From Alloascoidea hylecoeti (taxonomy: Eukaryota), in NCBI GenBank assembly GCA_001600815.1, contig BCKZ01000003.1:186001-250000 (forward strand): a stretch of 64,000 nt of DNA. Direction: 5' to 3'. Shown piece by piece: positions 1 through 64,000 of the stretch; position 1 is the first letter of the stretch; every line of letters starts with the position of its first letter. Below the pieces are notes generated by a model. The model had not been told where the DNA came from, made no database searches, and saw only the letters and a program-made list of their open reading frames with translations. The position numbers and the translations under genes are program-made.

Positions 1-812
1 ATATATATTTAGATTCATTATTAATGAAATATGCCCTATTGTAACGTCATGTTTCAATGGTAATCTCAGCGGCATGTTAATTGTGACCAATATATATGCA
101 TAAATAGCTATTCAAGCCTGATATTAATATAAGAACTTATATATACCATTATAAGTAGGCTACAATCATATTAATATTAATTTCAACAACTTTCCGTCTA
201 TCTACGTATACATTAATACAACACTTATAAATTTGTTCAACTGCAAGCAGTGTACTAATTATTTCGGGGCAAATTTACATCTCAAAGCGCCAGCTTAAGA
301 AATTTGGATCCAATTACAGTTTTTAAATTTTCTAATTGCAATTGTTTTACCTTCTTCATTTGTATATTATAATCATTTTCAGCTCATTATGAATATAAAA
401 ATAATTAATTACACCATATAACCCTTTGCAACTCAATTATAGCCATGGTATTTTTAAATTTAATCGCAAGCGGTTGTATATGGATGGTATCATCAATATT
501 AATTCCAATGATCTGCATATACATATGGGAAGTTAATTAATAAATTTTATCCTTTAACAGAATTCGAAAATAGATATTTTAAAGAAATCTGACACTTCGT
601 ATATCGTACAGTCTTAATTTCAGCCATTATTATTATTAATTATTGGTAATTTCAATAACTAATATTCCGTCGGGTTTGGTACCCGAAGCTGTCATATTCA
701 TATTATTAATGGGTCTTTTTTTTTTTCAAGTGCCCATTAAGGCTCTATCTTAAACTTCTATATCTAGTAATCAGAACGTGACCTAGTGAAAAAAAAAACC
801 AATAAAAAGTAG

Positions 813-900
813 CTCCCACACAGGGGCTCGAACCCTGGACATTTCGGTCAGCTTCTAACTTTCTAAAAGCCGAACGCTCTACCAACTGAGCTATGCGGGA
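813..900 (-). tRNA. tRNA-Lys(TTT) with 15-nt intron
   Basis: Reverse complement folds as a cloverleaf: TCCCGCA acceptor, D arm GCTC-AGTTGGTA-GAGC, anticodon arm TTCGG-CT-TTT-A[GAAAGTTAGAAGCTG]A-CCGAA, T arm CAGGG-TTCGAGC-CCCTG. It closely resembles yeast tRNA-Lys(UUU) and is followed by a T-run. Confidence 0.96.
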
Positions 901-958
901 GATTTACAAACGTCAAGGAGGAACTCACGGTCCTATAGCCACCATCAGGTAAAAAAAG

Positions 959-1935
959 GAAAATATATGAAGTTAAAAAAAAAAAGAAAGATCACTATAA
1001 ATAGTAGAGATTTCCTCAGAATATACATAGTTTCTAGTTATATAATCTAATTGGAAAATATATGAAAAGTTAAAAAAAAATTGATTCTACTCCTGAAATA
1101 CATTCCACAGTTCTTGAACTAGCTAGTTCGGGGATATATACAATTATATTGCATTCTTACCGCACATTTAATACCTTAGTATGTTTATTACTTCTAGGAC
1201 TTTTTCTATTAATAGCTTTTGGATTTATCTATATAAGCGTAGGATAAATCCCACTTTAGAGGGAAGTCAGTTTTAATACACTTTTTATCTTGATCTTAAT
1301 AAGCCGAGTATTGGTTGCTTCAGATACATAAGTTATTAACCAGTTCCAACGCTTACCTTACATATCTTAGGTGGATTTTAGCTATGATATTGACAAAATG
1401 AGAGACAATTAAAAAACACAAAAAAGAATCAAAATTAATGGTGGTTTGAGTAAAATAAGAACGAACTAAATCTTGTCAGAGAAAGAAGAAAAATATAAAT
1501 ATTTAAATGTCGAGGTTTTTCACTATATGAGTGGTTTCCTCACTTAAATAGTTTCTCGTTTTAATTGGAAATTTTATATAAAAGTAAAAAAGAGTGTTAC
1601 AATTGTCTCACGCATAGTGAGACTTCATCCGTTAATAGAATTTCCTCCTGCCCGGTATTTAAGGATTTTTTTTATTGTTTTACTGTCCCAAGGATTTAGA
1701 TATTAAGATGCCCACTCTATTTTATTTAGCAAAGGCACTGGAATTAAGAAAGAGCATAAGATACAGGGACACAACCGCAAATTTAAATAAAATAGGCTGG
1801 GCATTTTAATATTTAAATCCTTGAGAAAATAAAACAATAAAAAAATAATTTAAAACCAATGGTGGTTTCGATAATCTTATCAGAGAAGGAAGAAAAATAA
1901 ATATGAAAAGGTAGAGGATTTTCACTATATTTGAG
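959..1935 (+). mobile_element. Stack of 5'-truncated L1-like non-LTR retrotransposon 3' ends on the plus strand (approx. 959-985, 992-1080, ~1400-1592, ~1740-1935)
   Basis: 992-1080 (TCACTATA..AGTAGAGATTTCCTCAGAATATACATAGTTTCTAGTTATATAATCTAATTGGAAAATATATGAAAAGTTAAAAAAAAA) is the near reverse complement of 60574-60660, the tail of the RT-bearing copy. 1764-1830 matches the 60790-60852 part of that copy. Confidence 0.85.
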
Positions 1936-1999
1936 AGTTAATATAATATTTCTGGCGGGTTCTGGCGTATTTGATACTTTTTAATTCTAGATCTAGTGC

Positions 2000-3389
2000 C
2001 TTTACTATAAGGTTATAAACTCGTCCTTCTTTCTCATATTTTTTTCTTTGATATTATCAATCCTTTGATTCCTACTCTGTAGGATCTTAACATCATTTTC
2101 TCTACCATTTTTATGGTAGAGCATTTTTCAAACATATGCTTTATATCATCTTTTCCTTGTTGAACTAAACTACATAACTGATTTTTGCCACTAATATTTT
2201 GTATTCTAGATTTAATTGATGTAAATCACCTTAGTTACGTATCACAAGCTAAAAAGATGAGTACTTAGTGTTTCCTCTGGGTGTTCTTGTAAGATTCTTT
2301 GATGTTTCCCCATAATTTCTTCCAATCTTCTTTTTTTAAACTTTGAACTCAAGAAGGTTGCTTATAGTCTATATGTTGGGTTATTCATTGGTTTATTTAT
2401 CGTTAATTAGTCGTTACTTCCGACATTTCGTATGCTCTTAATACAATCTCATCCTCGAATTCACCCAATTTTTTCTTACTTTATAAATACGTATAATTTT
2501 CAATTAAAATTTTAACCATAGAAACTATTTAAGTGAGATTTTTTTAACTTTACATATAATTTCCGATTAAAACTTTTAAATAATTTAAACCTGTTAAGAG
2601 GAAACTACTAAATTGAGAAAATCACACATAGAGTATTTTTTTTTTAACTTTACACATAATTTCCAATTAAATGACTAGTACTAACTAGAAACTATTTAAA
2701 GAAGGAGGTCATTCATAGAATGAAGACCCTCATTATCTGATTACATCTTTCTTTCATCTTTCTTGTCCTTCTCCTTTTTCTTATTTATTTATACCACCAT
2801 ATTGGCTGAATGTTTTTTATTTTCCAGGTATCTTGATATTAAGATACACTAATAAAATTCTGTGAGTAATTGTGGTTTTGTTCAATTTATTATAATTATA
2901 TGTTTTCTAATTCTATTGTTTTGATAATATTATATACTGTTTTTTCCATATTATATTTATGATCTGTATCTGTTTCGTTTATATAAAAACCTCTTCTTCT
3001 TAACTTATTTTTGACTCTCTTTTCTGTTTTTCTTGTACTTATTACTTTTCTTTATCTTACCACCATGTTTTTCGTTTTGTTTTGCTTTTCATAATATTTA
3101 GCTTAAATACTTTGATAATATCTTTCAATCATAAGATAATAATTTAACATTCTTTGTGTTTTTTTTTTTTTTAACTTTATATATTTTCCAATTAAATTAT
3201 ATAACTAGAAACTATGTAAATTCTGAAGAAATCTCTACTATATATATAAAAACCTCTTTCTCTAATCTTCTTATTTTTGTGTATTCTTGCCACTCTTTTT
3301 TCTTCTCTTATGAACCTAGACCACCTTAAAAGTAATTTTTTTTTTATTAGATATTTTTTACTTTTTCAAGTTTTTAGATAACCAAGAAT
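2000..3389 (-). mobile_element. Stack of 5'-truncated L1-like fragments on the minus strand (approx. 2000-2345 zinc-finger region, tails at 2469-2537, 2539-2634, 2636-2880, 2940-3130, 3159-3389)
   Basis: Minus-strand translation of ~2100-2345 gives degenerate LKKEDWKKLWGNIKESY.EHPEET and CSL.QQGKDDIKHMFEKCST, matching 60876-61130. Repeated poly(T)+AACTTT...TAGAAACTAT tails are visible. 3159-3389 aligns with 60574-60810. Confidence 0.85.
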
Positions 3390-3446
3390 TTTCCCATTGC
3401 TAGGGTGCTAGTGGTTCATTAGTAATAGTCGCTACAAAACAAAAAA

Positions 3447-3519
3447 GCCTTGATGGCCAAGTTGGTAAGGCGTAACACTAGTAATGTTAAGATCGTTGGT
3501 TCGAATCCGACTTGAGGCA
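3447..3519 (+). tRNA. tRNA-Thr(AGT)
   Basis: GCCTTGATGGCCAAGTTGGTAAGGCGTAACACTAGTAATGTTAAGATCGTTGGTTCGAATCCGACTTGAGGCA: 73-nt cloverleaf, AGT anticodon, followed by a T-run. Confidence 0.96.
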
Positions 3520-3546
3520 TTATTTTTATCGTACTCAAATATTTAA

Positions 3547-4099
3547 TTCGCCAACATGGAGTGAAAATTTTCGTCGCTTTGACATGTAAATATAGTAAAG
3601 TAGAGAATAAATGTCAGTTGATAGGGAGAGATTATTTAGTTGCATTAAGCAAAGTATATTTCGCCTCAATATTCGAATTGTTTGTGACTGTACTTACTTC
3701 TCAGTATACTGTATCTTAGCCAGTATGTTTTTTTTATGTTTTTTTCATACTTTTATTATAAGTTATACTAGACTAATAGTCTATAAGAGGATAAAAACTA
3801 TGAGTAGAGAATTTTTTAAAAAAGTTTGTTATACCCTGACAGTACAACAATGTCTGACATTTTATATTTACAAACGCGAGGAATGTATTAAGACAGAAGG
3901 GCTAACTCTTTGTCATCCATACTGCAAATTAGATTCTCAACATACTGGCTAATATACATTCACAGACAAGTCGAATATGGGGCCGAAATATATGCTGGGT
4001 ATGCAACCAAATAATCTCTCCCTGTCACTAATATTTATTCTTTACTATACTGAATAATCACATGTCAAAGTGATGAAAATGTCTCTCCAGATTGGCGAA
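3547..4099. mobile_element. Foldback/MITE-like element with long imperfect inverted arms (3547-3729 and 3939-4099)
   Basis: Left arm blocks TTCGCCAA, CTTTGACATGT, AGGGAGAGATTATTT, GTTGCAT, ATATTCGA and TTAGCCAGTATGTT all recur, in order, as reverse complements in the right arm. No transposase ORF and no clear target-site duplication. Confidence 0.65.
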
Positions 4100-4525
4100 C
4101 TCTGAGTGGAAAAGCTAGTGTGCTATCTATAACTTGTAAATATAATTATAATTAACAAATAACAAATACGTCTAATGATATGTTTAACAATAATAATCAT
4201 CATCATTGCTGTATAATTCTATTTTAACATGTTTTACTGAAAAACAATTGCAATGCTTGGTTATGGGTGAAAACGGCACCCACTTTTTGATCGTCTTTTA
4301 ATAGTATTGGGAGTCAAGTCTGCGACAGTAGGTTTTAACTTGGTCAATTAATTGCAATATATTTTAAAGCGATATATAAAATTAGAGATTATTTAATTTA
4401 AGGTGAATAAAAAGAAATCAAATAAATTGAGTATTCCATAGGTTAACATGGGTCTATGGTATAACCTAAAAATATCTTCAAACCACCATCCAACTTCTGC
4501 ACACACCCACAGAAAAGTAATAAAA

Positions 4526-6162
4526 ATGGGATCGATTGAAGCCATTTATATAACAGACATTAATAGGTACATATACCACTATTATATTTAAATGATCTTT
4601 CTTGCTAACTATTTATTAGCTACAACCTCCTATTTGAATACACTCTGTCGCCCTCTGCCCCATGTTTTCCATCTTTACAAGCCATTTTGACCACAGAATC
4701 ATTTAATCAAGACTCTTATCAAAAATCTACAAATTCCCCTTTTCCACCGGTGATTGAACTTCAATCTTCATCGTCCGTCCTTTTTACTTTTGCATACCAG
4801 AATCACTTATTATTTCTAATTCCTTGTTTATCTACTATCTCACCATTAGTCCCCTTTGAATTTTATAACCGTTTCATTGATGCTTTACATGATTTTCTTG
4901 GACAGCCTATCCTGAGCACGAAAGTTCAATCGCATCCTGATATAATTTCCCTCGTATTACTCGAAATGGTTGAATTTGGAGAACCGTTTAATACGGAACC
5001 AAATTCTATAAGAGATTTAAACTCGTCTGAGAATTTCCTAACAAAAATTCTTTCTACTGGTGGATCACAAAATTCACGCTCCGGTGCTGTATCAGGAAAT
5101 CTTCGTGGCGTTAGTACCCCTTCAGGGTTTGGAAACACAGCTGGATCTGGCACAGGAATGGATACAATTCCATGGCGTCGTACAAATGTTAAACATACAC
5201 AAAATGAGTTATTTGTCGATATAATTGAATCAATTGATGTTATCTTACAAACATCAAAAAACAGTAATAGTGATATATCATTTACTTCCAATTCAGGCTC
5301 TGCTTTTTATAATACATTATCTTCGAAATCCACCAATAAGAATGGAAAATCTAATCAAAATTATAAAACTAATACTCAACTTATTAAATCAATAATAAAC
5401 GGTACAATTCATTTCACATCACATTTATCTGGTATACCAGATTTACAATTAATTTTAGATTTAGCGGATAATAAAATTGATTATCCATCATTGCATCCAT
5501 GTGTTAGACTTAAAAGATGGTTAGATAACCCAGGTACACTATCATTTATGCCACCTGACGGAAAATGTCTTTTAGCAACTTACTCAATTCCAGATGTTCC
5601 GACCTCGAATATTGGAATTGTACAGATCGAATTAAAAAATCATATTGGGTTATCAAATAATGAATTTGAAATCAGAGTTTGGACCAATATGGCTAAAAAT
5701 GTTAAAGGAATAAATAAATTAAAAGTTACGATTGTTTCTGATATTGAAAAAACAAGAAATATAAAAGTTATAAGAGCATCAAGTGGCGATTTAATCTATA
5801 AAAGTTCTGGTGTTGCAGAATGGGTATTTGGTGAAAATGTACCATTAGGTTGGAATGCTACTTTGAGAGGTACAATAATAAAACAAGAAGAAGAAGATTT
5901 TGATAAAAATATTGATAATTCTGTTGACGATGATGAAGAATTACCCAAAATTTCTGAGTTGAATATATCAGATAAATCTTCAAACAATCGGATTTTGTTT
6001 CCACAATATGTGAAACTTTCTTATGACTGTATGGGATATTTACCGAGTGGTATAAAAGTTGCAAATTTAAAACTCGTTTCATCAAAAGGTATGAGTGATT
6101 CTGTTAAACCGTATAAAGGTGTCAAATATTCAACGGCTGTGGACCAATTCATAGTTAGATAA
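4526..6162 (+). CDS. APM3: AP-3 adaptor complex mu subunit; exons 4526-4566, 4620-6162
   Basis: Adaptin-mu motifs PWRRTNVKHTQNELFVDIIE, LHPCVRL..W, LSFMPPDG and KPYKGVKY. The intron (GTACAT..GCTAAC..TAG) joins MGSIEAIYITD in frame. Confidence 0.88.
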
Positions 6163-6302
6163 GTAATTGAAAACAATGGTCACCCATATCAATATTTGTA
6201 TTCTATTATACTTTATTCTATTCTATTGTATACGTATTGATATATAGAATGTATGTATAACAATAAAGAATTTTGACCTAATTATCCAATTAGTTATATA
6301 AA

Positions 6303-7503
6303 CTATGATGTGCCATTTGATTTGGTTGGTTCACCTTCCACAAAGACTCTTTTAATTTTAATGCCATTTTTCAACAAGGCAATAATATCGGAAAGACTTA
6401 AATTTTTGAATTGGAAAAAAGAATGTTAGTCCAATTTAAAAGAATGAGTTTAATAATCATTTATATTAACTTACGACTGAACAATATAATCAGTTTCCTT
6501 TAGATGGTGAGCGTTTTTATTATCGGGAGATTCCAATAAAATCGTGGTAGCCCCAGCATTTGCACCAGCTTTCATATCATCAATGGAATCACCAACCATT
6601 ATTACGTGCTCAGGATTGGCATTCTATAGGGAAATATTAGTTATGCAGTTTGTTTGTTTGACTTAAGATTTTTGAATGATATTTACCCAACTATCGGCAA
6701 TTTTCAAGATCCCAGCAGGATGTGGTTTTGGAGGATGAAATTCTCTAGTAATGATCTATTTGAAATCCATTTGTTAAAACTTATAACTTGGGCAGGGTAT
6801 ATCAAGACGGTTAAGCCACAACCTACCGGTTCAAATTTATGTTCAGGCAGAAATTCACTTAACAAATGATAAACAGGAATTGGAAAGTTTCTTGTGCAAA
6901 TTGCTTTTGGAATCTTAACTTCGTCAAGGAACTATTAAATCAAGAACGTGGTCGAAAATATGACAAGTTAATAGTTAGGTTATGATCAGCCATTAATAAC
7001 ATGCGTATTTCCACCTACATCCATCAATTCAAGAAGGCCCGGCTGTGGGATCTATATTTCCATAGTCAGCATAAGAAAACAAACAAATTCGGATGTCAAA
7101 ACATACGATCTGAACCATTGCTTCTCTTTCGATATCTTCCAGGGCCTTTTGAGCCTTTTGTTGTTCCTCATCGGGTAATGAGTGGACATGATCTAAAATA
7201 TCAACTGCTTTTGTAATTCCTAGAGCTTCTCTCATTTTGGCTATTCCTCCATTAGCACCTCTTTATTGAAATTATATGATCCAATTGGGTTTGTGTCTGA
7301 CATACCGAACATCCAGGTCTAATATTCAGATTAGTATTTAGATTAAACACAAATGAGGGAAAAAGTTAGAAGGTGAATATGAGTCAAACATCACTAATAT
7401 TACTATATACCTGTGGTTTACACAAAGTCCCGTCCATATCAAAGACAACCCCCTTCAATGGGACGTCTGACACATTTTCTGGTTTCACTATAAGTCTTGC
7501 CAT
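6303..7503 (-). CDS. HAD-superfamily hydrolase (YOR131C-like), 229 aa, 8 exons: 7503-7411, 7318-7306, 7240-7107, 7051-7019, 6931-6827, 6755-6687, 6623-6475, 6396-6303
   Basis: Splicing seven GT-AG introns gives a 690-nt open frame with HAD motifs VVFDMDGTL, ICTRN, KPHPAGIL and MVGDSIDDMKAG. Confidence 0.9.
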
Positions 7504-7579
7504 TCTAACGATCTTTTCAAATATCATAAAATCCAAGCACAATAAATTTAAGCCTTCGAGATAAAGCTTATGGTCTGAG

Positions 7580-7587
7580 CCGGGTAA
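7580..7587. promoter_or_regulatory. Reb1-type site CCGGGTAA in the 156-bp divergent HAD/VPS17 promoter
   Basis: Exact match to the yeast Reb1 consensus. The same motif recurs in promoters at 42594, 44760, 63928 and 63954. Confidence 0.5.
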
Positions 7588-7659
7588 CTTCGGGGCTATT
7601 TTCCACCCACACACTCCTCCTTTTAGATTTACGAGCACCCTATATAACCAACCAATAAC

Positions 7660-9369
7660 ATGACTTCATCAATCCCTTATAATCCAGAAGGTTTTGGTGA
7701 TGAGGACAATAATCCGTTTGCAACTTCTGACTCATTATCTGGTTCACAGGTCCCGGATCCAATACCAGCAATTGAGAGTTCTAAACCTACAAGGCCTACC
7801 ATGAGTAGTGACAGGTTAGTTGGAGAAGAGGCAGTTATAGGAGTTTCTCCACCACCACAGCCAAAACCAGTTAAAAGGAAGCAGATTAAGGAGTATAAAT
7901 TGACGGTCAAGATCACTTCTGTGGAGAGACATGGGAAAAAGGATCCAATTTTCAGATTTGATGCTCATGTAAGACTAAATCAATATATTGCTCACTCCAC
8001 GATTGTAAAACACTAACCTCTTTCTTTTCTAGACAAATCTTCCTCGTTTTAGAACTTCTACTTTTAAAGATGTCCGTAGGACTCATCATGAATTTATTAA
8101 ATTTTTTGAATATTTAAATGGTGCTAATCCTGAATGTTTTGTACCTTCAGTGCCACCATCTCATACATCAGCAGGTATTGGAACAGAAGAAAATGAAATT
8201 AAGGTTAAAAGAAACATGCAACAGTGGTTAGACCGTGTTACCAATAATCAAATTCTAATTAGAGACGAGGAATTTGTATTCTTTATTGAAAGTGATTTTG
8301 GAGTAAGTTTATTTTATTTCTTGTCAGGTCAATTTATTTAATTTATTAACTAAAGATTTGGTCTTAGTATACACCAGTAAATAAGAAAAAACCACCAGCA
8401 ACTGGATTGATGAGAAAGACTTTGAAACAATTTCAAACACCTTATGATGAAACAGAACTCGCCACATTTAGACCATTAGTTAAACAAATCTATTTACAAA
8501 CTCAAGAAGCACATACGAAACTTGAAAAGTCATCAAAGGCACGCCGTTCTTTTGGTTTAGCAGAAACAGATTTTGGTAACAAATTAACAAATTTTACAAA
8601 TTTAGAATTAGTTCACCCAGGAATGGCAAATATGTGGAAAAAATTAGGTAAAACAATTCAAAGTGTTGGTGATATTGATTTAATTAAATCAACTGCAGAA
8701 CAATCTACATTGGGCGACGTGTTATTGTGGATTTCAAAAGATTCTTATGTTGCAAAAGAATCAATGACAAATAGGTATTTGATAATGAGAGAATTAATAA
8801 AAGCCCAAGCAAATACAAAATCTAAGCATTCAGTTGCTCAAAGATTAAAAGCATCCTCATCAATTAATCCTTTAAAAGTTGATGAAGCAATAAATTCTTT
8901 AGATGAGGCAACGAGATATGAAGAAGGAATTACAAGAAAGGTTAACAGAGTTACTGAAAATATGTTACTTGAAAAAGATGAATATTTAAAACAAGTCGAA
9001 AATATGTTTCGTGGTAATATTGCTGAAATGGTTCAAAGAACAATCGAAGCTGAACGTCGTACTTTAAGTGTTTGGGAATCTATACGTTTGGACGTTCGAG
9101 CTGTTGATACGAACGGTGGTTTAAGTCGTTTAGGAAGAGAAGGATATCCCAAACAATTACGTCCGTCATCATTTGCCCAGAGTCAAGGCCCAAAGGGTGA
9201 CAGTTGGAGTGGAGATAGGACCACTAGAGCAGTTAGTATCAACACTAAAGATATTGTCGCAGGTGACAGTTATCAAGACAGCACACCAAACGATGATATA
9301 GGTGAGGAAGAAAATAATGTTGTCGATGCTAGAAATGCGGCTAGTCTACTGGCAGGTTCAACTTTCTAG
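7660..9369 (+). CDS. VPS17: Retromer PX-BAR sorting nexin Vps17; exons 7660-7968, 8033-8302, 8368-9369
   Basis: FRFDAH|TNLPRFRT..DVRRTHHEF..LNGANPECFVP and FFIESDFG|YTP motifs, with a C-terminal LDARNAASLLAG-like end. Both introns restore the frame. Confidence 0.93.
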
Positions 9370-9626
9370 CTATAATTATTACTGATTTTTTACTCATTTT
9401 TTACTCTGTTTTTGTATTTTTTCATTTAAATTTTATGATCATTAATTAAATTATAATTTATAATTGTAGGCATGCGCTTCGTATCTGCGTAAGCGTAAAT
9501 CCAGGTCTGTTCGATGCTGAAATATACGCTTGGAACTGTTGAAAACAAAATTTTCTCTTAATTCCTTTTTTTTCGATTTCTTTCTGTCATTCTTGAGAAA
9601 TATATAATAAAGGATAATTATAAAAG

Positions 9627-12495
9627 ATGGGTATGTTTTAATCATTTTGTTATTAAGGAGATCAAACTTAAAGATGTCTATCAAGTCATGAAGATTTGTA
9701 GTGAACAATTTATCTTCATGATAAATCTACAATGGATCTTTTTTTTATTGAAGAATTTTTTCAATCTTTTTTTCTAATCACTAACTTCGTTTTTTAGTTA
9801 ATTTCACTGTCGATGTAAGTAAAAGAAATAACGGTAGAATATATTCAATTGTGATGGTTATTGTGAATGGTTTATTTTAATAGCTATCGGATTCGGAATA
9901 ACCTTTCATTGGATGATTTTTTCATCTTATTATATTATGGCAATACCCCTTTCTGTAAACCACAGATTTACTAACTATTTTAATTAGCAAATCCGTGAAC
10001 TCATGGACAATGTTACGAATATTCGTAACATGTCTGTTATTGCCCACGTCGATCATGGTAAATCTACCTTGACTGATTCTCTTGTTCAAAGAGCCGGTAT
10101 CATTTCCGCTGCTAAAGCCGGAGAAGCTCGTTTTACTGATACAAGAAAAGATGAACAGGAACGGGGTATTACTATTAAATCTACTGCCATCTCTCTATAC
10201 TCTGAAATGTCCGATGAGGATGTCAAAGATATCAAACAAAAAAATTCTGGTAACTCTTTCTTGATCAATTTGATTGATTCTCCCGGTCACGTTGATTTCT
10301 CTTCAGAAGTCACTGCCGCTCTCAGAGTTACTGATGGTGCTTTAGTCGTTGTCGACTGTGTCGAAGGTGTCTGTGTCCAAACTGAAACTGTTTTGAGACA
10401 AGCTCTTGGTGAAAGAATCAAGCCAGTCATTATCATCAATAAAGTTGATCGTGCTCTATTAGAATTACAAGTTACCAAGGAAGATTTATATCAATCTTTC
10501 TCTCGTACTGTTGAATCCGTCAATGTCATCATTGCTACATACTTAGATGAAGCACTTGGTGATGTCCAAGTCTACCCAGAGAGGGGTACCGTTGCTTTCG
10601 GTTCTGGTCTTCACGGTTGGGCTTTCACTGTCCGTCAATTTGCTACTAGATACTCCAAGAAATTTGGTGTTGACAGAAGTAAGATGATGGAAAGACTCTG
10701 GGGTGATTCATACTTTAACCCAAAGACCAAGAAATGGACTACTAAGGAAAAAGATGCCAAGGGAAAACCATTAGAACGTGCTTTTAATATGTTTGTTTTG
10801 GATCCTATCTTCCGTATCTTCTCTGCTGTTATGAACTTCAAGAAGGATGAAATTCCAGTTCTTTTACAAAAATTAGACATTGTCTTAAAGGGTGATGAAA
10901 ATGATTTAGAAGGTAAAGCTTTATTAAAGGTTGTTATGAGAAAATTCTTACCAGCCGCTGATGCTTTATTGGAAATGATTGTTTTACATTTACCATCTCC
11001 AGCCACTGCTCAATTTTATAGGGCTGATACATTATATGAGGGTCCTTCTGATGATTCTAGTGCTATTGGTATTAGAAACTGTGATCCTAAAGCTGATCTT
11101 ATGTTGTACGTCTCTAAGATGGTGCCAACATCTGATAAAGGTCGTTTCTACGCTTTCGGTCGTGTTTTCTCTGGTACCGTTAGATCTGGTATGAAGGTTA
11201 GAATCCAAGGTCCTAACTATATTCCAGGAAGTAAGACTGATTTATCTATCAAAGCTGTTCAAAGAACTGTTCTTATGATGGGAAGATCTGTTGAATCAAT
11301 TGATGACTGTCCAGCTGGTAACATTGTTGGTTTAGTTGGTATTGATCAATTCTTATTGAAATCTGGTACTTTAACAACAAATGAAACCTCCCATAACATG
11401 AAGGTTATGAAATTCTCTGTTTCTCCAGTTGTTCAAGTTGCTGTTGAAGTTAAGAATGCCAATGATTTACCAAAATTGGTTGAAGGTTTAAAGAGATTAT
11501 CCAAATCTGATCCATGTGTTTTAACTTATATGGCTGAAACTGGTGAACATATCGTTGCCGGTACTGGTGAACTCCATTTGGAAATTTGTTTGAAGGATTT
11601 GGAAGAAGATCATGCTGGTATTCCATTAAAGATCTCTCCTCCAGTTGTCGCTTATAGAGAAACAGTTGAGGCTGAATCAAGAATTACTGCCTTGTCTAAA
11701 TCACCTAACAAGCATAACCGTATTTACGTTAAAGCTGCCCCACTTGACGAGGAAGTTTCTCTTGCTATTGAAAGTGGTAAGATCAGCCCTCGTGATGATT
11801 TCAAGGCCCGTGCTCGTATCCTTGCTGATGCTCACGGATGGGATGTCACTGACGCTAGAAAGATTTGGTGTTTCGGTCCAGAAGGTACCGGTCCTAATTT
11901 AGTCGTTGATCAAACAAAGGCCGTTCAATACTTGAGTGAAATTAAGGATTCCGTTGTTTCTGGTTTCCAATGGGCTACTAAAGAAGGTCCAATCTTCGGT
12001 GAAAACTTAAGATCAGTTAGAGTTAACATTATGGATGTCACCTTACACGCTGATGCTATCCACAGAGGTGGTGGTCAAATCATTCCAACAATGAGACGTG
12101 CTACTTATGCTGCTTTCTTATTAGCTGAACCACGTATCCAAGAACCAGTTTTCTTAGTTGAAATTCAATGCCCAGAAAACGCTATTGGTGGTATTTACTC
12201 AGTTCTCAACAAGAAACGTGGTCAAGTTATCTCTGAAGAGCAAAGACCAGGTACTCCATTGTTCACTGTTAAAGCATACTTACCAGTCAATGAATCATTT
12301 GGGTTCACAGGTGAATTAAGACAAGCCACTGGTGGTCAAGCTTTCCCACAGATGGTATTCGACCATTGGGCTACAATGTCTGGTGACCCAACTGATCCAG
12401 CAAGTAAACCAGGTCAAGTTGTTGTTGAAGCAAGAAAGAGACATGGTATGAAGGATGGTATTCCAGGTTATGAGGAATACTACGATAAGCTTTAA
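9627..12495 (+). CDS. EFT2: Translation elongation factor 2, 842 aa; exons 9627-9630, 9798-9814, 9988-12495
   Basis: Spliced N-terminus MVNFTVDQIRELMD, GTPase motifs [14 protein letters not shown] and NKVD, diphthamide loop [12 protein letters not shown]-terminal YYDKL. Confidence 0.98.
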
Positions 12496-13121
12496 GTTGT
12501 CTAATATTATATATGAATTTATATAGTATAATCGAAATGTTTATTATGAAATGATAATAATTGCTTAAGCTTAAAGAGCTATAAACCCAGGTATATTTTA
12601 AACCTATTGTGTTCACTGCTAATTATATATAAATTGTAGAATATAGCTAAACTGAATATAGCTAAACTGAGAAGGAAGACAACTTACCTATGGGGTTCGA
12701 ATTCGTTTAAATTGATTATAACTAGAGATGAAGTTTATACTTACACTAATCGCAAATAATACATACATGTAATAGCATCTTTCAAAAATCCAACTTTCAA
12801 ACGTTTTTATCGTTTCATACAAGATTTTAAAGCACGTAAAACTAGTTATATATGCTGATTTCAGCCTCAGGACATAGTTCTTGTCTATCTGACTTTGGTT
12901 TTTGGTTCAAGAATAAGTGTAACCTTATAATTACAGAATATTTTAAACGATCAATTATAAATTAAAGCAATATATATTGCAACCAGTATACTCCGTCCAA
13001 TAGATTTAAACATTTCATTATAAAAAATATACCATAAAAAAACAAAAAACAGTAATAACATTAATTTTTATAAATAAAAAATAGGAGTAAACTACATAAT
13101 AAAATCAAATTTCTGCTTTCG

Positions 13122-14810
13122 TCAAAAATAATAATCAGAGCTTAATCCTTTGATATCGCTCTGTATTTCATACTGTAGAATACCAGGAACAGTAGAGTCT
13201 GAAATACCAATCGTTAAAATCTTCCCTCTATCACTTTCTGAATCAAGAAACCCCATTCCTGCTACCTCACCCCAAAACTCAACTATCTGCCCCTCGGCTA
13301 TTTTATTAATATCGTCAGAAGTATCTACTTTTAATGTTTCTGTATCAAATACAGTAACGTAATCAACTGGTTCTGCTATTGCAAGATATTTACCCTCTGA
13401 ATCAAAGCAAATCTTTCTTGCCTCGTTCCCAGTATGTGTGTCAATAACATTAGTTGCATGCTTAGGATTTCGTATGTCAAATACTCTACAAGTTCCATCT
13501 TGATTGCTTGTTGCAATAGTTTTACCATTTGGGCTCCAAGCACAGCCGAATCCAAAATCAGCATGCCCAGATAATGTCATAACCGGAAAGAACTTGCTCA
13601 CTGTATTTGAGTTTGTTGTTGAATTAATTCTATCATCTGTAATAAATGCATCGACACAATCACCGACCACAACCCGAGTCTGGCCATCAGAGGTTGGGCA
13701 TGTTGATGTACAATTTGGAGCCCATGGATACTTTATATTTTTAGTTTGATCCAATCTATTAAAATCAACTATTCTCAAATGTTCATCATTGATACAAAAC
13801 ACCGCTTTGTTGGTTTGACTTGAATTACTGGTCTTAACCAATTCAATATGATTTGTAATTCCGTTTAAATCGGTTGATAAAGAATGTTCAATAACACCCT
13901 CATCTATAGGTGAATTAAAGAGTCTTTTAGCAAAAAATTGTCCTTCAAACCCGCCAGCAACTAACATGTCATTATTAGCGGCTATCGTTGAAACATTCAT
14001 GTATTTTGTCGAAGGTAATTTTCCCATAAAAGGATTCGCTACTACTATTATTTCTTTGTCCACAGGATTCAGCCGTTCTAATGAAAACGTTTCATAATTA
14101 TCCGAGTCACTGGAATAATATATTTCATATTGTGAAATGGGAACAACTAAGTCACGTAATTGAAAGTGGACAATTTTAGGCTTGGGCCGTGTGAAGAAAG
14201 ATTTAAAGGTGAAAATTGGAACCGATGGTGATACTCTAGTCGTTATTGAGTTCACTATGGTAGCTCTTGATCCAGGGATATTTCGATAACTGTGATATAA
14301 TTGCTTGCGTATATTTCTAACTATATCATATAGACATTGATTTTCAACCTCTTTTTCGACTGAAGTATCTGGAAACCATGGAATTCCTTGACTATCAGTT
14401 CTTCTGGAAATTAGTTCTGGAGTGAGTTCGAATGGTAATGAATCTTTGGTGTAAGTAAAAGCGAGTAGTCTGTGTAATAAAGTACTTGGAATTTGGTCAT
14501 CACGGTGTAATCTGTGTAAAAATGAAAGGAAATCAGGTACAACATCTGGGACATGATCTCCAAAGTTAATATGTCTTGCATTTAGAATCATCAAATTTTC
14601 TTCAAAGTCAGGTTCCCGAAAATTATTTAAGGGTTCTTGTAAAACTAAATCCTCATCATCAGTAGTTTGATTTTCTTCTTGGTGGTTTAGGTCCTGATTA
14701 TTCATTAAAGCCCTTATCATGGCATTTTGGTCAAACGTCTGAAGATCGTTAGTTTCCCCATTTAAATAGTTGCGCAAATCATAGTCCGCATTATCTCTAT
14801 GGGAATTCAT
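13122..14810 (-). CDS. Uncharacterised WD40-repeat protein (S. pombe C2A9.03 / DUF2415-like)
   Basis: 562-aa ORF with HFQLRDLV, GHADFGFGCAWSPNG..IATSNQDGTCRVFDIRN, AEPVDYV and FWGEVAG, motifs I recall for this family. Confidence 0.8.
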   Translation of the reverse strand: MNSHRDNADYDLRNYLNGETNDLQTFDQNAMIRALMNNQDLNHQEENQTTDDEDLVLQEPLNNFREPDFEENLMILNARHINFGDHVPDVVPDFLSFLHRLHRDDQIPSTLLHRLLAFTYTKDSLPFELTPELISRRTDSQGIPWFPDTSVEKEVENQCLYDIVRNIRKQLYHSYRNIPGSRATIVNSITTRVSPSVPIFTFKSFFTRPKPKIVHFQLRDLVVPISQYEIYYSSDSDNYETFSLERLNPVDKEIIVVANPFMGKLPSTKYMNVSTIAANNDMLVAGGFEGQFFAKRLFNSPIDEGVIEHSLSTDLNGITNHIELVKTSNSSQTNKAVFCINDEHLRIVDFNRLDQTKNIKYPWAPNCTSTCPTSDGQTRVVVGDCVDAFITDDRINSTTNSNTVSKFFPVMTLSGHADFGFGCAWSPNGKTIATSNQDGTCRVFDIRNPKHATNVIDTHTGNEARKICFDSEGKYLAIAEPVDYVTVFDTETLKVDTSDDINKIAEGQIVEFWGEVAGMGFLDSESDRGKILTIGISDSTVPGILQYEIQSDIKGLSSDYYF

Positions 14811-16911
14811 TTTGAAGGTGGTTTTGAATCTTTTGATAGTAACATTAATATCAATATTGTTGGTAGCAATATTAATGTGACAATCACGTGATATAAAAGA
14901 GTGTAATATAATCCCGTTAGAATCTTTAACTAAGGGATCTAAATACTGTTATAATGTACAGCAAGAGTGAAGTTCCTATAGCTGAGCCGGGTGAACCAGT
15001 AGGGGGAAAAGCGTTATATGTGAATAATTGATTTGGCGCCTTTTGAGTTTCAATTTCCACACTTGAAGTGATTGAATCAATATTATTTGCTGAAGGTAGA
15101 AAATTCTAATAGCTGGCTAAATACTTAGATCTCAAATCACTAAATCAATTTAACTCCATTGACGAACGTAATTTTGATGAATTGACGAAATGAGCTTGTC
15201 TCAAATGACTAAATGAATTTGATCTAAATGATGTATTTTTCTTACTAATTAGCCCTTGTTGTTTTTTTGAGTAGTATTTAGCTGTCTGGTTTGACGAATT
15301 TGTCTTCTCAAATCCGTTGTTCCTGGATAACCATTTGTAGCAAATTTTAATGGCCAATATCTACCACAAATTGTTTTTATCTAGGTATTGAATATAACGG
15401 ATTTATCATTTTAAATCTACAAGAAGTATTTTTCTTATGGCACTAAAAGGAATGATCACAAGTTAAAATTCATGGTTGGTAATTGTTTTTCGCGCGATGA
15501 AATTGATTTCTACTTATTGACTTGATGATCACTATAAAGTTACTAAATACATATTGGGTAACTGATCAATGTTGAGTCCATTGACTTGTTGAAATACAAG
15601 GCGATTTTATTATTATGGCCTACTTCAATTGTATATTCACTGTTTTACATGTGATGCATATTTAAAACCCATCTTATTTCCTTATTTCCTTATTCTCTTA
15701 ATTTCATTTATATTCGTTTATACATGTGTATAACTTATATGTATAGATTTTAATTTCCAAAGAGAAAAAAGTCCTTTGGATTCTAGTTCTTTAGCTATAG
15801 CTTTTTCGTTTGTTTATATTTAGACACACATATTCATAAATTTACTATGCTCAATACGAATTTGGAATTTTTAAACCTCAACTCGGTTACATGGCTTTTA
15901 GCACAGTAACCGAAAGCCGGCCTAAGAGGTAGTAGGGGCCGATCAATGTACTATTATATTATGAAGATGGTGAGTAAACAGACGGAAAAAACCTAATGTT
16001 GCAATATTGTACTCGTTAATTATATCGCTAATTAATTTCTGTCAATACAATTAAATAAAATTTTAATCTTATTTTAATTAATTTCCATAGATTTGACAAT
16101 AATTACCGCATCAAACTTCCAAACCCTTTACTGATATTTCTTGAAAATAGCAATATACCAATTCGTTACAGAAACTATGTGTTAATACAGATAACACCTG
16201 TGTGGTATACGTTTGCAATTATATAGATAATGATTTTGGATCTAAATTTACCCATATTAGTCTTCACATTAGCTTTTCAGTTCAATTGTGAATAATTATG
16301 TTTTAATAACGAAAAATCAAATGCTGTTGGTGACGCCTCCCCTAGAATCAATTTAAGCTTATAACTTATAGTGTGGATTGTTTCAATTAATATTAATAAA
16401 CACCAGAGCAGCAATTGAAATAAGCAAAATGGAAGAAATCTGGTTCTTTTTGTAAAGTATTCTGAATAAAAAAATAAAAAAATTTAAATATATACGGCTA
16501 ATCCTGCAATTGTTGTAGGTAGCTATATATATATATATATATATATTTAAAGGATGAACATACTATATATAGATATTGATATCGATAACGTTATTGTATA
16601 ATTATAAGGTCATATAATGTTTATAATAGTATTTTTAGGTCCTCGGTATCCTTACCTCGCAAGCATAACTTATAAAGTAATTTTACTTAATTTTGGCCAT
16701 ATGGTGGACCAAATATTCGGTCACCTTTTCATGAATAACTATCAGCCACCCACTTCACTGATAAGTAATTACTTTTTCTTTTTTACTGTGTAAAGTTTTG
16801 CATATGTAGTTAATTAGATAATAACATTGTATGTGTAGCTCGAGCATACGCCGTACACTACAAGAGATGTTTAACTAGTGAAAAGTGGCCCCTTGATGGA
16901 TCATTCTTGGC

Positions 16912-16943
16912 ATCATGATCATGATCATGATCATGATATCATG
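16912..16943. repeat. (ATCATG)n microsatellite
   Basis: atcatgatcatgatcatgatcatgatatcatg seen directly. Confidence 0.8.
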
Positions 16944-19046
16944 GTCTTTCTTCTGTCGTCATGTAGCCTAGTATCTCACCAACAAAATTACCACGTCTAA
17001 TTACTTTTACAGAAACATTCTTATCATTGAAACCAACATTGTCACCAACATTTTCAACTAATTGTTCCGGTTGCCGAAATTTAATGGAATTACTGACAGC
17101 TAACTGTAACTATATCGCGCGATACATGTATGTAACGCTTTAAGCCTAATTATATTTCATTGACACATTTAATTATATGGTATTATATGCCCATGTACGG
17201 TTGTAATATGTATACTTTTAAATTTAACCCCTTACGCTTGATGGTACTACATATTGTTGTCGCATGTATACTTATATCAATTTATCCATCACTTTATAAT
17301 AAATAGTTATACATGTTTCATATATTCTAATTGGATTAACTGACATGATATTTTCTTATTCTTTTGTTCCTCGCATTGTTCGGAATAGCCAATTAACGTA
17401 TAATTTTCAATTTTGTTTAATCTAATTTTATCCCCATAAAATATTTTTTCCTCTCCTAACCCATACTTGGAAATTGTTAATTACAAAGAATAATAATATT
17501 ATAATAATCAAGCAATGGATAGCTATAGTATTTTAGTGTCTTTATTGCTCTTTAACATTGTCTTATAGGATCAGTGAAATATGATATATCACTAAATAAC
17601 TATAGTAACTATTAACTTAATTATAAGAACAAATCTCAGACTTTAATTTAAATCTTAAGTTATGGTATAATACTATAATTATAAGCTAGTCCGCCCCTCC
17701 ACAAGTTATATAATATTAAAATTCTACTTTCTAACCTTTTTCCCTTTTCTGCACCGTTTTATGCTTAATATTGCTTATTAAGTTAACCGAGAACCACATG
17801 GTACATGTGCATAGAGCTCCTATACATATGCATATAGCTTAAATATATAATTTTTATATCATATCTCTCTCCTGTGCTCCATCAGCAGCTATGAACGTTA
17901 ACTGCTATGATTAATAATTCACAATGGTTCCCAATTACAGCTCTCTACGGAAATTTGAATAATACAATATTAATTCTTGTTTAATTATATAGGTATACCA
18001 GTAGCTATAGTATATTGGCATCTTTTCCATAAGTCTATAGTCCCCATTAGTACTAATAATTATATGTTCTTAAAGTTCAGTAGACACACACTAGTTTGTA
18101 AGCTATTTTAAAAGCTTTTTCTAGATCTGGTGGAGAGAAAGATCTAGATATATTATAGTTATATAAAGAGGGTTAACGTTGGCAAGAAAAACTGAAAATT
18201 TCCAACTTCTATCAATACGGTATACGTTTTATAAAGATTTATAATTATAATTATATAACATCACCTTGTACTTGAAAGAAAGCCGAATATATTTCGATAT
18301 TTGCCAAAATCAGCTTATGTTTTAGTTCAATATATCTTGTAACATTAATATTAGAAGTGTCTCAAACATTTCCAACGTCAAAATTTTACTGTTCAGTTTG
18401 TTTGGTTATTAATTTTTGTATATATATTATTATGCCCTTATTATATATAGATCTTCATGATATTATGTAGACACAATATTAATAACGTTAACAATATAAA
18501 ATTATAAACTATACATCATATTATAATTGGTCAATACCAAACCAGTTTCATTTAAAATTTTTTGTAATATAATCTGTTTGTGGGCTAGACTACGTACTCC
18601 ATCTACTTTTAGAAACCAACTACCAGGTACAGTAAAAAATCAGAATATAATATTGTTGTTATTTCAATTTTAATTAACTTATTTCATGCTTACATATCCG
18701 ATATGCAGTGCAGATCAATCATCAAATGATCTACATATGTTTCAGATTTATATTAAACTACATGCCTTGCATATTAGATATGCAGGGGTTACGTGGTCAT
18801 TCATATACTACAGCAAGCCCCTTAATATTATTGCCACCTCCTTATTATTATTTAGCCTATATAGTTACATATATAAGACAGTTAAATCCATTGGATTTAA
18901 CTCTCTACTTTTTCTTATTCCTATTTAATATACTATTTACTTTATCTTTTTTACTCTATCAGTTTTACCGATTAATAAATATAATTAGTATCCTTCCTCT
19001 TCAATCAATTCTTTTTCTTACTTTCATGTTTAGTAAATAAACTCAA

Positions 19047-22000
19047 ATGGACTACAAAATTGCAACGAAAGAAGTGGTACCTACACTTGTCACAAGGCTG
19101 ATCAAAGTTGTATGTATTTTAAAACACCCGCCAGTCATAATTAGATAACAATAGAGTTAACAAGCCATTTATTAGTTACCGTTTGAAACTGGAAATACAG
19201 TTGAAAATGCTGAACAGGAGAAAATTTTCTTGTCTACAAGAATCACATTGCTGCAATTAGCAAAATCACCTATGATTTCAGAAATATTCTTTAGTTTTAA
19301 TAATCTTTTAGAACAAATATCAAAGGTAAGTCAATAATGGATTTTAATTGACTTTTTTCCATCTTCTAACCTTTTTCTTTGTGTGAAGCGAGATCGGAAT
19401 GAACCTATTGCGAGCAGAAATGTTTATTCTTTAAGATCTTTGATTGTTGTGACAAAACTTTTAGCAGAATGTGCTGAGGTAAATTGGGACTACAATGAGG
19501 TTGCTCCCATTCGAAAGGGAAGAATTCCTGTAGCTTATGGCGAGATTGGATTTGTCAAGCCATCTTTAAAATATCATACAGTGCTTCCTCCAAAAATACG
19601 TAACGACGTAGCAAAATCGTTAATACAGCAATTAATAGATCTGCGATCCGATTCATCAATATTTGAAGCGATTTCGCTGTTGTCAAACGGCAACGTCCAA
19701 GCTCAAAGTAATATTGGTCTACACCCATTCAAAAGCCTTATAGATGAAATAGACGAATATTGTGCAATGGTTTGTCGTTACCTTTCTGCATCAAATTGGT
19801 CTGTGGTATCTCAAATTGTTAAATCAAAAATGGATTTTATGAAAAGTTGCATAGCTGAGGAAAATGAGATAATTCCCCATATTGATATTTTAAGTATTAT
19901 TTACCTTGATCAAGGAGCCCTGGGAATGATATTTCAAGATTTATGGCAATTCTTATCAACGGTTAGAAAACCACTACACCAATCATTGCTACTTTATTTT
20001 TTTTCATTAAGTTTACAATATTGGATATTTGCACGCCCCGAAGAAATTTACGAAGCAGGTAAAGAAGGGTCGCCAATTCAATTAGAAGCTTCCAGTTTGT
20101 TTGATTATGTATATACGACTATTGAAAACTCCAAATTTACTGATGGTGCAACTCGATTTTTGACAGTATTGCTGTGTTATTTTCCGAGTTCATTTAAGAC
20201 TTTTCTAAATTCTAGCATAAAACGATTTACAGCTAACTCCAAGAAACTCAAATTTCTTAGTTTCCTTAATTCAAATATACATTTGAAACATATGCCAGAC
20301 GGTCCTTTAGATTGCTTAAGTATTATTGCTAGCGTAGCACAGGCAGTCATGGATTTTGACCGTCAAAGCCCAATTCTTCAATATGCATGTCAATTTCACG
20401 ATCAAATATCTTCTAATTTCCATTCCTCATTTGGAAGCGAAATATCGGTTTCACTGATTCATATTTATTGTGATTATTTTAATGCTTTCTCGCTTATTGA
20501 TATACAGTATCCATTCAAGGATCTCGATGCTAATTTAACAAGACAGGACTTAGAACCAACTATTATTTGTTATATTACAACGGCTTTAAGAGGCCTTGGA
20601 ACAGTTGAGACAAAACTAGAGGCATATCAAACTCTCATGAAAAAGTATAGCCCTATACTAAGGAATATTATTTTTAAGCAATCTCGACTACTCTTGAAAT
20701 CAAGAGCAGTAGGGAGCTCATCGAGAAAATCATTATCCACTACAAATTCTGAAGTTGTCAGCATTCCAATCCTTTCCAATATTTTCCAATGCTACATTCC
20801 AAGTCCACTATCATATTTCTCTGGGTATAAGGAGGGCGATTTTGCAGCTCTGGTAGTTAGTGGTATGGAGCCTATTCTTCCATGTTTAATCGATCATGAT
20901 AACGACTTGTCTAAAGCCGCTACTAATTGGGTTTTAGCTTTTCTTGATAAAAAACTTTTAAACTCCTTAGATCCTCATGTTGACTCTAATGGCGATCACC
21001 CAGCGGTTGCTATATATTTATGTACAACTCATATACTAAACGCGTTATCTGAGAAAATTTTGGAAATTGATCTTGATGACAATCGACTGGAACGGTTTTT
21101 GAGATTGATGAAAGACTTACTAGAAGCTAGAGCTTCAATTGGTAAAACTTTCCATCTTGCAGAGGCATGCGGAGATGTAATTAAAGACGGTGAATCAGAT
21201 GGGCTAAGAAATATCATGTTTTCAAATGTTGAGGCGGCATTGCTTATATCACTATGTTCTCCAGATGTTGAAATATACAAGTTGATAGCTGCTGCTATTA
21301 CCGCTGCCCTTGATGATAGTCTAGAGCTTGGTGATCTTTCGGATAACATCCTTTCGAGTCCTTTCTTGTATAATAGGGATCAATATAAAGAGTTTAATCC
21401 AAATTCTTATGTAATTACGGGTCATGTTGCTTTACAGAAGAGAATAAGGAAGGTGGTATCTCAATTCACGGTTGCTACAGACGGAATAATGAATGCTTGG
21501 GAAATAATTGATAAACGAGTTATTGATTACTTCAACAATAGTCAGACGTCATCCACTTTCATTCCAGAAGCTCGAAATTACGCTGGAATGCTTGCAAGTT
21601 TATGTGAATGCATCTTAGCGACAGATCCTGAGACAAATATTAGAGTATCAGAGCTAACTCCTGCCATTAATGAATACATTCAAGAGATTACCAAGCTTAT
21701 GGAATCACCAAGTCTTATCATATGTAATGCAACGAAAGATATTTTATGCCGAGAGTTTAGTAGGTACGCTATTCATAATATTTTTATTGGACTTGGTGAC
21801 CTAATTCGCCGAGTAATTGGATCGAAGAGAAAGGATAATATATTGAAAGTATCGGATCTTTTTATCTCTCTTATCAAAGGAGTCATTACGAGATGTATCG
21901 AAGAAAAACTAAGCCTTGAGCTGATCGTGGCCGAAAGACTTCAAGATATTATGAATTATATTGATGATATGGGCAATGACATTGAAGTCTTGAAGATGAA

Positions 22001-25000
22001 AATCAGGTGTGCTAAGCTCGCTGGAGATTTAAAAGACAATGAATATTTATTTGAATCAAAATTTTCAACCAAAGTTTACTATCAATCATCTCTTGTTCTG
22101 TTTAAATGGTTTGAACAAGCAGCACTATCAAATGAAAATGTTAGCTCATTAAATATTTTGACTACCACAGATAGAAAAAGGACTGAATTAGAACATGTTT
22201 ATAAAGATTTAGCATTGGAAAGCATAAAAGCAACAGCTCTTATGATGAAGGGAACATCAATTTTCGTGCCAGGTTCTAACTCTGAAGAGGACATTCTCCA
22301 ATCAAAGTCAGTGGTATGTGCAAATTTCTTTTCTGTTGGTGTCAGAACATTAGAGAAATACACTGGAGTGAGTAGTTCAAATTTCAACGGTTCTAGCAGT
22401 ATGATTGAAAAGACGATGAATTCATCTAGTGCTTCTTCCCTTCCCTCTTCAGAACATTCGAACAACAAGCCCATTTCTCAGCGTGATTCAGCCATATGTA
22501 ATTATATTGTTGAGCTGTTGTCTAATATATTGAAGATGAATTCTGATGTTGGTATGAGGTTTGCTTTCCCACTTGGTTATCATAACTCACCCCAAGTAAG
22601 AAGCGCCTTTGTTAATGTATTGGCGAACGTTTTAGTGGAAGGTACGGGGGGTCAGTTAGATAGTACTTTGGATGACAAATACCAATCACTTATGAAATAT
22701 TTACGATCCAATTTATCTATTGCTGTCTTAATCTGCGATTCGTGTCCTGCTGGTGAAATCGATGGGCTTGCAACAGCTTTGCTAAATCTATATATGTCGG
22801 CTGGGTTAGGTTTAACACTTATCAAAGCTGCTGTAGCAAAGGAGATCCAAAGGACAACAAAAGTAGTGGAGCTTTTAAGAAGAAATAGCGTGGCCACAAG
22901 AATGCTGGGCATATATGCTAAGAAGTATGGTTCGAATTATCTCTCTTCCACATTGACTCCTGTTCTTCAATCATTTTTAGATGATCCTTCTGGGCATGTA
23001 TTTGAGCTGAGTGCAGACAAATTAGAAGAGAATAAGAGAGCTGAAAATGTTGACAAGTTTATGAAATCATTATCATCCTTTTCAATAGCATTTATAAAAT
23101 CACTCGATAGTATGCCATCTGAATTCAAAGAAATTTGTTGTACAATCCGTTCAGTTGCTGTTCCAAGTTTTCCTGAAGCTGCAGCTACTTCTGTTGGATC
23201 CTTCTTATTCTTGAGATTCTTTTGTCCTGCTATTGTGGCTCCAGAATCCAATGATTTGTTAAAGGGCCATCTTAGAAGAGATGTTAGAAGGTCATTATTA
23301 TTGGTCGCTAAAGTAATCCAAAATATGGCGAACGGCTCACTTTACTCATTGAAATTACCACTGTTATATGAAAGGATGGGAGAATTGAACAAAATAAATG
23401 ATCAAATTAATAGATTTCTAACCGAAGCCGCTATTCCATCCGACAATGAAATCATTAGAGATTCAGGGTTTGATATTTCAGAATTGATCAACACCGGAGA
23501 TAACGAGGAAAATGGTTCCAAGTCAATAGAGATCGAGAAGGAAGATATGTGGTTTATACATGGCTTTTTATATGATCATTTGGATATACTTAATAAAAAT
23601 GCTGCAACTCTTCAGGAAGATAATGTTCCTAATACAGCCTTTAAAGGTAGCGATATTGAATCATTACCATCAATATCAGCATCCTTTACTAGTAATCCCG
23701 ATTCTCTAGCCATGGCCAGATTAGATGAATTGGTTGAAGCAATTGGACAACCAAAACAAAGAAACGGAACTTACGTACCTGAACAGATTGTTACTGATAC
23801 ATCTAAGCAAGGATTATTGTTGTATGACTTCATGACCAAGAATGCCGCCAAAGATTTCGGTGCAATGCTAGAAAAACAATTGGTAAAGGAGGGAGTATCT
23901 GAGGATGGCTTACCTTTTATCATCATATCTTTAGGGATGTTTGATAGCCATACTGTTACTGATCCTGATATGGTGACATATAGAATCTTCCAGTTATTGA
24001 GTAATTTATGGAACGATAAATTCTCCGTATTTCTTGATTGTACTGGGTTTAATGAAAGAAATACAGTCGAAAAAAGAGTTTTCGAAAAGTTCGTTGAATT
24101 GATCCCTGTATCTGCTTCAAAAAATTGTGTTGGAATATACTATATCAATTGCTCTTCCGTTTTCTTCTCTAATATTTCCATAATCTTAAATATATTTGGA
24201 AAATCCATTGCATTTAATCCTTCTTTTACTCCTCATCACTTCATTTGCACATTTAATGAGGAACTTCCGATTAAGCCTTTAGGTATGGCAAAGAAAACTA
24301 GAAGTGTTCTTAGTGACGCAAGAACTCAATATGAGGTTTATAAATTTGATAAGTTGCATAATAATTTTATTCCTATTGATATTAAAGTTGGAGAGGAATA
24401 TGTTCATGTTTGTAAAGCGGAACCAGTTTCAATAGAGTGTGGAGGAAGAGTAGTATACTTTAAATTGTATGATCTTTATCATGCCACAGATTTCAAGGAT
24501 GTTAAACAGTCTAATAAGATAGAAGATGATGCCTTTATATTCAACCTTGATGGTCGACCCTCAATAACACTTTCCAGCCCACAAAGAAATGACATTATAA
24601 GGGATGTAAATGCTATGGTAGCAAGGTTCAGCGAACATTCATCATCATCATCTTCTAACGATATTACAGTTTCTTCCATTAGAGATGTAATTAGTATGAT
24701 GACAAATATCGCAACATTTGGAGTGACAGCAGACGACAATAACACAAGAGTTGCAGCTTTCAAGATACTGTCATCGCTATCCGCTGGGTATGGATTAAAA
24801 TACGACATGACTTCAGCTAGGGAAGGTATATATTTTCCCAAGAACAACATTGAATTTCTAATAAGCTTTTTCAAAAGTACGACTGAACAACTCTCCGAGT
24901 GGGCCTATCCATTTAGTAAGAGTTTTATATTTGGGTTTGAACGGGTTCAATCAACAAAGAAAGATACAGCTCTTCAAATTCTTTCATTGTGGATGCCCTA

Positions 25001-26987
25001 TATTTATAGTAAGGTTTATACTCAAGATGAGAAGAAAGGACCTCGGAGAACAAAATACTTAATCAGAGAATGGATTAAATTAACTCAACAAAATCCAAAA
25101 CTTTACTCTACATTTCGCTTGAAAATTTGGAAGCCATTGTTCCAAGAGCCAGGCCTTACAACTGCTTTAGTAGAAACGATAATTTTTGCTGCTATAGATA
25201 AGCAGGCATCGGGAGAGGACTCTGAAGATATTATTTCCCTACTATTGGTCAAAAAATCTGATGATATATGCAAGACGGTAATTGATCAAGCAATTAATCT
25301 TACTGGTATTCCAATTGAAGTTTCCAACGAATCTGAAGAGTTTGTATACTCATCTGTTAGTTGGAATGAAACTCTTGTTTTAGTAAAAGCTCTTAATGCA
25401 TTGCTATTTGGGGCTAGAGATCTCTGTGAAAAATTCTTACCGGAGATTTGTTTCATTATTTCAAGTTACATTAATCGAGGTCCTTATGAACTGAAATTTT
25501 TCGTACAGAAACTTGCTGTTAATGTTTTCTCAAGTTTCTCCACTGTGGATTATCTTTCTGTAGAGTCAAAAAATAATTTGAACTTAATATTGGAGGGATT
25601 TACAAGCAGCCGTGGTGATCTTTTATTCGGTGTTAATTCAGGTAATAACAATGTGAATGCTGTTCATACTGCTCAATTGCTTGGTACAATCACTGAAATT
25701 GTTTCTGATATGCAGAAGATTCTCGGAATTGTTGGGGAAAAGAAGAAGTTTGAATGGAAGGCAAAGTGGGCATCCTATACAATTGATGCTGCTTTTAAGA
25801 AGAATTCAATTGTGAGAGCAAGGGCTATTAGTATCTTGGGCGATTTGATTGAGGAAAAGGATACTGAACGGGTGATAGGAAGCATCCTCAAGTTACTAGT
25901 TATAACGACAAAACTTGCCGCATTAAATGATAACCGAGCCTTAGATTTGAACATTTGCATAGTTCATTGTGCCTCAAAGGTAGTTGGAAAATTACCTCCT
26001 TCATCACCATTAATAAGGTATTTATTTTGGATAGGGTGTGCTTGCAGTCAATTTCCTTTGGTGGACTACTTTATGATTGGCACAAATTTGTTTGTTGCTT
26101 GTTTAGAGAGGATGGAAATCATGAACTTCTATGATGGCGATCTGGTCGGAACTCTTACAAGAACAAGAAAAGAAGTCGGGGGATCATCGCTACCTAAGTG
26201 TGAAGAATTAGTCAATGTCCGATACACACCTGAGATGTTTGATAGTTATATGACAGCTCTAGTATTACGAGGTTTATATATCCCAACTACTCGTCACCAC
26301 ACGTTATCAGTTTTGCAGACTTTAATGAGGGTTAGATTCACATCTGATAAAATATATCTTGAGAAGAACGGACCAAAATCAATTTCACCAATTGGAAAAT
26401 TGAGTCCCACAGTGTATGTTTGTTTCTTGTATTTATTCTCAAGATCATATAGAGAATTTAGGAAATTTTTGGCATGCATTGAAAACTCTATCAAGTTTGT
26501 TGATTTTGGTGGTGATATATTTATTCCTATGATCATGCTTGAATTCTTTGGGACCTCTAGTGAGCAGAGTTTTATAGCTCTTTGGTTTTGTGGTATTGTA
26601 GCAAGAGATCCAAAGGTGGATGAGCACATATTTTTCAAAGCCATTCGTTGGACTCTTATGCCCTCTGACACAGACAAAGGAAAATATTTAAGATTTATGA
26701 GTACAATGTGCCAAGAAAGTAGAATAAAACTTACATTTGAGCACTCATCAAACCAAGACGTTATAGAATCTTGCCAGGAATTAATCTCTTCAGTAATGGG
26801 TGATCCTAAGTTTGATTACGAAAAACGCAGTCAATATCTTGCAGACTTTGATAGAGTTCCAAAAAAATACGGCCTTTACGACCCTTCATTCAGAGATTTA
26901 GCAGGTTCTGATTGTGATGCCTTTACCATGGTATCCTGCTTTCAAGATATTTTAGAAAGGAGTTCTGCCCTTGTTGAGGGAAATTGA
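19047..26987 (+). CDS. IRA2: Neurofibromin/Ira-type Ras GTPase-activating protein, ~2600 aa; exons 19047-19109, 19176-19325, 19389-26987
   Basis: RasGAP signatures LLRRNSVATRML (arginine finger), FLRFFCPAIVAP and AKVIQNMANG, followed by a Sec14-like region. Two in-frame 5' introns. IRA1 versus IRA2 cannot be distinguished. Confidence 0.9.
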
Positions 26988-27267
26988 TTGGATTGTTGAT
27001 CAGAAATTTAGTTTCCTTATTTCTTTCTTATTTTTGTTTGTGCGTTCATGTAGTGAATGAATTTTTATATGTCTAGAATTAGCAGCATCTATTAGTTATG
27101 TTTTAATGTTTATATTATTGCAAGAAATAATAATTGTAGTAGTAATTGTAAAAATGTTTCAATATTAATATCCCCGGAAGTTTTCTGAACTTAGTTACGT
27201 AATCTCCATACATGTATTGGAATCTTAATGAAGAGCCGTCCATTTTCATTTCTTCTTCAACCACCAA

Positions 27268-28908
27268 ATGAAGTTTACGCCTTTAATTGTACTCCTTGAG
27301 ATAAGTCTCGGGACTTATGTACTATCTTCACCTTTCTTTTTTCCTAATATTCAGGAATTGTCTGGTTTAGTTCAATCAAGACTGGGATTCACTGATAAGG
27401 CCGATGATAAGGAAGACCTTCTATCTATGGCACGAAATGTTTATGGAGACTTACCAGAGAGTCACTCAACGGAGATCCTTAATATATGGGAGAGCTTGAA
27501 AACTTTAAATCTATATGATTCCATCTTAAAAGAATTAAATCGTTTAAAGTCCCCAATCTCAAATGGTAAGAAATCTATACCTACTCATTCTGTGAAATGG
27601 GATGCACATATTACAAACCAGAAGTTTCCAAATCATCAGTTAAGAGTTAAGAAAACGAATCCAGAAATTTTAGGACTTGATACAGTAAAACAATATACTG
27701 GATATATTGATGTCGTAGAGGAGGACAAGCATCTGTTTTATTGGTTCTTTGAATCCAGAAACGACCCTAAAAATGATCCCATCGTGTTATGGATTAATGG
27801 TGGGCCTGGATGCTCCTCAACTACTGGTCTTTTCTTTGAATTGGGACCATCTTCTATTTCTGAAGGCTTGAAGCCAGTATATAATCCCTATTCATGGAAT
27901 AATAATGCTAGTGTTATCTTTTTAGATCAACCAGCTGGTACAGGCTATTCATATTCTTCCAAAACCTCAGTATCATCTACGGATGCAGCAGCTAAAGATT
28001 TTTACATTTTCTTAGAGTTATTTTTTCAAAAGTTCCCTGAATACAGAGAACTCCCCTTCCATATTGCCGGAGAGTCATATGCTGGCCATTTTATTCCAAG
28101 ATTTGCTTCTGAGATTTTAAATCAAGAAAACCGATCTTTTAATCTTTCTTCAATCCTTATTGGAAACGGGATTACGGATCCTCTAACACAGATTGACTAT
28201 TATAAACCGATGGCTTGTGGTGAAGGCGGCTATCCTGCTGTTATAGATGAAGAATTGTGTGACGAATTAGATACTCTTGATCAACGATGTTCCAAGCTTA
28301 TAGCTTCGTGTTATAAATATGACTCACCTTTTGTCTGCACACCAGCATATTACTGTTTGAATCAAATGTTTGGATTCGTGGCAAAAGCAGGAGTGAATGT
28401 ATATGATGTACGTGATAAATGTGGGGACAATTGTTATCCAGAACAAAACTGGGTGAGTGAATATTTGAGCCTAAACGAAGTGAAACAAGCTGTTGGAGCC
28501 GAATTAGATGAACCTTTTCAAGGTTGTGATGGAAGTGTTTTTTCCCATTTTTTCTTCAGTGGAGATGGACCTAAACCTTTCCATCAATATATTGAAGAGG
28601 TACTTGATAAAGATCTTCCCGTTTTATTATTTGAAGGAGATAAAGATTATATCTGCAATTGGCTTGGAAACCAAGCAATGGCGGAAAAACTTGAATGGCA
28701 TGGCGCATTTGAGTATTCCAAAGCTAATACTACGGGCTGGTTAGTAGAATCTAAAGCTAAGAATACTTATAATTTTGCAGGAACTGTTAAATCTGCCGAT
28801 AAATTGACGTTTTTAAGAGTTTTTGATGCTGGTCACATGGTTCCTCACAATCAACCAGAAAACTCTCTAGCCATGTTAAATAGTTGGATTTTTAACGGTG
28901 AGATCTAA
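27268..28908 (+). CDS. Serine carboxypeptidase (carboxypeptidase Y-like, S10) with signal and propeptide
   Basis: WINGGPGCSS, GESYAG (catalytic Ser), GDKDYICNW and DAGHMVP motifs; hydrophobic N-terminus. Confidence 0.93.
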   Translation: MKFTPLIVLLEISLGTYVLSSPFFFPNIQELSGLVQSRLGFTDKADDKEDLLSMARNVYGDLPESHSTEILNIWESLKTLNLYDSILKELNRLKSPISNGKKSIPTHSVKWDAHITNQKFPNHQLRVKKTNPEILGLDTVKQYTGYIDVVEEDKHLFYWFFESRNDPKNDPIVLWINGGPGCSSTTGLFFELGPSSISEGLKPVYNPYSWNNNASVIFLDQPAGTGYSYSSKTSVSSTDAAAKDFYIFLELFFQKFPEYRELPFHIAGESYAGHFIPRFASEILNQENRSFNLSSILIGNGITDPLTQIDYYKPMACGEGGYPAVIDEELCDELDTLDQRCSKLIASCYKYDSPFVCTPAYYCLNQMFGFVAKAGVNVYDVRDKCGDNCYPEQNWVSEYLSLNEVKQAVGAELDEPFQGCDGSVFSHFFFSGDGPKPFHQYIEEVLDKDLPVLLFEGDKDYICNWLGNQAMAEKLEWHGAFEYSKANTTGWLVESKAKNTYNFAGTVKSADKLTFLRVFDAGHMVPHNQPENSLAMLNSWIFNGEI

Positions 28909-29658
28909 AATAACTGGAAAAATGATTGCGTACCAGTAACCATATGGGGGTATTTGATCTTTAGAAATAAATTCAATCTGAAATACCAATTTAATTTTGA
29001 AATATTAATATATATATATAACGTTAACTATATAATTATGCTTTTATTTTATCTATTGGTTCTTTATATTATTAAATTATTGTTAGAATATAAATAAGCT
29101 TAATTTACATAAGCATATGCAATGCATGAGTGCAATATTACCTGTTGAGTCTTGATGAACTGGTTTTTAGATATTCTGATAGTTTTCTTTACAAGTATAG
29201 TTCAAGCTCTTGAATACTCATATTGGTCTAACTAGTTACTATTTTGGGATATTGCTGGACGATGAGCCAGTTGGTTTGGTGAACTTACAGTCCCAGTGGC
29301 TTCATATATACTGACTAAATAGACAAGGTCTAGATCTGGATTCAGTTGAGTCATTTATATTTCGAATGGTTAAAAATGAATATTAACGTTTCGATGAGAT
29401 GTTATTCAATAAGGCTTATCAAGAAGTTTACGCGCTTCTGACAAAGAGATAAATTTCATAACATTTAGCAAGCTAATCTAGCTTATGCAATAGGATATAC
29501 ATGTAAGTTATACCGTATAAAAAAAAAAATTATCCCCTAACGAGTTTAACATTGGAAAGAATAAACAAGATATTTATTGTATAAGTATGTAAATATAAGA
29601 GGATTGTATAAATATATATGAGGTTATAATCAACACCAAGGGAATTATAAGCATATAA

Positions 29659-32600
29659 TCACAATTGTGACTTAAGATTACCATCAATTTCACCTTGATA
29701 TTGCTCATAAAAAGACCAAGGATATATAGGAGCAGGAGTTGGAGCAAGAGGTAATGATGATTTAAAATCAGCATTATTTGTAATTAAATAACCTGTTGGA
29801 TAATTTTCTGGATATTCTTCATTAAAGGATTTTATTGTAACATTAATAGCATTTTCTAAAATATTTTCCACATCGGTAACATCAGGATTAAAAATTTCCT
29901 TTAACTTTGGAATCAATTTGCTTAAATTTGAAATTGTTAAAAGATCTTCATGATCATTAATAATTGAATCTAATTTATTTGAACTAAAATCAATTTTTAA
30001 TGAATAAAAATAATTTGATAATGATGAAGTAATTAATTTTGTTGTTGATTGTTTAACAGGTGATTGAGATTTTAAATGTAAAACATGTTTTGATCTTTCA
30101 TTTGATCTTGGATCAATAAATTTATAATAAAATTCTAATATATCTTTTTTTGTTAAAGTTTTTAAAATTTTAACATCTTCTTCATTTTTTTGAAAATTAT
30201 AAAAACCTGATGAAATATGATCCCAAAATCTATAATATTCTTCATTTAAATTTTTTAATGATTCTAATTTTTCAATTATTAATGAATCAATATTTTTTTG
30301 AAATTCTTCATCATTCATTTCTAAAATTATTTTTTCTAATAATATTAAAAATTCATCAATTCTATATTCTAAATATGGTGTTTCACGTTCACTTTGAATG
30401 ATAATTCTATAACCTTTCTTTGTCCTTGTTGGCATTACACCACTAAAAACAACATAACCTAATTGTTCTTTTGAACGTAATTGATTAAAAGCTGGTTCAC
30501 TACCAATTTGAGCAAATAATGAAAGTAAAGATCTTAAACGAATATCAGTGTTATCACAAACTTGTAAATAATAATTAATTGCTGAATTAATTTCTTTTGA
30601 ATCTTCCAAAATAACTTCAGATCTAAAAGTTTTCCCAATAGGTAAAATAACATTTCGAAGTAAAATTTTATTTGATTCAGGTAATGGGGTTGGTTTTAAA
30701 ATATCATCAACTAAATGTCCAAATTCAATTGCTTCATCATATTCTAAATTACCATGAACTAAAACTTGAGTTTGTAACTGACTTAATAAAACAGGAATTA
30801 ATCTTTTAAAAGAATCAAAATCAATAAGTTCCAATTGTTTAATTTTTTCTTGATAACTAACAGTTTTTTCATTAAGAGATAATAAAGTTAATCCAGTAAT
30901 TTGTAAATAAGGACTTTTAAAAGAAGAATTTTTATAATTTTTTAATAATTTTTCTTTTAATGATTTAAATTTTAATTCATCAATTTCAAAATTTTTAATA
31001 AATTTAAAAAATTTAATTAATAATAAATTTAATTTTTGATTGTAGCCAAAAACTGAAAATCTAAATCCATCACGAGTAGTACCAAATGAATATGTAAGAC
31101 CACCCATTATTGCATCATAGGATACATCATTAAACGCATCATCAATAATATCTGAATATAATTCAGAAATTGCTACAAAATATGGTGTTGATGTTGAAAT
31201 TGGAGATTTTAAATCAATTCCAACAACAGCTTTTGGAACCCAAAAAGTATCATCTTTTTTATACCAAATTTTCAAATCACTAGTATTTTCAATAAGGGTC
31301 GGTTGTTTAGCAGGTGGAGTTAATAATGTTTTCCTATGAACTGTAAAATCTGTTGGAATGAATTCATTTGGAGAAGGTAAGTGAAGATCAGGATTTGGAG
31401 ATGCATTTGCAAGTAAATTTAAGAAGCTAGGATCAATATCTTTATATGAATATTCAACACCATACCATTTCTCACGTAGATTCAATTCTTCTGAAACATT
31501 TGAAGTTAAAAATAATCTCAAATTGCTGGGAGTAAGATATGAAAGATATTCTTTGATTCCTTCTGGATTGAATTTACTAACCAGTGTTGAGTCTAAAATA
31601 TATTCACGATCAACATGATTTTTTTGCAAAGTACTCGATAAAGTAGAAACAGTCGTAGCAGCTCTTGATTTTTGTCTAAATTTAAAACTCATCGCCAAGA
31701 TGTTTTTAATTTCATTATAAAACCATTCTTGTGGTGGAGTATTTTGTAATATTTTAATATATTGAAAAACAGCAATTAAAACCTCTTTATAATGAATAAG
31801 ACCATTAGAAGTTAAATCAATGTTTCCAGTTAAGCAATCTGCACCAGCGGTTATATGAGAATGACCCACACTTAAATCAGTAGCCCAACCTTTCTGTTTC
31901 AAATAAAATAAAATCGAACCCTTAGCTTCATGACCGAGAAGGCTTGATATATATCTACTGGATTGATCACGCCAATGGGGGGTTTGATCTGGTAAAGGAA
32001 AAGTAAATTTAAATGTTCTCTTTTCCTTAACTGGGGCCCATTTTACTATTTTTGCAGTTTCATTCGATGAAAAAGGGATTGTATCATATGAAGGAGTAGG
32101 TCTATCATAATTTTGTATTTGAGAGAATTTTTCAAGTACCCAAGATTCCAATACATCTAAAGGTTCTCTACCCAAAACAGCCAATTTCATAATATTTGAA
32201 GAGTAATGATTTTTATGAAATTTTAGTAATTCTTCTCTAACGTCTTGACCACGAGATAAAGGCAAAGAGCCTAAAGATTCAAAATTTCCAGTACTAAAAC
32301 CATTATAAGGGTGATTTACATTTGAAGTTGTTTTCTCAACCTGATAGGAGCGCCATAAATCATCTTGTAGATTTTTTTTATTTTCCGAATCGACTGCATT
32401 TATTTCACGATCTTTACAATCAGGACTAAACAACGGAGAAATAAAAAATTGAGCAAACCTATCAAGTGCGCCTTCCAAAAATTCGTGGCCAACTTCGAAG
32501 AAATAGTTTGTTTCCTCGGAAGCAGTGTAAGCGTTTGAATAACCTGAATGTTTAGATAGATATTGGGCATAGTCATTTTCGGAGGGATATTTTTCATTTC

Positions 32601-32904
32601 CCATAAATAACAAATGCTCACAGAAATGGGCGAGTCCTGGTAAGTCCTTTGGGTCAGCAAGGGAGCCCACATTCACATCGAGGGCCGCAGCGGATTTATC
32701 AGTGGTTGGGTCATGGATAAGTATCGCCTCTAGCTGGTTAGGAAGACGGATGATCTTATAAGATCTGTCATCCAAATCCGGTTTTACGACGGATGAAGTA
32801 ACGATTTCGATTTGGGGGACAGTCATGGTGGAAAGTAAGCCGGTGAAGAGGAAAGGAAGAGAAGAGTTTGAGAAGAGATAAAGTAGAGGGAACTTCAGCA
32901 GCAT
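29659..32904 (-). CDS. STE23: M16A insulinase-family metalloprotease; alternative start at 32826
   Basis: DDRSYKIIRLPNQLEA, inverted zinc motif GLAHFCEHLLFMG, and FNQLRSKEQLGYVV. Confidence 0.92.
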   Translation of the reverse strand: MLLKFPLLYLFSNSSLPFLFTGLLSTMTVPQIEIVTSSVVKPDLDDRSYKIIRLPNQLEAILIHDPTTDKSAAALDVNVGSLADPKDLPGLAHFCEHLLFMGNEKYPSENDYAQYLSKHSGYSNAYTASEETNYFFEVGHEFLEGALDRFAQFFISPLFSPDCKDREINAVDSENKKNLQDDLWRSYQVEKTTSNVNHPYNGFSTGNFESLGSLPLSRGQDVREELLKFHKNHYSSNIMKLAVLGREPLDVLESWVLEKFSQIQNYDRPTPSYDTIPFSSNETAKIVKWAPVKEKRTFKFTFPLPDQTPHWRDQSSRYISSLLGHEAKGSILFYLKQKGWATDLSVGHSHITAGADCLTGNIDLTSNGLIHYKEVLIAVFQYIKILQNTPPQEWFYNEIKNILAMSFKFRQKSRAATTVSTLSSTLQKNHVDREYILDSTLVSKFNPEGIKEYLSYLTPSNLRLFLTSNVSEELNLREKWYGVEYSYKDIDPSFLNLLANASPNPDLHLPSPNEFIPTDFTVHRKTLLTPPAKQPTLIENTSDLKIWYKKDDTFWVPKAVVGIDLKSPISTSTPYFVAISELYSDIIDDAFNDVSYDAIMGGLTYSFGTTRDGFRFSVFGYNQKLNLLLIKFFKFIKNFEIDELKFKSLKEKLLKNYKNSSFKSPYLQITGLTLLSLNEKTVSYQEKIKQLELIDFDSFKRLIPVLLSQLQTQVLVHGNLEYDEAIEFGHLVDDILKPTPLPESNKILLRNVILPIGKTFRSEVILEDSKEINSAINYYLQVCDNTDIRLRSLLSLFAQIGSEPAFNQLRSKEQLGYVVFSGVMPTRTKKGYRIIIQSERETPYLEYRIDEFLILLEKIILEMNDEEFQKNIDSLIIEKLESLKNLNEEYYRFWDHISSGFYNFQKNEEDVKILKTLTKKDILEFYYKFIDPRSNERSKHVLHLKSQSPVKQSTTKLITSSLSNYFYSLKIDFSSNKLDSIINDHEDLLTISNLSKLIPKLKEIFNPDVTDVENILENAINVTIKSFNEEYPENYPTGYLITNNADFKSSLPLAPTPAPIYPWSFYEQYQGEIDGNLKSQL

Positions 32905-33289
32905 TAAATATGTTTATCAGCATTAAGCTAACATGCAATATGGGGACTAAGCACGTGCATGCTCTTAGTGAATAACCCCAATGGTACAATAATTTAAGCC
33001 GTGTACCCGACCATTTCTTTATGTTCTACCAGTCACATAATAAGCAACAAAAATTTCAGCGGGAAACATTATAGCTAGCTACTGGGTGCTCCACAAGGCT
33101 TTAAACTGCTCCTTCCGTAATTCATAGAATACAGTGCTAGTGACAGCGCCCTTGGCGTTATAAACGGTTGCCACCCAAGGCCTCATGAGCCATGACGTTT
33201 AGAAAAGTGTTGTATTCACTATATGGTCAGTTACGCATGTCTACAGTAAGACTAGGACTTTCAAAAAACAGATTTATAATATTAGTAAA

Positions 33290-33435
33290 TCTGGGTTTGT
33301 GAGTATTACGGTATGCATTGGAATGGATAAAGATGGTTGTACTTCATTGTATAGAGTAGTCGACATTCCTAATACTCCACTCCTCGTAGAGTGGAAACCG
33401 TTGATAACTTTAAGGGCGCTAATACTAAATACTAA
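33290..33435 (+). mobile_element. Tc1/mariner transposase C-terminal relic
   Basis: 33382-33435 reads PRRVETVDNFKGANTKY*, the typical Tc1 C-terminus, and matches 45678-45729 at the DNA level. The left boundary is uncertain. Confidence 0.7.
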
Positions 33436-33610
33436 AATATTGCTTCTTTGAAAATTCCGGATCATACCATAGCACAGACAGACTCAGACTTACTTATGCT
33501 ATATATATGTTTGTTGAAAGGCCTGATTGTGTTCCATATCCTCGTCTTTTAGGACGTACTTGGGGTGCACCAAACAGAAGCGTAAGTTATTTGAAAGTAA
33601 GGTTTTCTTC

Positions 33611-34085
33611 TTTTTTTTTTAACTTTATAATAATTTAAATAATTTAAATCTTCTAACTAAAAACTATTAAATTGAGGAAATCACAAAGAATATAAAACCT
33701 CCGCTTCTTCTTTATTTCGTTGTATCTCTTTATCTTATCGCCATGTTATTTTTTAATTTTTTTTAATTTTTTATTTTTATCTCAAATATGTTGACAATAA
33801 AATACCCCAATCTATTTCATTTAATAGTTCCGGTGGTGATCCTCCAAATTTGATGCTTCGTCTACCTTTGAGATGAAAAGGCCTTTCTTTTTTATATTTT
33901 TTCCATCTTTATCTATTATCAGATTTTTGATATCTATTGTTTCTAGTATTTTCTTTTCTATTATTTTCACTGTATTACACTCTTCAAAAATATGATTAAT
34001 ATCATCTTTCCTATTTTGACAAAGACTACAAATATCTGATTTGTGCCACCATTCTTTCGCATTTTTATTGACATCTAACATATGT
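33611..34085 (-). mobile_element. 5'-truncated L1-like retrotransposon (zinc-finger C-terminus, 3' tail, poly(A)) upstream of tRNA-Asn
   Basis: HMLDVNKNAKEWWHKSDICSLCQNRKDDINHIFEEC, then after a frameshift GGSPPELLNEIDWGIL, is homologous to 60800-61000. Ends in AAAGTT+poly(A) at 33611-33626. Confidence 0.88.
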
Positions 34086-34117
34086 GTCAATCATAATATT
34101 CTTTTTGTCATAAATAC

Positions 34118-34191
34118 GACTTCGTGGCCAAGCTGGTTAAGGCGTGCGACTGTTAATCGCAAGATCGAGAGTTCAATCCTCTCCGAGGTCG
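34118..34191 (+). tRNA. tRNA-Asn(GTT)
   Basis: GACTTCGTGGCCAAGCTGGTTAAGGCGTGCGACTGTTAATCGCAAGATCGAGAGTTCAATCCTCTCCGAGGTCG cloverleaf, followed by a T-run. Confidence 0.96.
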
Positions 34192-34219
34192 CTTCTTTTT
34201 TACAATTTCTATGTTTCCA

Positions 34220-34259
34220 TCACGTGATATAATCATTTATAAATTAGGGTGTAACCCTA
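34220..34259. promoter_or_regulatory. Cbf1-type TCACGTGA plus inverted Tbf1-type TAGGGT-GTA-ACCCTA upstream of RPS9
   Basis: Motifs at 34220-34227 and 34244-34259, about 135-170 bp before the RPS9 ATG. Confidence 0.55.
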
Positions 34260-34392
34260 CATTTCCTTTTTAAGAACGCTTCAGTCTGTAATATACCTAG
34301 CATCGTTCTAATATATACGCCGACAGAACTGATGGAAACCATTCAGAATTTGAAAGTTGAAAATAACCAACTCTTTGGATTAGAAACACAAC

Positions 34393-35331
34393 ATGCCTCG
34401 TATGTACAAAATGCTGGAAGTGTTAGAAGAGATGATAATTGAATGAATAAGGATTTGGGAATTTTATGAGACAAAACTAATTATTTCAATGTTTAATCAA
34501 CTTCAATGAAATGTAAAACGACAAGAATTCTAGGCGAAGCTATAGAACGAAATATAAATGCAAGCAAGAGGTACAATCATGAAGAAATACAGAAGATGAT
34601 CGAATAAATATAGAACAATGAGCTGCAGTTTTAAAAGCTTTGTAAATATACCCATTTCAGTATAAAATACACAGATTCTTCCTATCATTACAATACTATT
34701 ATCATCTTCGATACATTTCTCCATTGAGTTTAAGATATTGTTACTAACTAGAAATTTAGGTGCTCCAAGAACCTATTCCAAGACCTATACCGTCCCAAGA
34801 CGTGCATACGATTCTACCCGTTTAGATGCTGAGCTTAAGCTTGTTGGTGAATACGGATTAAAGAACAAGAGAGAAATTTATAGAATTGGTCTTCAACTTT
34901 CTAAAATTCGTCGTGCTGCTCGTGACTTATTGACCCGTGATGAAAAGGATCCAAAACGTCTTTTTGAAGGTAATGCTTTAATCAGAAGATTAGTTAGAGT
35001 TGGTGTTTTAAGTGAAGATAAGATGAAACTTGATTACGTCTTAGCTTTAAGAATCGAAGATTTCTTGGAACGAAGATTACAATCCCAAGTCTTTAAACTT
35101 GGTTTAGCTAGATCTGTTCATCATGCTCGTGTTTTGATTAGACAAAGACATATCCGTGTTGGTAAACAAATTGTCAATGTTCCTTCATTTATGGTCAGAT
35201 TGGACTCACAAAAACATATTGACTTTGCTTTGAACTCTCCTTACGGTGGTGGTAGACCAGGTCGTGTTAAGAGAAGAAACCAAGCTAATGCTGCTTCTAA
35301 GGGCGATGCCGCAGAGGAAGAAGAAGAGTAA
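34393..35331 (+). CDS. RPS9: 40S ribosomal protein S9 (uS4); exons 34393-34399, 34760-35331
   Basis: ATGCCTC|GTATGT...TACTAAC..TAG|GT gives [12 protein letters not shown]; the rest is the highly conserved S9 sequence. Confidence 0.98.
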
Positions 35332-35744
35332 ATTACATACACAATGATGACCTTTTGTTGAAGCTTGTAAAAGTTATTGTTGATATAATTCAAATTTTTA
35401 ATTGATCCCTTATAATAATGTTGTAGAAACTTTTTTCAATAGTAATTAAAGGCTGTATTTTAATATTTAATATCCATTACTGTTAATTATTAATATCATA
35501 TCAAAAATTAGATATAACGTGACTCCAATTAGATCTTCAAATTTTTCATTGCTTACTTCAAATTTCTTTGATCAATTTTGATTCCTTTATTTATTAATTT
35601 TATTTCCTTGATAACTCCTTGTTTCTACTTCTGATTCTTTGGGTATATTTTAAGTATTCTCTATCTGATATATTGCGATTGTTGCATTTTATAGTTTATA
35701 GTGCCATCACCTAAAAAAAAAAAAAAAAGAAAAAAAAAAAAACG

Positions 35745-36917
35745 ATGTCAAATTTCTCACCTTCACACATCCAAAATATATCATCATCATCCAATTCAAC
35801 CACAAATATGCATATCCAAGTCCCAACCCCTTCAGCTACAGATGAAGAGTTTTCGAGTGATGAATCTTCTGCTACACAACCTGTAATACCAGTAGTGGGA
35901 CGTACAGGTTCGTTACAACAGAAACAAATAGATAAAGTGAAAGTTGACCCATGGGTTCATTTTTTTGCTGGAGGAGTTGGAGGAATGACTGGTGCTTTAT
36001 TTACATGTCCTCTAGATGTTGTTAAAACTCGTTTACAAAGTGATTTCTATCAAGCTAGATTTGCAAACGCGAAAGCTACATCAAGCAATCCAATAAAAGC
36101 AGCAGCTAGACATTTTGGTGAAACATTTAGTATCATATATGATGTTTATAAGATTGAAGGTACGAGAGCTCTATTTAAAGGTTTAGGTCCAAACCTTGTT
36201 GGTGTTATTCCAGCTCGTTCAATAAATTTTTTCACTTATGGTTTAGGTAAAGACTTTATTTCAAATAATTTTAATGATGGTAAAGAAAGTCCTTGGGTTC
36301 ATTTATTAGCAGCTGCAAATGCTGGTATTGTTACATCAACAGCAACAAATCCAATTTGGTTAGTAAAAACCCGATTACAATTAGACAAGAATAATTCTCT
36401 GGGTGTTCGAAAATATAAAAATTCATGGGATTGTATTGTAAGTGTTTGCAAAAATGAAGGTATAAGGGGATTATATAAAGGTTTATCTGCCTCATATTTA
36501 GGTGCCACCGAAAGTACCATACAATGGGTGTTATACGAACAAATGAGGACAATCATTAATCAAAGAACTTTAAGAAGACAAGAAGAAGGTGTTGAAATTA
36601 CCTTTATGGATAAATTATCAGATTGGGGCGCAAGATCTGGTGCTGCTGGTTTTGCTAAAATGTTAGCTTCAATTCTTACTTATCCCCATGAAGTTGTTCG
36701 AACTAGGTTAAGACAAGCTCCAATGTCTGATGGAAGACCAAAATATACTGGTTTGGTTCAATGCTTTAAATTAGTATTAAAAGAAGAAGGATTAGTTTCA
36801 ATGTATGGTGGGTTAACTCCTCATTTATTAAGAACTGTTCCAAATAGTATTATCATGTTTGGAACGTGGGAATTGATTATTAGAATGTTTTCAAAGGAAA
36901 AGCAAACCACCTTTTAA
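35745..36917 (+). CDS. RIM2: Mitochondrial pyrimidine nucleotide carrier
   Basis: Three carrier repeats (PLDVVKTRLQ, PIWLVKTRLQ, PHEVVRTRLRQ) plus Rim2-typical PWVHF.AGG and GLGPNLVGVIPARSINF. Confidence 0.92.
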   Translation: MSNFSPSHIQNISSSSNSTTNMHIQVPTPSATDEEFSSDESSATQPVIPVVGRTGSLQQKQIDKVKVDPWVHFFAGGVGGMTGALFTCPLDVVKTRLQSDFYQARFANAKATSSNPIKAAARHFGETFSIIYDVYKIEGTRALFKGLGPNLVGVIPARSINFFTYGLGKDFISNNFNDGKESPWVHLLAAANAGIVTSTATNPIWLVKTRLQLDKNNSLGVRKYKNSWDCIVSVCKNEGIRGLYKGLSASYLGATESTIQWVLYEQMRTIINQRTLRRQEEGVEITFMDKLSDWGARSGAAGFAKMLASILTYPHEVVRTRLRQAPMSDGRPKYTGLVQCFKLVLKEEGLVSMYGGLTPHLLRTVPNSIIMFGTWELIIRMFSKEKQTTF

Positions 36918-37483
36918 TAAGCCTACCCAAATGAAACTTGACTTCATTCTTTTTTATCATCATTGCCTATTCTGGCAATAAATAGCACATATTAACGAAA
37001 TACTAATTGATACAACATTCAACAGGAGCTTTCGATGAATATGACGATTCCTGTCAACACATAAACTCTTGATTCTTCAATTATCACACACATCCTTCCC
37101 AATTTTAAAGAACTAAGAAAGTTATTTGGAAAAATATTGCTGTTTTCTATTGCATCTAATGTATATAAAAAGGCTTATAATTGCTGCTCTAAATTTGCGT
37201 TGGAAAACTACATATTTTCTGTCTATTTTTCTACATTGTTCTTTCTTTTTTTTAAAATTAAATGGTATATAGATGTTTGTATGGTTTATTATGTATATAG
37301 TAAGTGAATCATATAGCAAACGAAGTAATTTTTAAATGTGTGAATTGATTATAATTGCTATGTCTGATTCTGTGTCACGGGGTTGACAATGTGATTATAT
37401 TACATAATCAACTATATTTTTTATTTCAGATTCTTTTTTTTTACTTAACAGAGCTATACTATAATTTTTAAACACTCATCACC

Positions 37484-37774
37484 ATGAATAGAGAAGCTTT
37501 CGTTCCTCCAACATCAACATCACAACTGAGTAATGCCGCTTCCGGTATATCAGCTATCAAGTATGCGGATGTAAAATACACATGCTCCAATTGCGCTACA
37601 TCTTTTTCACTGAGCAAGGGTGATCCTGTTAGATGCAAAGAGTGTGGTGGAAGAGTTTTATACAAGTGCAGAACTAAAAGAATGGGTAAATATCATATAT
37701 ATTTGAATGATTATTTTTCTTGTTTAATGATTTTCTAACTTTTTTTTAATTTAGTGCAATTTGAAGCGAGATAA
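37484..37774 (+). CDS. RPC10: RNA polymerase I/II/III shared subunit ABC10-alpha (Rpb12); exons 37484-37685, 37755-37774
   Basis: Zinc ribbon [21 protein letters not shown]. Splicing gives the conserved end RTKRMVQFEAR*. Confidence 0.95.
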
Positions 37775-38245
37775 AAAGATTTTTGTCAGGTGTATTATTA
37801 ATCAAAAGAATATTATTAAAAATTTCATTAAAAATTCGGTATTATGGATAATTTAATAAATGTAAAAGTTTTATATGGAGCTTTAAATTAAATTAATAAA
37901 TAAGTTTTAAAAGGAGGAACAAAATAGATGGTAGTCCTTTATAAGTTATGATGAATAAATTTAAGTTTTATGAAATTCATACATAATAAGTTTATATTCT
38001 TTGTTAACCGTTCTTGAAAAAGAATTTACAATCAGAGTAATAAATTAAACGTACTACAATTCTCGATTAAACTTAGAGTTATAGATCAGTGTTCAAACCG
38101 CGTACTACGATTGTGTAAATTAATCATTCATGTGAATGTGATATATCAAAAATCCCATTTTAGAGATATTAATTAGTCATTAAGACTTTCAAATTGTTTC
38201 AATTTTTAAAACCTAAGGCTAACACAAAATAGTTATTATCGTACT

Positions 38246-38296
38246 TGTCACTGTCACTGTCATTGTCATTGTCATTGTCATTGTTATTGTCATTGT
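38246..38296. repeat. (TGTCAY)n hexamer microsatellite just 3' of AIP1
   Basis: tgtcac x2 followed by several tgtcat/tgttat units. Confidence 0.8.
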
Positions 38297-38301
38297 AATA
38301 T

Positions 38302-40243
38302 CTAATATTTAACTTTCCACCATTTAATAGTAGCATCTGATCCACCAGAAACAAAAGTATCTTCATTGACCCATTTAACGGAATTAACACCATCTTTATG
38401 AGCACCTAAAAATTTAATATTTTTATTTGGTTTTAAAACAGAATAAATTATTAGATTTGTATCTAATGATCCACTAACCACATGATCACCATCTGGATTC
38501 CAAGAAATTGAATTTACTTTACCAGTATGGAATGCCCAACGAGATGTTTTAATTGATAATTCAGGTACATTATATAAAGTAATTTTACCAGAATTATCAC
38601 CAGCAGCAAGATAAACACCGTCATCTGAAAAACTAAGATGTGAAGCTGGAGATCTTAAAGGTGGTAATTTTTTAATTGTTGAAAGTGAATCAATTGAATA
38701 AAGGTAAATATTAAAATCTGATGATCCAACTGCAATGAAATTTGATGATACACCAACACTTGTTGCTTTAAAATCTAATTTTATAGTATGGGATAATTTA
38801 TTTGAATTATAAATTAAAAGTGTGGACTCGGTTATAATAGCAACTGTTCCAGTTTTTGAATTTGATGAAATATCAATTGGTTGAGAGTCAATTGCATTAC
38901 TATCAATGAATTCACCATTTTCAATGGTTTTTGATGTATCATCCCAAGCAGCAGTCGCAAGAACTTCATTTGATGAAGAAGAAGGAACAATACCTACGAT
39001 CAAGTTGGTATGTTTCTCGGAGCCTTGAATATAACTTGCATTGCCATTCTTATCCCATTTGGCAATTAAACCGTCATAACTACCTGAATATAAAGTACCA
39101 TTTGCTGATAAAGTCATTGAAGTAATACTTTTTTGATGTCCTTTAATAACGATTTTTGGCTTGGAATTTGATTCAGATTCATAAGAGAAATAGTTTAAAT
39201 TACCATTGAATGAAAGACTAATTATTTCAGAATTTGTTGCAACAACACCAACCTGCTGATTTGATAATTCTTTTTCAAAACTCCAAGTTTTTAAACTTTC
39301 ACTGGATTCAACATCCCATAATTTAATACTACCATCGGCAGAAGCGGTAACAAATTCGTTTGATTTGTTTGCAATTGGGATCCAACTAAGTGAGAAAATA
39401 GAACCATTATGAGCGTTCTCAATTGATTTTATATAATCACCGGTTTTACCATCATAAATAACGATTTTCTTATCGGCACCAACACTGACAATATATTTAC
39501 CATCAATTGAGAATGCAACATCATTTACGAAATTTCCATGATGACCTCTTAATGATTGGCTGAATTTAAATGGAGGGCCTTGATAAAAGACTAAACTATT
39601 ATCATCGGAAACTGTTGCGGCACGGTATGGTCTAACAGGTCTAATTGAGACAGCATTAACAACTGAACTGTGGCCAGAAATTTCACCAACAGTATTACCG
39701 GAGTCATAAGTAAAACAATGGCCATATCTTTCTTTGCCATCGCCAATTGCAATAATTCTCTGGCTATCAGCATCCCAGGCAATATCATTAATACGACCGG
39801 AAATAATTGGGTAGGTGCCTTTTTCAATAAGATCAGTACCGGCGACATCCCATACTTTAATGTTTCCCGCCACATCACCACTTGCGATATAGTACCCGGA
39901 AGGGGAGAATTTAGCTACGGTTGTGTTTGTTGTATGGGCAGTAAATTGAATTGATTGGGAAGGGTCCTCGACAGATCGGATATGAATTGACTTGTTGGCC
40001 TACAGTGATGTAAATCATGGTTAATCGATGGTAGGAGATTTATTTGTGGTAAAAAATGTTTACTTACAGCATATGCAATTCTGTTTGTTCTTTTGTCCCA
40101 GGAGAGGTGAACTGCAACGCCACGATGGGTTGTTGGTAAAGCAGCCCAAATTGATTCTAACTCATTGAGATTAGTACTTGTAGTCGACCACAGAATTAAG
40201 TAGAAAAACCTCTGAATAGGTGCTTACCTCGGGTTATAGACAT
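38302..40243 (-). CDS. AIP1: Actin-interacting protein 1 (WD40); exons 40243-40228, 40156-40068, 39999-38302
   Basis: Spliced N-terminus MSITRESIWAALPTTHRG, plus AKFSPSGYYIASGD, RPVRPYRAAT, FYQGPPFKF and SRWAFHTGKV. Confidence 0.93.
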
Positions 40244-41641
40244 GTTGATGATTGATGAGCTGTTAATATAAAATTCAGGTAAAGAAGGTTTCAACTGTAG
40301 ATCAAAATATATAGGCTAGGAATTATAATTACACGTGATATAAACCCTTTTGATATAAAAACCTTTATTCTACAGTTATTTCTTTATAAATATTATTATT
40401 TTATGACGGCTACTCTTCAAAAATATCCTTGAAACTATGTAAAATGTAAAATGAGTGGATTGTTACTTGGGATGTGGAGTAATCCAGTATGTGGTTCACC
40501 TCCCTTCATATACCTTTAAGACAAAGTTTCATGTTTCTGAACAAACTTGAATGATTCATATTAATAGAGTAAGTTTCAAATTTCAATTGGTCTTCTCCTT
40601 TTGAAATATTCCAAGACAAAAGTGGCACTTAAAGGGGTGATTGCGATTATAAATTCATTTGAAATATTAGTGTTGAATAACTGTTGGTTCACTCATGATT
40701 AGATTGATGCAAGTCCTTTGGATAGCCTTATTTTCGATATTTGTTGGCGAATTAATTGGTCAATCATTTGACATTAGCTAAGGTATTTCTAGAAACTTAT
40801 TTAATGAAGCGTATAGTGGTTTGTAAGACAATAAAACCTTGGGCTAGGCCCACATTTCAACGTTATATATATTATTTAGTGGAGAAATATTAATTTACAA
40901 TCCATTACGGAGTTATGTTATCTTGCCTTTAACACATCTCGGTTGCTTAAGTTCGTAGAGCGCTATTTTTAAGCATAGTACTTTACGTTTATGACATTTA
41001 TGAATAAGCTATATTTCCCATCTAGGAGGAGAATTGACGTATTTTGACTCTTAATCGGGCATGTAAAGGTGCGGTTGATATACCTAATGGCCTATTCACT
41101 AAATTATGTTTCAATTGTGTAAAAACAGATAAAAGTGAAATGTCTCGAGATTAGTGACTGGGGAGTATATCATATCTGGATCATAATCAAGGTACGCTTT
41201 TTCAGAGGAGCCTTTAGCTATAAGTCAAGCTTTTTGTTTTGCGATACCTCCATTTAAATATTTATTTTAAATACAAATGAAAAACATCGTAAAATGAAAG
41301 GCTATAAAGTTCATCCTGTATATCAGTTTTCCGTCATTGGAACTTGATCTTGTGATTGTTTCTCAATAATTTCTTGGTTCTTTGCAATCTTCTTTTATAT
41401 GTGGAGAAGTATCTGGTATAACTGTTCATCAAACATCGTGATTTTATCATTTAATAGTTACTCCTCACGGTCAAGTAATATTGGCTCTATAAAATAGTTC
41501 TCTGGAAGCTTGGAAAAAAATCAATCATTATTATTTTATTACTATGCAAATCCCTTAAATAATATATAAAAATTATAAAAATTAATAAAAATTAATCGAA
41601 AATCTAATAGCAATTAACAGAAAAAGTTAGATTAATCAAAA

Positions 41642-42469
41642 TTAACGATACTCATAAGAATCAGAAACCCCCGAATTTGGAACATGGGACAATTCTAACT
41701 GTTGATACATATCTGTCTTTTGATGATAATATAATCCACTTATTGAACCTGTGTTTTGATTGAAACAAATATAATAAAATCCAGCATAACTTGCATTTTC
41801 AACCTCTTTGATTTTATAATCAGGGACCAGGAAATATTCTTTCCAACGCATAAAAATGAAATTATCATTTCTATAATCATTACCATTCTCGTTTAAATCA
41901 TTATTGAGATTTCTTTTTGATTCTGGTAAGTTTCTCCATGATTTAAATCTATTCCAGTGCAAGGTATCGATTTGATCATCAGATCCCCATTCTGATCTTC
42001 TTGTTAGAAATGAATACCTTGGTCCGATAATCTCCGATTTGAAAAAAGTAATTAATTCTTCCTGTGTTGTTGTTAAATTTTGTATATGTAAATATCCAGA
42101 TAATTGAGAGTTTTGTAAATCAACTTCTTTTAACTCTATTTCAACTTCATGTGTCTTTTTATTTGATAATTGTGTACCAATAAACCTTGAACCCGGCCTT
42201 AAGTAGCATGTGTAACGTGGTATATTCCGAGTACTGAATAAGTCTGCATAATATGGTGATATTAGTCTTGGATCCTGTAAAACATTTTTTGAAGAAGTTG
42301 AAAAAGATTCTGGTGATATCGTTTTTAAGGATTTTATTTTTCCAATATCTTTTCCTTCATCATTAATTATGTTATCGTTGTTGGATTTAGTTGATGGTGT
42401 CCGCTTTAAATTTGAAGATGGATCATCATTATTCTGTATAAACGATTCATTTGTTGAGTTACTTGGCAT
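41642..42469 (-). CDS. VID24: GID ubiquitin ligase substrate receptor Gid4/Vid24 family
   Basis: LRPGSRFIGTQ, FIFMRWKEYFLVPD, ASYAGFYYICF and GLYYH..YQQLEL motifs. Confidence 0.88.
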   Translation of the reverse strand: MPSNSTNESFIQNNDDPSSNLKRTPSTKSNNDNIINDEGKDIGKIKSLKTISPESFSTSSKNVLQDPRLISPYYADLFSTRNIPRYTCYLRPGSRFIGTQLSNKKTHEVEIELKEVDLQNSQLSGYLHIQNLTTTQEELITFFKSEIIGPRYSFLTRRSEWGSDDQIDTLHWNRFKSWRNLPESKRNLNNDLNENGNDYRNDNFIFMRWKEYFLVPDYKIKEVENASYAGFYYICFNQNTGSISGLYYHQKTDMYQQLELSHVPNSGVSDSYEYR

Positions 42470-42797
42470 GGCTATATAGAATAATATAAATGAACGGATG
42501 AAATATAAACCGATGATATAGAAAAAATTTCTAGGAAGTTTTGAATGTGAATTTTAAAAGATTAGGAGGAGTGAGACAGAGGAGCTCAATGTGTTACCCG
42601 GAGTTCTTATCAACTTAGGGTTACATTTTTTTTAGCAGCAGCCAACCAAAAACAAATCAAAGCAAGTCATAATCAAGTTTTATATAATGTTCGTTGATCA
42701 TAACATGAACATAATTATTCATCTATAAAGACTATAATTAAAAAAGTGTAGCTTGCACAAATATAGAAACCTTGATTTTGTAATAAACGTCTGATGC

Positions 42798-42810
42798 TGA
42801 GTCATGACTC
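42798..42810. promoter_or_regulatory. Tandem Gcn4-type sites TGAGTCA-TGACTC upstream of YMC1
   Basis: Sequence tgagtcatgactc about 120 bp before the ATG at 42928. Confidence 0.55.
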
Positions 42811-42927
42811 GGTGACGAGTTGGATGCCAGCCGCATGGAAAATCAGTGAAAAAGATAAAACTATAAAAATGTAATTTTTTTCTTTATTCCTTTAGCTCTT
42901 TTCTTGCAATATTTTTGTCTTTTCAGA

Positions 42928-43860
42928 ATGGATGAACCTACACCACAGCTTATTGATGCTGATGTGAATGATAAGGATGGTAATTCCCGCGTAGCAAAAG
43001 ATATTTTTGCTGGATCAATGGGCGGTATAGCTCAAGTTTTATCTGGTCAACCTTTTGATACAACTAAGGTACGTCTACAATCTTCAACCCCAGGTCAGTA
43101 TGATGGCTCCATTGATGTCATTAAACAACTGGTTAAAAACGAAGGTTTTAAAGGTTTTTATAAAGGCACTTTAACTCCTTTAATTGGTGTTGGTGCTTGT
43201 GTGTCAATTCAGTTTGCTGTAAATGAATATATGAAAAGATTTTTCGCTGATTATAACAATAACAAATCAAATTTTAAATCATCTGAACTGAAATATAGCC
43301 AGTTTTATTTATGTGGTGCTTCTGCTGGTATAGCAAATAGCTTTTTAGCCTCACCAATTGAACATATAAGAATTCGCTTACAGACCCAATCTACAGTGAA
43401 ATTATATAACGGTCCAATTGATTGTATTAGAAAGATCTATTCAAACGCTGGGCTCAAAGGTATTATGAGAGGTTTAGGACCAACTTTGTTACGTGAAGGA
43501 CATGGAGCAGGCTGCTATTTCTTTGCATTCGAAGCATTAGTTAAAAATGATGTTAGAACAAATAATATTAAAAGAAGTGATATACCTGGATATAGATTGT
43601 GTTTCTATGGTGCTATGGCAGGATATTCAATGTGGCTTGCCTGTTACCCAATAGATGTTATAAAATCGAAATTACAAACTGATTCCTTAAAAGCTAGTGA
43701 ACAACTTTATAAGAACTCTTGGGACTGTGCTAAAAAAACAATGAAAACTTACGGTTTGAAAGGGTTCTTTAAAGGTTTTGTACCAACAATTATGAGAGCT
43801 GCTCCAGTTAACGCGATAACTTTTTACACATTTGAATTAACCATGAGAGCGATTAATTAG
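42928..43860 (+). CDS. YMC1: Mitochondrial carrier, Ymc1/Ymc2 type
   Basis: GQPFDTTKVRLQ, FYKGTLTPLIGVGACVSIQF, SPIEHIRIRLQ and YPIDVIKSKLQ. First ATG is at 42928. Confidence 0.9.
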   Translation: MDEPTPQLIDADVNDKDGNSRVAKDIFAGSMGGIAQVLSGQPFDTTKVRLQSSTPGQYDGSIDVIKQLVKNEGFKGFYKGTLTPLIGVGACVSIQFAVNEYMKRFFADYNNNKSNFKSSELKYSQFYLCGASAGIANSFLASPIEHIRIRLQTQSTVKLYNGPIDCIRKIYSNAGLKGIMRGLGPTLLREGHGAGCYFFAFEALVKNDVRTNNIKRSDIPGYRLCFYGAMAGYSMWLACYPIDVIKSKLQTDSLKASEQLYKNSWDCAKKTMKTYGLKGFFKGFVPTIMRAAPVNAITFYTFELTMRAIN

Positions 43861-43889
43861 ATAGTTTATAATTTATATTAATAATTTAT

Positions 43890-44693
43890 CTAATTTGATG
43901 GTTCACTTTCTAGTCTTCGTAACAAATATTCGATTTCTACCTTTTTAGTTAAAGGAATAATCCATTCTTTATAAATCTTAGTAACAACTTTTGGCTCAAC
44001 TTTTCCCTGTTGTTTTTGACTGTATCTTAATGTTGGATCAGTACCATAAGCATTAGCTTTTTTCTCTAACCTTTCTAAGATTTTTTCTTCCACAATTGAA
44101 TTTGTAATAGCTTTATCAAGGCCTTTTATATCTTTATTAATTATTAATTGTGTAAATTTCTCTCTTTCTGTTCTAAATTTTGCCTCAGCAACAAAATTCC
44201 CAAAATGTATACGTCTTGATAAGGATTGTAAGCAATCAATATCAACCGTTGCACAACTCCCTAAATTTTCAGGTTGCTCACCAGGTTTTGAAATTAATGG
44301 TATAATTTCCTTGGTATATATATCTTTGATCTCATCATTGATTGAAATAGATCTGAAATATGGAGCCAAAACCTGAGGATAATTAATTGGAGGTAATATT
44401 GATTTCTCTAAATCATTTGGAAAAAATGCAATCTCATCTGGTGCTTCATATCTTCTAATTTTTCCATGAATTATTTCACTTTCTTTTAAAAACCAATCTA
44501 AGAAACTAATATTTTTAAATTTATCATCTTGGGTTTCAGTATTAATCATAATTGTATTAACCTTATAAACACTTGGACTTTGAAAAAATTGTGACCTCTC
44601 AATAAAATTGAAGACAATTGTATCTTCCATTCTAACTAGAGATTCTCTAATGTTTTGTAAATCTAATACTGTCTCAGGTCTCGTGAAATCCAT
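43890..44693 (-). CDS. ARO7: Chorismate mutase
   Basis: MDFTRPETVLDLQNIR..LVRMEDTI, LQSLSRRIHFG.FVAEAKF and IPLTKKVEIEYLLRRL. Confidence 0.96.
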   Translation of the reverse strand: MDFTRPETVLDLQNIRESLVRMEDTIVFNFIERSQFFQSPSVYKVNTIMINTETQDDKFKNISFLDWFLKESEIIHGKIRRYEAPDEIAFFPNDLEKSILPPINYPQVLAPYFRSISINDEIKDIYTKEIIPLISKPGEQPENLGSCATVDIDCLQSLSRRIHFGNFVAEAKFRTEREKFTQLIINKDIKGLDKAITNSIVEEKILERLEKKANAYGTDPTLRYSQKQQGKVEPKVVTKIYKEWIIPLTKKVEIEYLLRRLESEPSN

Positions 44694-45189
44694 TTTCAGT
44701 CTGTTGAAGAAGAATATCTAATTAGATTATTTGACATTATTTAGTCATACGACCTAAGTCCGGGTAAATACCCTCGATAAGAATATGTTAATACGGAAAA
44801 TTGCAAAAAAACCCTCATGGTCATAGCTAATATTAACCATAATGACACATAGCTGAAGTATTCCAGAATATCCCGCTCTATTTATGGTTTAATATAACCA
44901 TATAAAGGTCATGGAATTTAATGCTGCGTGTTATTGGTATTCCCAACGATAACACTTTTATAATTCTGTTTTTTTTTCCATCTCCACCACGACTTTTAAA
45001 TATTTCTGTTCAAAATCAAATATTGGCCCGCATTTTCTGGTGACTATTCTCTTGGGATATTAACAATAAAAGGTTAAAGCATTCCTGCTCCCTTTTTTCC
45101 GATTTATCCTCTTCATGCTATCTGTAATGATAAATAGTGATTTTAATCCTAGCACTACAACAAGTTTTTTAATATTATTGATACCAATT

Positions 45190-45729
45190 GCAGTATCACT
45201 ATGGTCGGGCATGGAGTCGATTCTTCGTAATATCGACATCTAGAGACCCTTTTCCAAATGCGAAGAACCCCAGAATGCGTATAATATGAGGGTGTCAGTC
45301 TTTAAGCCTTATGAATATGGGCTGAAATTTAGACAAGAGGTCGTGCTTCACTGTACAAAGTGGTTGGGGATCCTAATAGCAAAAAAGAGGAGCCACCGCA
45401 CGTGCAAGTATACAACTATTGGAAGAGATTTTTAATGAGATTCCTGAGTGTGCCATGCTCATGGGGGATAACGCTTCTATCCATAAGCCGGAATAATGAT
45501 GAAGTGGTGTTTTGAAGGTGATAAAGGTGTTGGAGTGGTAGCCTCATTCATCAGACCTGAATCCAATTAAGCCCATTTGGAATCTCCTCAAAAAGTCTAT
45601 TGCGAGTATTCACTTCTACGACATTTGATTCTCATCCAAACTACTAAGATATCATTGATAATCCAATCGACTCCATGCCTCGTAGAGTGGCCGCTGTTTA
45701 AGATTAAGAGCGCCAACACTAAATACTAA
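45190..45729 (+). mobile_element. Degenerate Tc1-family DDE transposase pseudogene
   Basis: MGDNASIHK (45461-), IKVLEW*PHSSDLNPIKPIWNLLK (45521-) and IDSMPRRVAAV..ANTKY* (to 45729), with stops and frameshifts. Confidence 0.85.
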
Positions 45730-46553
45730 ACTTAAATTGTCATTTTATACAATTGATCGACTCTCTAGGATTTATGGAACATTATGCACAATGTTAAGAG
45801 TAATTTAAAGCCTTGTAAAGTATTCATGCTCAGTACTGGTACCAGTACCTGGTTACAGTATTGCCAATTTTTGGAAAAAAGGCGTAACGTTAAGTTAGCA
45901 TCAGCTGTATCATCATGATATAAATATTTAATATTAATTGAAAATTAATTAAAAGGAGATGATAAACTCAATTGCAAAATGAATAGTTTCGACTCATAAA
46001 TTTCATACATATTTCAATTTTGACAAGAAATTGAGATATGTTTTCAAACAATTAAAATATCTGGAGGCCTTTCTGCAAAAGTTTAGAAAAGTCACGAAAT
46101 TGAAAATCGTTTCACAGAAATTCATAGTAATGACGAACAAATAAATATGAAAAGTTATACATATTCAGGTTATCAATGGTCAACTGCAATCTTCCTGTTA
46201 GATCTAGGAATAGGCAGTTAGTCTAATGAGTACTTAATACTTATACACAGTATTTCATTATGAGATTAACTTAGTCTATGCTAAAGTCACAATAAAGTGT
46301 ATAATTAACAAAGAATTATTATTAGTATTAATTAATAATTATCAATATTATATAAATTGAACCTATTTTAATTTATAACTGGATCTTATGAAAATTTATG
46401 AGTCGATCGCAAAATTATTAGTTTCAACTTTCCAGGTTACCCTCACTTCGACTAGTTCATTTAAAGGGAGACCAATCTCCCAAAAATATTAGTTCAAACT
46501 TCAGATAAAATAAATCTCATTTTCCAAGAACATCTCAATTTTACCCTCACATA

Positions 46554-47099
46554 ATGAAGCTGGCTGAAGCTCTAAGATTAAAGTCCTATATGAACGACAG
46601 ACTTAATATTATAGAATCACGGATAGGGGAATATTGTCAAATTCAAGAAGGTGATGAACCCCAGAACGATCCGTATGAATTAATTCAAGAATATGAAATT
46701 CTTTCAGAACAGATCAGGATTTTAGCTACCTGTATTAATTTAACAAATTCATTGACCTTTATCGAAATTGAGAATAATTCCTCAGTTCCAGTTAACCAAG
46801 TTGAAAATGGAAAAGTGAGATTGACAATGACTGAAGCTTTAGTTACAAGAGATAACTTGGAGAGCCGAGAATCAATGTATGAAGGTCTGGCCAATGCTGC
46901 TACCATTTGTTTTACTGACTACGCCGAAAGGAAGTATGTCAGTATGATTTCTGCTAGTGAGATACAAAAAAAGTGGTTCAAATTATCGCAAGAAATAAGG
47001 TTCTTAGATAACAAGGTACAACAACAAAACTGGTCAATTATACTGAAAGATTTGAATGGTGATGATTATGTCTCACCCATTAGTAAGCTTTTGATATAG
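46554..47099 (+). CDS. DIP1984-family (bacterial-type) coiled-coil protein, 181 aa, intronless
   Basis: MKLAEAL, QEGDEP..DPYEL, IN.TN, MTEALVTRD.L and LS.EIR.LD.KVQQ.NW match my recollection of the bacterial DIP1984 family pattern. Not verified by a search. Confidence 0.75.
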   Translation: MKLAEALRLKSYMNDRLNIIESRIGEYCQIQEGDEPQNDPYELIQEYEILSEQIRILATCINLTNSLTFIEIENNSSVPVNQVENGKVRLTMTEALVTRDNLESRESMYEGLANAATICFTDYAERKYVSMISASEIQKKWFKLSQEIRFLDNKVQQQNWSIILKDLNGDDYVSPISKLLI

Positions 47100-50000
47100 A
47101 GTTTTGTCATTATGATTGATTGCTATTATATTACTTTGGGTTTCGCAAATCTATCGTCTTTTCATCAGACAAATTCAGAATTATGATCATGACCTTGATA
47201 CTTCTTTTGTACATCATTTCACGGGTAATCCCTACCATTCATCTTATATATAAATATTATATTATTTGACATGGTTTCATAATTGATCGAAAGGTGGTAT
47301 TTATGTTCCAAGTTCATTAACTTTTGTCTTATAACTTCTTTCATCAGTTAGTATACTTTATGCCAATATCTGGTATTCATTATACTTAGCAAATACGAAG
47401 GTAACCGAAAGATGAGCTTTTCTTTTTAAGGTTAACATTTGATATAGTACAATTCACAATTCACAAGCCAGAAGCCAATAACAGATTTAACACTTTCGAT
47501 TTAGGGAAAGATATTTCATTAAGGTTTATCTTATTATTAATGTACTTATTGTGATTGCAATTAATTATAAGAAGAGTAAAAGGGTTAAATGGGTCTGAGT
47601 TCCCTGTATGATTCTTGCCTCTTGCTATGGCTACATTACCATATTATTTATTTATATCTTTTGAAATACCAACTGTATAAAAACAAAAAATAGATTAGTT
47701 ACCATGTAGGAACTTCTAGGAAGGAAGTATTTACATAACGGATGAGTGTGAGACTTATATTTATTACCAGGAAATATGTACCAGATACATGTAGCTACAG
47801 AGCTTAAATTTAGTGCTTTGTTAAAGATAGAAATAATTACTCTACATGAATTATATTAATATTGGGCATGTGAAGAACTAATGAGTTTGATAGTATAAAT
47901 CAATAGCACGATAATTGTTTTTGTTTCTCAAAAATCCAATGCGCGCTTATAGTGACCCCCTCAGAAAAATTTATAAATGTTATAACTTCACTAGCTTAAC
48001 TGCCACATTATCCCTTAACCTAATTTTTTTATTTTTTTTTTTACAGATGACACTTTTGATCTATAGCTCGAATATAATTGTATGGGGCAGATATCTATTG
48101 TCAAACTGACCACATGGTGTTATTCTCATATTGGGAACTGCACATATGCATTATTACCATATGTAAGAATATGCAAATATGCAGTTCTGCTGTATAAGGG
48201 AATGTGTAATTTGCTGCATATATGCGTTAAGAATAAAGGAAAAGGTCCATATTTGAACATAAACTGGGGACGCAGGTATTATTTTCCAATTGTGACTGCC
48301 ATGTTTTCTTTAATATAATATTTAGCTTCCGTTTTACGTGTTTTCATCACACTATCAGATTCTAATTAGTGGCATGTCATTTGTGATTAGTTACAGTACG
48401 TATAAGCTTTACAATTAATTTTCATTGACGTTAGCATATTTAGTTTACTGTCACCGATGAGAATAGTTTCCAGACTAAGGATACAAACCAGTACGTGCTA
48501 TAAAGGCATGAACTTTAGAGAATTTGCGGGAGAAACCACCAAGTAGCTATAAGATCTTAGGACTCAATAGAAGAATGTTCTCGATGGAGTTTGCATAATA
48601 TTAATCCTACAGACCGGTGAGCATCACTACATGTGAAATATATACATGATATAAATATTGATTAAATTATAAAATAATAGGACTTGATCATCGGAATACC
48701 AATCTGCTAAGAATGAACAAATTACTGTTAAACGATTTTTGAAAATCAACGATTCTTGGACTTAATTATCAAATTATTTAAAAAGGGGATTCTTTAGTGT
48801 CACACATACAAATTAATCAGCGCTAGCTACATAAAATTAGTAATGGTTTGTGAGATAACATTTTGGTGATTTTAAGGAAATATTTTGGTGAATTATCAGC
48901 CCTGAATTTGGCGACTTTACTAAATTTATTTAGCCGAGACGCCTGAACTAATAGGAAAATATTTAAAGATGGTTTCGGAATCTAAGAAGTTTTGTTAGTC
49001 ATGTCTCAGAATAATTATTGGCGATTTTTTCAAGAATTAAGTGCCCATATGTCTGAAATTATTTAGGGATATGAACACTGAACAACGCAAATTGAGTACA
49101 ATTCAAAGATATAAGATAAATATAACGGAATTCAAAACTGTTCCTGAAAGTAAAGAAAATCTTTAAGGATTTTAGGTCAAAATAAATGCTGATTTGCATT
49201 AGGTCTCAATCAAAATTCTAGTCCACGTCTTAAGTTTTGCAATTGGTTTTAATTATGGACTTCGTTAGAACGATTAAAAAAGCTAACGGTGATCGGAAAT
49301 AAACGAATGGAACGGAAATCCAAATTTAAAGGGGTTACAGTTGCGAATTGTTAAGTGGAAGAACTAACTTTTTGGATATTGTGATCGGTATCATACAAGA
49401 TATTCAAAATTTTGAAAAATCACTGTGGCAGGATAAATAAAATAAAAAATATTAAACATTTTAAATATATTCACTTTATGAGGTTATATTTACATGCCGG
49501 TGTAGGGGGTAAAATGGGGTGTGTTTCACTGCGTCAGCTCAACTACGTTATCCACTGTGTGTTTATAAACAAACTATATTAATATATTCTGGTCTTCTAC
49601 GCGTAAACTAGATTAAAAATGTAAATTGACTAACCCCAGAAGTTCAAGGAGTCTTCTTAAGTTGATACTATAAGCTATAACCTTACATACATGAACTCTT
49701 ATGTGTATAATTATAATTATAATGAATTGAATTCAAAGATCATTTAATGTAATTATAATAGGGGTTTAATAGTGCGCTTAGCTTTAAACCCCTTGGATGC
49801 AGCTATTTTTTAAATTTGCAATATTTTGTTGCGATGCAGAAATTAATTATAACCCCTGGCTTTTTTTTATTTACTTAAATATTAATATTGCAATTGTGAT
49901 CTCACTAGATGTGAAAAACAATAATAATCTGAATATTTTCTCCTAATTGTTAGATAATTTCAAAAGTTCCATCTCAAAAAATCGAAAAAATCGAAAAATT

Positions 50001-53000
50001 CGTCATCATAGCACTTAAACGGTATAGCGACATTATTTCAAACAAAAATAAAAGTATGTAAGAAAACCACAAATATTAATTAATGTTAATAACATTTGAG
50101 CTTCAATTGAATCATTTTATAATTGAAGCATATTTTCAATATCAACCCAATTGCAATCAAAAATAGTTTTTTGATGTATATATAGACTATTTGAACTTTT
50201 ATTGATTTTGGGTTGGAAAAACATTCACCAAATACTACAATAGAATTAAAAATCCAAGCACGTAATCTAAGAGTTAATTGAATTGAAATATTATCATTAG
50301 TATACTAAAGTTTAATGATTGTTATAGTATTTAGAATTAGTTGTCCGTTGATTCCTTTATCTAATAGCTTATCGATAAGTAATACATATATCGATAGATC
50401 TGATACCATCGCCAGTAATATTGTGCACGTGAGGCATATCCAGATTTAAATACGGTATAATTTTCAATGGGCACGTTAACTATAATACGATATGTAGCGT
50501 AAGTAATAAGTATGGGTGAAAAGCCGGTAAAATTATTTTCTATATGATATGTGTGAGGAGTGTCATGCTCTATTGGTAGTAGGAGTGGATACGTTTACGG
50601 TTTACTCTATCTTAGTTCCTGGAATCATAGTATCATACCATGATCAAAAGATTTGATCATGAGACTTATAAATCTCAATCCCAAAATATAAAGCAGAGGA
50701 GTATGATAAAAGATCTCCGGCCTCCTATTTGTTCCTTATTAACTCAGGGAAAGACTTCCGAATCGGATTAAATAGTACTTTGGATTAATCATAATTTGTT
50801 CCCTCTGTCGGATATGTGTCCTTATAATTAAGCTTCTTATATAATAATGATCTATCATGCTGAGATACCAATGCAGCATTTATCGCTACAGTACTAATTA
50901 TAAGTTTTGAATTTTTTGATGCCAATATTAATGATATTTGTAAAATTCATTTTCGTATATTTTTATCTTTAACATATCATGGTCGTTACTAATTAGCTAG
51001 CTATAGTACTATAGTCTTGAAAAATATAACGTGCACAATTACTAATTACAAGCTAATACTATAGTTTCATATCTCCTTGTCTACTTCATGGTAGAAACAT
51101 TTTGAGCCATATGTAAATGATTAACAAATTTTTGTTCAATATTAATACGATTGCAATGACACCATCAAAATTCGATGAAAAACGTCTTATTCAATTAAAT
51201 ATTATAAATTATTTATCATTTTCTAGCATCTATTAAATCCATCCCCCGGCCCACATGAGATGATTTTATAAATGGATCAAGTTTCAGTTGGTTCAATTAA
51301 CCTTAAATACTTTTAGGAGTGATCACAGTCATCAGACTCATCACACTGTTGGGATTATGGATACAGTATTTTGTCATAGAACCAAAATTATCATTATCTG
51401 CACGTATACGTATATATCAATGTGCATTTGCATGAAGGGTACAACATTCAGAAAGTTTTGTTGTGACTTTAATGAAATGAAAAATAATTGTACTTGACTG
51501 TAAATGTAACGGCATTCATGAAACCTAAAAAATAATTATAAACTGTTTAAAACGTACCCAGCGCCACTATCTTTAACTACATTGTCTACACATTTTAATG
51601 ATGAAAAGTCCATTGTGAGCAATGTTGTTAGTTTTATGTATTACTATATCTAATTTATTGATTGGATGTAAATAAACGGCATATTAAGGTAGATACGAAT
51701 CGCCCTGTTAACACCCGGAATCTTAATAATTCAATCTTTGCTACCTGATTCGAAAATCATGCCATGATGTCATGAATCGCAGTTTTAGTATTTGAAGCAT
51801 CAAACAAAATCAGCGAACAACGAGATAATTCTGAGGAAAAGAATGGTCCATTATTCTCGGAAACATATGATTTATCTATAATGATGTCAAAGAAATAAAT
51901 GCGGTAGTAGGCATAGTAGCGATGATCTGATCCTGATGCGGGCCGGACTGAAAACTGAATATTAATTGCCCAACATACTAATTACCCTTACTATTGTAGG
52001 AATTTAGGTTTCTTATCTGTAATACCAATAATAATAAAATAAATTGTATTAAAATAGCTGATTGCCATTGAAATGGTAGCCCTAGTGGGGCCGTGGGGTG
52101 CTATTAACATGAATATTTTGAGCAACACATGCGTAAACTAGGAACCTTCTAGTTCAGAATTAATTTCTGACAACAAAGATTCTAGCCAGCTATATGGATA
52201 AGAGCTATCCGCCGTCGCAGTCCAAGTAAGAGAAGGCCTTTCCTTAGCGTGTTTAATTAAGCGAAGAGACAACGATTTTAATTGACATTCCCGTTAGGAA
52301 AAATAATTTAAAGTTCACATACGTATATTATTGTTAATGCTTTAAGTTACCCATTCTATTAATTTTTATGTAGGAGATATTAATATTCAAGTTTTATTAT
52401 TGTTCTTGCTCGATGACTTGCAACTGCGTTTTACCTATCGCTGCTGCGGCCGAAACTATAAGCTAGGTTGTATGGCAATGTATGCTCATATCTTAAAGTA
52501 AACATGCATGAAACAAGAATATATTATTTTTCTATTCCCAATTGCAATTATTGTGTAATATTTTATATACTTTCCCGTTATCGGTTGAATGGCGACTGAT
52601 CACAAAGAGAATTTCAACTGCAGACTCACAGTTTATGCTTAATTATGATTCTGCTATTCAGTCCTGTGTCATATATAACTTATATCCTCGATGTGTGATC
52701 TTTAGTATCGATCTTTTTTGAAGTATGTGTATATATGGAAGTAACCGTTTTATAGCTAATGTTTTAGGTTCATATATACAAAGTATAAAAAGATATAATT
52801 AAAACAATCTATAACTAGGACTAGACCTATTAATTCCAAAACTGTCAATAAAAGAATGCTCGCCTGATCTCAAGCAATAATAAATTCCAACGGCATTTTC
52901 TGCATATAGTGTATTAAAGGAAGTTTTGATAGATGAGATACTCTATCTTAGGAATAGTGCATACATAAAAATTATGTGGTTAACGTTATTTTTCAATATC

Positions 53001-53474
53001 GTTCTGTCGAGAAGGAGAAGAAGAAACTCTATTCACTTCTAATTACAGATCAGGGAAATTTCATAACTAGATATAGTAAGTACTTATGATGTTACACCTG
53101 TCGAACTAAGGTATATATATGTATTCGTTTTATTCCACAAACATTTTCTTGTCCGGATAAGTTCTTAATAATGGCCATGCATGAGAGTTTCTGTAATTAA
53201 CCGTTTTTCATATTTTTTTAAAAATTGGCGATCCACCACGGTACTTTTCTGGTACTTTCTGAAAAGTTTTCCAAACGTCTCGATAAGGTGTTCTTTCCTC
53301 GTACGCTTGAATAAATAATGAGTTCTAAACTCATTAATAAATTTGTAGGATCTTAATCAAAGTGTAGGTTCCTTACGTAAACCGTCTCTAATAATAATAG
53401 AAATTTATTTACCCTGCCTTTGTAGAGAAACTCTATCAACCAATAACACCAAGAGCTATACTACAATTCTACAA

Positions 53475-54167
53475 ATGACTGATTCAATAATTTTCACAAA
53501 CAAAAATATTGGTGAACCCTTAAAAATCGTTGATAAGAAGGTTTGTATCTTCTGTGGATCTTCTTCTGGCTCATCACCAAAAATTATAAGCGCCAGTGAA
53601 AAACTTGGCCAATTGATAGGCGAGATCAATTGGGGTTTAGTTTATGGTGGTGGAACAAGAGGAATAATGGGCGCGGTTGCAAGAAACGTTTCAAAATATG
53701 GTGGACCAGTTCATGGCATTATACCCAAAGCACTTATGGAAAGAGAGCAAGATTCAACAGTAATTTCATCGGATGGCCTTCCAAATGAAAAGGAATACGG
53801 TAAAACTACAGTGGTGCATGACATGCACACGAGAAAAAGAATGATGGGACAGGAGGCCGATGCTTTTATTGCGCTTCCTGGAGGATTTGGTACAGCTGAA
53901 GAATTATTTGAAGCCATTACATGGAATCAACTTGGAATACACTCCTGTCCTATTATAGTATTCAATATTGATGGGTTTTACGATGGATTTATTCAATTCA
54001 TTGAAAAAGCGATTGCCACTGGATTTATATCCGAACTAAACGGTTCGATCGTTGCTGTGGCAAACACACCTGAAGAAGTTATTCAAAAGATCAAAGATTA
54101 CAAAGTTCCAGATGGCCGTTTAAATCTGGATTGGTCGGCACAGACTCCCAAGAAATCATCCGAGTAA
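53475..54167 (+). CDS. LOG1: LOG-family nucleotide phosphoribohydrolase (YJL055W-like)
   Basis: VCIFCGSSSG, LVYGGGTRGIMG, MHTRKRMM and the PGGFGTAEE signature. Confidence 0.92.
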   Translation: MTDSIIFTNKNIGEPLKIVDKKVCIFCGSSSGSSPKIISASEKLGQLIGEINWGLVYGGGTRGIMGAVARNVSKYGGPVHGIIPKALMEREQDSTVISSDGLPNEKEYGKTTVVHDMHTRKRMMGQEADAFIALPGGFGTAEELFEAITWNQLGIHSCPIIVFNIDGFYDGFIQFIEKAIATGFISELNGSIVAVANTPEEVIQKIKDYKVPDGRLNLDWSAQTPKKSSE

Positions 54168-54619
54168 ACCAAAAAATATTATGTGGTATAAGATTAACAA
54201 CTAAATTACAAATAAGGAGATTGCGTTTAATTTACAGATAAAACGGGGGCACATCAACAATTTCAAAATCGACAATCTGTTATGAAAATGTTTGCAGTTG
54301 AAGATTTAAAGTTAAATTAAGATTTTTGAATTAATATGTCTGTCTCACATAAACTCTGACGATTATATATAGATAATTATAAAGAATATTTTAATTATCA
54401 CCTTGCATTACGCTTTGCACAAATAATATATTGAAAGAATCACCTCTTTTTAAAAGTATTTTTAATAATACATCACAGATTCAGAGAGAACCGATATACA
54501 CTTGGACAGATAAATAAATAGTAAGTGCCGGCTCTTATTCCATAGCAATTTTATCGTATTTCTTTACCCCCTAAAACTTCAGTTATCTCGACTAAACAAA
54601 CGGTTGTCTATCCATCATA

Positions 54620-56467
54620 ATGACCACCCCAACACATAGAAGAGGTCCATGGGCCCCAGATGAAGATGAAAGTCTCATGGAATTAATAAAAATATTCGGC
54701 CCTACTAACTGGGTGAGAATATCACACTCCCTGGGCACACGAAATCCAAAGCAGTGCCGTGAACGGTACCATCAAAATTTAAAGCCAACCCTGAATCACA
54801 GTCCGATTTCTTCGGAAGAAGGTGCTTACATTGAAGAATTGGTCACACGTTATGGTAAAAGATGGGCTGAAATAGCTAGACATCTCAACGGTAGGTCTGA
54901 TAATACAGTTAAGAACTGGTGGAATGGCGGTGCTAATAGAAGGCGCAGAGCTTCTGCTGCAGCCGGCAAACTGAATCATAGAAAGACTCGTTCTCCATGC
55001 TCCAAGTCTAAAGCATCGATATCGTCAGGTAGCGACACCAGTAACTCGGGTGAAAGGTCTTCTTCTGTTTCATCACAACTGTCGTCATCGTCTAAAAGGG
55101 CTGTGAACTATGGTACAAATAACCGTTCTTCTGCAGGGCCATCGCCTGTTACGGCCCCAACATTCAATACTGACATCTTTTCGAAGAATACAGAAAAATC
55201 GCCTTCTTTCAGGAATGGAACAATTACTTTTAGAGCATCATGCAACAAAACAGAATCTGCTTTTAGAAGGGCTTCTGTTGGTGGCTCACTCACAATGGAC
55301 CCTCACCTTACCGAAAGCTCACCATCTAATAACCATCAATCGACCATACAACTGTCTCTTGTGGCATCAAACAATACGAAATTCCGCTCCCGCTTTGAGA
55401 GCACGGAACCTTCAGCGCGATTTAGAAGGCATTCTGCAGCAGTGTTCCCAGGTAAATTAAATGAACCGATATCGGTTGTTTCTGCCCCCTCACAGCTACC
55501 TCCTCCACAATCTGCAACTGGTTTCCAGAGATCCCCTTTGTTTCACTCTATAAATAGCGGATATTCTTCAAGAGCTAACTCATTATCACTCGACGCTAAC
55601 TCTTCGGACAATGAAGACTATTACCACAAGTCGAGTATATCAAGATTGAACAGTAATACAAGCATTAATGGCAGCAGAAGGAATAGTTTAGCGTTCCCAC
55701 CGTTGTCTAGAGCAACATCAAATGAAAGGAAATCATCTGGACTGAGTCTGGTTGGTGAATCAGAAAATTACTTTCCTAAATTCGAACAGACAGGTCAGAA
55801 CTTTTCATCTAATTATACGAGTGCTACTAGATCATCATTGGCTGCTATTTCGTGGAACTCGGCTAATTCTTCTACGTCATCATTGATGTCTGCGAACAGT
55901 GGTTCAACATTATCACCAATTTCAACGAATGACAAGAACAACGGGGATATAAATTCAAATTCAAAGTCAACTTCGGATTTATCATATTCAAGTATTTCAC
56001 CGTTGATTCCGGATCAAGGTGTCCCTTTTACTGGTGCAGGTGTACCGTTGCCACATCTTCAGTCTCTGTTGAAGAACTTTGAACCATTAAGTTATGAAAG
56101 GAGATTTAGTCTAAACATGCCTGTAATTCCTAGTGGTTATAAAAAGGCTAGACATTCATCAACAAGCTCACTTAGATCATCTAAACCTACTTCCGTATCT
56201 GATCAACTTAAGTTAAACAATACCGACGATGATGGTGATGAAGATATGCCCGATGTGGAACGACAGAAAGATAATTCTTCTCCATCAATCAAAATGGAAA
56301 ATAATAAAATTTATGATAATAGTCGGGGGGATGCATTAGCAGCTTTAGCTAATGTCGCCGCCAGTTTGAATAAGACATCTTCATCTATCATTGAAAGCAC
56401 CACAGCTGAACACAAAGCTTTGAATCAAAGGTCAAATGAAATGAGCATCTCAAACCTTTTAGTCTAA
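54620..56467 (+). CDS. Two-repeat Myb transcription factor, FlbD-like
   Basis: HRRGPW..DED, NWVRIS..RNPKQCRERYHQNLKP.LN and WAEIAR.L..RSDN.VKNWWNG, followed by a Ser-rich disordered tail ending MSISNLL. Confidence 0.88.
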   Translation: MTTPTHRRGPWAPDEDESLMELIKIFGPTNWVRISHSLGTRNPKQCRERYHQNLKPTLNHSPISSEEGAYIEELVTRYGKRWAEIARHLNGRSDNTVKNWWNGGANRRRRASAAAGKLNHRKTRSPCSKSKASISSGSDTSNSGERSSSVSSQLSSSSKRAVNYGTNNRSSAGPSPVTAPTFNTDIFSKNTEKSPSFRNGTITFRASCNKTESAFRRASVGGSLTMDPHLTESSPSNNHQSTIQLSLVASNNTKFRSRFESTEPSARFRRHSAAVFPGKLNEPISVVSAPSQLPPPQSATGFQRSPLFHSINSGYSSRANSLSLDANSSDNEDYYHKSSISRLNSNTSINGSRRNSLAFPPLSRATSNERKSSGLSLVGESENYFPKFEQTGQNFSSNYTSATRSSLAAISWNSANSSTSSLMSANSGSTLSPISTNDKNNGDINSNSKSTSDLSYSSISPLIPDQGVPFTGAGVPLPHLQSLLKNFEPLSYERRFSLNMPVIPSGYKKARHSSTSSLRSSKPTSVSDQLKLNNTDDDGDEDMPDVERQKDNSSPSIKMENNKIYDNSRGDALAALANVAASLNKTSSSIIESTTAEHKALNQRSNEMSISNLLV

Positions 56468-59400
56468 AAAAAAGTTCTTGATTTAATGTAGTATTTGCTT
56501 TTTTTGATTTTCTATAATTATAATTAGTTGATTTGATTTTTTAAAATTTAATTTTGTCTTATTTAAACGCGCGTGATTCTGGAAAAAAGTGTAATAATTA
56601 ATGAAATGAAAATGTTTAGCATTAATTTATAATGTTTAAATTTAAAATTTGTATTATGTTTATTTAATCTTATCAAATATATTGGGTTGGGTTTTCTAAA
56701 TTCTTATTTTTTTATCTGTTCTTTTTTTTATATATTCATTTTAATAAAAGGCAAACTCTAAATTTCATAAATGTTAAGGGGGTTTTACAGGTTTTTTATT
56801 ATTGTACCATGAAACGTGACAGCTATAGGACCTTATATAAATATATAAATTTAAAGCGATTAAGCTGGATTCGAGTATTTTATATGGATGCAATTGTCTT
56901 TAATTTTTAGTTGCAAATGATCAAGGCTAGCGCTCATGATTATGCATAGGAGATCTAGATGCAACAGCCATTCCCTCGTAAACATATATATAACATATCA
57001 AATATAACACATAAAATTTTAGCTGTATTAATTTATAAACCTATAGTTATAGCTATTAACCAAGACTCTGTAAGTCTGTGAAGGTGATGTTGTATATAAT
57101 TTCAATTTCAGTTATGATTTGCTCCGTAAAGAATATTAAAATGGTTGGTTATCTATTAAATTATTAAAATACTTTTACATCTAATCTACCTTAGCTTGTA
57201 CCAAAAATGCCGTTTTATTTTATGGATGTCTTAAAGTCAGCATTATGGCTTTACATTATCGCCTTTTTCTAGAAAATCAAGTAATTAATTTTAAAACTAT
57301 ACCTTTATGGTTTGTAAAACTATAAGTTATATTTCTCATGATCATCAAACTATTGGGATAATGGGATGCAATCCAATTTGGTTAATGCCCATTCACATTC
57401 TATATATAGATATAGCCTTATTATGGCCCCATTTCCCTAAATTTAATTTGCTTTTAAAATTCGGGTATGACTACAATCGAATTTAAATGCATATGCATAT
57501 AGCGACTAACGAGTCTCACGATATTAATTAAGAGGAAATTCTGAGGAGTTAATATATAATGGATGCCCGAATTTTCTTTGAATAAATCTTGATCTACGAA
57601 GTTGTACAATTCGTGTATCGGTAAATCATAGTTTGCAGAATATTTAGCACCACACAATAGTAGCACTTTGATTACTACCGGTATAACTAAAATGTACTTC
57701 ACATTCGCTTACTGTTAATGAACCAAGCGCCATCACTTTTATCTAAATTTATTAGTTCTGAACATTTAATTATTTGTCTGACGACTCTATCATTTCTTTC
57801 ACATTTCTCATCGATGGTGACCCGTCCATTTCTTCTATCAAGAACTCTTTGATCATGAAGCAATCTTCTAAATACTCTATGTCGCTCAACCAACTCGTGC
57901 ATTGATACCAAGATTTAATAATTGTAGCGCAGATTAGTCATCATGCAATCAAAATAGTTTTGTTGCCAAAATGAACCCCTGGAAATTCCCTTAATTAAGA
58001 GCAACTTACGTTTATCCGAGATCTACTATGGTTAGAAATATGAACATGAAAATCGCTTTAATATTAATTTTAAAATAAAAAGACCCAGTAAGCGTTATCA
58101 TTTCCTGATCTTGATCTACTAAATTTCCAACGAACCTTTCTGAAGTTAGCGAAAATAATTTCCCCACGTTTATAATTATTAATATTCTTCTTCTTTATAT
58201 TTCCTGAATTAAGTCTAACAATTAAGGAGAGATCAATTACAATTGCATTCTACCTTTTATAACCTGCGATATACAGGAAGTATGATGATCAAGTTATTAA
58301 ATTTTTAATCGTAATTGTTGAATATAGGTAAGATTAATTAATTGACCAATGTAACTGTGTCAAGCTTAAATTAACAGGTTCAAATTTTAAAAGAACTAAT
58401 AATCATATAAAGCTTATATTATATAAGGGATCCGAAATAAATCAGAACAACATATTTTCAATAGCAGTGTACTTGTATTATAGGTTACATATCATTACAA
58501 GTAGTGAAATGTTACTATAAAGTTAACCTAATGAGCAGTTCTTTCATTTATTCGTAGCGTTATTTGAAAGAAATAATAATGAAATGTTTGGGGAATGATT
58601 GAGATTATAAGCGATCGCGATCACGATCGCGACGTTAATTAGCAGGTTGATCCTTTGAAATTTTATTAATAGAAGATCAGAAACCAGAAACATAATTGAT
58701 AATATTCATAGAACTTAATTAGAATTAGTGATGTATAGGTGTGATATGTTGGTCATTTAAGCTTTTCCAAACCTTTCGATGAATTCGTTAATATTTTTCA
58801 AAAATAACATTACAAATTCAAAGAAAAACGGTTTGAAATTGGCTAGTTACCCAAATTTAACGTTAACGCTTTTTATTTGATTAATTATTTTTCGAAAGGG
58901 TGTCATAATGTCCAGTGTCTACAAAGTACATACGGGTGTACTGCCATGATCACCGACTTTCAATTTCCACCACAAAATTAGTTATACATGTATACCTTAT
59001 ATATCAAAATAAATATCAAAGTAAATGATTAGAATTAAATTAGTTACCCCTGTGATGGAGACATGGATCCTAGTTATACTAGTTATAATCATAAATGAAA
59101 CGTGTAGCTTTTAACAAAGATAAATGAGATAGTTTTACATTTGTTTACTCATATGGACTGAAAATTTCTGAAAACTAAATAGGTGCTAAATAACCTCCTA
59201 GATTAAGCAAATAATATTTGAGTAAATATATATATATTTATACGCTCAAGTATTCATTTATTAGATTTGATTAGTATATTCATACAGACATGTCCATATA
59301 GGTATTATATAATAGGTACCTATAGGCCTATAACACATAATCTCTCTTCTATCTGCAAGAACAGTATAAGACTTATATGACCACAGCTCCACATTTCGCA

Positions 59401-60323
59401 CAATTTTGACAAACCTGGAGCATGCAAGTGATCATGAGAGTATATAACATTCTATAGATAAATAATAATTATAGGCAATTACAATGCAAAACTTTTACCA
59501 CATTAACTATAGGCTCCATTTTAAAATCAGAAAAAAAAATATATCTTTAAATCTAAATTTGATAACAGCTAATATTATTGTTCTAGTAGGGAAAGTAGAA
59601 TTGTTCTAGCTACAGGTCAAACAATTATTCCATCCAAATTTCTAACGTTAACTGATAGATGACTGATCGATATCTGTTCAATTGTTATAATAAGAGATTT
59701 GGTCATCCCCTAATTATAATTAACTAGTATTATTGTCTTACTAAAATTTATAATATTCTTTCAATTTAAAGTTTTTTATATTTATTCAGGACAAATATTA
59801 TTTTCCCTGCGTCTACGTATATTACCATCTAATTAATTTTAAATTTTATATAGGTACTATGGCATTCACCATGGCTAGGAACCAATCAATTTCGGAGAGT
59901 ACTTACATCTCTTATATTTTCCCTTATGTTCGAAACCGCTAGTTATAATTATAAATGCGTCTTTATTTTATGTTATCAATTCTTTCACTTCTATTTGTCT
60001 GCAGTACTCTATCAGACGAATTAACTATATTCCTCTATTTTTCTGTATTATGGTTTTTAACTGAACGATTACAACGAATGTAGACCTCTGGTCTGCTCAC
60101 CATTATATCTTCTTCGATTAATATTGTTTATGCTATTTTATACGTACCTCCGTATCCGACTCTTGTTTACTTAATTCTACCATGCATTACGCGCTAGTTT
60201 ATTTTATTCTACTTATTCTTTAACTTCTTTACTCTTTTTGATATCTCTTCATGTTCCAAAAGCTTTTTTAATATTCATTTGTTTCTATTATCATAAATTG
60301 GCTCGTCAATTTTTCTGCTATAA

Positions 60324-60373
60324 TTTTTTTTTAACTTTACATAATTTCCGATTAAAACTTCTAACTAGAAACT
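60324..60373 (-). mobile_element. Very short 3' tail of the L1-like element
   Basis: poly(T)-AACTTTACATAATTTCCGATTAAAACTTCTAACTAGAAACT matches the tails at 2539 and 2636. Confidence 0.75.
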
Positions 60374-60573
60374 TGACCTTGACCCCCATTAAAGTCTTTT
60401 TTAAGGGGAGGATTCATTATTTTGTTCGTTGGTTATAATACAGTTTATTCATCGTTTATTACCCATTATTTCTTAAATTGCTTTTTATGTTATTAGGGAG
60501 CTAAACATAGGTAATAGAATCTCGTTCTCGATTTCAACCCCAGCTGAAATTTTAATTTTTTTTAATAATTTTC

Positions 60574-62080
60574 TTTTTTAACTTTTCATATATATTTTTT
60601 ATTGAATTATATAACTAGAAACTATGTAAATTCTGACGAAATCTCTACTCTATATAGTGAAATAAAAACCTCTCTTTCTATTCTTCTTATTTTTGTGTAT
60701 TCTTGACACTATTCTTTCTTCCCTTCTTATGTACCTAGACCACCTTTAAAGCAAATCTTTTTTTTTTTTTCAGATATATTTTACTTTTTCAAGTTTTTAA
60801 ATATTAGAATCCCCCAATCAATCTCATTTAATATTTGTGGTGGTGTCCCTGCAAATCTAATATTTTTCCTTAGATTTAGTGCCTTATGGTTGAGCAGTCT
60901 TCAAATAGATGTAATATGTCTTTACCTTGTTGACATAAACTACAAGTATCAGATTTTTTTGCATTTTTGTTAGGATGTAGCATATGATTAACGTATCCCA
61001 AGCTGAGTAAATGTATCCATTGTGTCTCCTCAGGGTGTTCCTTATATGTTTCTTTGATAAATCCCCACCATTTCTTCCAATTTTCATTTTTTAGTTCCGG
61101 AATTAACTGCATCCATTTGTTTGGTTTCAATATAATTTTGTTTTTATTATACCACTTCTAGGTTATTGATTTAATCGAGTATTTGGATATGTTTTCTTCT
61201 TCCATGTATTTTATTCTTTTTTCGATATCTTCACCTGCTGGGGTTTCCACCAGTTTTTGTAACGCTTCATTTAATGCTGTTGCTATATTTTCCAAGAATT
61301 CTCTCATTAACTTTGCTTAGTCTTCGTCACCTTGCAATGCACTCTACATCCAGCTAGCTTAACGACCTAATAATTGCTTTTTTAGGTCGCTTAAACCAAA
61401 ACCATCAGCTGAAATGGGAGTTTTCAATTTTTCAAGAGCAATGGTTGTTGTCCAGGGAGATATCGCTTTTTTGCTTCATTTTCTATCTTCTCTATTGTTT
61501 GTTGTGGAATTGGCTAAAATTCGTTAAGAAACTGTATTTTGGAGAATTGTTGCTCTATCATTTTCATTATTTTATTCTCGAACTTAGACCATTGAACTCC
61601 TAAAATGGGAACTCCAATATGGGTCATATTTTTCAGATCATCTGTTTCATAATTTAAAGTTGATTTGAATATTCCATTTTCTCTTCTCCTTTGGTTTTCA
61701 TTATTAAAATAATATATGGATGATTTTGATCGATTTACTTTTGAATCCGACACATTTCAAATTCATCGAGAGTGTATTTTAGTAGGTTATGTTCGTTTTT
61801 ATTCAGCAATATGACGGAACAATCATCCGCGAAGGCTAGATTTTGAAAACGAATATTTGTCAGTGTCGAAGAGATATTCCTTTTAACCTATGGCTCAATA
61901 AGTTTGAGAGTGGCTCCAAACATAAATTAAAGATGATGGGTGCGACTGGGTTACCCTGCCTGACACCTTTAGACATTTTGAAGAGCTCACTAATAGTATC
62001 GTTTAGAACTTGACCTAGATTTTCACTAACTGCTACATTCAACAGGTTCATGAATCTGGAGCCAAAGTTAGCTTTTTCAA
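60574..62080 (-). mobile_element. 5'-truncated, internally deleted L1-clade non-LTR retrotransposon (RT, zinc finger, poly(A)) upstream of tRNA-Leu
   Basis: Minus strand: EKANFGSRF, GVRQGNPVAPIIFNLCLEPL, LAFADD (FADD at 61822-61833), SKVNRSKS, HIGVPI, PISADGFGLSDL, W..WW, CSLC..HLFEDC, then a short 3' UTR and an A-run. Several frameshifts and stops. Confidence 0.93.
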
Positions 62081-62140
62081 CGAAAGGAACAACAAAAATA
62101 ATGAATGTGATGATGAGTTCCTTCACACCCACAAGAAATA

Positions 62141-62223
62141 GGAGGGTTGGCCGAGTGGTCTAAGGCGGCAGACTTAAGATCTGCTGGACGTTGTCCGCGC
62201 GAGTTCGAACCTCGCATCCTTCA
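62141..62223 (+). tRNA. tRNA-Leu(TAA)
   Basis: GGAGGGTTGGCCGAGTGGTCTAAGGCGGCAGACTTAAGATCTGCTGGACGTTGTCCGCGCGAGTTCGAACCTCGCATCCTTCA, with a long variable arm; nearly identical to yeast tRNA-Leu(UAA). Confidence 0.97.
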
Positions 62224-63143
62224 TTATATTTTTGATTTTTATCACACATATGATAACTATTACAAAGAAAATATGGTCCAATAACCAAAAGGTGATAGAA
62301 CTAAAAGAAAAGGAAATTTTTTCTTGATGTTAGTCATAAGGAAAGAAAAGAGCGGTAACAGTGTTTTTGGTTAGAAAATATCACAGAAAATATTATCAAC
62401 AGGAGAATAGTTTATCAGAACCACAATGGTCTAAAGTGATTGAAAGGGACTCCACAAAGCTTTGCCCTAAATCACTTAGGTAAAAACGAAAATTAATTCA
62501 GGAATTCAAATAAAGTAGATGACCATGTTAGATATGATCTCAGACTTAGTTTTACCGCACGAGTATTTAAACCGTTATTATATGAAATTATTCAACAAAT
62601 CTTTTTATCCTCTTATAGCTTAGGTGGTATAATTTATAATAAAATAATTAAGTACAAAAAAACCCCCCTCAGCGGCTGAAGCCACGATCTACAATTTGAG
62701 GATGGGGTAATTGAAGAACTGTACCGATGGAATGGGAAATATATGCTCTCTACGGTTCACTTTTGTAAAAACATTGCGTAATTAACGTTATCCACCAAAA
62801 TAGAATTCGAACGTGAGCACAATTTGGTTGAATGCTCAATTCGCAACTAAATTTCAATGGTTATTATAATCTCTCCGAAGAAGATTTATAAGTATAATTA
62901 TAGTCGGAAATACTTAAACTTTTGCCTTATTCTGAGTCTGTAGTTATAGTCTTAATAATTGTAACTGAGATCACTTTTGCCGTTATTGATAATATACCTG
63001 CTCAATGCTCATCTGCGTCATTTGCAAGAATCTGGCTTCTCGGAAATTTACTGATAAGAATAGGTTTCTCAAATTATAAAGCAATACATCTTTGGATATT
63101 CAGGTATATCTATAATGTGCAAATCTTCATTCAAATATTATAC

Positions 63144-63866
63144 TTAAATCCCAGTTATACCACCAACCCTATCCTCATTCCATCTAGTCATCCATTCTTT
63201 CCTCTTGTAATATTCTTTTCTTTGAGATCTGTAGTTTCTTATAAATTCATTAACTTGTGCTATATTATCACCACCATTTGAAATGTTCATGGATGATTGC
63301 ACAGGGGTAGAATATAAACTGGATTGTTCGGATCCATTACCACTACCAATTGTATTATTATTATTATTATTATTATTATCGTTACTATATGTACCATTAA
63401 GAAAAGATTGCGATAATGAATTAGTCAATATATCTAACTCCTGAATTGACCTATTCAATTTGATCTTAATAAATGATGGTGAAAATTGTGATAAAGCGTC
63501 ATACATTTCTTTTTCAACATTTCTCCACTCTATTTCTAAATTATTAGCGGAATATAGTTTTGATTCAATTAACGACCTTAACTTAGGTAGATCATCATTA
63601 ATTTTATTTGAGAATGAGTTTAGCGTTTCTAAACATAGTTCTAATCGTTGCTTTTGTTTGGTCGTAATTTCTTTTGAAGCTGATAATGTACTAACATATG
63701 ATATAAGAAGATCTCTTGAAGATATAAATGCCTGCAAATCTTGTGAAGGGACTGAAGCTAGAATAGTAGGTGCCGGCACAGAAGCAATAATTTCCGGTGT
63801 CTTAGATATTTCAGGAGTTGAAGCAGACACTGAAGGTTTTGGAGGCAATTGTGGTGGAGTTGGCAT
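63144..63866 (-). CDS. SRN2: ESCRT-I subunit Vps37/Srn2 (Mod(r) domain), 240 aa
   Basis: Pro-rich N-terminus (PPQLPPKP), W..VEKEMYDALSQFSP..I..KL, FL.G and FIRNYRSQRKEYYKRKE..RWNEDRVGG. First ATG is at 63866. Confidence 0.8.
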   Translation of the reverse strand: MPTPPQLPPKPSVSASTPEISKTPEIIASVPAPTILASVPSQDLQAFISSRDLLISYVSTLSASKEITTKQKQRLELCLETLNSFSNKINDDLPKLRSLIESKLYSANNLEIEWRNVEKEMYDALSQFSPSFIKIKLNRSIQELDILTNSLSQSFLNGTYSNDNNNNNNNNTIGSGNGSEQSSLYSTPVQSSMNISNGGDNIAQVNEFIRNYRSQRKEYYKRKEWMTRWNEDRVGGITGI

Positions 63867-64000
63867 TTTGATAGATCCGAATATAAATTTATAAATTGCG
63901 ATTGATATCAACAGATTAAGGAAGTGTCCGGGTAATTTTACCAAGTAACTGTGTTACCCGGAGTACACAGGAATTTAGTTTGAATCGTATTCTAGTAATA

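What the first reader, a model, noticed from the sequence alone, without database searches (positions are those of the whole stretch)
813..62223. A tRNA-gene-targeted, orientation-specific LINE family in a yeast (4 of 4 tRNA genes hit)
Seen: each of the four tRNA genes (Lys, Thr, Asn, Leu) has an L1-like fragment immediately upstream. The adjacent copy is always on the opposite strand, with its truncated 5' end facing the tRNA and its poly(A) pointing away. Homology stops about 59 bp (Lys, 959 vs 900), 58 bp (Thr, 3389 vs 3447), 61 bp (Leu, 62080 vs 62141) and 33 bp (Asn) from tRNA +1. The intervening flanks share no obvious sequence. I found no such tails in the large tRNA-free intergenic regions. 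Known: Dictyostelium TRE5-A LINEs integrate about 50 bp upstream of tRNA genes with the same polarity through TFIIIB tethering, whereas the tRNA-targeting elements I know in yeasts are LTR types (Ty1, Ty3). Inference: an independently evolved, position-specific (not sequence-specific) Pol III-tethered LINE. I am not aware that the yeast L1 elements Zorro or Ylli do this.
Basis: partly seen in the sequence, partly recalled or inferred. Interest (0 to 1): 0.93.

Follow-up and report, generated by a model that had tools for sequence, protein, structure and literature searches.

The report
Yeast LINE stacked upstream of tRNA genes
In this budding-yeast window, every one of the four tRNA genes has stacks of broken copies of one LINE retrotransposon about 50 bases upstream, all pointing the same way, a habit so far described only for amoeba LINEs.

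Summary
The window has exactly four Pol III genes: tRNA-Lys(UUU), Thr, Asn and Leu. Each has 5'-truncated fragments of one non-LTR retrotransposon family immediately upstream. The family shows RT motifs, a C-terminal CCHC knuckle, a conserved 3' tail of about 85 nt and poly(A). There are 10 recognisable 3' tails, all in three tRNA-adjacent clusters and none elsewhere in 64 kb. All 10 lie antisense to the nearest tRNA with the poly(A) pointing away.

I revise the non-LINE flank lengths to Lys 50-57 nt, Thr 51-57 nt, Leu 44 nt (not 61) and Asn 19-33 nt. Copies are stacked head to tail. The subfamily with by far the highest summed contig depth is the tRNA-proximal one in 3 of 3 multi-copy arrays. 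That fits repeated integration at a point anchored to the tRNA gene.

The nearest relatives are Zorro-like L1 ORF2 proteins of other yeasts (41-46% identity). Published Zorro3 targets poly(A) tracts and shows no tRNA association.

Best reading (0.62): a TRE5-like, position- and orientation-specific LINE of the yeast L1/Zorro lineage, probably guided by the Pol III/TFIIIB complex.

Not shown:
- the genome-wide distribution (no genome is held)
- a full-length copy
- the tether itself

I class it as a new variant of a known kind.

The parts
812..900 (-). tRNA-Lys(UUU) gene with a 15-nt intron
   Evidence: the anticodon was read from the sequence (ARAGORN's Leu-tag label is an intron artefact)
958..985 (+). 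K1: tail-only LINE copy (17 nt + A11), young subfamily A, preceded by A7 (951-957)
   Evidence: I8, 94% to the T1 tail
986..1080 (+). K2: LINE 3' end (about 89 nt + A9), subfamily A
   Evidence: nhmmer E 4.4e-16; 95% over 74 nt to T1 and 89% over 80 nt to LeuP
1082..1395 (.). Unassigned multi-copy repeat. A possible 314-bp solo LTR (TG..CA, AAAT/AAAT) that splits K2 from K3
   Evidence: up to 13 contigs in X1 and raised summed depth. Not resolved
1396..1594 (+). K3: LINE 3' UTR plus tail, older subfamily C
   Evidence: nhmmer E 2e-15
1597..1728 (-). Inverted duplicate of part of K4 (a palindrome arm with no tail of its own)
   Evidence: I2, 85% over 71 nt
1732..1931 (+). K4: LINE ORF2 end plus 3' UTR; its 3' end is missing
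   Evidence: blastn 73.6% over 125 nt to the Leu copy
1935..2472 (-). T6: LINE ORF2 C-terminal region, decayed; its 3' end is missing
   Evidence: blastn 70.6% over 231 nt; the HPEE and knuckle frames
2473..2537 (-). T5: LINE tail, subfamily C, with a degenerate poly(A)
   Evidence: nhmmer E 3.8e-8; 92% over 38 nt to K3
2539..2633 (-). T4: LINE tail, subfamily B, A7
   Evidence: nhmmer E 9.3e-14
2634..2948 (-). T3: LINE ORF2 end, 3' UTR and tail, subfamily B, A10
   Evidence: nhmmer E 1.2e-17
2949..3158 (-). T2: strongly diverged LINE 3' UTR copy
   Evidence: blastn 60% to the Leu copy; 70% over 98 nt to the Asn copy
3159..3389 (-). T1: LINE 3' UTR plus tail, A14, subfamily A. Its 5' end lies 51-57 nt from tRNA-Thr
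   Evidence: blastn 82.8% over 256 nt; nhmmer E 3.7e-14
3447..3519 (+). tRNA-Thr(AGU) gene
33603..34098 (-). Single old LINE copy (ORF2 end with knuckle, 3' UTR, tail, A10). Its 5' end lies 19-33 nt from tRNA-Asn
   Evidence: E 2.4e-9; P0103, E 0.016
34118..34192 (+). tRNA-Asn(GUU) gene
60197..60320 (-). Weak third LINE fragment (ORF2-end region) distal to LeuD
   Evidence: 69% over 72 nt to the Asn copy. Weak
60321..60416 (-). LeuD: LINE tail, subfamily B, A9
   Evidence: nhmmer E 2.3e-12; 98% over 40 nt to T3
60555..62096 (-). LeuP: the longest copy (1.54 kb). It runs from the RT motifs to the CCHC knuckle, a 3' UTR of about 245 nt and the tail, with frameshifts and stops. Subfamily A. AATAAT flanks it at 62097-62102 and 60564-60569
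62141..62223 (+). tRNA-Leu(UAA) gene

Best explanation
These are remnants of an L1/Zorro-lineage non-LTR retrotransposon of a budding yeast. It integrates by target-primed reverse transcription at a point anchored to tRNA genes, about 45-57 bp upstream of the mature 5' end. It always integrates antisense, with its (usually truncated) 5' end facing the tRNA gene.

Each new insertion lands between the unique tRNA flank and the previous copy. Older copies are therefore pushed outward into head-to-tail stacks.

Shown: the family identity, the location, the orientation and the stacking.

Inferred:
- An element protein (ORF1p, by analogy with TRE5-A, or ORF2p) recognises the TFIIIB/TFIIIC-bound promoter. 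I put this step at about 0.4.
- The endonuclease then nicks the tRNA-sense strand at a nearby T-rich run.
- That run primes on the poly(A) tail.
For: Association and orientation.
- 4 of 4 tRNA genes, the only Pol III genes found, carry the family upstream.
- 10 of 10 tails are antisense to the nearest tRNA and point away from it. None of the 10 lies outside the three tRNA clusters.
- blastn and tblastn find nothing convincing elsewhere.

Position.
- The non-LINE flanks are 50-57, 51-57 and 44 nt for the three loci with young copies. This matches the 40-54 bp quoted for TRE5 (review table).
- The four flanks share no sequence with each other.

Stacking.
- In the Thr array, six copies follow each other with 0-18 nt between one copy's tail and the next copy's 5' end.
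- K1 and K2 abut. K2 and K3 abut once a candidate LTR is removed.
- Subfamily A (K1, K2, T1, LeuP; 89-95% pairwise over 74-80 nt for the three long tails K2, T1 and LeuP) is the tRNA-proximal one in 3 of 3 multi-copy arrays.
- Subfamily A is also the abundant one. Summed contig depth at place 1047 is 24054, 2148 and 1694, against flank levels of about 59, 9 and 7.6 in X1, X2 and X4. The subfamily B and C bins are only 5-8 fold.

Poly(A) tracts alone do not explain it. Seven A/T runs of 9 nt or more outside the arrays carry no copy.

Precedent. TRE5-A has the same orientation rule, and its 5'-truncated copies show short distances caused by target-site deletion (passages).
Against: - The sample is only four loci in one window, with no genome-wide test.
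- The Asn copy lies closer (19-33 nt).
- One contig in each of X1, X2 and X4 joins place 900 (a tRNA 5' end, 28 letters) to place 2638 (a poly-T tail start). This may be another locus with a tail facing a tRNA. It is unresolved.
- No clear target-site duplication is present. The AATAAT pair around LeuP could be chance.
- K1 has A-runs on both sides, and T7-T8 runs lie at two insertion points. Sequence preference therefore contributes.
- 147 nt between LeuP and LeuD are not demonstrably LINE.
- The arrays are identical in three data sets, so no empty site or recent movement was seen.
- No full-length copy, ORF1 or endonuclease domain of this family was found. The only relative above 50% identity is a 108-aa fragment.
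Confidence: 0.62

Rival explanations
1. This is a Zorro3-like LINE that simply targets poly(A)/poly(T) tracts, including its own tails. It survives only in the gene-free DNA upstream of tRNA genes because insertions elsewhere are selected against. No Pol III complex is involved.
For: Its relatives are Zorro-like. Zorro3 integrates into poly(A) tracts and carries poly(A) at both ends (passages). K1 is flanked by A7 and A11. T8 and T7 runs sit at the Leu and Lys insertion points. TSDs are absent or unclear, as in Zorro3 and Ylli.
Against: Seven other A/T runs of 9 nt or more in the window are empty, including A16+A13 at 35713-35742. Large ORF-poor stretches (14.8-19.8 kb and 47.1-53.5 kb) hold no copy. 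Insertion into earlier tails would put young copies distal, yet the abundant subfamily A is proximal in 3 of 3 arrays. Selection does not explain 10 of 10 orientations or the 44-57 nt spacing. Tagged Zorro3 showed no tRNA association.
Confidence: 0.2
2. Integration really is anchored to tRNA genes, but by a feature other than protein contact with TFIIIB. Candidates are the nucleosome-free or bent DNA upstream of active Pol III genes, R-loops, or replication-fork pausing at tRNA genes.
For: The same positional evidence applies as for the best explanation. Nothing in the window distinguishes a protein tether from a structural cue.
Against: In the studied precedents the cue is a protein contact: TRE5-A ORF1 with TFIIIB, Ty3 integrase with TFIIIB and Ty1 integrase with AC40 (review passages; abstract in listing). 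A spacing this tight and a strand rule this strict are easier to obtain from an oriented complex.
Confidence: 0.12
3. The association is an artefact of duplication. A tRNA-plus-LINE unit was copied around the genome, or the repeats are solo LTRs of a Ty3-like element and not a LINE.
For: tRNA-upstream LTR elements are the rule in yeasts. One candidate solo LTR does lie in the Lys array.
Against: There are four different tRNA species, unrelated 44-57 nt flanks and different truncation points. Poly(A) tails, variable 5' truncation, RT motifs matching LINE ORF2s and a CCHC knuckle all fit a LINE. No LTR-type termini bound the copies.
Confidence: 0.03

Closest known systems
TRE5-A (DRE) of Dictyostelium discoideum, and NLTR-B of Polysphondylium pallidum
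   Same: [quoted passage not shown] Copies are often 5'-truncated, and target-site deletions shorten the distance (passages).
   Different: The host here is a budding yeast, not an amoeba. The nearest relatives by sequence are yeast Zorro-like ORF2s, not TREs, although no tree with TRE5 was built. No A/B/C-module UTR structure, ORF1 or TFIIIB contact could be examined. Poly(A) tails here are long and pure.
Zorro1/2/3 of Candida albicans and C. dubliniensis; Ylli of Yarrowia lipolytica (yeast L1-like LINEs)
   Same: They are the closest sequence relatives: 41-46% identity over about 70-78 aa of the RT, and 40% over 77 aa to a C. dubliniensis Zorro1 protein. Relatives have an APE-type endonuclease, an RT and about 1150 aa. 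They share poly(A) tails, heavy 5' truncation and unclear TSDs.
   Different: Zorro3 integrates at poly(A) tracts near Pol II promoters, with no association with tRNA genes. Zorro1 and Zorro2 are subtelomeric. No tRNA preference appears in the Ylli passages I read. The family here is confined to tRNA-upstream sites in this window.
Ty3, Ty1, Tca8/beta, Tyl3 and Tj1 (yeast LTR retrotransposons targeted to Pol III genes)
   Same: The host group is the same and so is the safe haven upstream of tRNA genes. A candidate solo LTR shares the Lys array.
   Different: Those elements use integrase-mediated insertion of LTR elements at -1 to -30 or in a wide window. This one uses target-primed reverse transcription, has a poly(A) tail and no LTRs, and keeps a fixed antisense orientation at about -50.

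Membership tests
L1-clade (Zorro-like) non-LTR retrotransposon | LINE-type reverse transcriptase | tested here: met
   The motifs GVRQGNPVAP and FADD are present. phmmer finds 238 proteins at E<=0.001, with full-length ORF2s aligned at their RT domains. Pfam RVT_1 reaches only E 6.6e-5, below the cut-off, because the copy is truncated and decayed.
L1-clade (Zorro-like) non-LTR retrotransposon | N-terminal APE-type endonuclease in ORF2 | not testable with these tools
   Every copy in the window is 5'-truncated before the RT motif. Exo_endo_phos matches 3 of the 5 full-length or polyprotein relatives scanned (6 proteins scanned in all).
L1-clade (Zorro-like) non-LTR retrotransposon | C-terminal cysteine-histidine knuckle after the RT | tested here: met
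   CSLCQQGKDILHLFEDC in LeuP, with remnants in T6 and the Asn copy. It aligns to the C-termini of P0004, P0103 and P0080 at E 0.001-0.03.
L1-clade (Zorro-like) non-LTR retrotransposon | Poly(A) 3' end and variable 5' truncation | tested here: met
   There are 10 tails with A7-A14 or degenerate A-runs. Copy lengths range from 28 nt to 1.54 kb.
L1-clade (Zorro-like) non-LTR retrotransposon | Target-site duplications | tested here: inconclusive
   The only candidates are a 6-nt AATAAT pair around LeuP and an A-rich 8-mer at Asn. Both could be chance in 68% A+T DNA.
tRNA-upstream, TRE5-like position-specific LINE (a functional class, not a clade) | 5' junction about 40-54 bp upstream of the mature tRNA sequence | tested here: met
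   Lys 50-57, Thr 51-57, Leu 44, Asn 19-33 nt. Three of 4 lie in or near the range.
tRNA-upstream, TRE5-like position-specific LINE (a functional class, not a clade) | Constant orientation, with the element's 5' end facing the tRNA's 5' end | tested here: met
   4 of 4 arrays and 10 of 10 tails. The one inverted piece (1597-1728) has no tail and duplicates K4.
tRNA-upstream, TRE5-like position-specific LINE (a functional class, not a clade) | Genome-wide restriction to Pol III genes | not testable with these tools
   No genome is held and two metagenome scans found nothing. The window alone shows 0 copies away from tRNA genes.
tRNA-upstream, TRE5-like position-specific LINE (a functional class, not a clade) | Element protein binds TFIIIB | not testable with these tools
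   No ORF1 or intact ORF2 of the family was recovered.
Zorro3-type poly(A)-tract targeting | Insertion at poly(A) tracts irrespective of tRNA genes | tested here: not met
   Seven A/T runs of 9 nt or more outside the arrays are empty, and all 10 tails lie at tRNA genes. A local T-run preference within the tRNA-upstream zone is not excluded.

The most novel reading that the evidence does not exclude
A LINE of the yeast Zorro/L1 lineage has independently evolved the TRE5 strategy. It recognises the TFIIIB-bound upstream edge of tRNA genes and integrates about 50 bp upstream in a fixed antisense orientation. It has spread to a few hundred copies, so that most tRNA genes of this yeast carry stacks of it. 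That would be the first tRNA-targeted LINE in fungi, and it is related to an element (Zorro3) that already retrotransposes in S. cerevisiae. The LINE-to-Pol III tether would then become open to yeast genetics.
Probability: 0.45. Interest if true: 0.75.

Novelty: new variant of a known kind. Interest (0 to 1): 0.62.

Why it matters
Targeting tRNA genes is the classic way for retrotransposons to survive in compact genomes. In fungi it has been described only for LTR elements, which use integrase. For LINEs, which use target-primed reverse transcription, it has been described only in social amoebae. This rests on the table of the 2018 review and on five full-text searches that turned up no yeast case.

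A yeast LINE with the same distance and the same strand rule would be a clean case of convergent evolution across kingdoms and across integration mechanisms. It would show that the upstream edge of the Pol III pre-initiation complex is a general landing pad. It would also give a system close to laboratory yeasts in which to ask how a LINE ribonucleoprotein reads a DNA-bound transcription factor.

Tried and rejected
- Whole genome. None is held, so the distance and orientation plot could not be made.
- Metagenome scans. A tail pattern gave 0 matches. With P0001, 334 pattern matches were found but none was confirmed.
- The search for homologous proteins with the 146-aa C-terminal piece, stop read as X, option 'longer': no hit.
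- Earlier notes of this scan: nothing by place, by sequence or by words.
- Sequencing runs. No RNA holder is listed, so nothing can be said about expression.
- Laid contigs. They showed no allele lacking an insertion. Contigs break at the repeats, so other tRNA-LINE junctions could not be read. Parts without cover are not interpreted.
- Extending LeuD by eye across 60417-60563 was not supported by blastn. I dropped it.
- A TSD search at T1, K1 and K2 found nothing.
- I considered the 'inverted' fragment 1597-1728 as an exception to the orientation rule. It is an inverted duplicate of K4 with no tail.
- No tree with TRE5, Tx1 and Ylli was built. Those sequences were not obtainable from the tools, and 73 contiguous residues would not resolve one.
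- Supplements of the papers were not opened.


Full report
HOST AND SETTING

The window is 26-39% G+C and carries long uninterrupted ORFs: EF-2, a 2406-aa RasGAP, carboxypeptidase Y, an M16 peptidase and chorismate mutase. The best named homologues of its chorismate mutase are budding yeasts of several orders (Ogataea, Pachysolen, Babjeviella, Ascoidea, Nadsonia), at only 60-64% identity. The host is therefore a Saccharomycotina yeast from an isolated lineage, and I leave it unnamed.

No whole genome is held for it. Three DNA data sets labelled with one coded organism hold window 1-10000. So does one wood-decay metagenome.

THE OBSERVATION

ARAGORN and Rfam at gathering thresholds each find four tRNA genes and no other Pol III gene. 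The first gene (812-900, minus strand) is labelled Leu(tag) by ARAGORN.

Upstream of tRNA-Leu, minus-strand frames from 62096 down to about 60880 encode GVRQGNPVAP, FADD and CSLCQQGKDILHLFEDC. Frameshifts and stops interrupt them. Of the five fragments given to Pfam, one matches RVT_1 (E 6.6e-5, 23.1 bits, below the 29.6-bit cut-off) and four match nothing.

A phmmer search of 1.84 billion representatives with the 73-aa RT piece gave 238 proteins at E<=0.001. The best is a 108-aa fragment at 84% identity (P0001). After it come full-length ORF2-like proteins of about 1130-1180 aa at 41-46% identity. I looked up 10 clusters. Three carry names: 'L1-like non-LTR retrotransposon Zorro 1' of Candida dubliniensis, and uncharacterised proteins of C. 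pseudojiufengensis and Sungouiella intermedia. Six proteins were scanned with Pfam, five of them full-length or polyprotein relatives. All five have RVT_1 and three also have Exo_endo_phos. The repeats are therefore decayed, 5'-truncated copies of a Zorro-like L1-clade LINE.

THE TAILS

- Ten 3' ends align to a common tail of about 85 nt that ends in poly(A).
- A profile built from them finds nine at E<=3.8e-8, and the next hit in the window has E 1.1.
- The tenth (958-985, 17 nt plus A11) is too short for the profile. It is 94% complementary to the T1 tail (I8).
- All ten lie in three places: 958-3389 between the divergent Lys and Thr genes, 33603-34098 before Asn, and 60197-62096 before Leu.
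- blastn with each array against the rest of the window gives only 60-75% matches in A+T-rich stretches.
- tblastn with 14 relatives gives nothing below E 0.1 outside the arrays.
- About 37 kb of the window lies outside ORFs of 120 aa or more, including ORF-poor blocks of 5.0 and 6.4 kb. None of it holds a copy.
- Three tails are on the plus strand, all next to the minus-strand Lys gene. Seven are on the minus strand, all upstream of plus-strand genes. So 10 of 10 are antisense to the nearest tRNA with the poly(A) distal.

DISTANCES

tblastn with P0001 and P0004 carries the Leu copy's homology to 62096, so the flank is 44 nt, not 61. AATAAT occurs at 62097-62102 and again directly after the tail at 60564-60569. 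It is a candidate 6-bp duplication, but it could easily be chance.

- Lys: 50 nt of unique flank, then A7, then the first copy.
- Thr: homology ends between 3389 and 3395, giving 51-57 nt.
- Asn: an old copy at 63-68% identity, with homology fading between 34084 and 34098, giving 19-33 nt.

The four flanks share no sequence.

STACKING

In the Thr array, six minus-strand copies follow one another. T1 runs 3389 to 3159, T2 ends near 2949, T3 at 2634, T4 at 2539, T5 at 2473 and T6 at 1935. Only 0-18 nt separate one copy's tail from the next copy's 5' end.

K1 and K2 abut. K2 and K3 abut if 1082-1395 is removed. That stretch is a multi-copy repeat bounded by TG..CA and AAAT/AAAT.

The tails fall into subfamilies:
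- A: K2, T1 and LeuP, 89-95% pairwise over 74-80 nt. K1 fits A.
- B: T3, T4 and LeuD, 94-98% over 35-40 nt.
- C: K3 and T5, 92%.

Contigs of three data sets were laid at 80% likeness. The summed depth over subfamily A sequence is about 100-fold the flanking level per 200-nt bin, and 220-400-fold at place 1047. There, 24-27 contigs carry the family's majority base. The B and C bins are only 5-8-fold. The tool warns that summed depth is not a copy number, so I read this only as 'A is by far the most abundant, with many near-identical copies'.

Subfamily A is the tRNA-proximal member in 3 of 3 multi-copy arrays. If new copies entered earlier poly(A) tails, they would lie distal to the older ones. 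The observed order instead fits an insertion point fixed next to the unique tRNA flank.

MECHANISM

The geometry means that the first nick falls on the tRNA-sense strand about 45-57 nt upstream. The distal fragment's 3' end then primes on the poly(A) tail.

T8 precedes the AATAAT at Leu, and T7 sits at -51 to -57 at Lys. A local T-run preference like that of Zorro3 is therefore likely. Zorro3 integrates into poly(A) tracts, but its 30 tagged insertions showed no association with tRNA genes (passages).

T-runs alone do not explain the pattern. Seven A/T runs of 9 nt or more outside the arrays are empty.

I therefore favour a two-level choice. The zone is set by the Pol III complex, and the nick is set by the endonuclease. 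The tether itself is inferred from TRE5-A, whose ORF1 protein binds TFIIIB (review table).

COMPARISON WITH WHAT IS KNOWN

[quoted passage not shown] Its 5'-truncated copies often show target-site deletions that shorten the distance, 28 bp in one case (passages). That matches the three young loci and offers an explanation for Asn.

The 2018 review lists tRNA-targeted non-LTR elements only in dictyostelids, and only LTR elements for yeasts (passages and table). Dictyostelids evolved such targeting several times (abstract and section 9).

I found no description of a tRNA-associated LINE in a yeast in five full-text searches. Passages on Zorro and Ylli gave none either. Subscription papers, Repbase reports and supplements were not seen.

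AGAINST, OR STILL OPEN

- The sample is four loci.
- No full-length copy, ORF1 or endonuclease domain of this family was found.
- No TSD is secure.
- The arrays are identical in all three data sets, so no empty site was seen.
- One contig in each data set joins place 900 (the tRNA 5' end, 28 letters) to place 2638 (the start of a poly-T tail), with unknown letters between. It may be another locus where a tail faces a tRNA gene, for instance a close divergent tRNA pair. I could not resolve it.
- The 147 nt between LeuP and LeuD are unassigned.

VERDICT

The best explanation is a TRE5-like, tRNA-anchored, orientation-specific LINE of the yeast L1/Zorro lineage (0.62). The main rival is poly(A)-tract targeting plus selection (0.2). 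I class it as a new variant of a known kind, with interest 0.62.

Noticed in passing
window 716-766 (minus strand), 46 nt downstream of tRNA-Lys: A short retroposon-like fragment ends in T11 on the plus strand. Summed contig depth is about 17-fold the flank. Other copies continue beyond 766 with one consistent sequence, while the sequence before 716 varies. This suggests a 5'-truncated poly(A) element of another family, lying downstream of the tRNA in the same orientation. It recalls TRE3, but this is a single instance.
   Followed up: partly
window 3547-4099, 28 nt downstream of tRNA-Thr; also 62532-62662: A foldback or MITE-like element with terminal inverted repeats of about 150 nt at 80% identity. 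Its interior is 69% similar to a stretch about 310 nt downstream of tRNA-Leu. It may be a second mobile family that sits downstream of tRNA genes.
   Followed up: partly
window 1082-1395: A 314-bp multi-copy repeat lies inside the Lys array. It is bounded by TG..CA and a 4-nt AAAT repeat, and up to 13 contigs match it in X1. It is possibly a solo LTR inserted at the K2/K3 junction.
   Followed up: partly
window 1597-1931: A palindrome. An inverted duplicate of K4 (1597-1728) faces K4 (1732-1931), and the strictly matching arms are 71 nt at 85% (I2). K4 (plus strand) and T6 (minus strand) meet tail to tail at about 1931-1935, and both lack their 3' ends. This suggests a deletion where the two arrays met.
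   Followed up: no
window 33275-33436 and 45280-45730: Another dispersed repeat (65-79% identity), unrelated to the LINE. One copy lies just distal to the Asn LINE copy.
   Followed up: no
window 14811-19766, 47100-53474 and 56468-60200: Large stretches without ORFs of 120 aa or more. They may hold intron-containing genes or decayed elements. I did not annotate them.
   Followed up: no
window 812-900: ARAGORN in bacterial mode calls this intron-containing tRNA-Lys(UUU) 'Leu (tag)'. Eukaryotic tRNA introns mislead it.
   Followed up: yes
runs X2 and X5: The same 10-kb stretch is held almost completely (0.92 of the sampled words) by a wood-decay metagenome run. The yeast therefore occurs in that kind of sample.
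   Followed up: no

Follow-up and report, generated by a model that had tools for sequence, protein, structure and literature searches.

Truncated copies of a Zorro-like LINE stacked upstream of divergent tRNA genes in a yeast

The spacer at positions 901–3446 of the window (the whole analysed stretch of DNA, 64 kb long) is, judging by its sequence, a graveyard of an L1/Zorro-like LINE family with poly(A) tails. About 82% of it consists of 5'-truncated non-LTR (LINE) debris in 11 fragments, where the initial annotation had counted roughly ten. When the window was searched by blastn with a reference copy from another locus, LINE pieces were found upstream of all four of its tRNA genes and nowhere else in the 64 kb. 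This association, seen at four tRNA loci of one 64-kb window, suggests that the LINE, like some elements of amoebae, targets tRNA genes. The best explanation, which we consider fairly probable, is a tRNA-directed LINE graveyard in which each divergent tRNA gene has its own stack and later copies lie nearest the tRNA.

The spacer is bounded by two divergent tRNA genes, as had been annotated initially, and the predictions of ARAGORN and Rfam agree on both. The left gene had been taken for tRNA-Lys and is in fact tRNA-Leu(UAG). The genes, flanks and pieces are as follows.

812–900, minus strand: tRNA-Leu(UAG), left anchor (ARAGORN, anticodon TAG, 89 nt; Rfam tRNA, 56.7 bits)
901–957: 57-bp flank from tRNA-Leu(UAG) to the first LINE piece, with an A7 run at its end
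958–985, plus strand: P1, alpha type, last 17 nt of the LINE and A11 (94% complementary to 3159–3189 over 31 nt)
992–1080, plus strand: P2, alpha type, last ~80 nt of the LINE and A9 (blastn, 87.8% to the Leu(UAA) copy, E 1.6e-23)
1081–1401: U, unassigned segment (AT skew opposite to that of the adjoining plus-strand pieces)
1402–1591, 5' limit approximate, plus strand: A3, diverged 3' UTR with the terminal motif and A6 (E 2e-14 with an nhmmer 3'-end profile that had A3 among its training sequences)
1592–1731, minus strand: C, LINE piece on the strand opposite to its half (73% to 60779–60830; tblastx to the ORF2 tail)
1732–1930, plus strand: B, ORF2 tail and partial 3' UTR (blastn, 74.8% over 107 nt, E 3.6e-12; tblastx)
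1934–2468, minus strand: M1, C-terminal ~530 nt of ORF2 with the CCHC knuckle (blastn, 77.7% and 79.7%; tblastx, E 6e-13; nhmmer, E 7.5e-15)
2469–2538, minus strand: T5, ~60-nt 3' end and A6 (nhmmer profile, E 1.2e-7; alignment)
2539–2635, minus strand: T4, ~90-nt 3' end and A7 (91% to 60326–60367; nhmmer, E 1.8e-13)
2636–2890, minus strand: T3, ~245 nt from the ORF2 tail to the 3' end, and A10 (nhmmer, E 6e-17)
2895–3158, limits by eye, minus strand: T2, decayed copy beginning right after the poly(A) of T1 (71% to 33727–33799; 82% to 3243–3275)
3159–3389, minus strand: T1, alpha type, Thr-proximal, 217 nt of 3' UTR and A14 (blastn, 84.7% over 235 nt, E 1e-55)
3390–3446: flank between T1 and tRNA-Thr, 57 bp
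3447–3519, plus strand: tRNA-Thr(AGU), right anchor (ARAGORN; Rfam, 63.9 bits)

The family 3' motif followed by poly(A) terminates seven of the 11 fragments (A11, A9, A6, A6, A7, A10 and A14 in the alignment). Behind five of these seven tails the next piece on the same strand starts, 5'-truncated, within 0–6 nt, which bears out the initial description of tails adjoining the next 5' end; the 5' end of T4, for instance, adjoins the poly(A) of T3. Of the 11 fragments, ten are directed away from the tRNA gene of their own side. The polarity flips at 1931–1933, and the AT skew of the spacer switches sign in step with it, in agreement with the earlier view that the right-hand set lies on the minus strand and points away from tRNA-Thr. 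The left half, described as almost entirely plus-stranded, is mostly so, but 1592–1731 is on the minus strand and 1081–~1400 (13% of the spacer) is a repeat that matches neither the LINE reference nor ORF2 proteins. The idea of a head-to-tail stack likewise applies to the tailed pieces and fails in the centre, where two tail-less pieces meet tail-to-tail: B, which has neither the terminal motif nor poly(A) and corresponds to nhmmer reference positions 1256–1409, and M1, which is truncated at its 3' side and has neither UTR nor poly(A). With C on the unexpected strand and no clear 3' end in C, B, M1 or T2, the centre departs from simple stacking. C forms the left arm of an imperfect palindrome with 1732–1854 (1658–1728 and 1784–1854, 71-nt arms, 85% complementary). 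An Rfam match to mir-3121 at 1698–1814 (32 bits against a gathering score of 108) reflects this palindrome and not a miRNA.

T3 matches the ORF2 tail by tblastx at 2881–2822 and is matched by nhmmer with both the Asn-locus copy and T1 as queries; A3 is 85% identical to 1873–1930 over 60 nt, and P2 is 92.9% identical to 3164–3246. T2 has an indistinct 3' end and single-copy sequencing depth. With the ORF2-tail profile, LINE homology is absent from 901–957 and significant LINE homology is absent from 3390–3446. The nhmmer alignment of T1 stops at 3389; an extension of T1 up to the tRNA, as a wide nhmmer envelope proposed, was rejected given that the aligned region ends there and an independent profile is blank in the four flanks.

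The segment 1081–~1400 has no match to the LINE reference, to ORF2 proteins or to the rest of the 64-kb window. Its part 1086–1319 is multi-copy in sequencing runs X1 and X2, with a depth of 799–1086 against a baseline of ~60 in X1; in X3 there is almost no cover on 1086–1202. A solo LTR was considered for this segment and discarded, as convincing TG...CA termini, a target-site duplication (TSD) and further copies in the window are lacking.

The query for the blastn search was an independent 1.58-kb LINE piece upstream of tRNA-Leu(UAA) (60560–62140, minus strand). In the spacer it matched 992–1080 (E 1.6e-23) and 1732–1834 (3.6e-12) on the plus strand and 2111–2174 (5.8e-7), 2237–2338 (2.5e-18), 2636–2700 (4e-4) and 3162–3380 (1e-55) on the minus strand. 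Outside the spacer, its matches in the window were only upstream of tRNA-Asn. The copies at these two other loci are listed below.

33611–34095, minus strand: single ~480-nt copy from the CCHC knuckle to poly(A) A10 (blastn; tblastx, E 4.7e-17, reaching 34090); 5' end 22–27 bp upstream of tRNA-Asn (34118–34192)
60324–60546, minus strand: distal copy of the Leu(UAA) locus, ORF2-derived body with the terminal motif and A9 (nhmmer, E 4.6e-9; 70% to 2391–2443)
60570–62099, minus strand: alpha type, decayed 1.5-kb copy with RT motifs, CCHC knuckle, 3' UTR and a short A tail (Pfam RVT_1, E 4e-5; tblastn with P0001, 75% over 77 aa, and P0003 extends it to 62096); 5' end 41–44 bp upstream of tRNA-Leu(UAA) (62141–62223)

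A profile of the 3' end gave nine matches with E < 1e-6, all of them its own source pieces, and the next best had E 0.9. At all four loci the proximal copy turns its 5' end toward the tRNA, as do 13 of the 14 fragments overall, and the distance from this end to the mature tRNA 5' end is 57, 57, 41–44 and 22–27 bp. The fixed distance claimed initially thus becomes a short and similar one that, ranging over 22–57 bp, is not tight. None of the 20 A/T runs of at least 8 nt situated outside the tRNA-upstream zones of the 64-kb window carries a LINE end; hence A-tracts alone do not draw the LINE.

The affiliation of the family was derived from the RT piece of the long Leu(UAA) copy. Its Pfam RVT_1 match (61860–62099, minus strand) falls below the gathering score since the piece is only 79 aa long, and the ORF translation contains the FADD motif. 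With this piece as a query phmmer returned 298 matches at E <= 1e-3, the best full-length ones having RVT_1 at E 1e-30 to 1e-35 and combining APE with RT (Exo_endo_phos in P0003, P0013, P0009 and P0010); no RNase H was seen among the relatives found. Named single-stretch relatives among the best 15 of the 298 are the Candida dubliniensis 'L1-like non-LTR retrotransposon Zorro 1' and proteins from C. pseudojiufengensis and Sungouiella intermedia. These best 15 also include RT proteins of animals and plants. The representative of the Zorro1 cluster, P0009, is 44% identical over residues 5–77 of the 79-aa query, and the search gave no intact relative closer than 45%. No longer homologues of the RT piece or of P0001 were found at the thresholds used, which is weak evidence. 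Given that the named relatives found are fungal, descent from the TRE5 clade is unlikely.

Target-primed reverse transcription (TPRT) hallmarks in the window are ten poly(A)-bearing 3' ends (6–14 nt), each with its own 5' truncation point. The copies range from 17 nt to 1.5 kb, and LTRs are absent. All copies in the window are truncated within or after the RT, and the ORF1 and endonuclease regions are absent from it. TSDs scored above shuffled controls in none of the seven copies tested, and RNAalifold predicts zero pairs for a conserved structure of the 3' end. A metagenome scan with a 20-nt word from the alpha 3' end yielded seven loci, all by chance and none with a tRNA; the similarity is confined to the word apart from one unrelated 73-nt match.

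P1, P2, T1 and the long Leu(UAA) copy form the alpha subfamily with mutual identities of 87–92%, whereas all other pairs have 56–83%. The initial annotation rightly noted that the copies nearest the tRNAs are the most alike and resemble the Leu copy: the two spacer-proximal ones are 92–93% identical to each other and 87–88% identical to the Leu(UAA) copy. Moreover, alpha copies are tRNA-proximal at all three loci that also hold other types. The accompanying statement that inner copies are more diverged did not hold. When nine 3' ends were compared with their majority consensus, a check that the initial annotation had itself suggested, identity showed no trend with distance from the tRNA (89% at 556 bp, 88% at 1594 bp, 84% at 57 bp and 78% at 22 bp), and T3 and T4 farther out look less decayed than T2, the neighbour of the youngest copy. 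Of the proposed chronological record, a coarse two-tier order with alpha proximal is retained, but a fine series is not. At best, the insertion order is two-tiered, because the consensus identity is flat, T2 is decayed, the centre is rearranged and no TSDs were found that could rank events.

The runs compared were X1, X2 (organism A) and X3 (a wood-decay metagenome), whose contigs cover 1282–2568 and 2549–3065. In X1 the summed contig depth over alpha pieces is 12393 and 9916 (the latter at T1), against ~60 in unique bins, and bins 1320–2489 are at single-copy depth. The runs contain many near-identical alpha pieces; 22 contigs of X1 overlap P2 position 1047 with another letter. Over 1282–3065 the contigs of all three runs are identical except in X3, which has another letter at 3015 and, in a single low-depth contig, a T insertion after 2909. 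These contigs break at repeats and gave no readable presence/absence polymorphism. Contig joints such as 900 to 2638, 1080 to 1727 (X3 only) and 2671 to 3202 have 21–33-nt sides within repeats, and these joints may stem from other loci.

Several other processes could be considered for the same arrangement, and two of them, poly(A)-tail nesting and template switching, are able to give such a head-to-tail layout and stay rivals for the stacking step. One is nesting in poly(A) tails: a founder would insert near each tRNA, and subsequent copies would enter resident tails in the manner of Zorro3, which, according to PMC7175516 and PMC1965478, integrates into poly(A) tracts and has poly(A) on both sides. 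This would make the stack grow outward with younger copies distal and would require tRNA targeting for founders only. The 0–6-nt gaps between tails and 5' ends fit nesting at least as well as a fixed tRNA distance, TSDs are undetected, and the decayed T2 is proximal to the better-kept T3 and T4. However, at three loci out of three it is the closely similar, high-copy alpha subfamily that lies nearest the tRNA, nesting cannot place a newcomer 5' of the founder, and the other A/T runs are empty. We regard nesting as unlikely.

The direct joining of T3/T4, T4/T5, T5/M1 and T1/T2, with no target sequence between, could also come from single-event concatemers, in which the RT switches, within a single TPRT event, from a first LINE RNA at its truncated end to the poly(A) end of a second. 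Template switching of this kind is reported for Zorro3 in S. cerevisiae (PMC7175516), and very short pieces (17–97 nt) are common in the spacer. Under this model, all members of a run like T3-T4-T5 or P1-P2 would have the same age. Instead, the stacked types differ (T3 and T4 are 94% identical over only 33 nt and 64% identical over their common end), T5 is more decayed than T4, and the segregation of alpha from other types is left unexplained, which makes concatemers quite improbable.

Slightly less probable still is insertion with no targeting at all, random or into A-tracts, followed by selection sparing only the 'safe havens' upstream of tRNA genes in a compact genome. It would suit a gene-dense window (14 ORFs of at least 250 aa in 64 kb) in which all observed copies are old and dead, but selection explains neither the orientation of 13 of the 14 fragments nor 5' ends at 22–57 bp at each locus, and no LINE end occupies A/T tracts in the other intergenic regions. 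Tandem or segmental duplication of one LINE-bearing block, which the initial annotation had named as an outcome that would refute it, in spite of regular direct repeats (1402–1530 and 1823–1930, 402–421 nt apart; 2539–2571 and 2639–2671, 100 nt), is scarcely credible, since similarity ends at the element ends, the sequence after each copy differs and each fragment has its own truncation point and shares no junction with the others, as independent truncation requires.

By analogy with TRE5-A, tRNA-directed insertion would have the RNA polymerase III promoter complex (TFIIIB/TFIIIC) recruit the element's ribonucleoprotein. The endonuclease of the element would nick the tRNA-sense strand ~20–60 bp upstream, in a T-rich stretch; the poly(A) of the RNA would anneal at the nick, and reverse transcription would proceed toward the tRNA, usually stopping early and leaving tail pieces of 17 to 530 nt. 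Two back-to-back tRNA genes, each gathering its own stack, would account for the polarity flip in the middle of the spacer. Newer insertions would fall between the tRNA and older copies, so that pieces of the now abundant alpha subfamily come to lie nearest the tRNAs and the most decayed or rearranged pieces in the centre, an order that is partly supported. As the window has no ORF1 or endonuclease and no intact relative closer than 45% was found, any targeting protein is proposed by pure analogy.

We put forward more tentatively, at somewhat under even chances, the wider proposal that a budding-yeast LINE of the L1/Zorro lineage independently evolved TRE5-like, Pol III-guided, oriented integration 20–60 bp upstream of tRNA genes, that it is the first such fungal non-LTR element, and that the mirror stacks are successive subfamily waves. 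To our knowledge, targeting of tRNA genes by non-LTR elements has so far been documented in social amoebae only, and we found no yeast non-LTR element of this kind in the literature. In yeasts tRNA targeting is known for LTR elements only (Ty1-4, Ty3-like; PMC5911963). If the proposal is true, a yeast LINE with TRE5 geometry would add another example of evolutionary convergence on 'safe-haven' targeting in a compact genome; its origin would lie in the Zorro lineage, whose studied member uses poly(A) tracts, and the way a target-primed element reads the Pol III complex would become a question for a group with strong genetics. Taken alone, the stacks are modestly interesting: the same few sites are reused, with no clean time series.

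Ty3 and Ty1 of Saccharomyces cerevisiae, Tca8/beta and Tj1 are, as is proposed for the yeast LINE, directed to the upstream side of Pol III genes, where they leave layered relics in the form of solo LTRs (PMC5911963). Ty3 and Ty1 differ in being LTR elements whose cDNA is integrated by an integrase, with neither poly(A) tail nor 5' truncation; the insertion site is the transcription start for Ty3 and a region of ~1 kb for Ty1.

Zorro1/2/3 of Candida albicans and C. dubliniensis are the nearest named relatives, L1-like with APE and RT and a CCHC tail. Zorro3 has a poly(A) tail in common with the yeast LINE; PMC3956500 reports no TSDs beyond poly(A) for Zorro3. It differs in targeting poly(A) tracts with 'no particular association' with tRNA genes, as PMC1965478 puts it; in the window, targeting of this type was not seen at the 20 A/T runs outside tRNA zones. 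Zorro1 and Zorro2 differ in being subtelomeric and lacking a poly(A) tail, according to PMC7175516 and PMC3956500.

TRE5-A (with TRE5-B/C) of Dictyostelium discoideum is likewise an APE-type non-LTR element with a poly(A)/oligo(A) end and upstream-of-tRNA geometry. As described in PMC3159450, its insertions lie ~50 bp upstream, the 5' end turned toward the tRNA, and PMC5006619 describes repeated integration at one tRNA gene in dictyostelids. The likeness is one of geometry and description. TRE5-A differs in its amoebozoan host; an ORF1–TFIIIB interaction is known for it, and the window has no ORF1. The RT of the yeast LINE is nearest to Candida Zorro among named proteins, and its distance of 22–57 bp is looser. 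NLTR-B of Polysphondylium pallidum, a non-LTR element found 39–64 bp upstream of tRNA genes (PMC5911963; PMC5006619), evolved independently and shows that targeting of this kind arose more than once. It differs in its host, in being unrelated to TREs and in having an RNase H domain, which was not seen in the relatives found for the yeast LINE.

LINE pieces lie immediately upstream of each of the four tRNA genes (n = 4) called by ARAGORN in the window. The left anchor of the 901–3446 spacer, taken for tRNA-Lys in the initial annotation, is tRNA-Leu(TAG) by both ARAGORN and Rfam.

tRNA genes called by ARAGORN
812–900, −, tRNA-Leu(TAG), 89 nt, long-arm tRNA, confirmed by Rfam
3447–3519, +, tRNA-Thr(AGT), confirmed by Rfam
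34118–34192, +, tRNA-Asn(GTT)
62141–62223, +, tRNA-Leu(TAA)

The window is AT-rich (GC per kb approximately 27–40%) and contains 14 long, uninterrupted ORFs of at least 250 aa; the product of one is a carboxypeptidase-Y-like protein, with ascomycete nearest Atlas clusters. These features, taken with the relatives of the LINE, indicate an ascomycete of the budding-yeast type. GC falls to 21% at 30001–31000, within a 1081-aa ORF (29659–32904, −). The stretch is present in sequencing runs of organism A (X1, X2) and in a wood-decay metagenome (X3). Some 23 nt downstream of tRNA-Leu(TAG), directly past its T-run terminator, a unit of ~62 nt ending in A11 (716–788, −, tRNA-sense orientation) might represent the tail end of a different retroposon, one that lands on the downstream side of tRNA genes. 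No second copy occurs in the window; bins 618–851, which take in some of the multi-copy tRNA as well, have 12–19 times the baseline depth in X1.

The copy proximal to tRNA-Leu(TAA), L1 (60570–~62099, −), was used as a reference independent of the spacer. It is a decayed LINE with broken reading frames, in which Pfam RVT_1 (E 4e-5) and an FADD motif mark the reverse transcriptase (RT); a Cys/His knuckle (weak zf-RVT) follows at the C-terminus, then a 3' UTR and an A-rich tail. A phmmer search with its RT piece against 1.8 billion representative proteins yielded 298 matches at E ≤ 1e-3. The top match is a 108-aa fragment (81% identity), and the next are full-length proteins (1130–1177 aa, 38–45% identity) with Exo_endo_phos (endonuclease) and RVT_1 domains. 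Among 15 of the 298 matches, the named single-stretch relatives are 'L1-like non-LTR retrotransposon Zorro 1' of Candida dubliniensis and proteins of C. pseudojiufengensis and Sungouiella intermedia, along with RT proteins of animals and plants. Judged by these domains and named relatives, the family is an L1-like, Zorro-related LINE. The protein homologue searches turned up no intact close copy.

In a blastn search over the 64 kb, L1 matched six places in the spacer (E 1e-55 to 4e-4) and two upstream of tRNA-Asn, with no match in the remainder. The spacer was mapped by self-comparison, tblastx, nhmmer and alignment.

Map of the spacer
901–957, flank, 57 bp adjoining tRNA-Leu(TAG)
958–985, +, P1, 17 nt and A11
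992–1080, +, P2, ~80 nt and A9
1081–~1400, U, between P2 and A3, no LINE match
~1402–1591, +, A3, diverged 3' UTR and A6
1592–1731, −, C, LINE piece on the 'wrong' strand
1732–1930, +, B, ORF2 tail and part of the UTR, without tail
1934–2468, −, M1, ORF2 C-terminus with knuckle, without UTR or tail
2469–2538, −, T5, 3' end and A6
2539–2635, −, T4, 3' end and A7
2636–~2890, −, T3, ORF2 tail to 3' end and A10
~2895–3158, −, T2, decayed, 3' end not clear-cut
3159–3389, −, T1, 3' UTR and A14
3390–3446, flank, 57 bp adjoining tRNA-Thr

The spacer is indeed for the most part filled with LINE fragments, as first annotated: there are 11 of them, and LINE sequence makes up ~2.1 of 2.55 kb (82%). Of these fragments, ten are directed away from the tRNA on their own side, the flip falling at 1931–1933, and the AT skew switches sign in step with the map; the proposed mirror polarity holds except for the inverted C. 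Poly(A) tails do often abut the following piece on the same strand at its truncated 5' end, within 0–6 nt in 5 of 7 cases (P1>P2, T1>T2, T3>T4, T4>T5 and T5>M1). No two fragments share a truncation point or a junction; therefore the regular repeat spacings reflect related elements rather than duplication of one block.

Three features depart from the first description: C, the B–M1 joint and U. C and B form an imperfect palindrome (1658–1854) of head-to-head ORF2-tail pieces, with 71-nt arms, 85% complementary and separated by 55 nt; possible origins are a fold-back or template switch at insertion, or later rearrangement. A sub-threshold mir-3121 match here is spurious, being produced by the palindrome. 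B and M1 join tail-to-tail with the 3' end missing from both, and therefore the centre is rearranged, not simply stacked. U shows no similarity to the LINE reference, to ORF2 proteins or to the rest of the window, and no convincing LTR termini or TSD were found around it. Depth over 1086–1319 is 13–18 times the baseline in X1 and X2, and X3 has nearly no cover on 1086–1202; U may be a different, strain-variable repeat.

Some 5' ends fall close together. At two tRNA loci, M1 (2452–2468) and L2 (60530–60546), both on the − strand, have ORF2 start points within ~5 nt, each preceded by an A run; this may be chance (some 45 pairs were compared) or a preferred 5' end. T1, T2, T3, B and C (5' ends ~3389, 3158, 2890, 1732 and 1731) are truncated in a stretch of ~75 nt at the end of ORF2 (1256–1331 of the reference copy), ~240–320 nt from the LINE 3' end, where reverse transcription may preferentially stop.

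Copies upstream of tRNA-Asn and tRNA-Leu(TAA)
33611–~34095, −, N1, single ~480-nt copy upstream of tRNA-Asn
60570–~62099, −, L1, proximal copy upstream of tRNA-Leu(TAA)
60324–60546, −, L2, behind L1

N1, L1 and L2 run antisense to the tRNA and have their 5' ends toward it. A profile from nine 3' ends recovers those nine by construction, so its informative part is the silence elsewhere in the window (next best E 0.9). LINE ends occur at none of the 20 other A or T runs of at least 8 nt in the window. The tract at 35713–35742, in which a single other base separates A16 from A13, lies just upstream of the ORF 35745–36917; it has no LINE and is a negative example for poly(A) targeting. The proximal 5' end is 57 bp from the mature tRNA 5' end for P1 and for T1 (alignment stops at 3389), 41–44 bp for L1 (homology to the proteins P0001 and P0003 ends at 62096–62099) and 22–27 bp for N1 (tblastx extends to 34090); an ORF2-tail profile finds no LINE homology within the four tRNA-proximal flanks. 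A copied tRNA-plus-flank unit is excluded by the four different tRNA species and differing truncation points. Insertion at a fixed distance from the tRNA had been proposed: the truncated insertions are independent, mirror-oriented and at a roughly constant short distance, but this distance spreads over 22–57 bp. The observation of the initial annotation is itself real and well above chance.

In one contig each from X1, X2 and X3, a 28-nt segment that stops at the 5' end of tRNA-Leu is joined to a T3-like LINE end at the start of its poly(T) (joint 900/2638). This is probably another locus; if the parts are really adjacent, the LINE tail would face the tRNA, against the orientation rule of the window.

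The anatomy of the copies, with poly(A) distal and a variable 5' truncation proximal to the tRNA, is the one that target-primed reverse transcription (TPRT) gives. Under this established model, a copy lying antisense to the tRNA would have been primed at a nick in the tRNA-sense strand, with cDNA synthesis proceeding toward the tRNA. The strict orientation, the 22–57-bp range and the empty A tracts elsewhere argue for guidance by a factor bound at tRNA genes. The Pol III initiation complex would be this factor, on analogy alone with TRE5-A, whose ORF1 protein binds TFIIIB subunits (PMC5911963). The nick probably also needs an A/T run. At the single-copy Asn locus the N1 tail merges with an A-rich stretch present also in the 5' flank, not above shuffled controls.

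P2, T1, L1 and the tiny P1 form a tight subfamily, alpha, 87–92% identical over the common end, versus 56–83% for all other pairs. It is the tRNA-proximal type at all three loci that also hold other types, and M1, B and C, central in the spacer, are the most decayed (66–80% to any other copy). The earlier remark is right that the proximal copies are the most alike; the impression that inner ones are more diverged is in part a subfamily effect, because the inner copies come from subfamilies that do not include the yardstick copy. Depth in X1 was summed over contigs of 90% or higher similarity and served solely to show that near-identical ends exist, not as a copy number; it equals 12393 and 9916 over alpha pieces versus ~60 in unique bins. 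Position 1047 is overlapped by 22 distinct X1 contigs, and bins 1320–2489 are at single-copy depth. Many near-identical alpha ends exist, and none for inner pieces.

The check suggested in the initial annotation fails, since divergence from the nine-copy majority consensus shows no gradient with tRNA distance: identity is 89% for T3 (556 bp out), 88% for L2 (1594 bp), 84% for T1 (57 bp), 79% for L1 (41 bp) and 78% for N1 (22 bp). Decay in T2, the neighbour of T1, looks more advanced than in T3 and T4 farther out, and no TSDs were found to order the insertions. Across the three studies, contigs agree fully in the unique stretches and end at repeats, and so yield no presence/absence evidence. 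The chronological record read by the initial annotation survives partly at best, in the proximal alpha and the decayed centre; its fine age gradient was an overreach.

Tail-to-head abutment without target sequence would also follow from insertion into a resident poly(A) tail, the known habit of Zorro3 (PMC1965478 and PMC7175516). Such nesting predicts younger copies distal, in conflict with the alpha-proximal order, provided that alpha is really younger. RT template switching in one event, reported for Zorro3 in S. cerevisiae (PMC7175516), would give the same abutment but leaves the differing sequence types and decay states within a run unexplained. The best reading of the coarse order is that new insertions land adjoining the tRNA; some runs (T3–T4–T5, P1–P2) may nevertheless have formed by nesting or template switching.

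The geometry of this LINE, at 22–57 bp, is that of Dictyostelium TRE5 (40–54 bp upstream, transcribed in the opposite direction, with its 5' end toward the tRNA; PMC5911963 and PMC3159450) and of P. pallidum NLTR-B (39–64 bp upstream of tRNA genes; PMC5911963 Table 1 and PMC5006619). A table footnote in this literature mentions repeated integration at one tRNA gene (PMC5006619). By sequence, the named relatives are instead fungal Zorro-type L1-like elements, which differ in behaviour: Zorro3 has no tRNA-gene association and Zorro1 and Zorro2 are subtelomeric. The tRNA-targeting elements tabulated for yeasts in a 2018 review are LTR elements only (PMC5911963, section 11), and searches of full-text literature, largely without subscription journals, turned up no tRNA-targeted non-LTR element described from a yeast or another fungus. 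Judged from four loci and truncated copies, the element is best filed as a tRNA-gene-associated LINE of the Zorro/L1 lineage with an ascomycete yeast as host.
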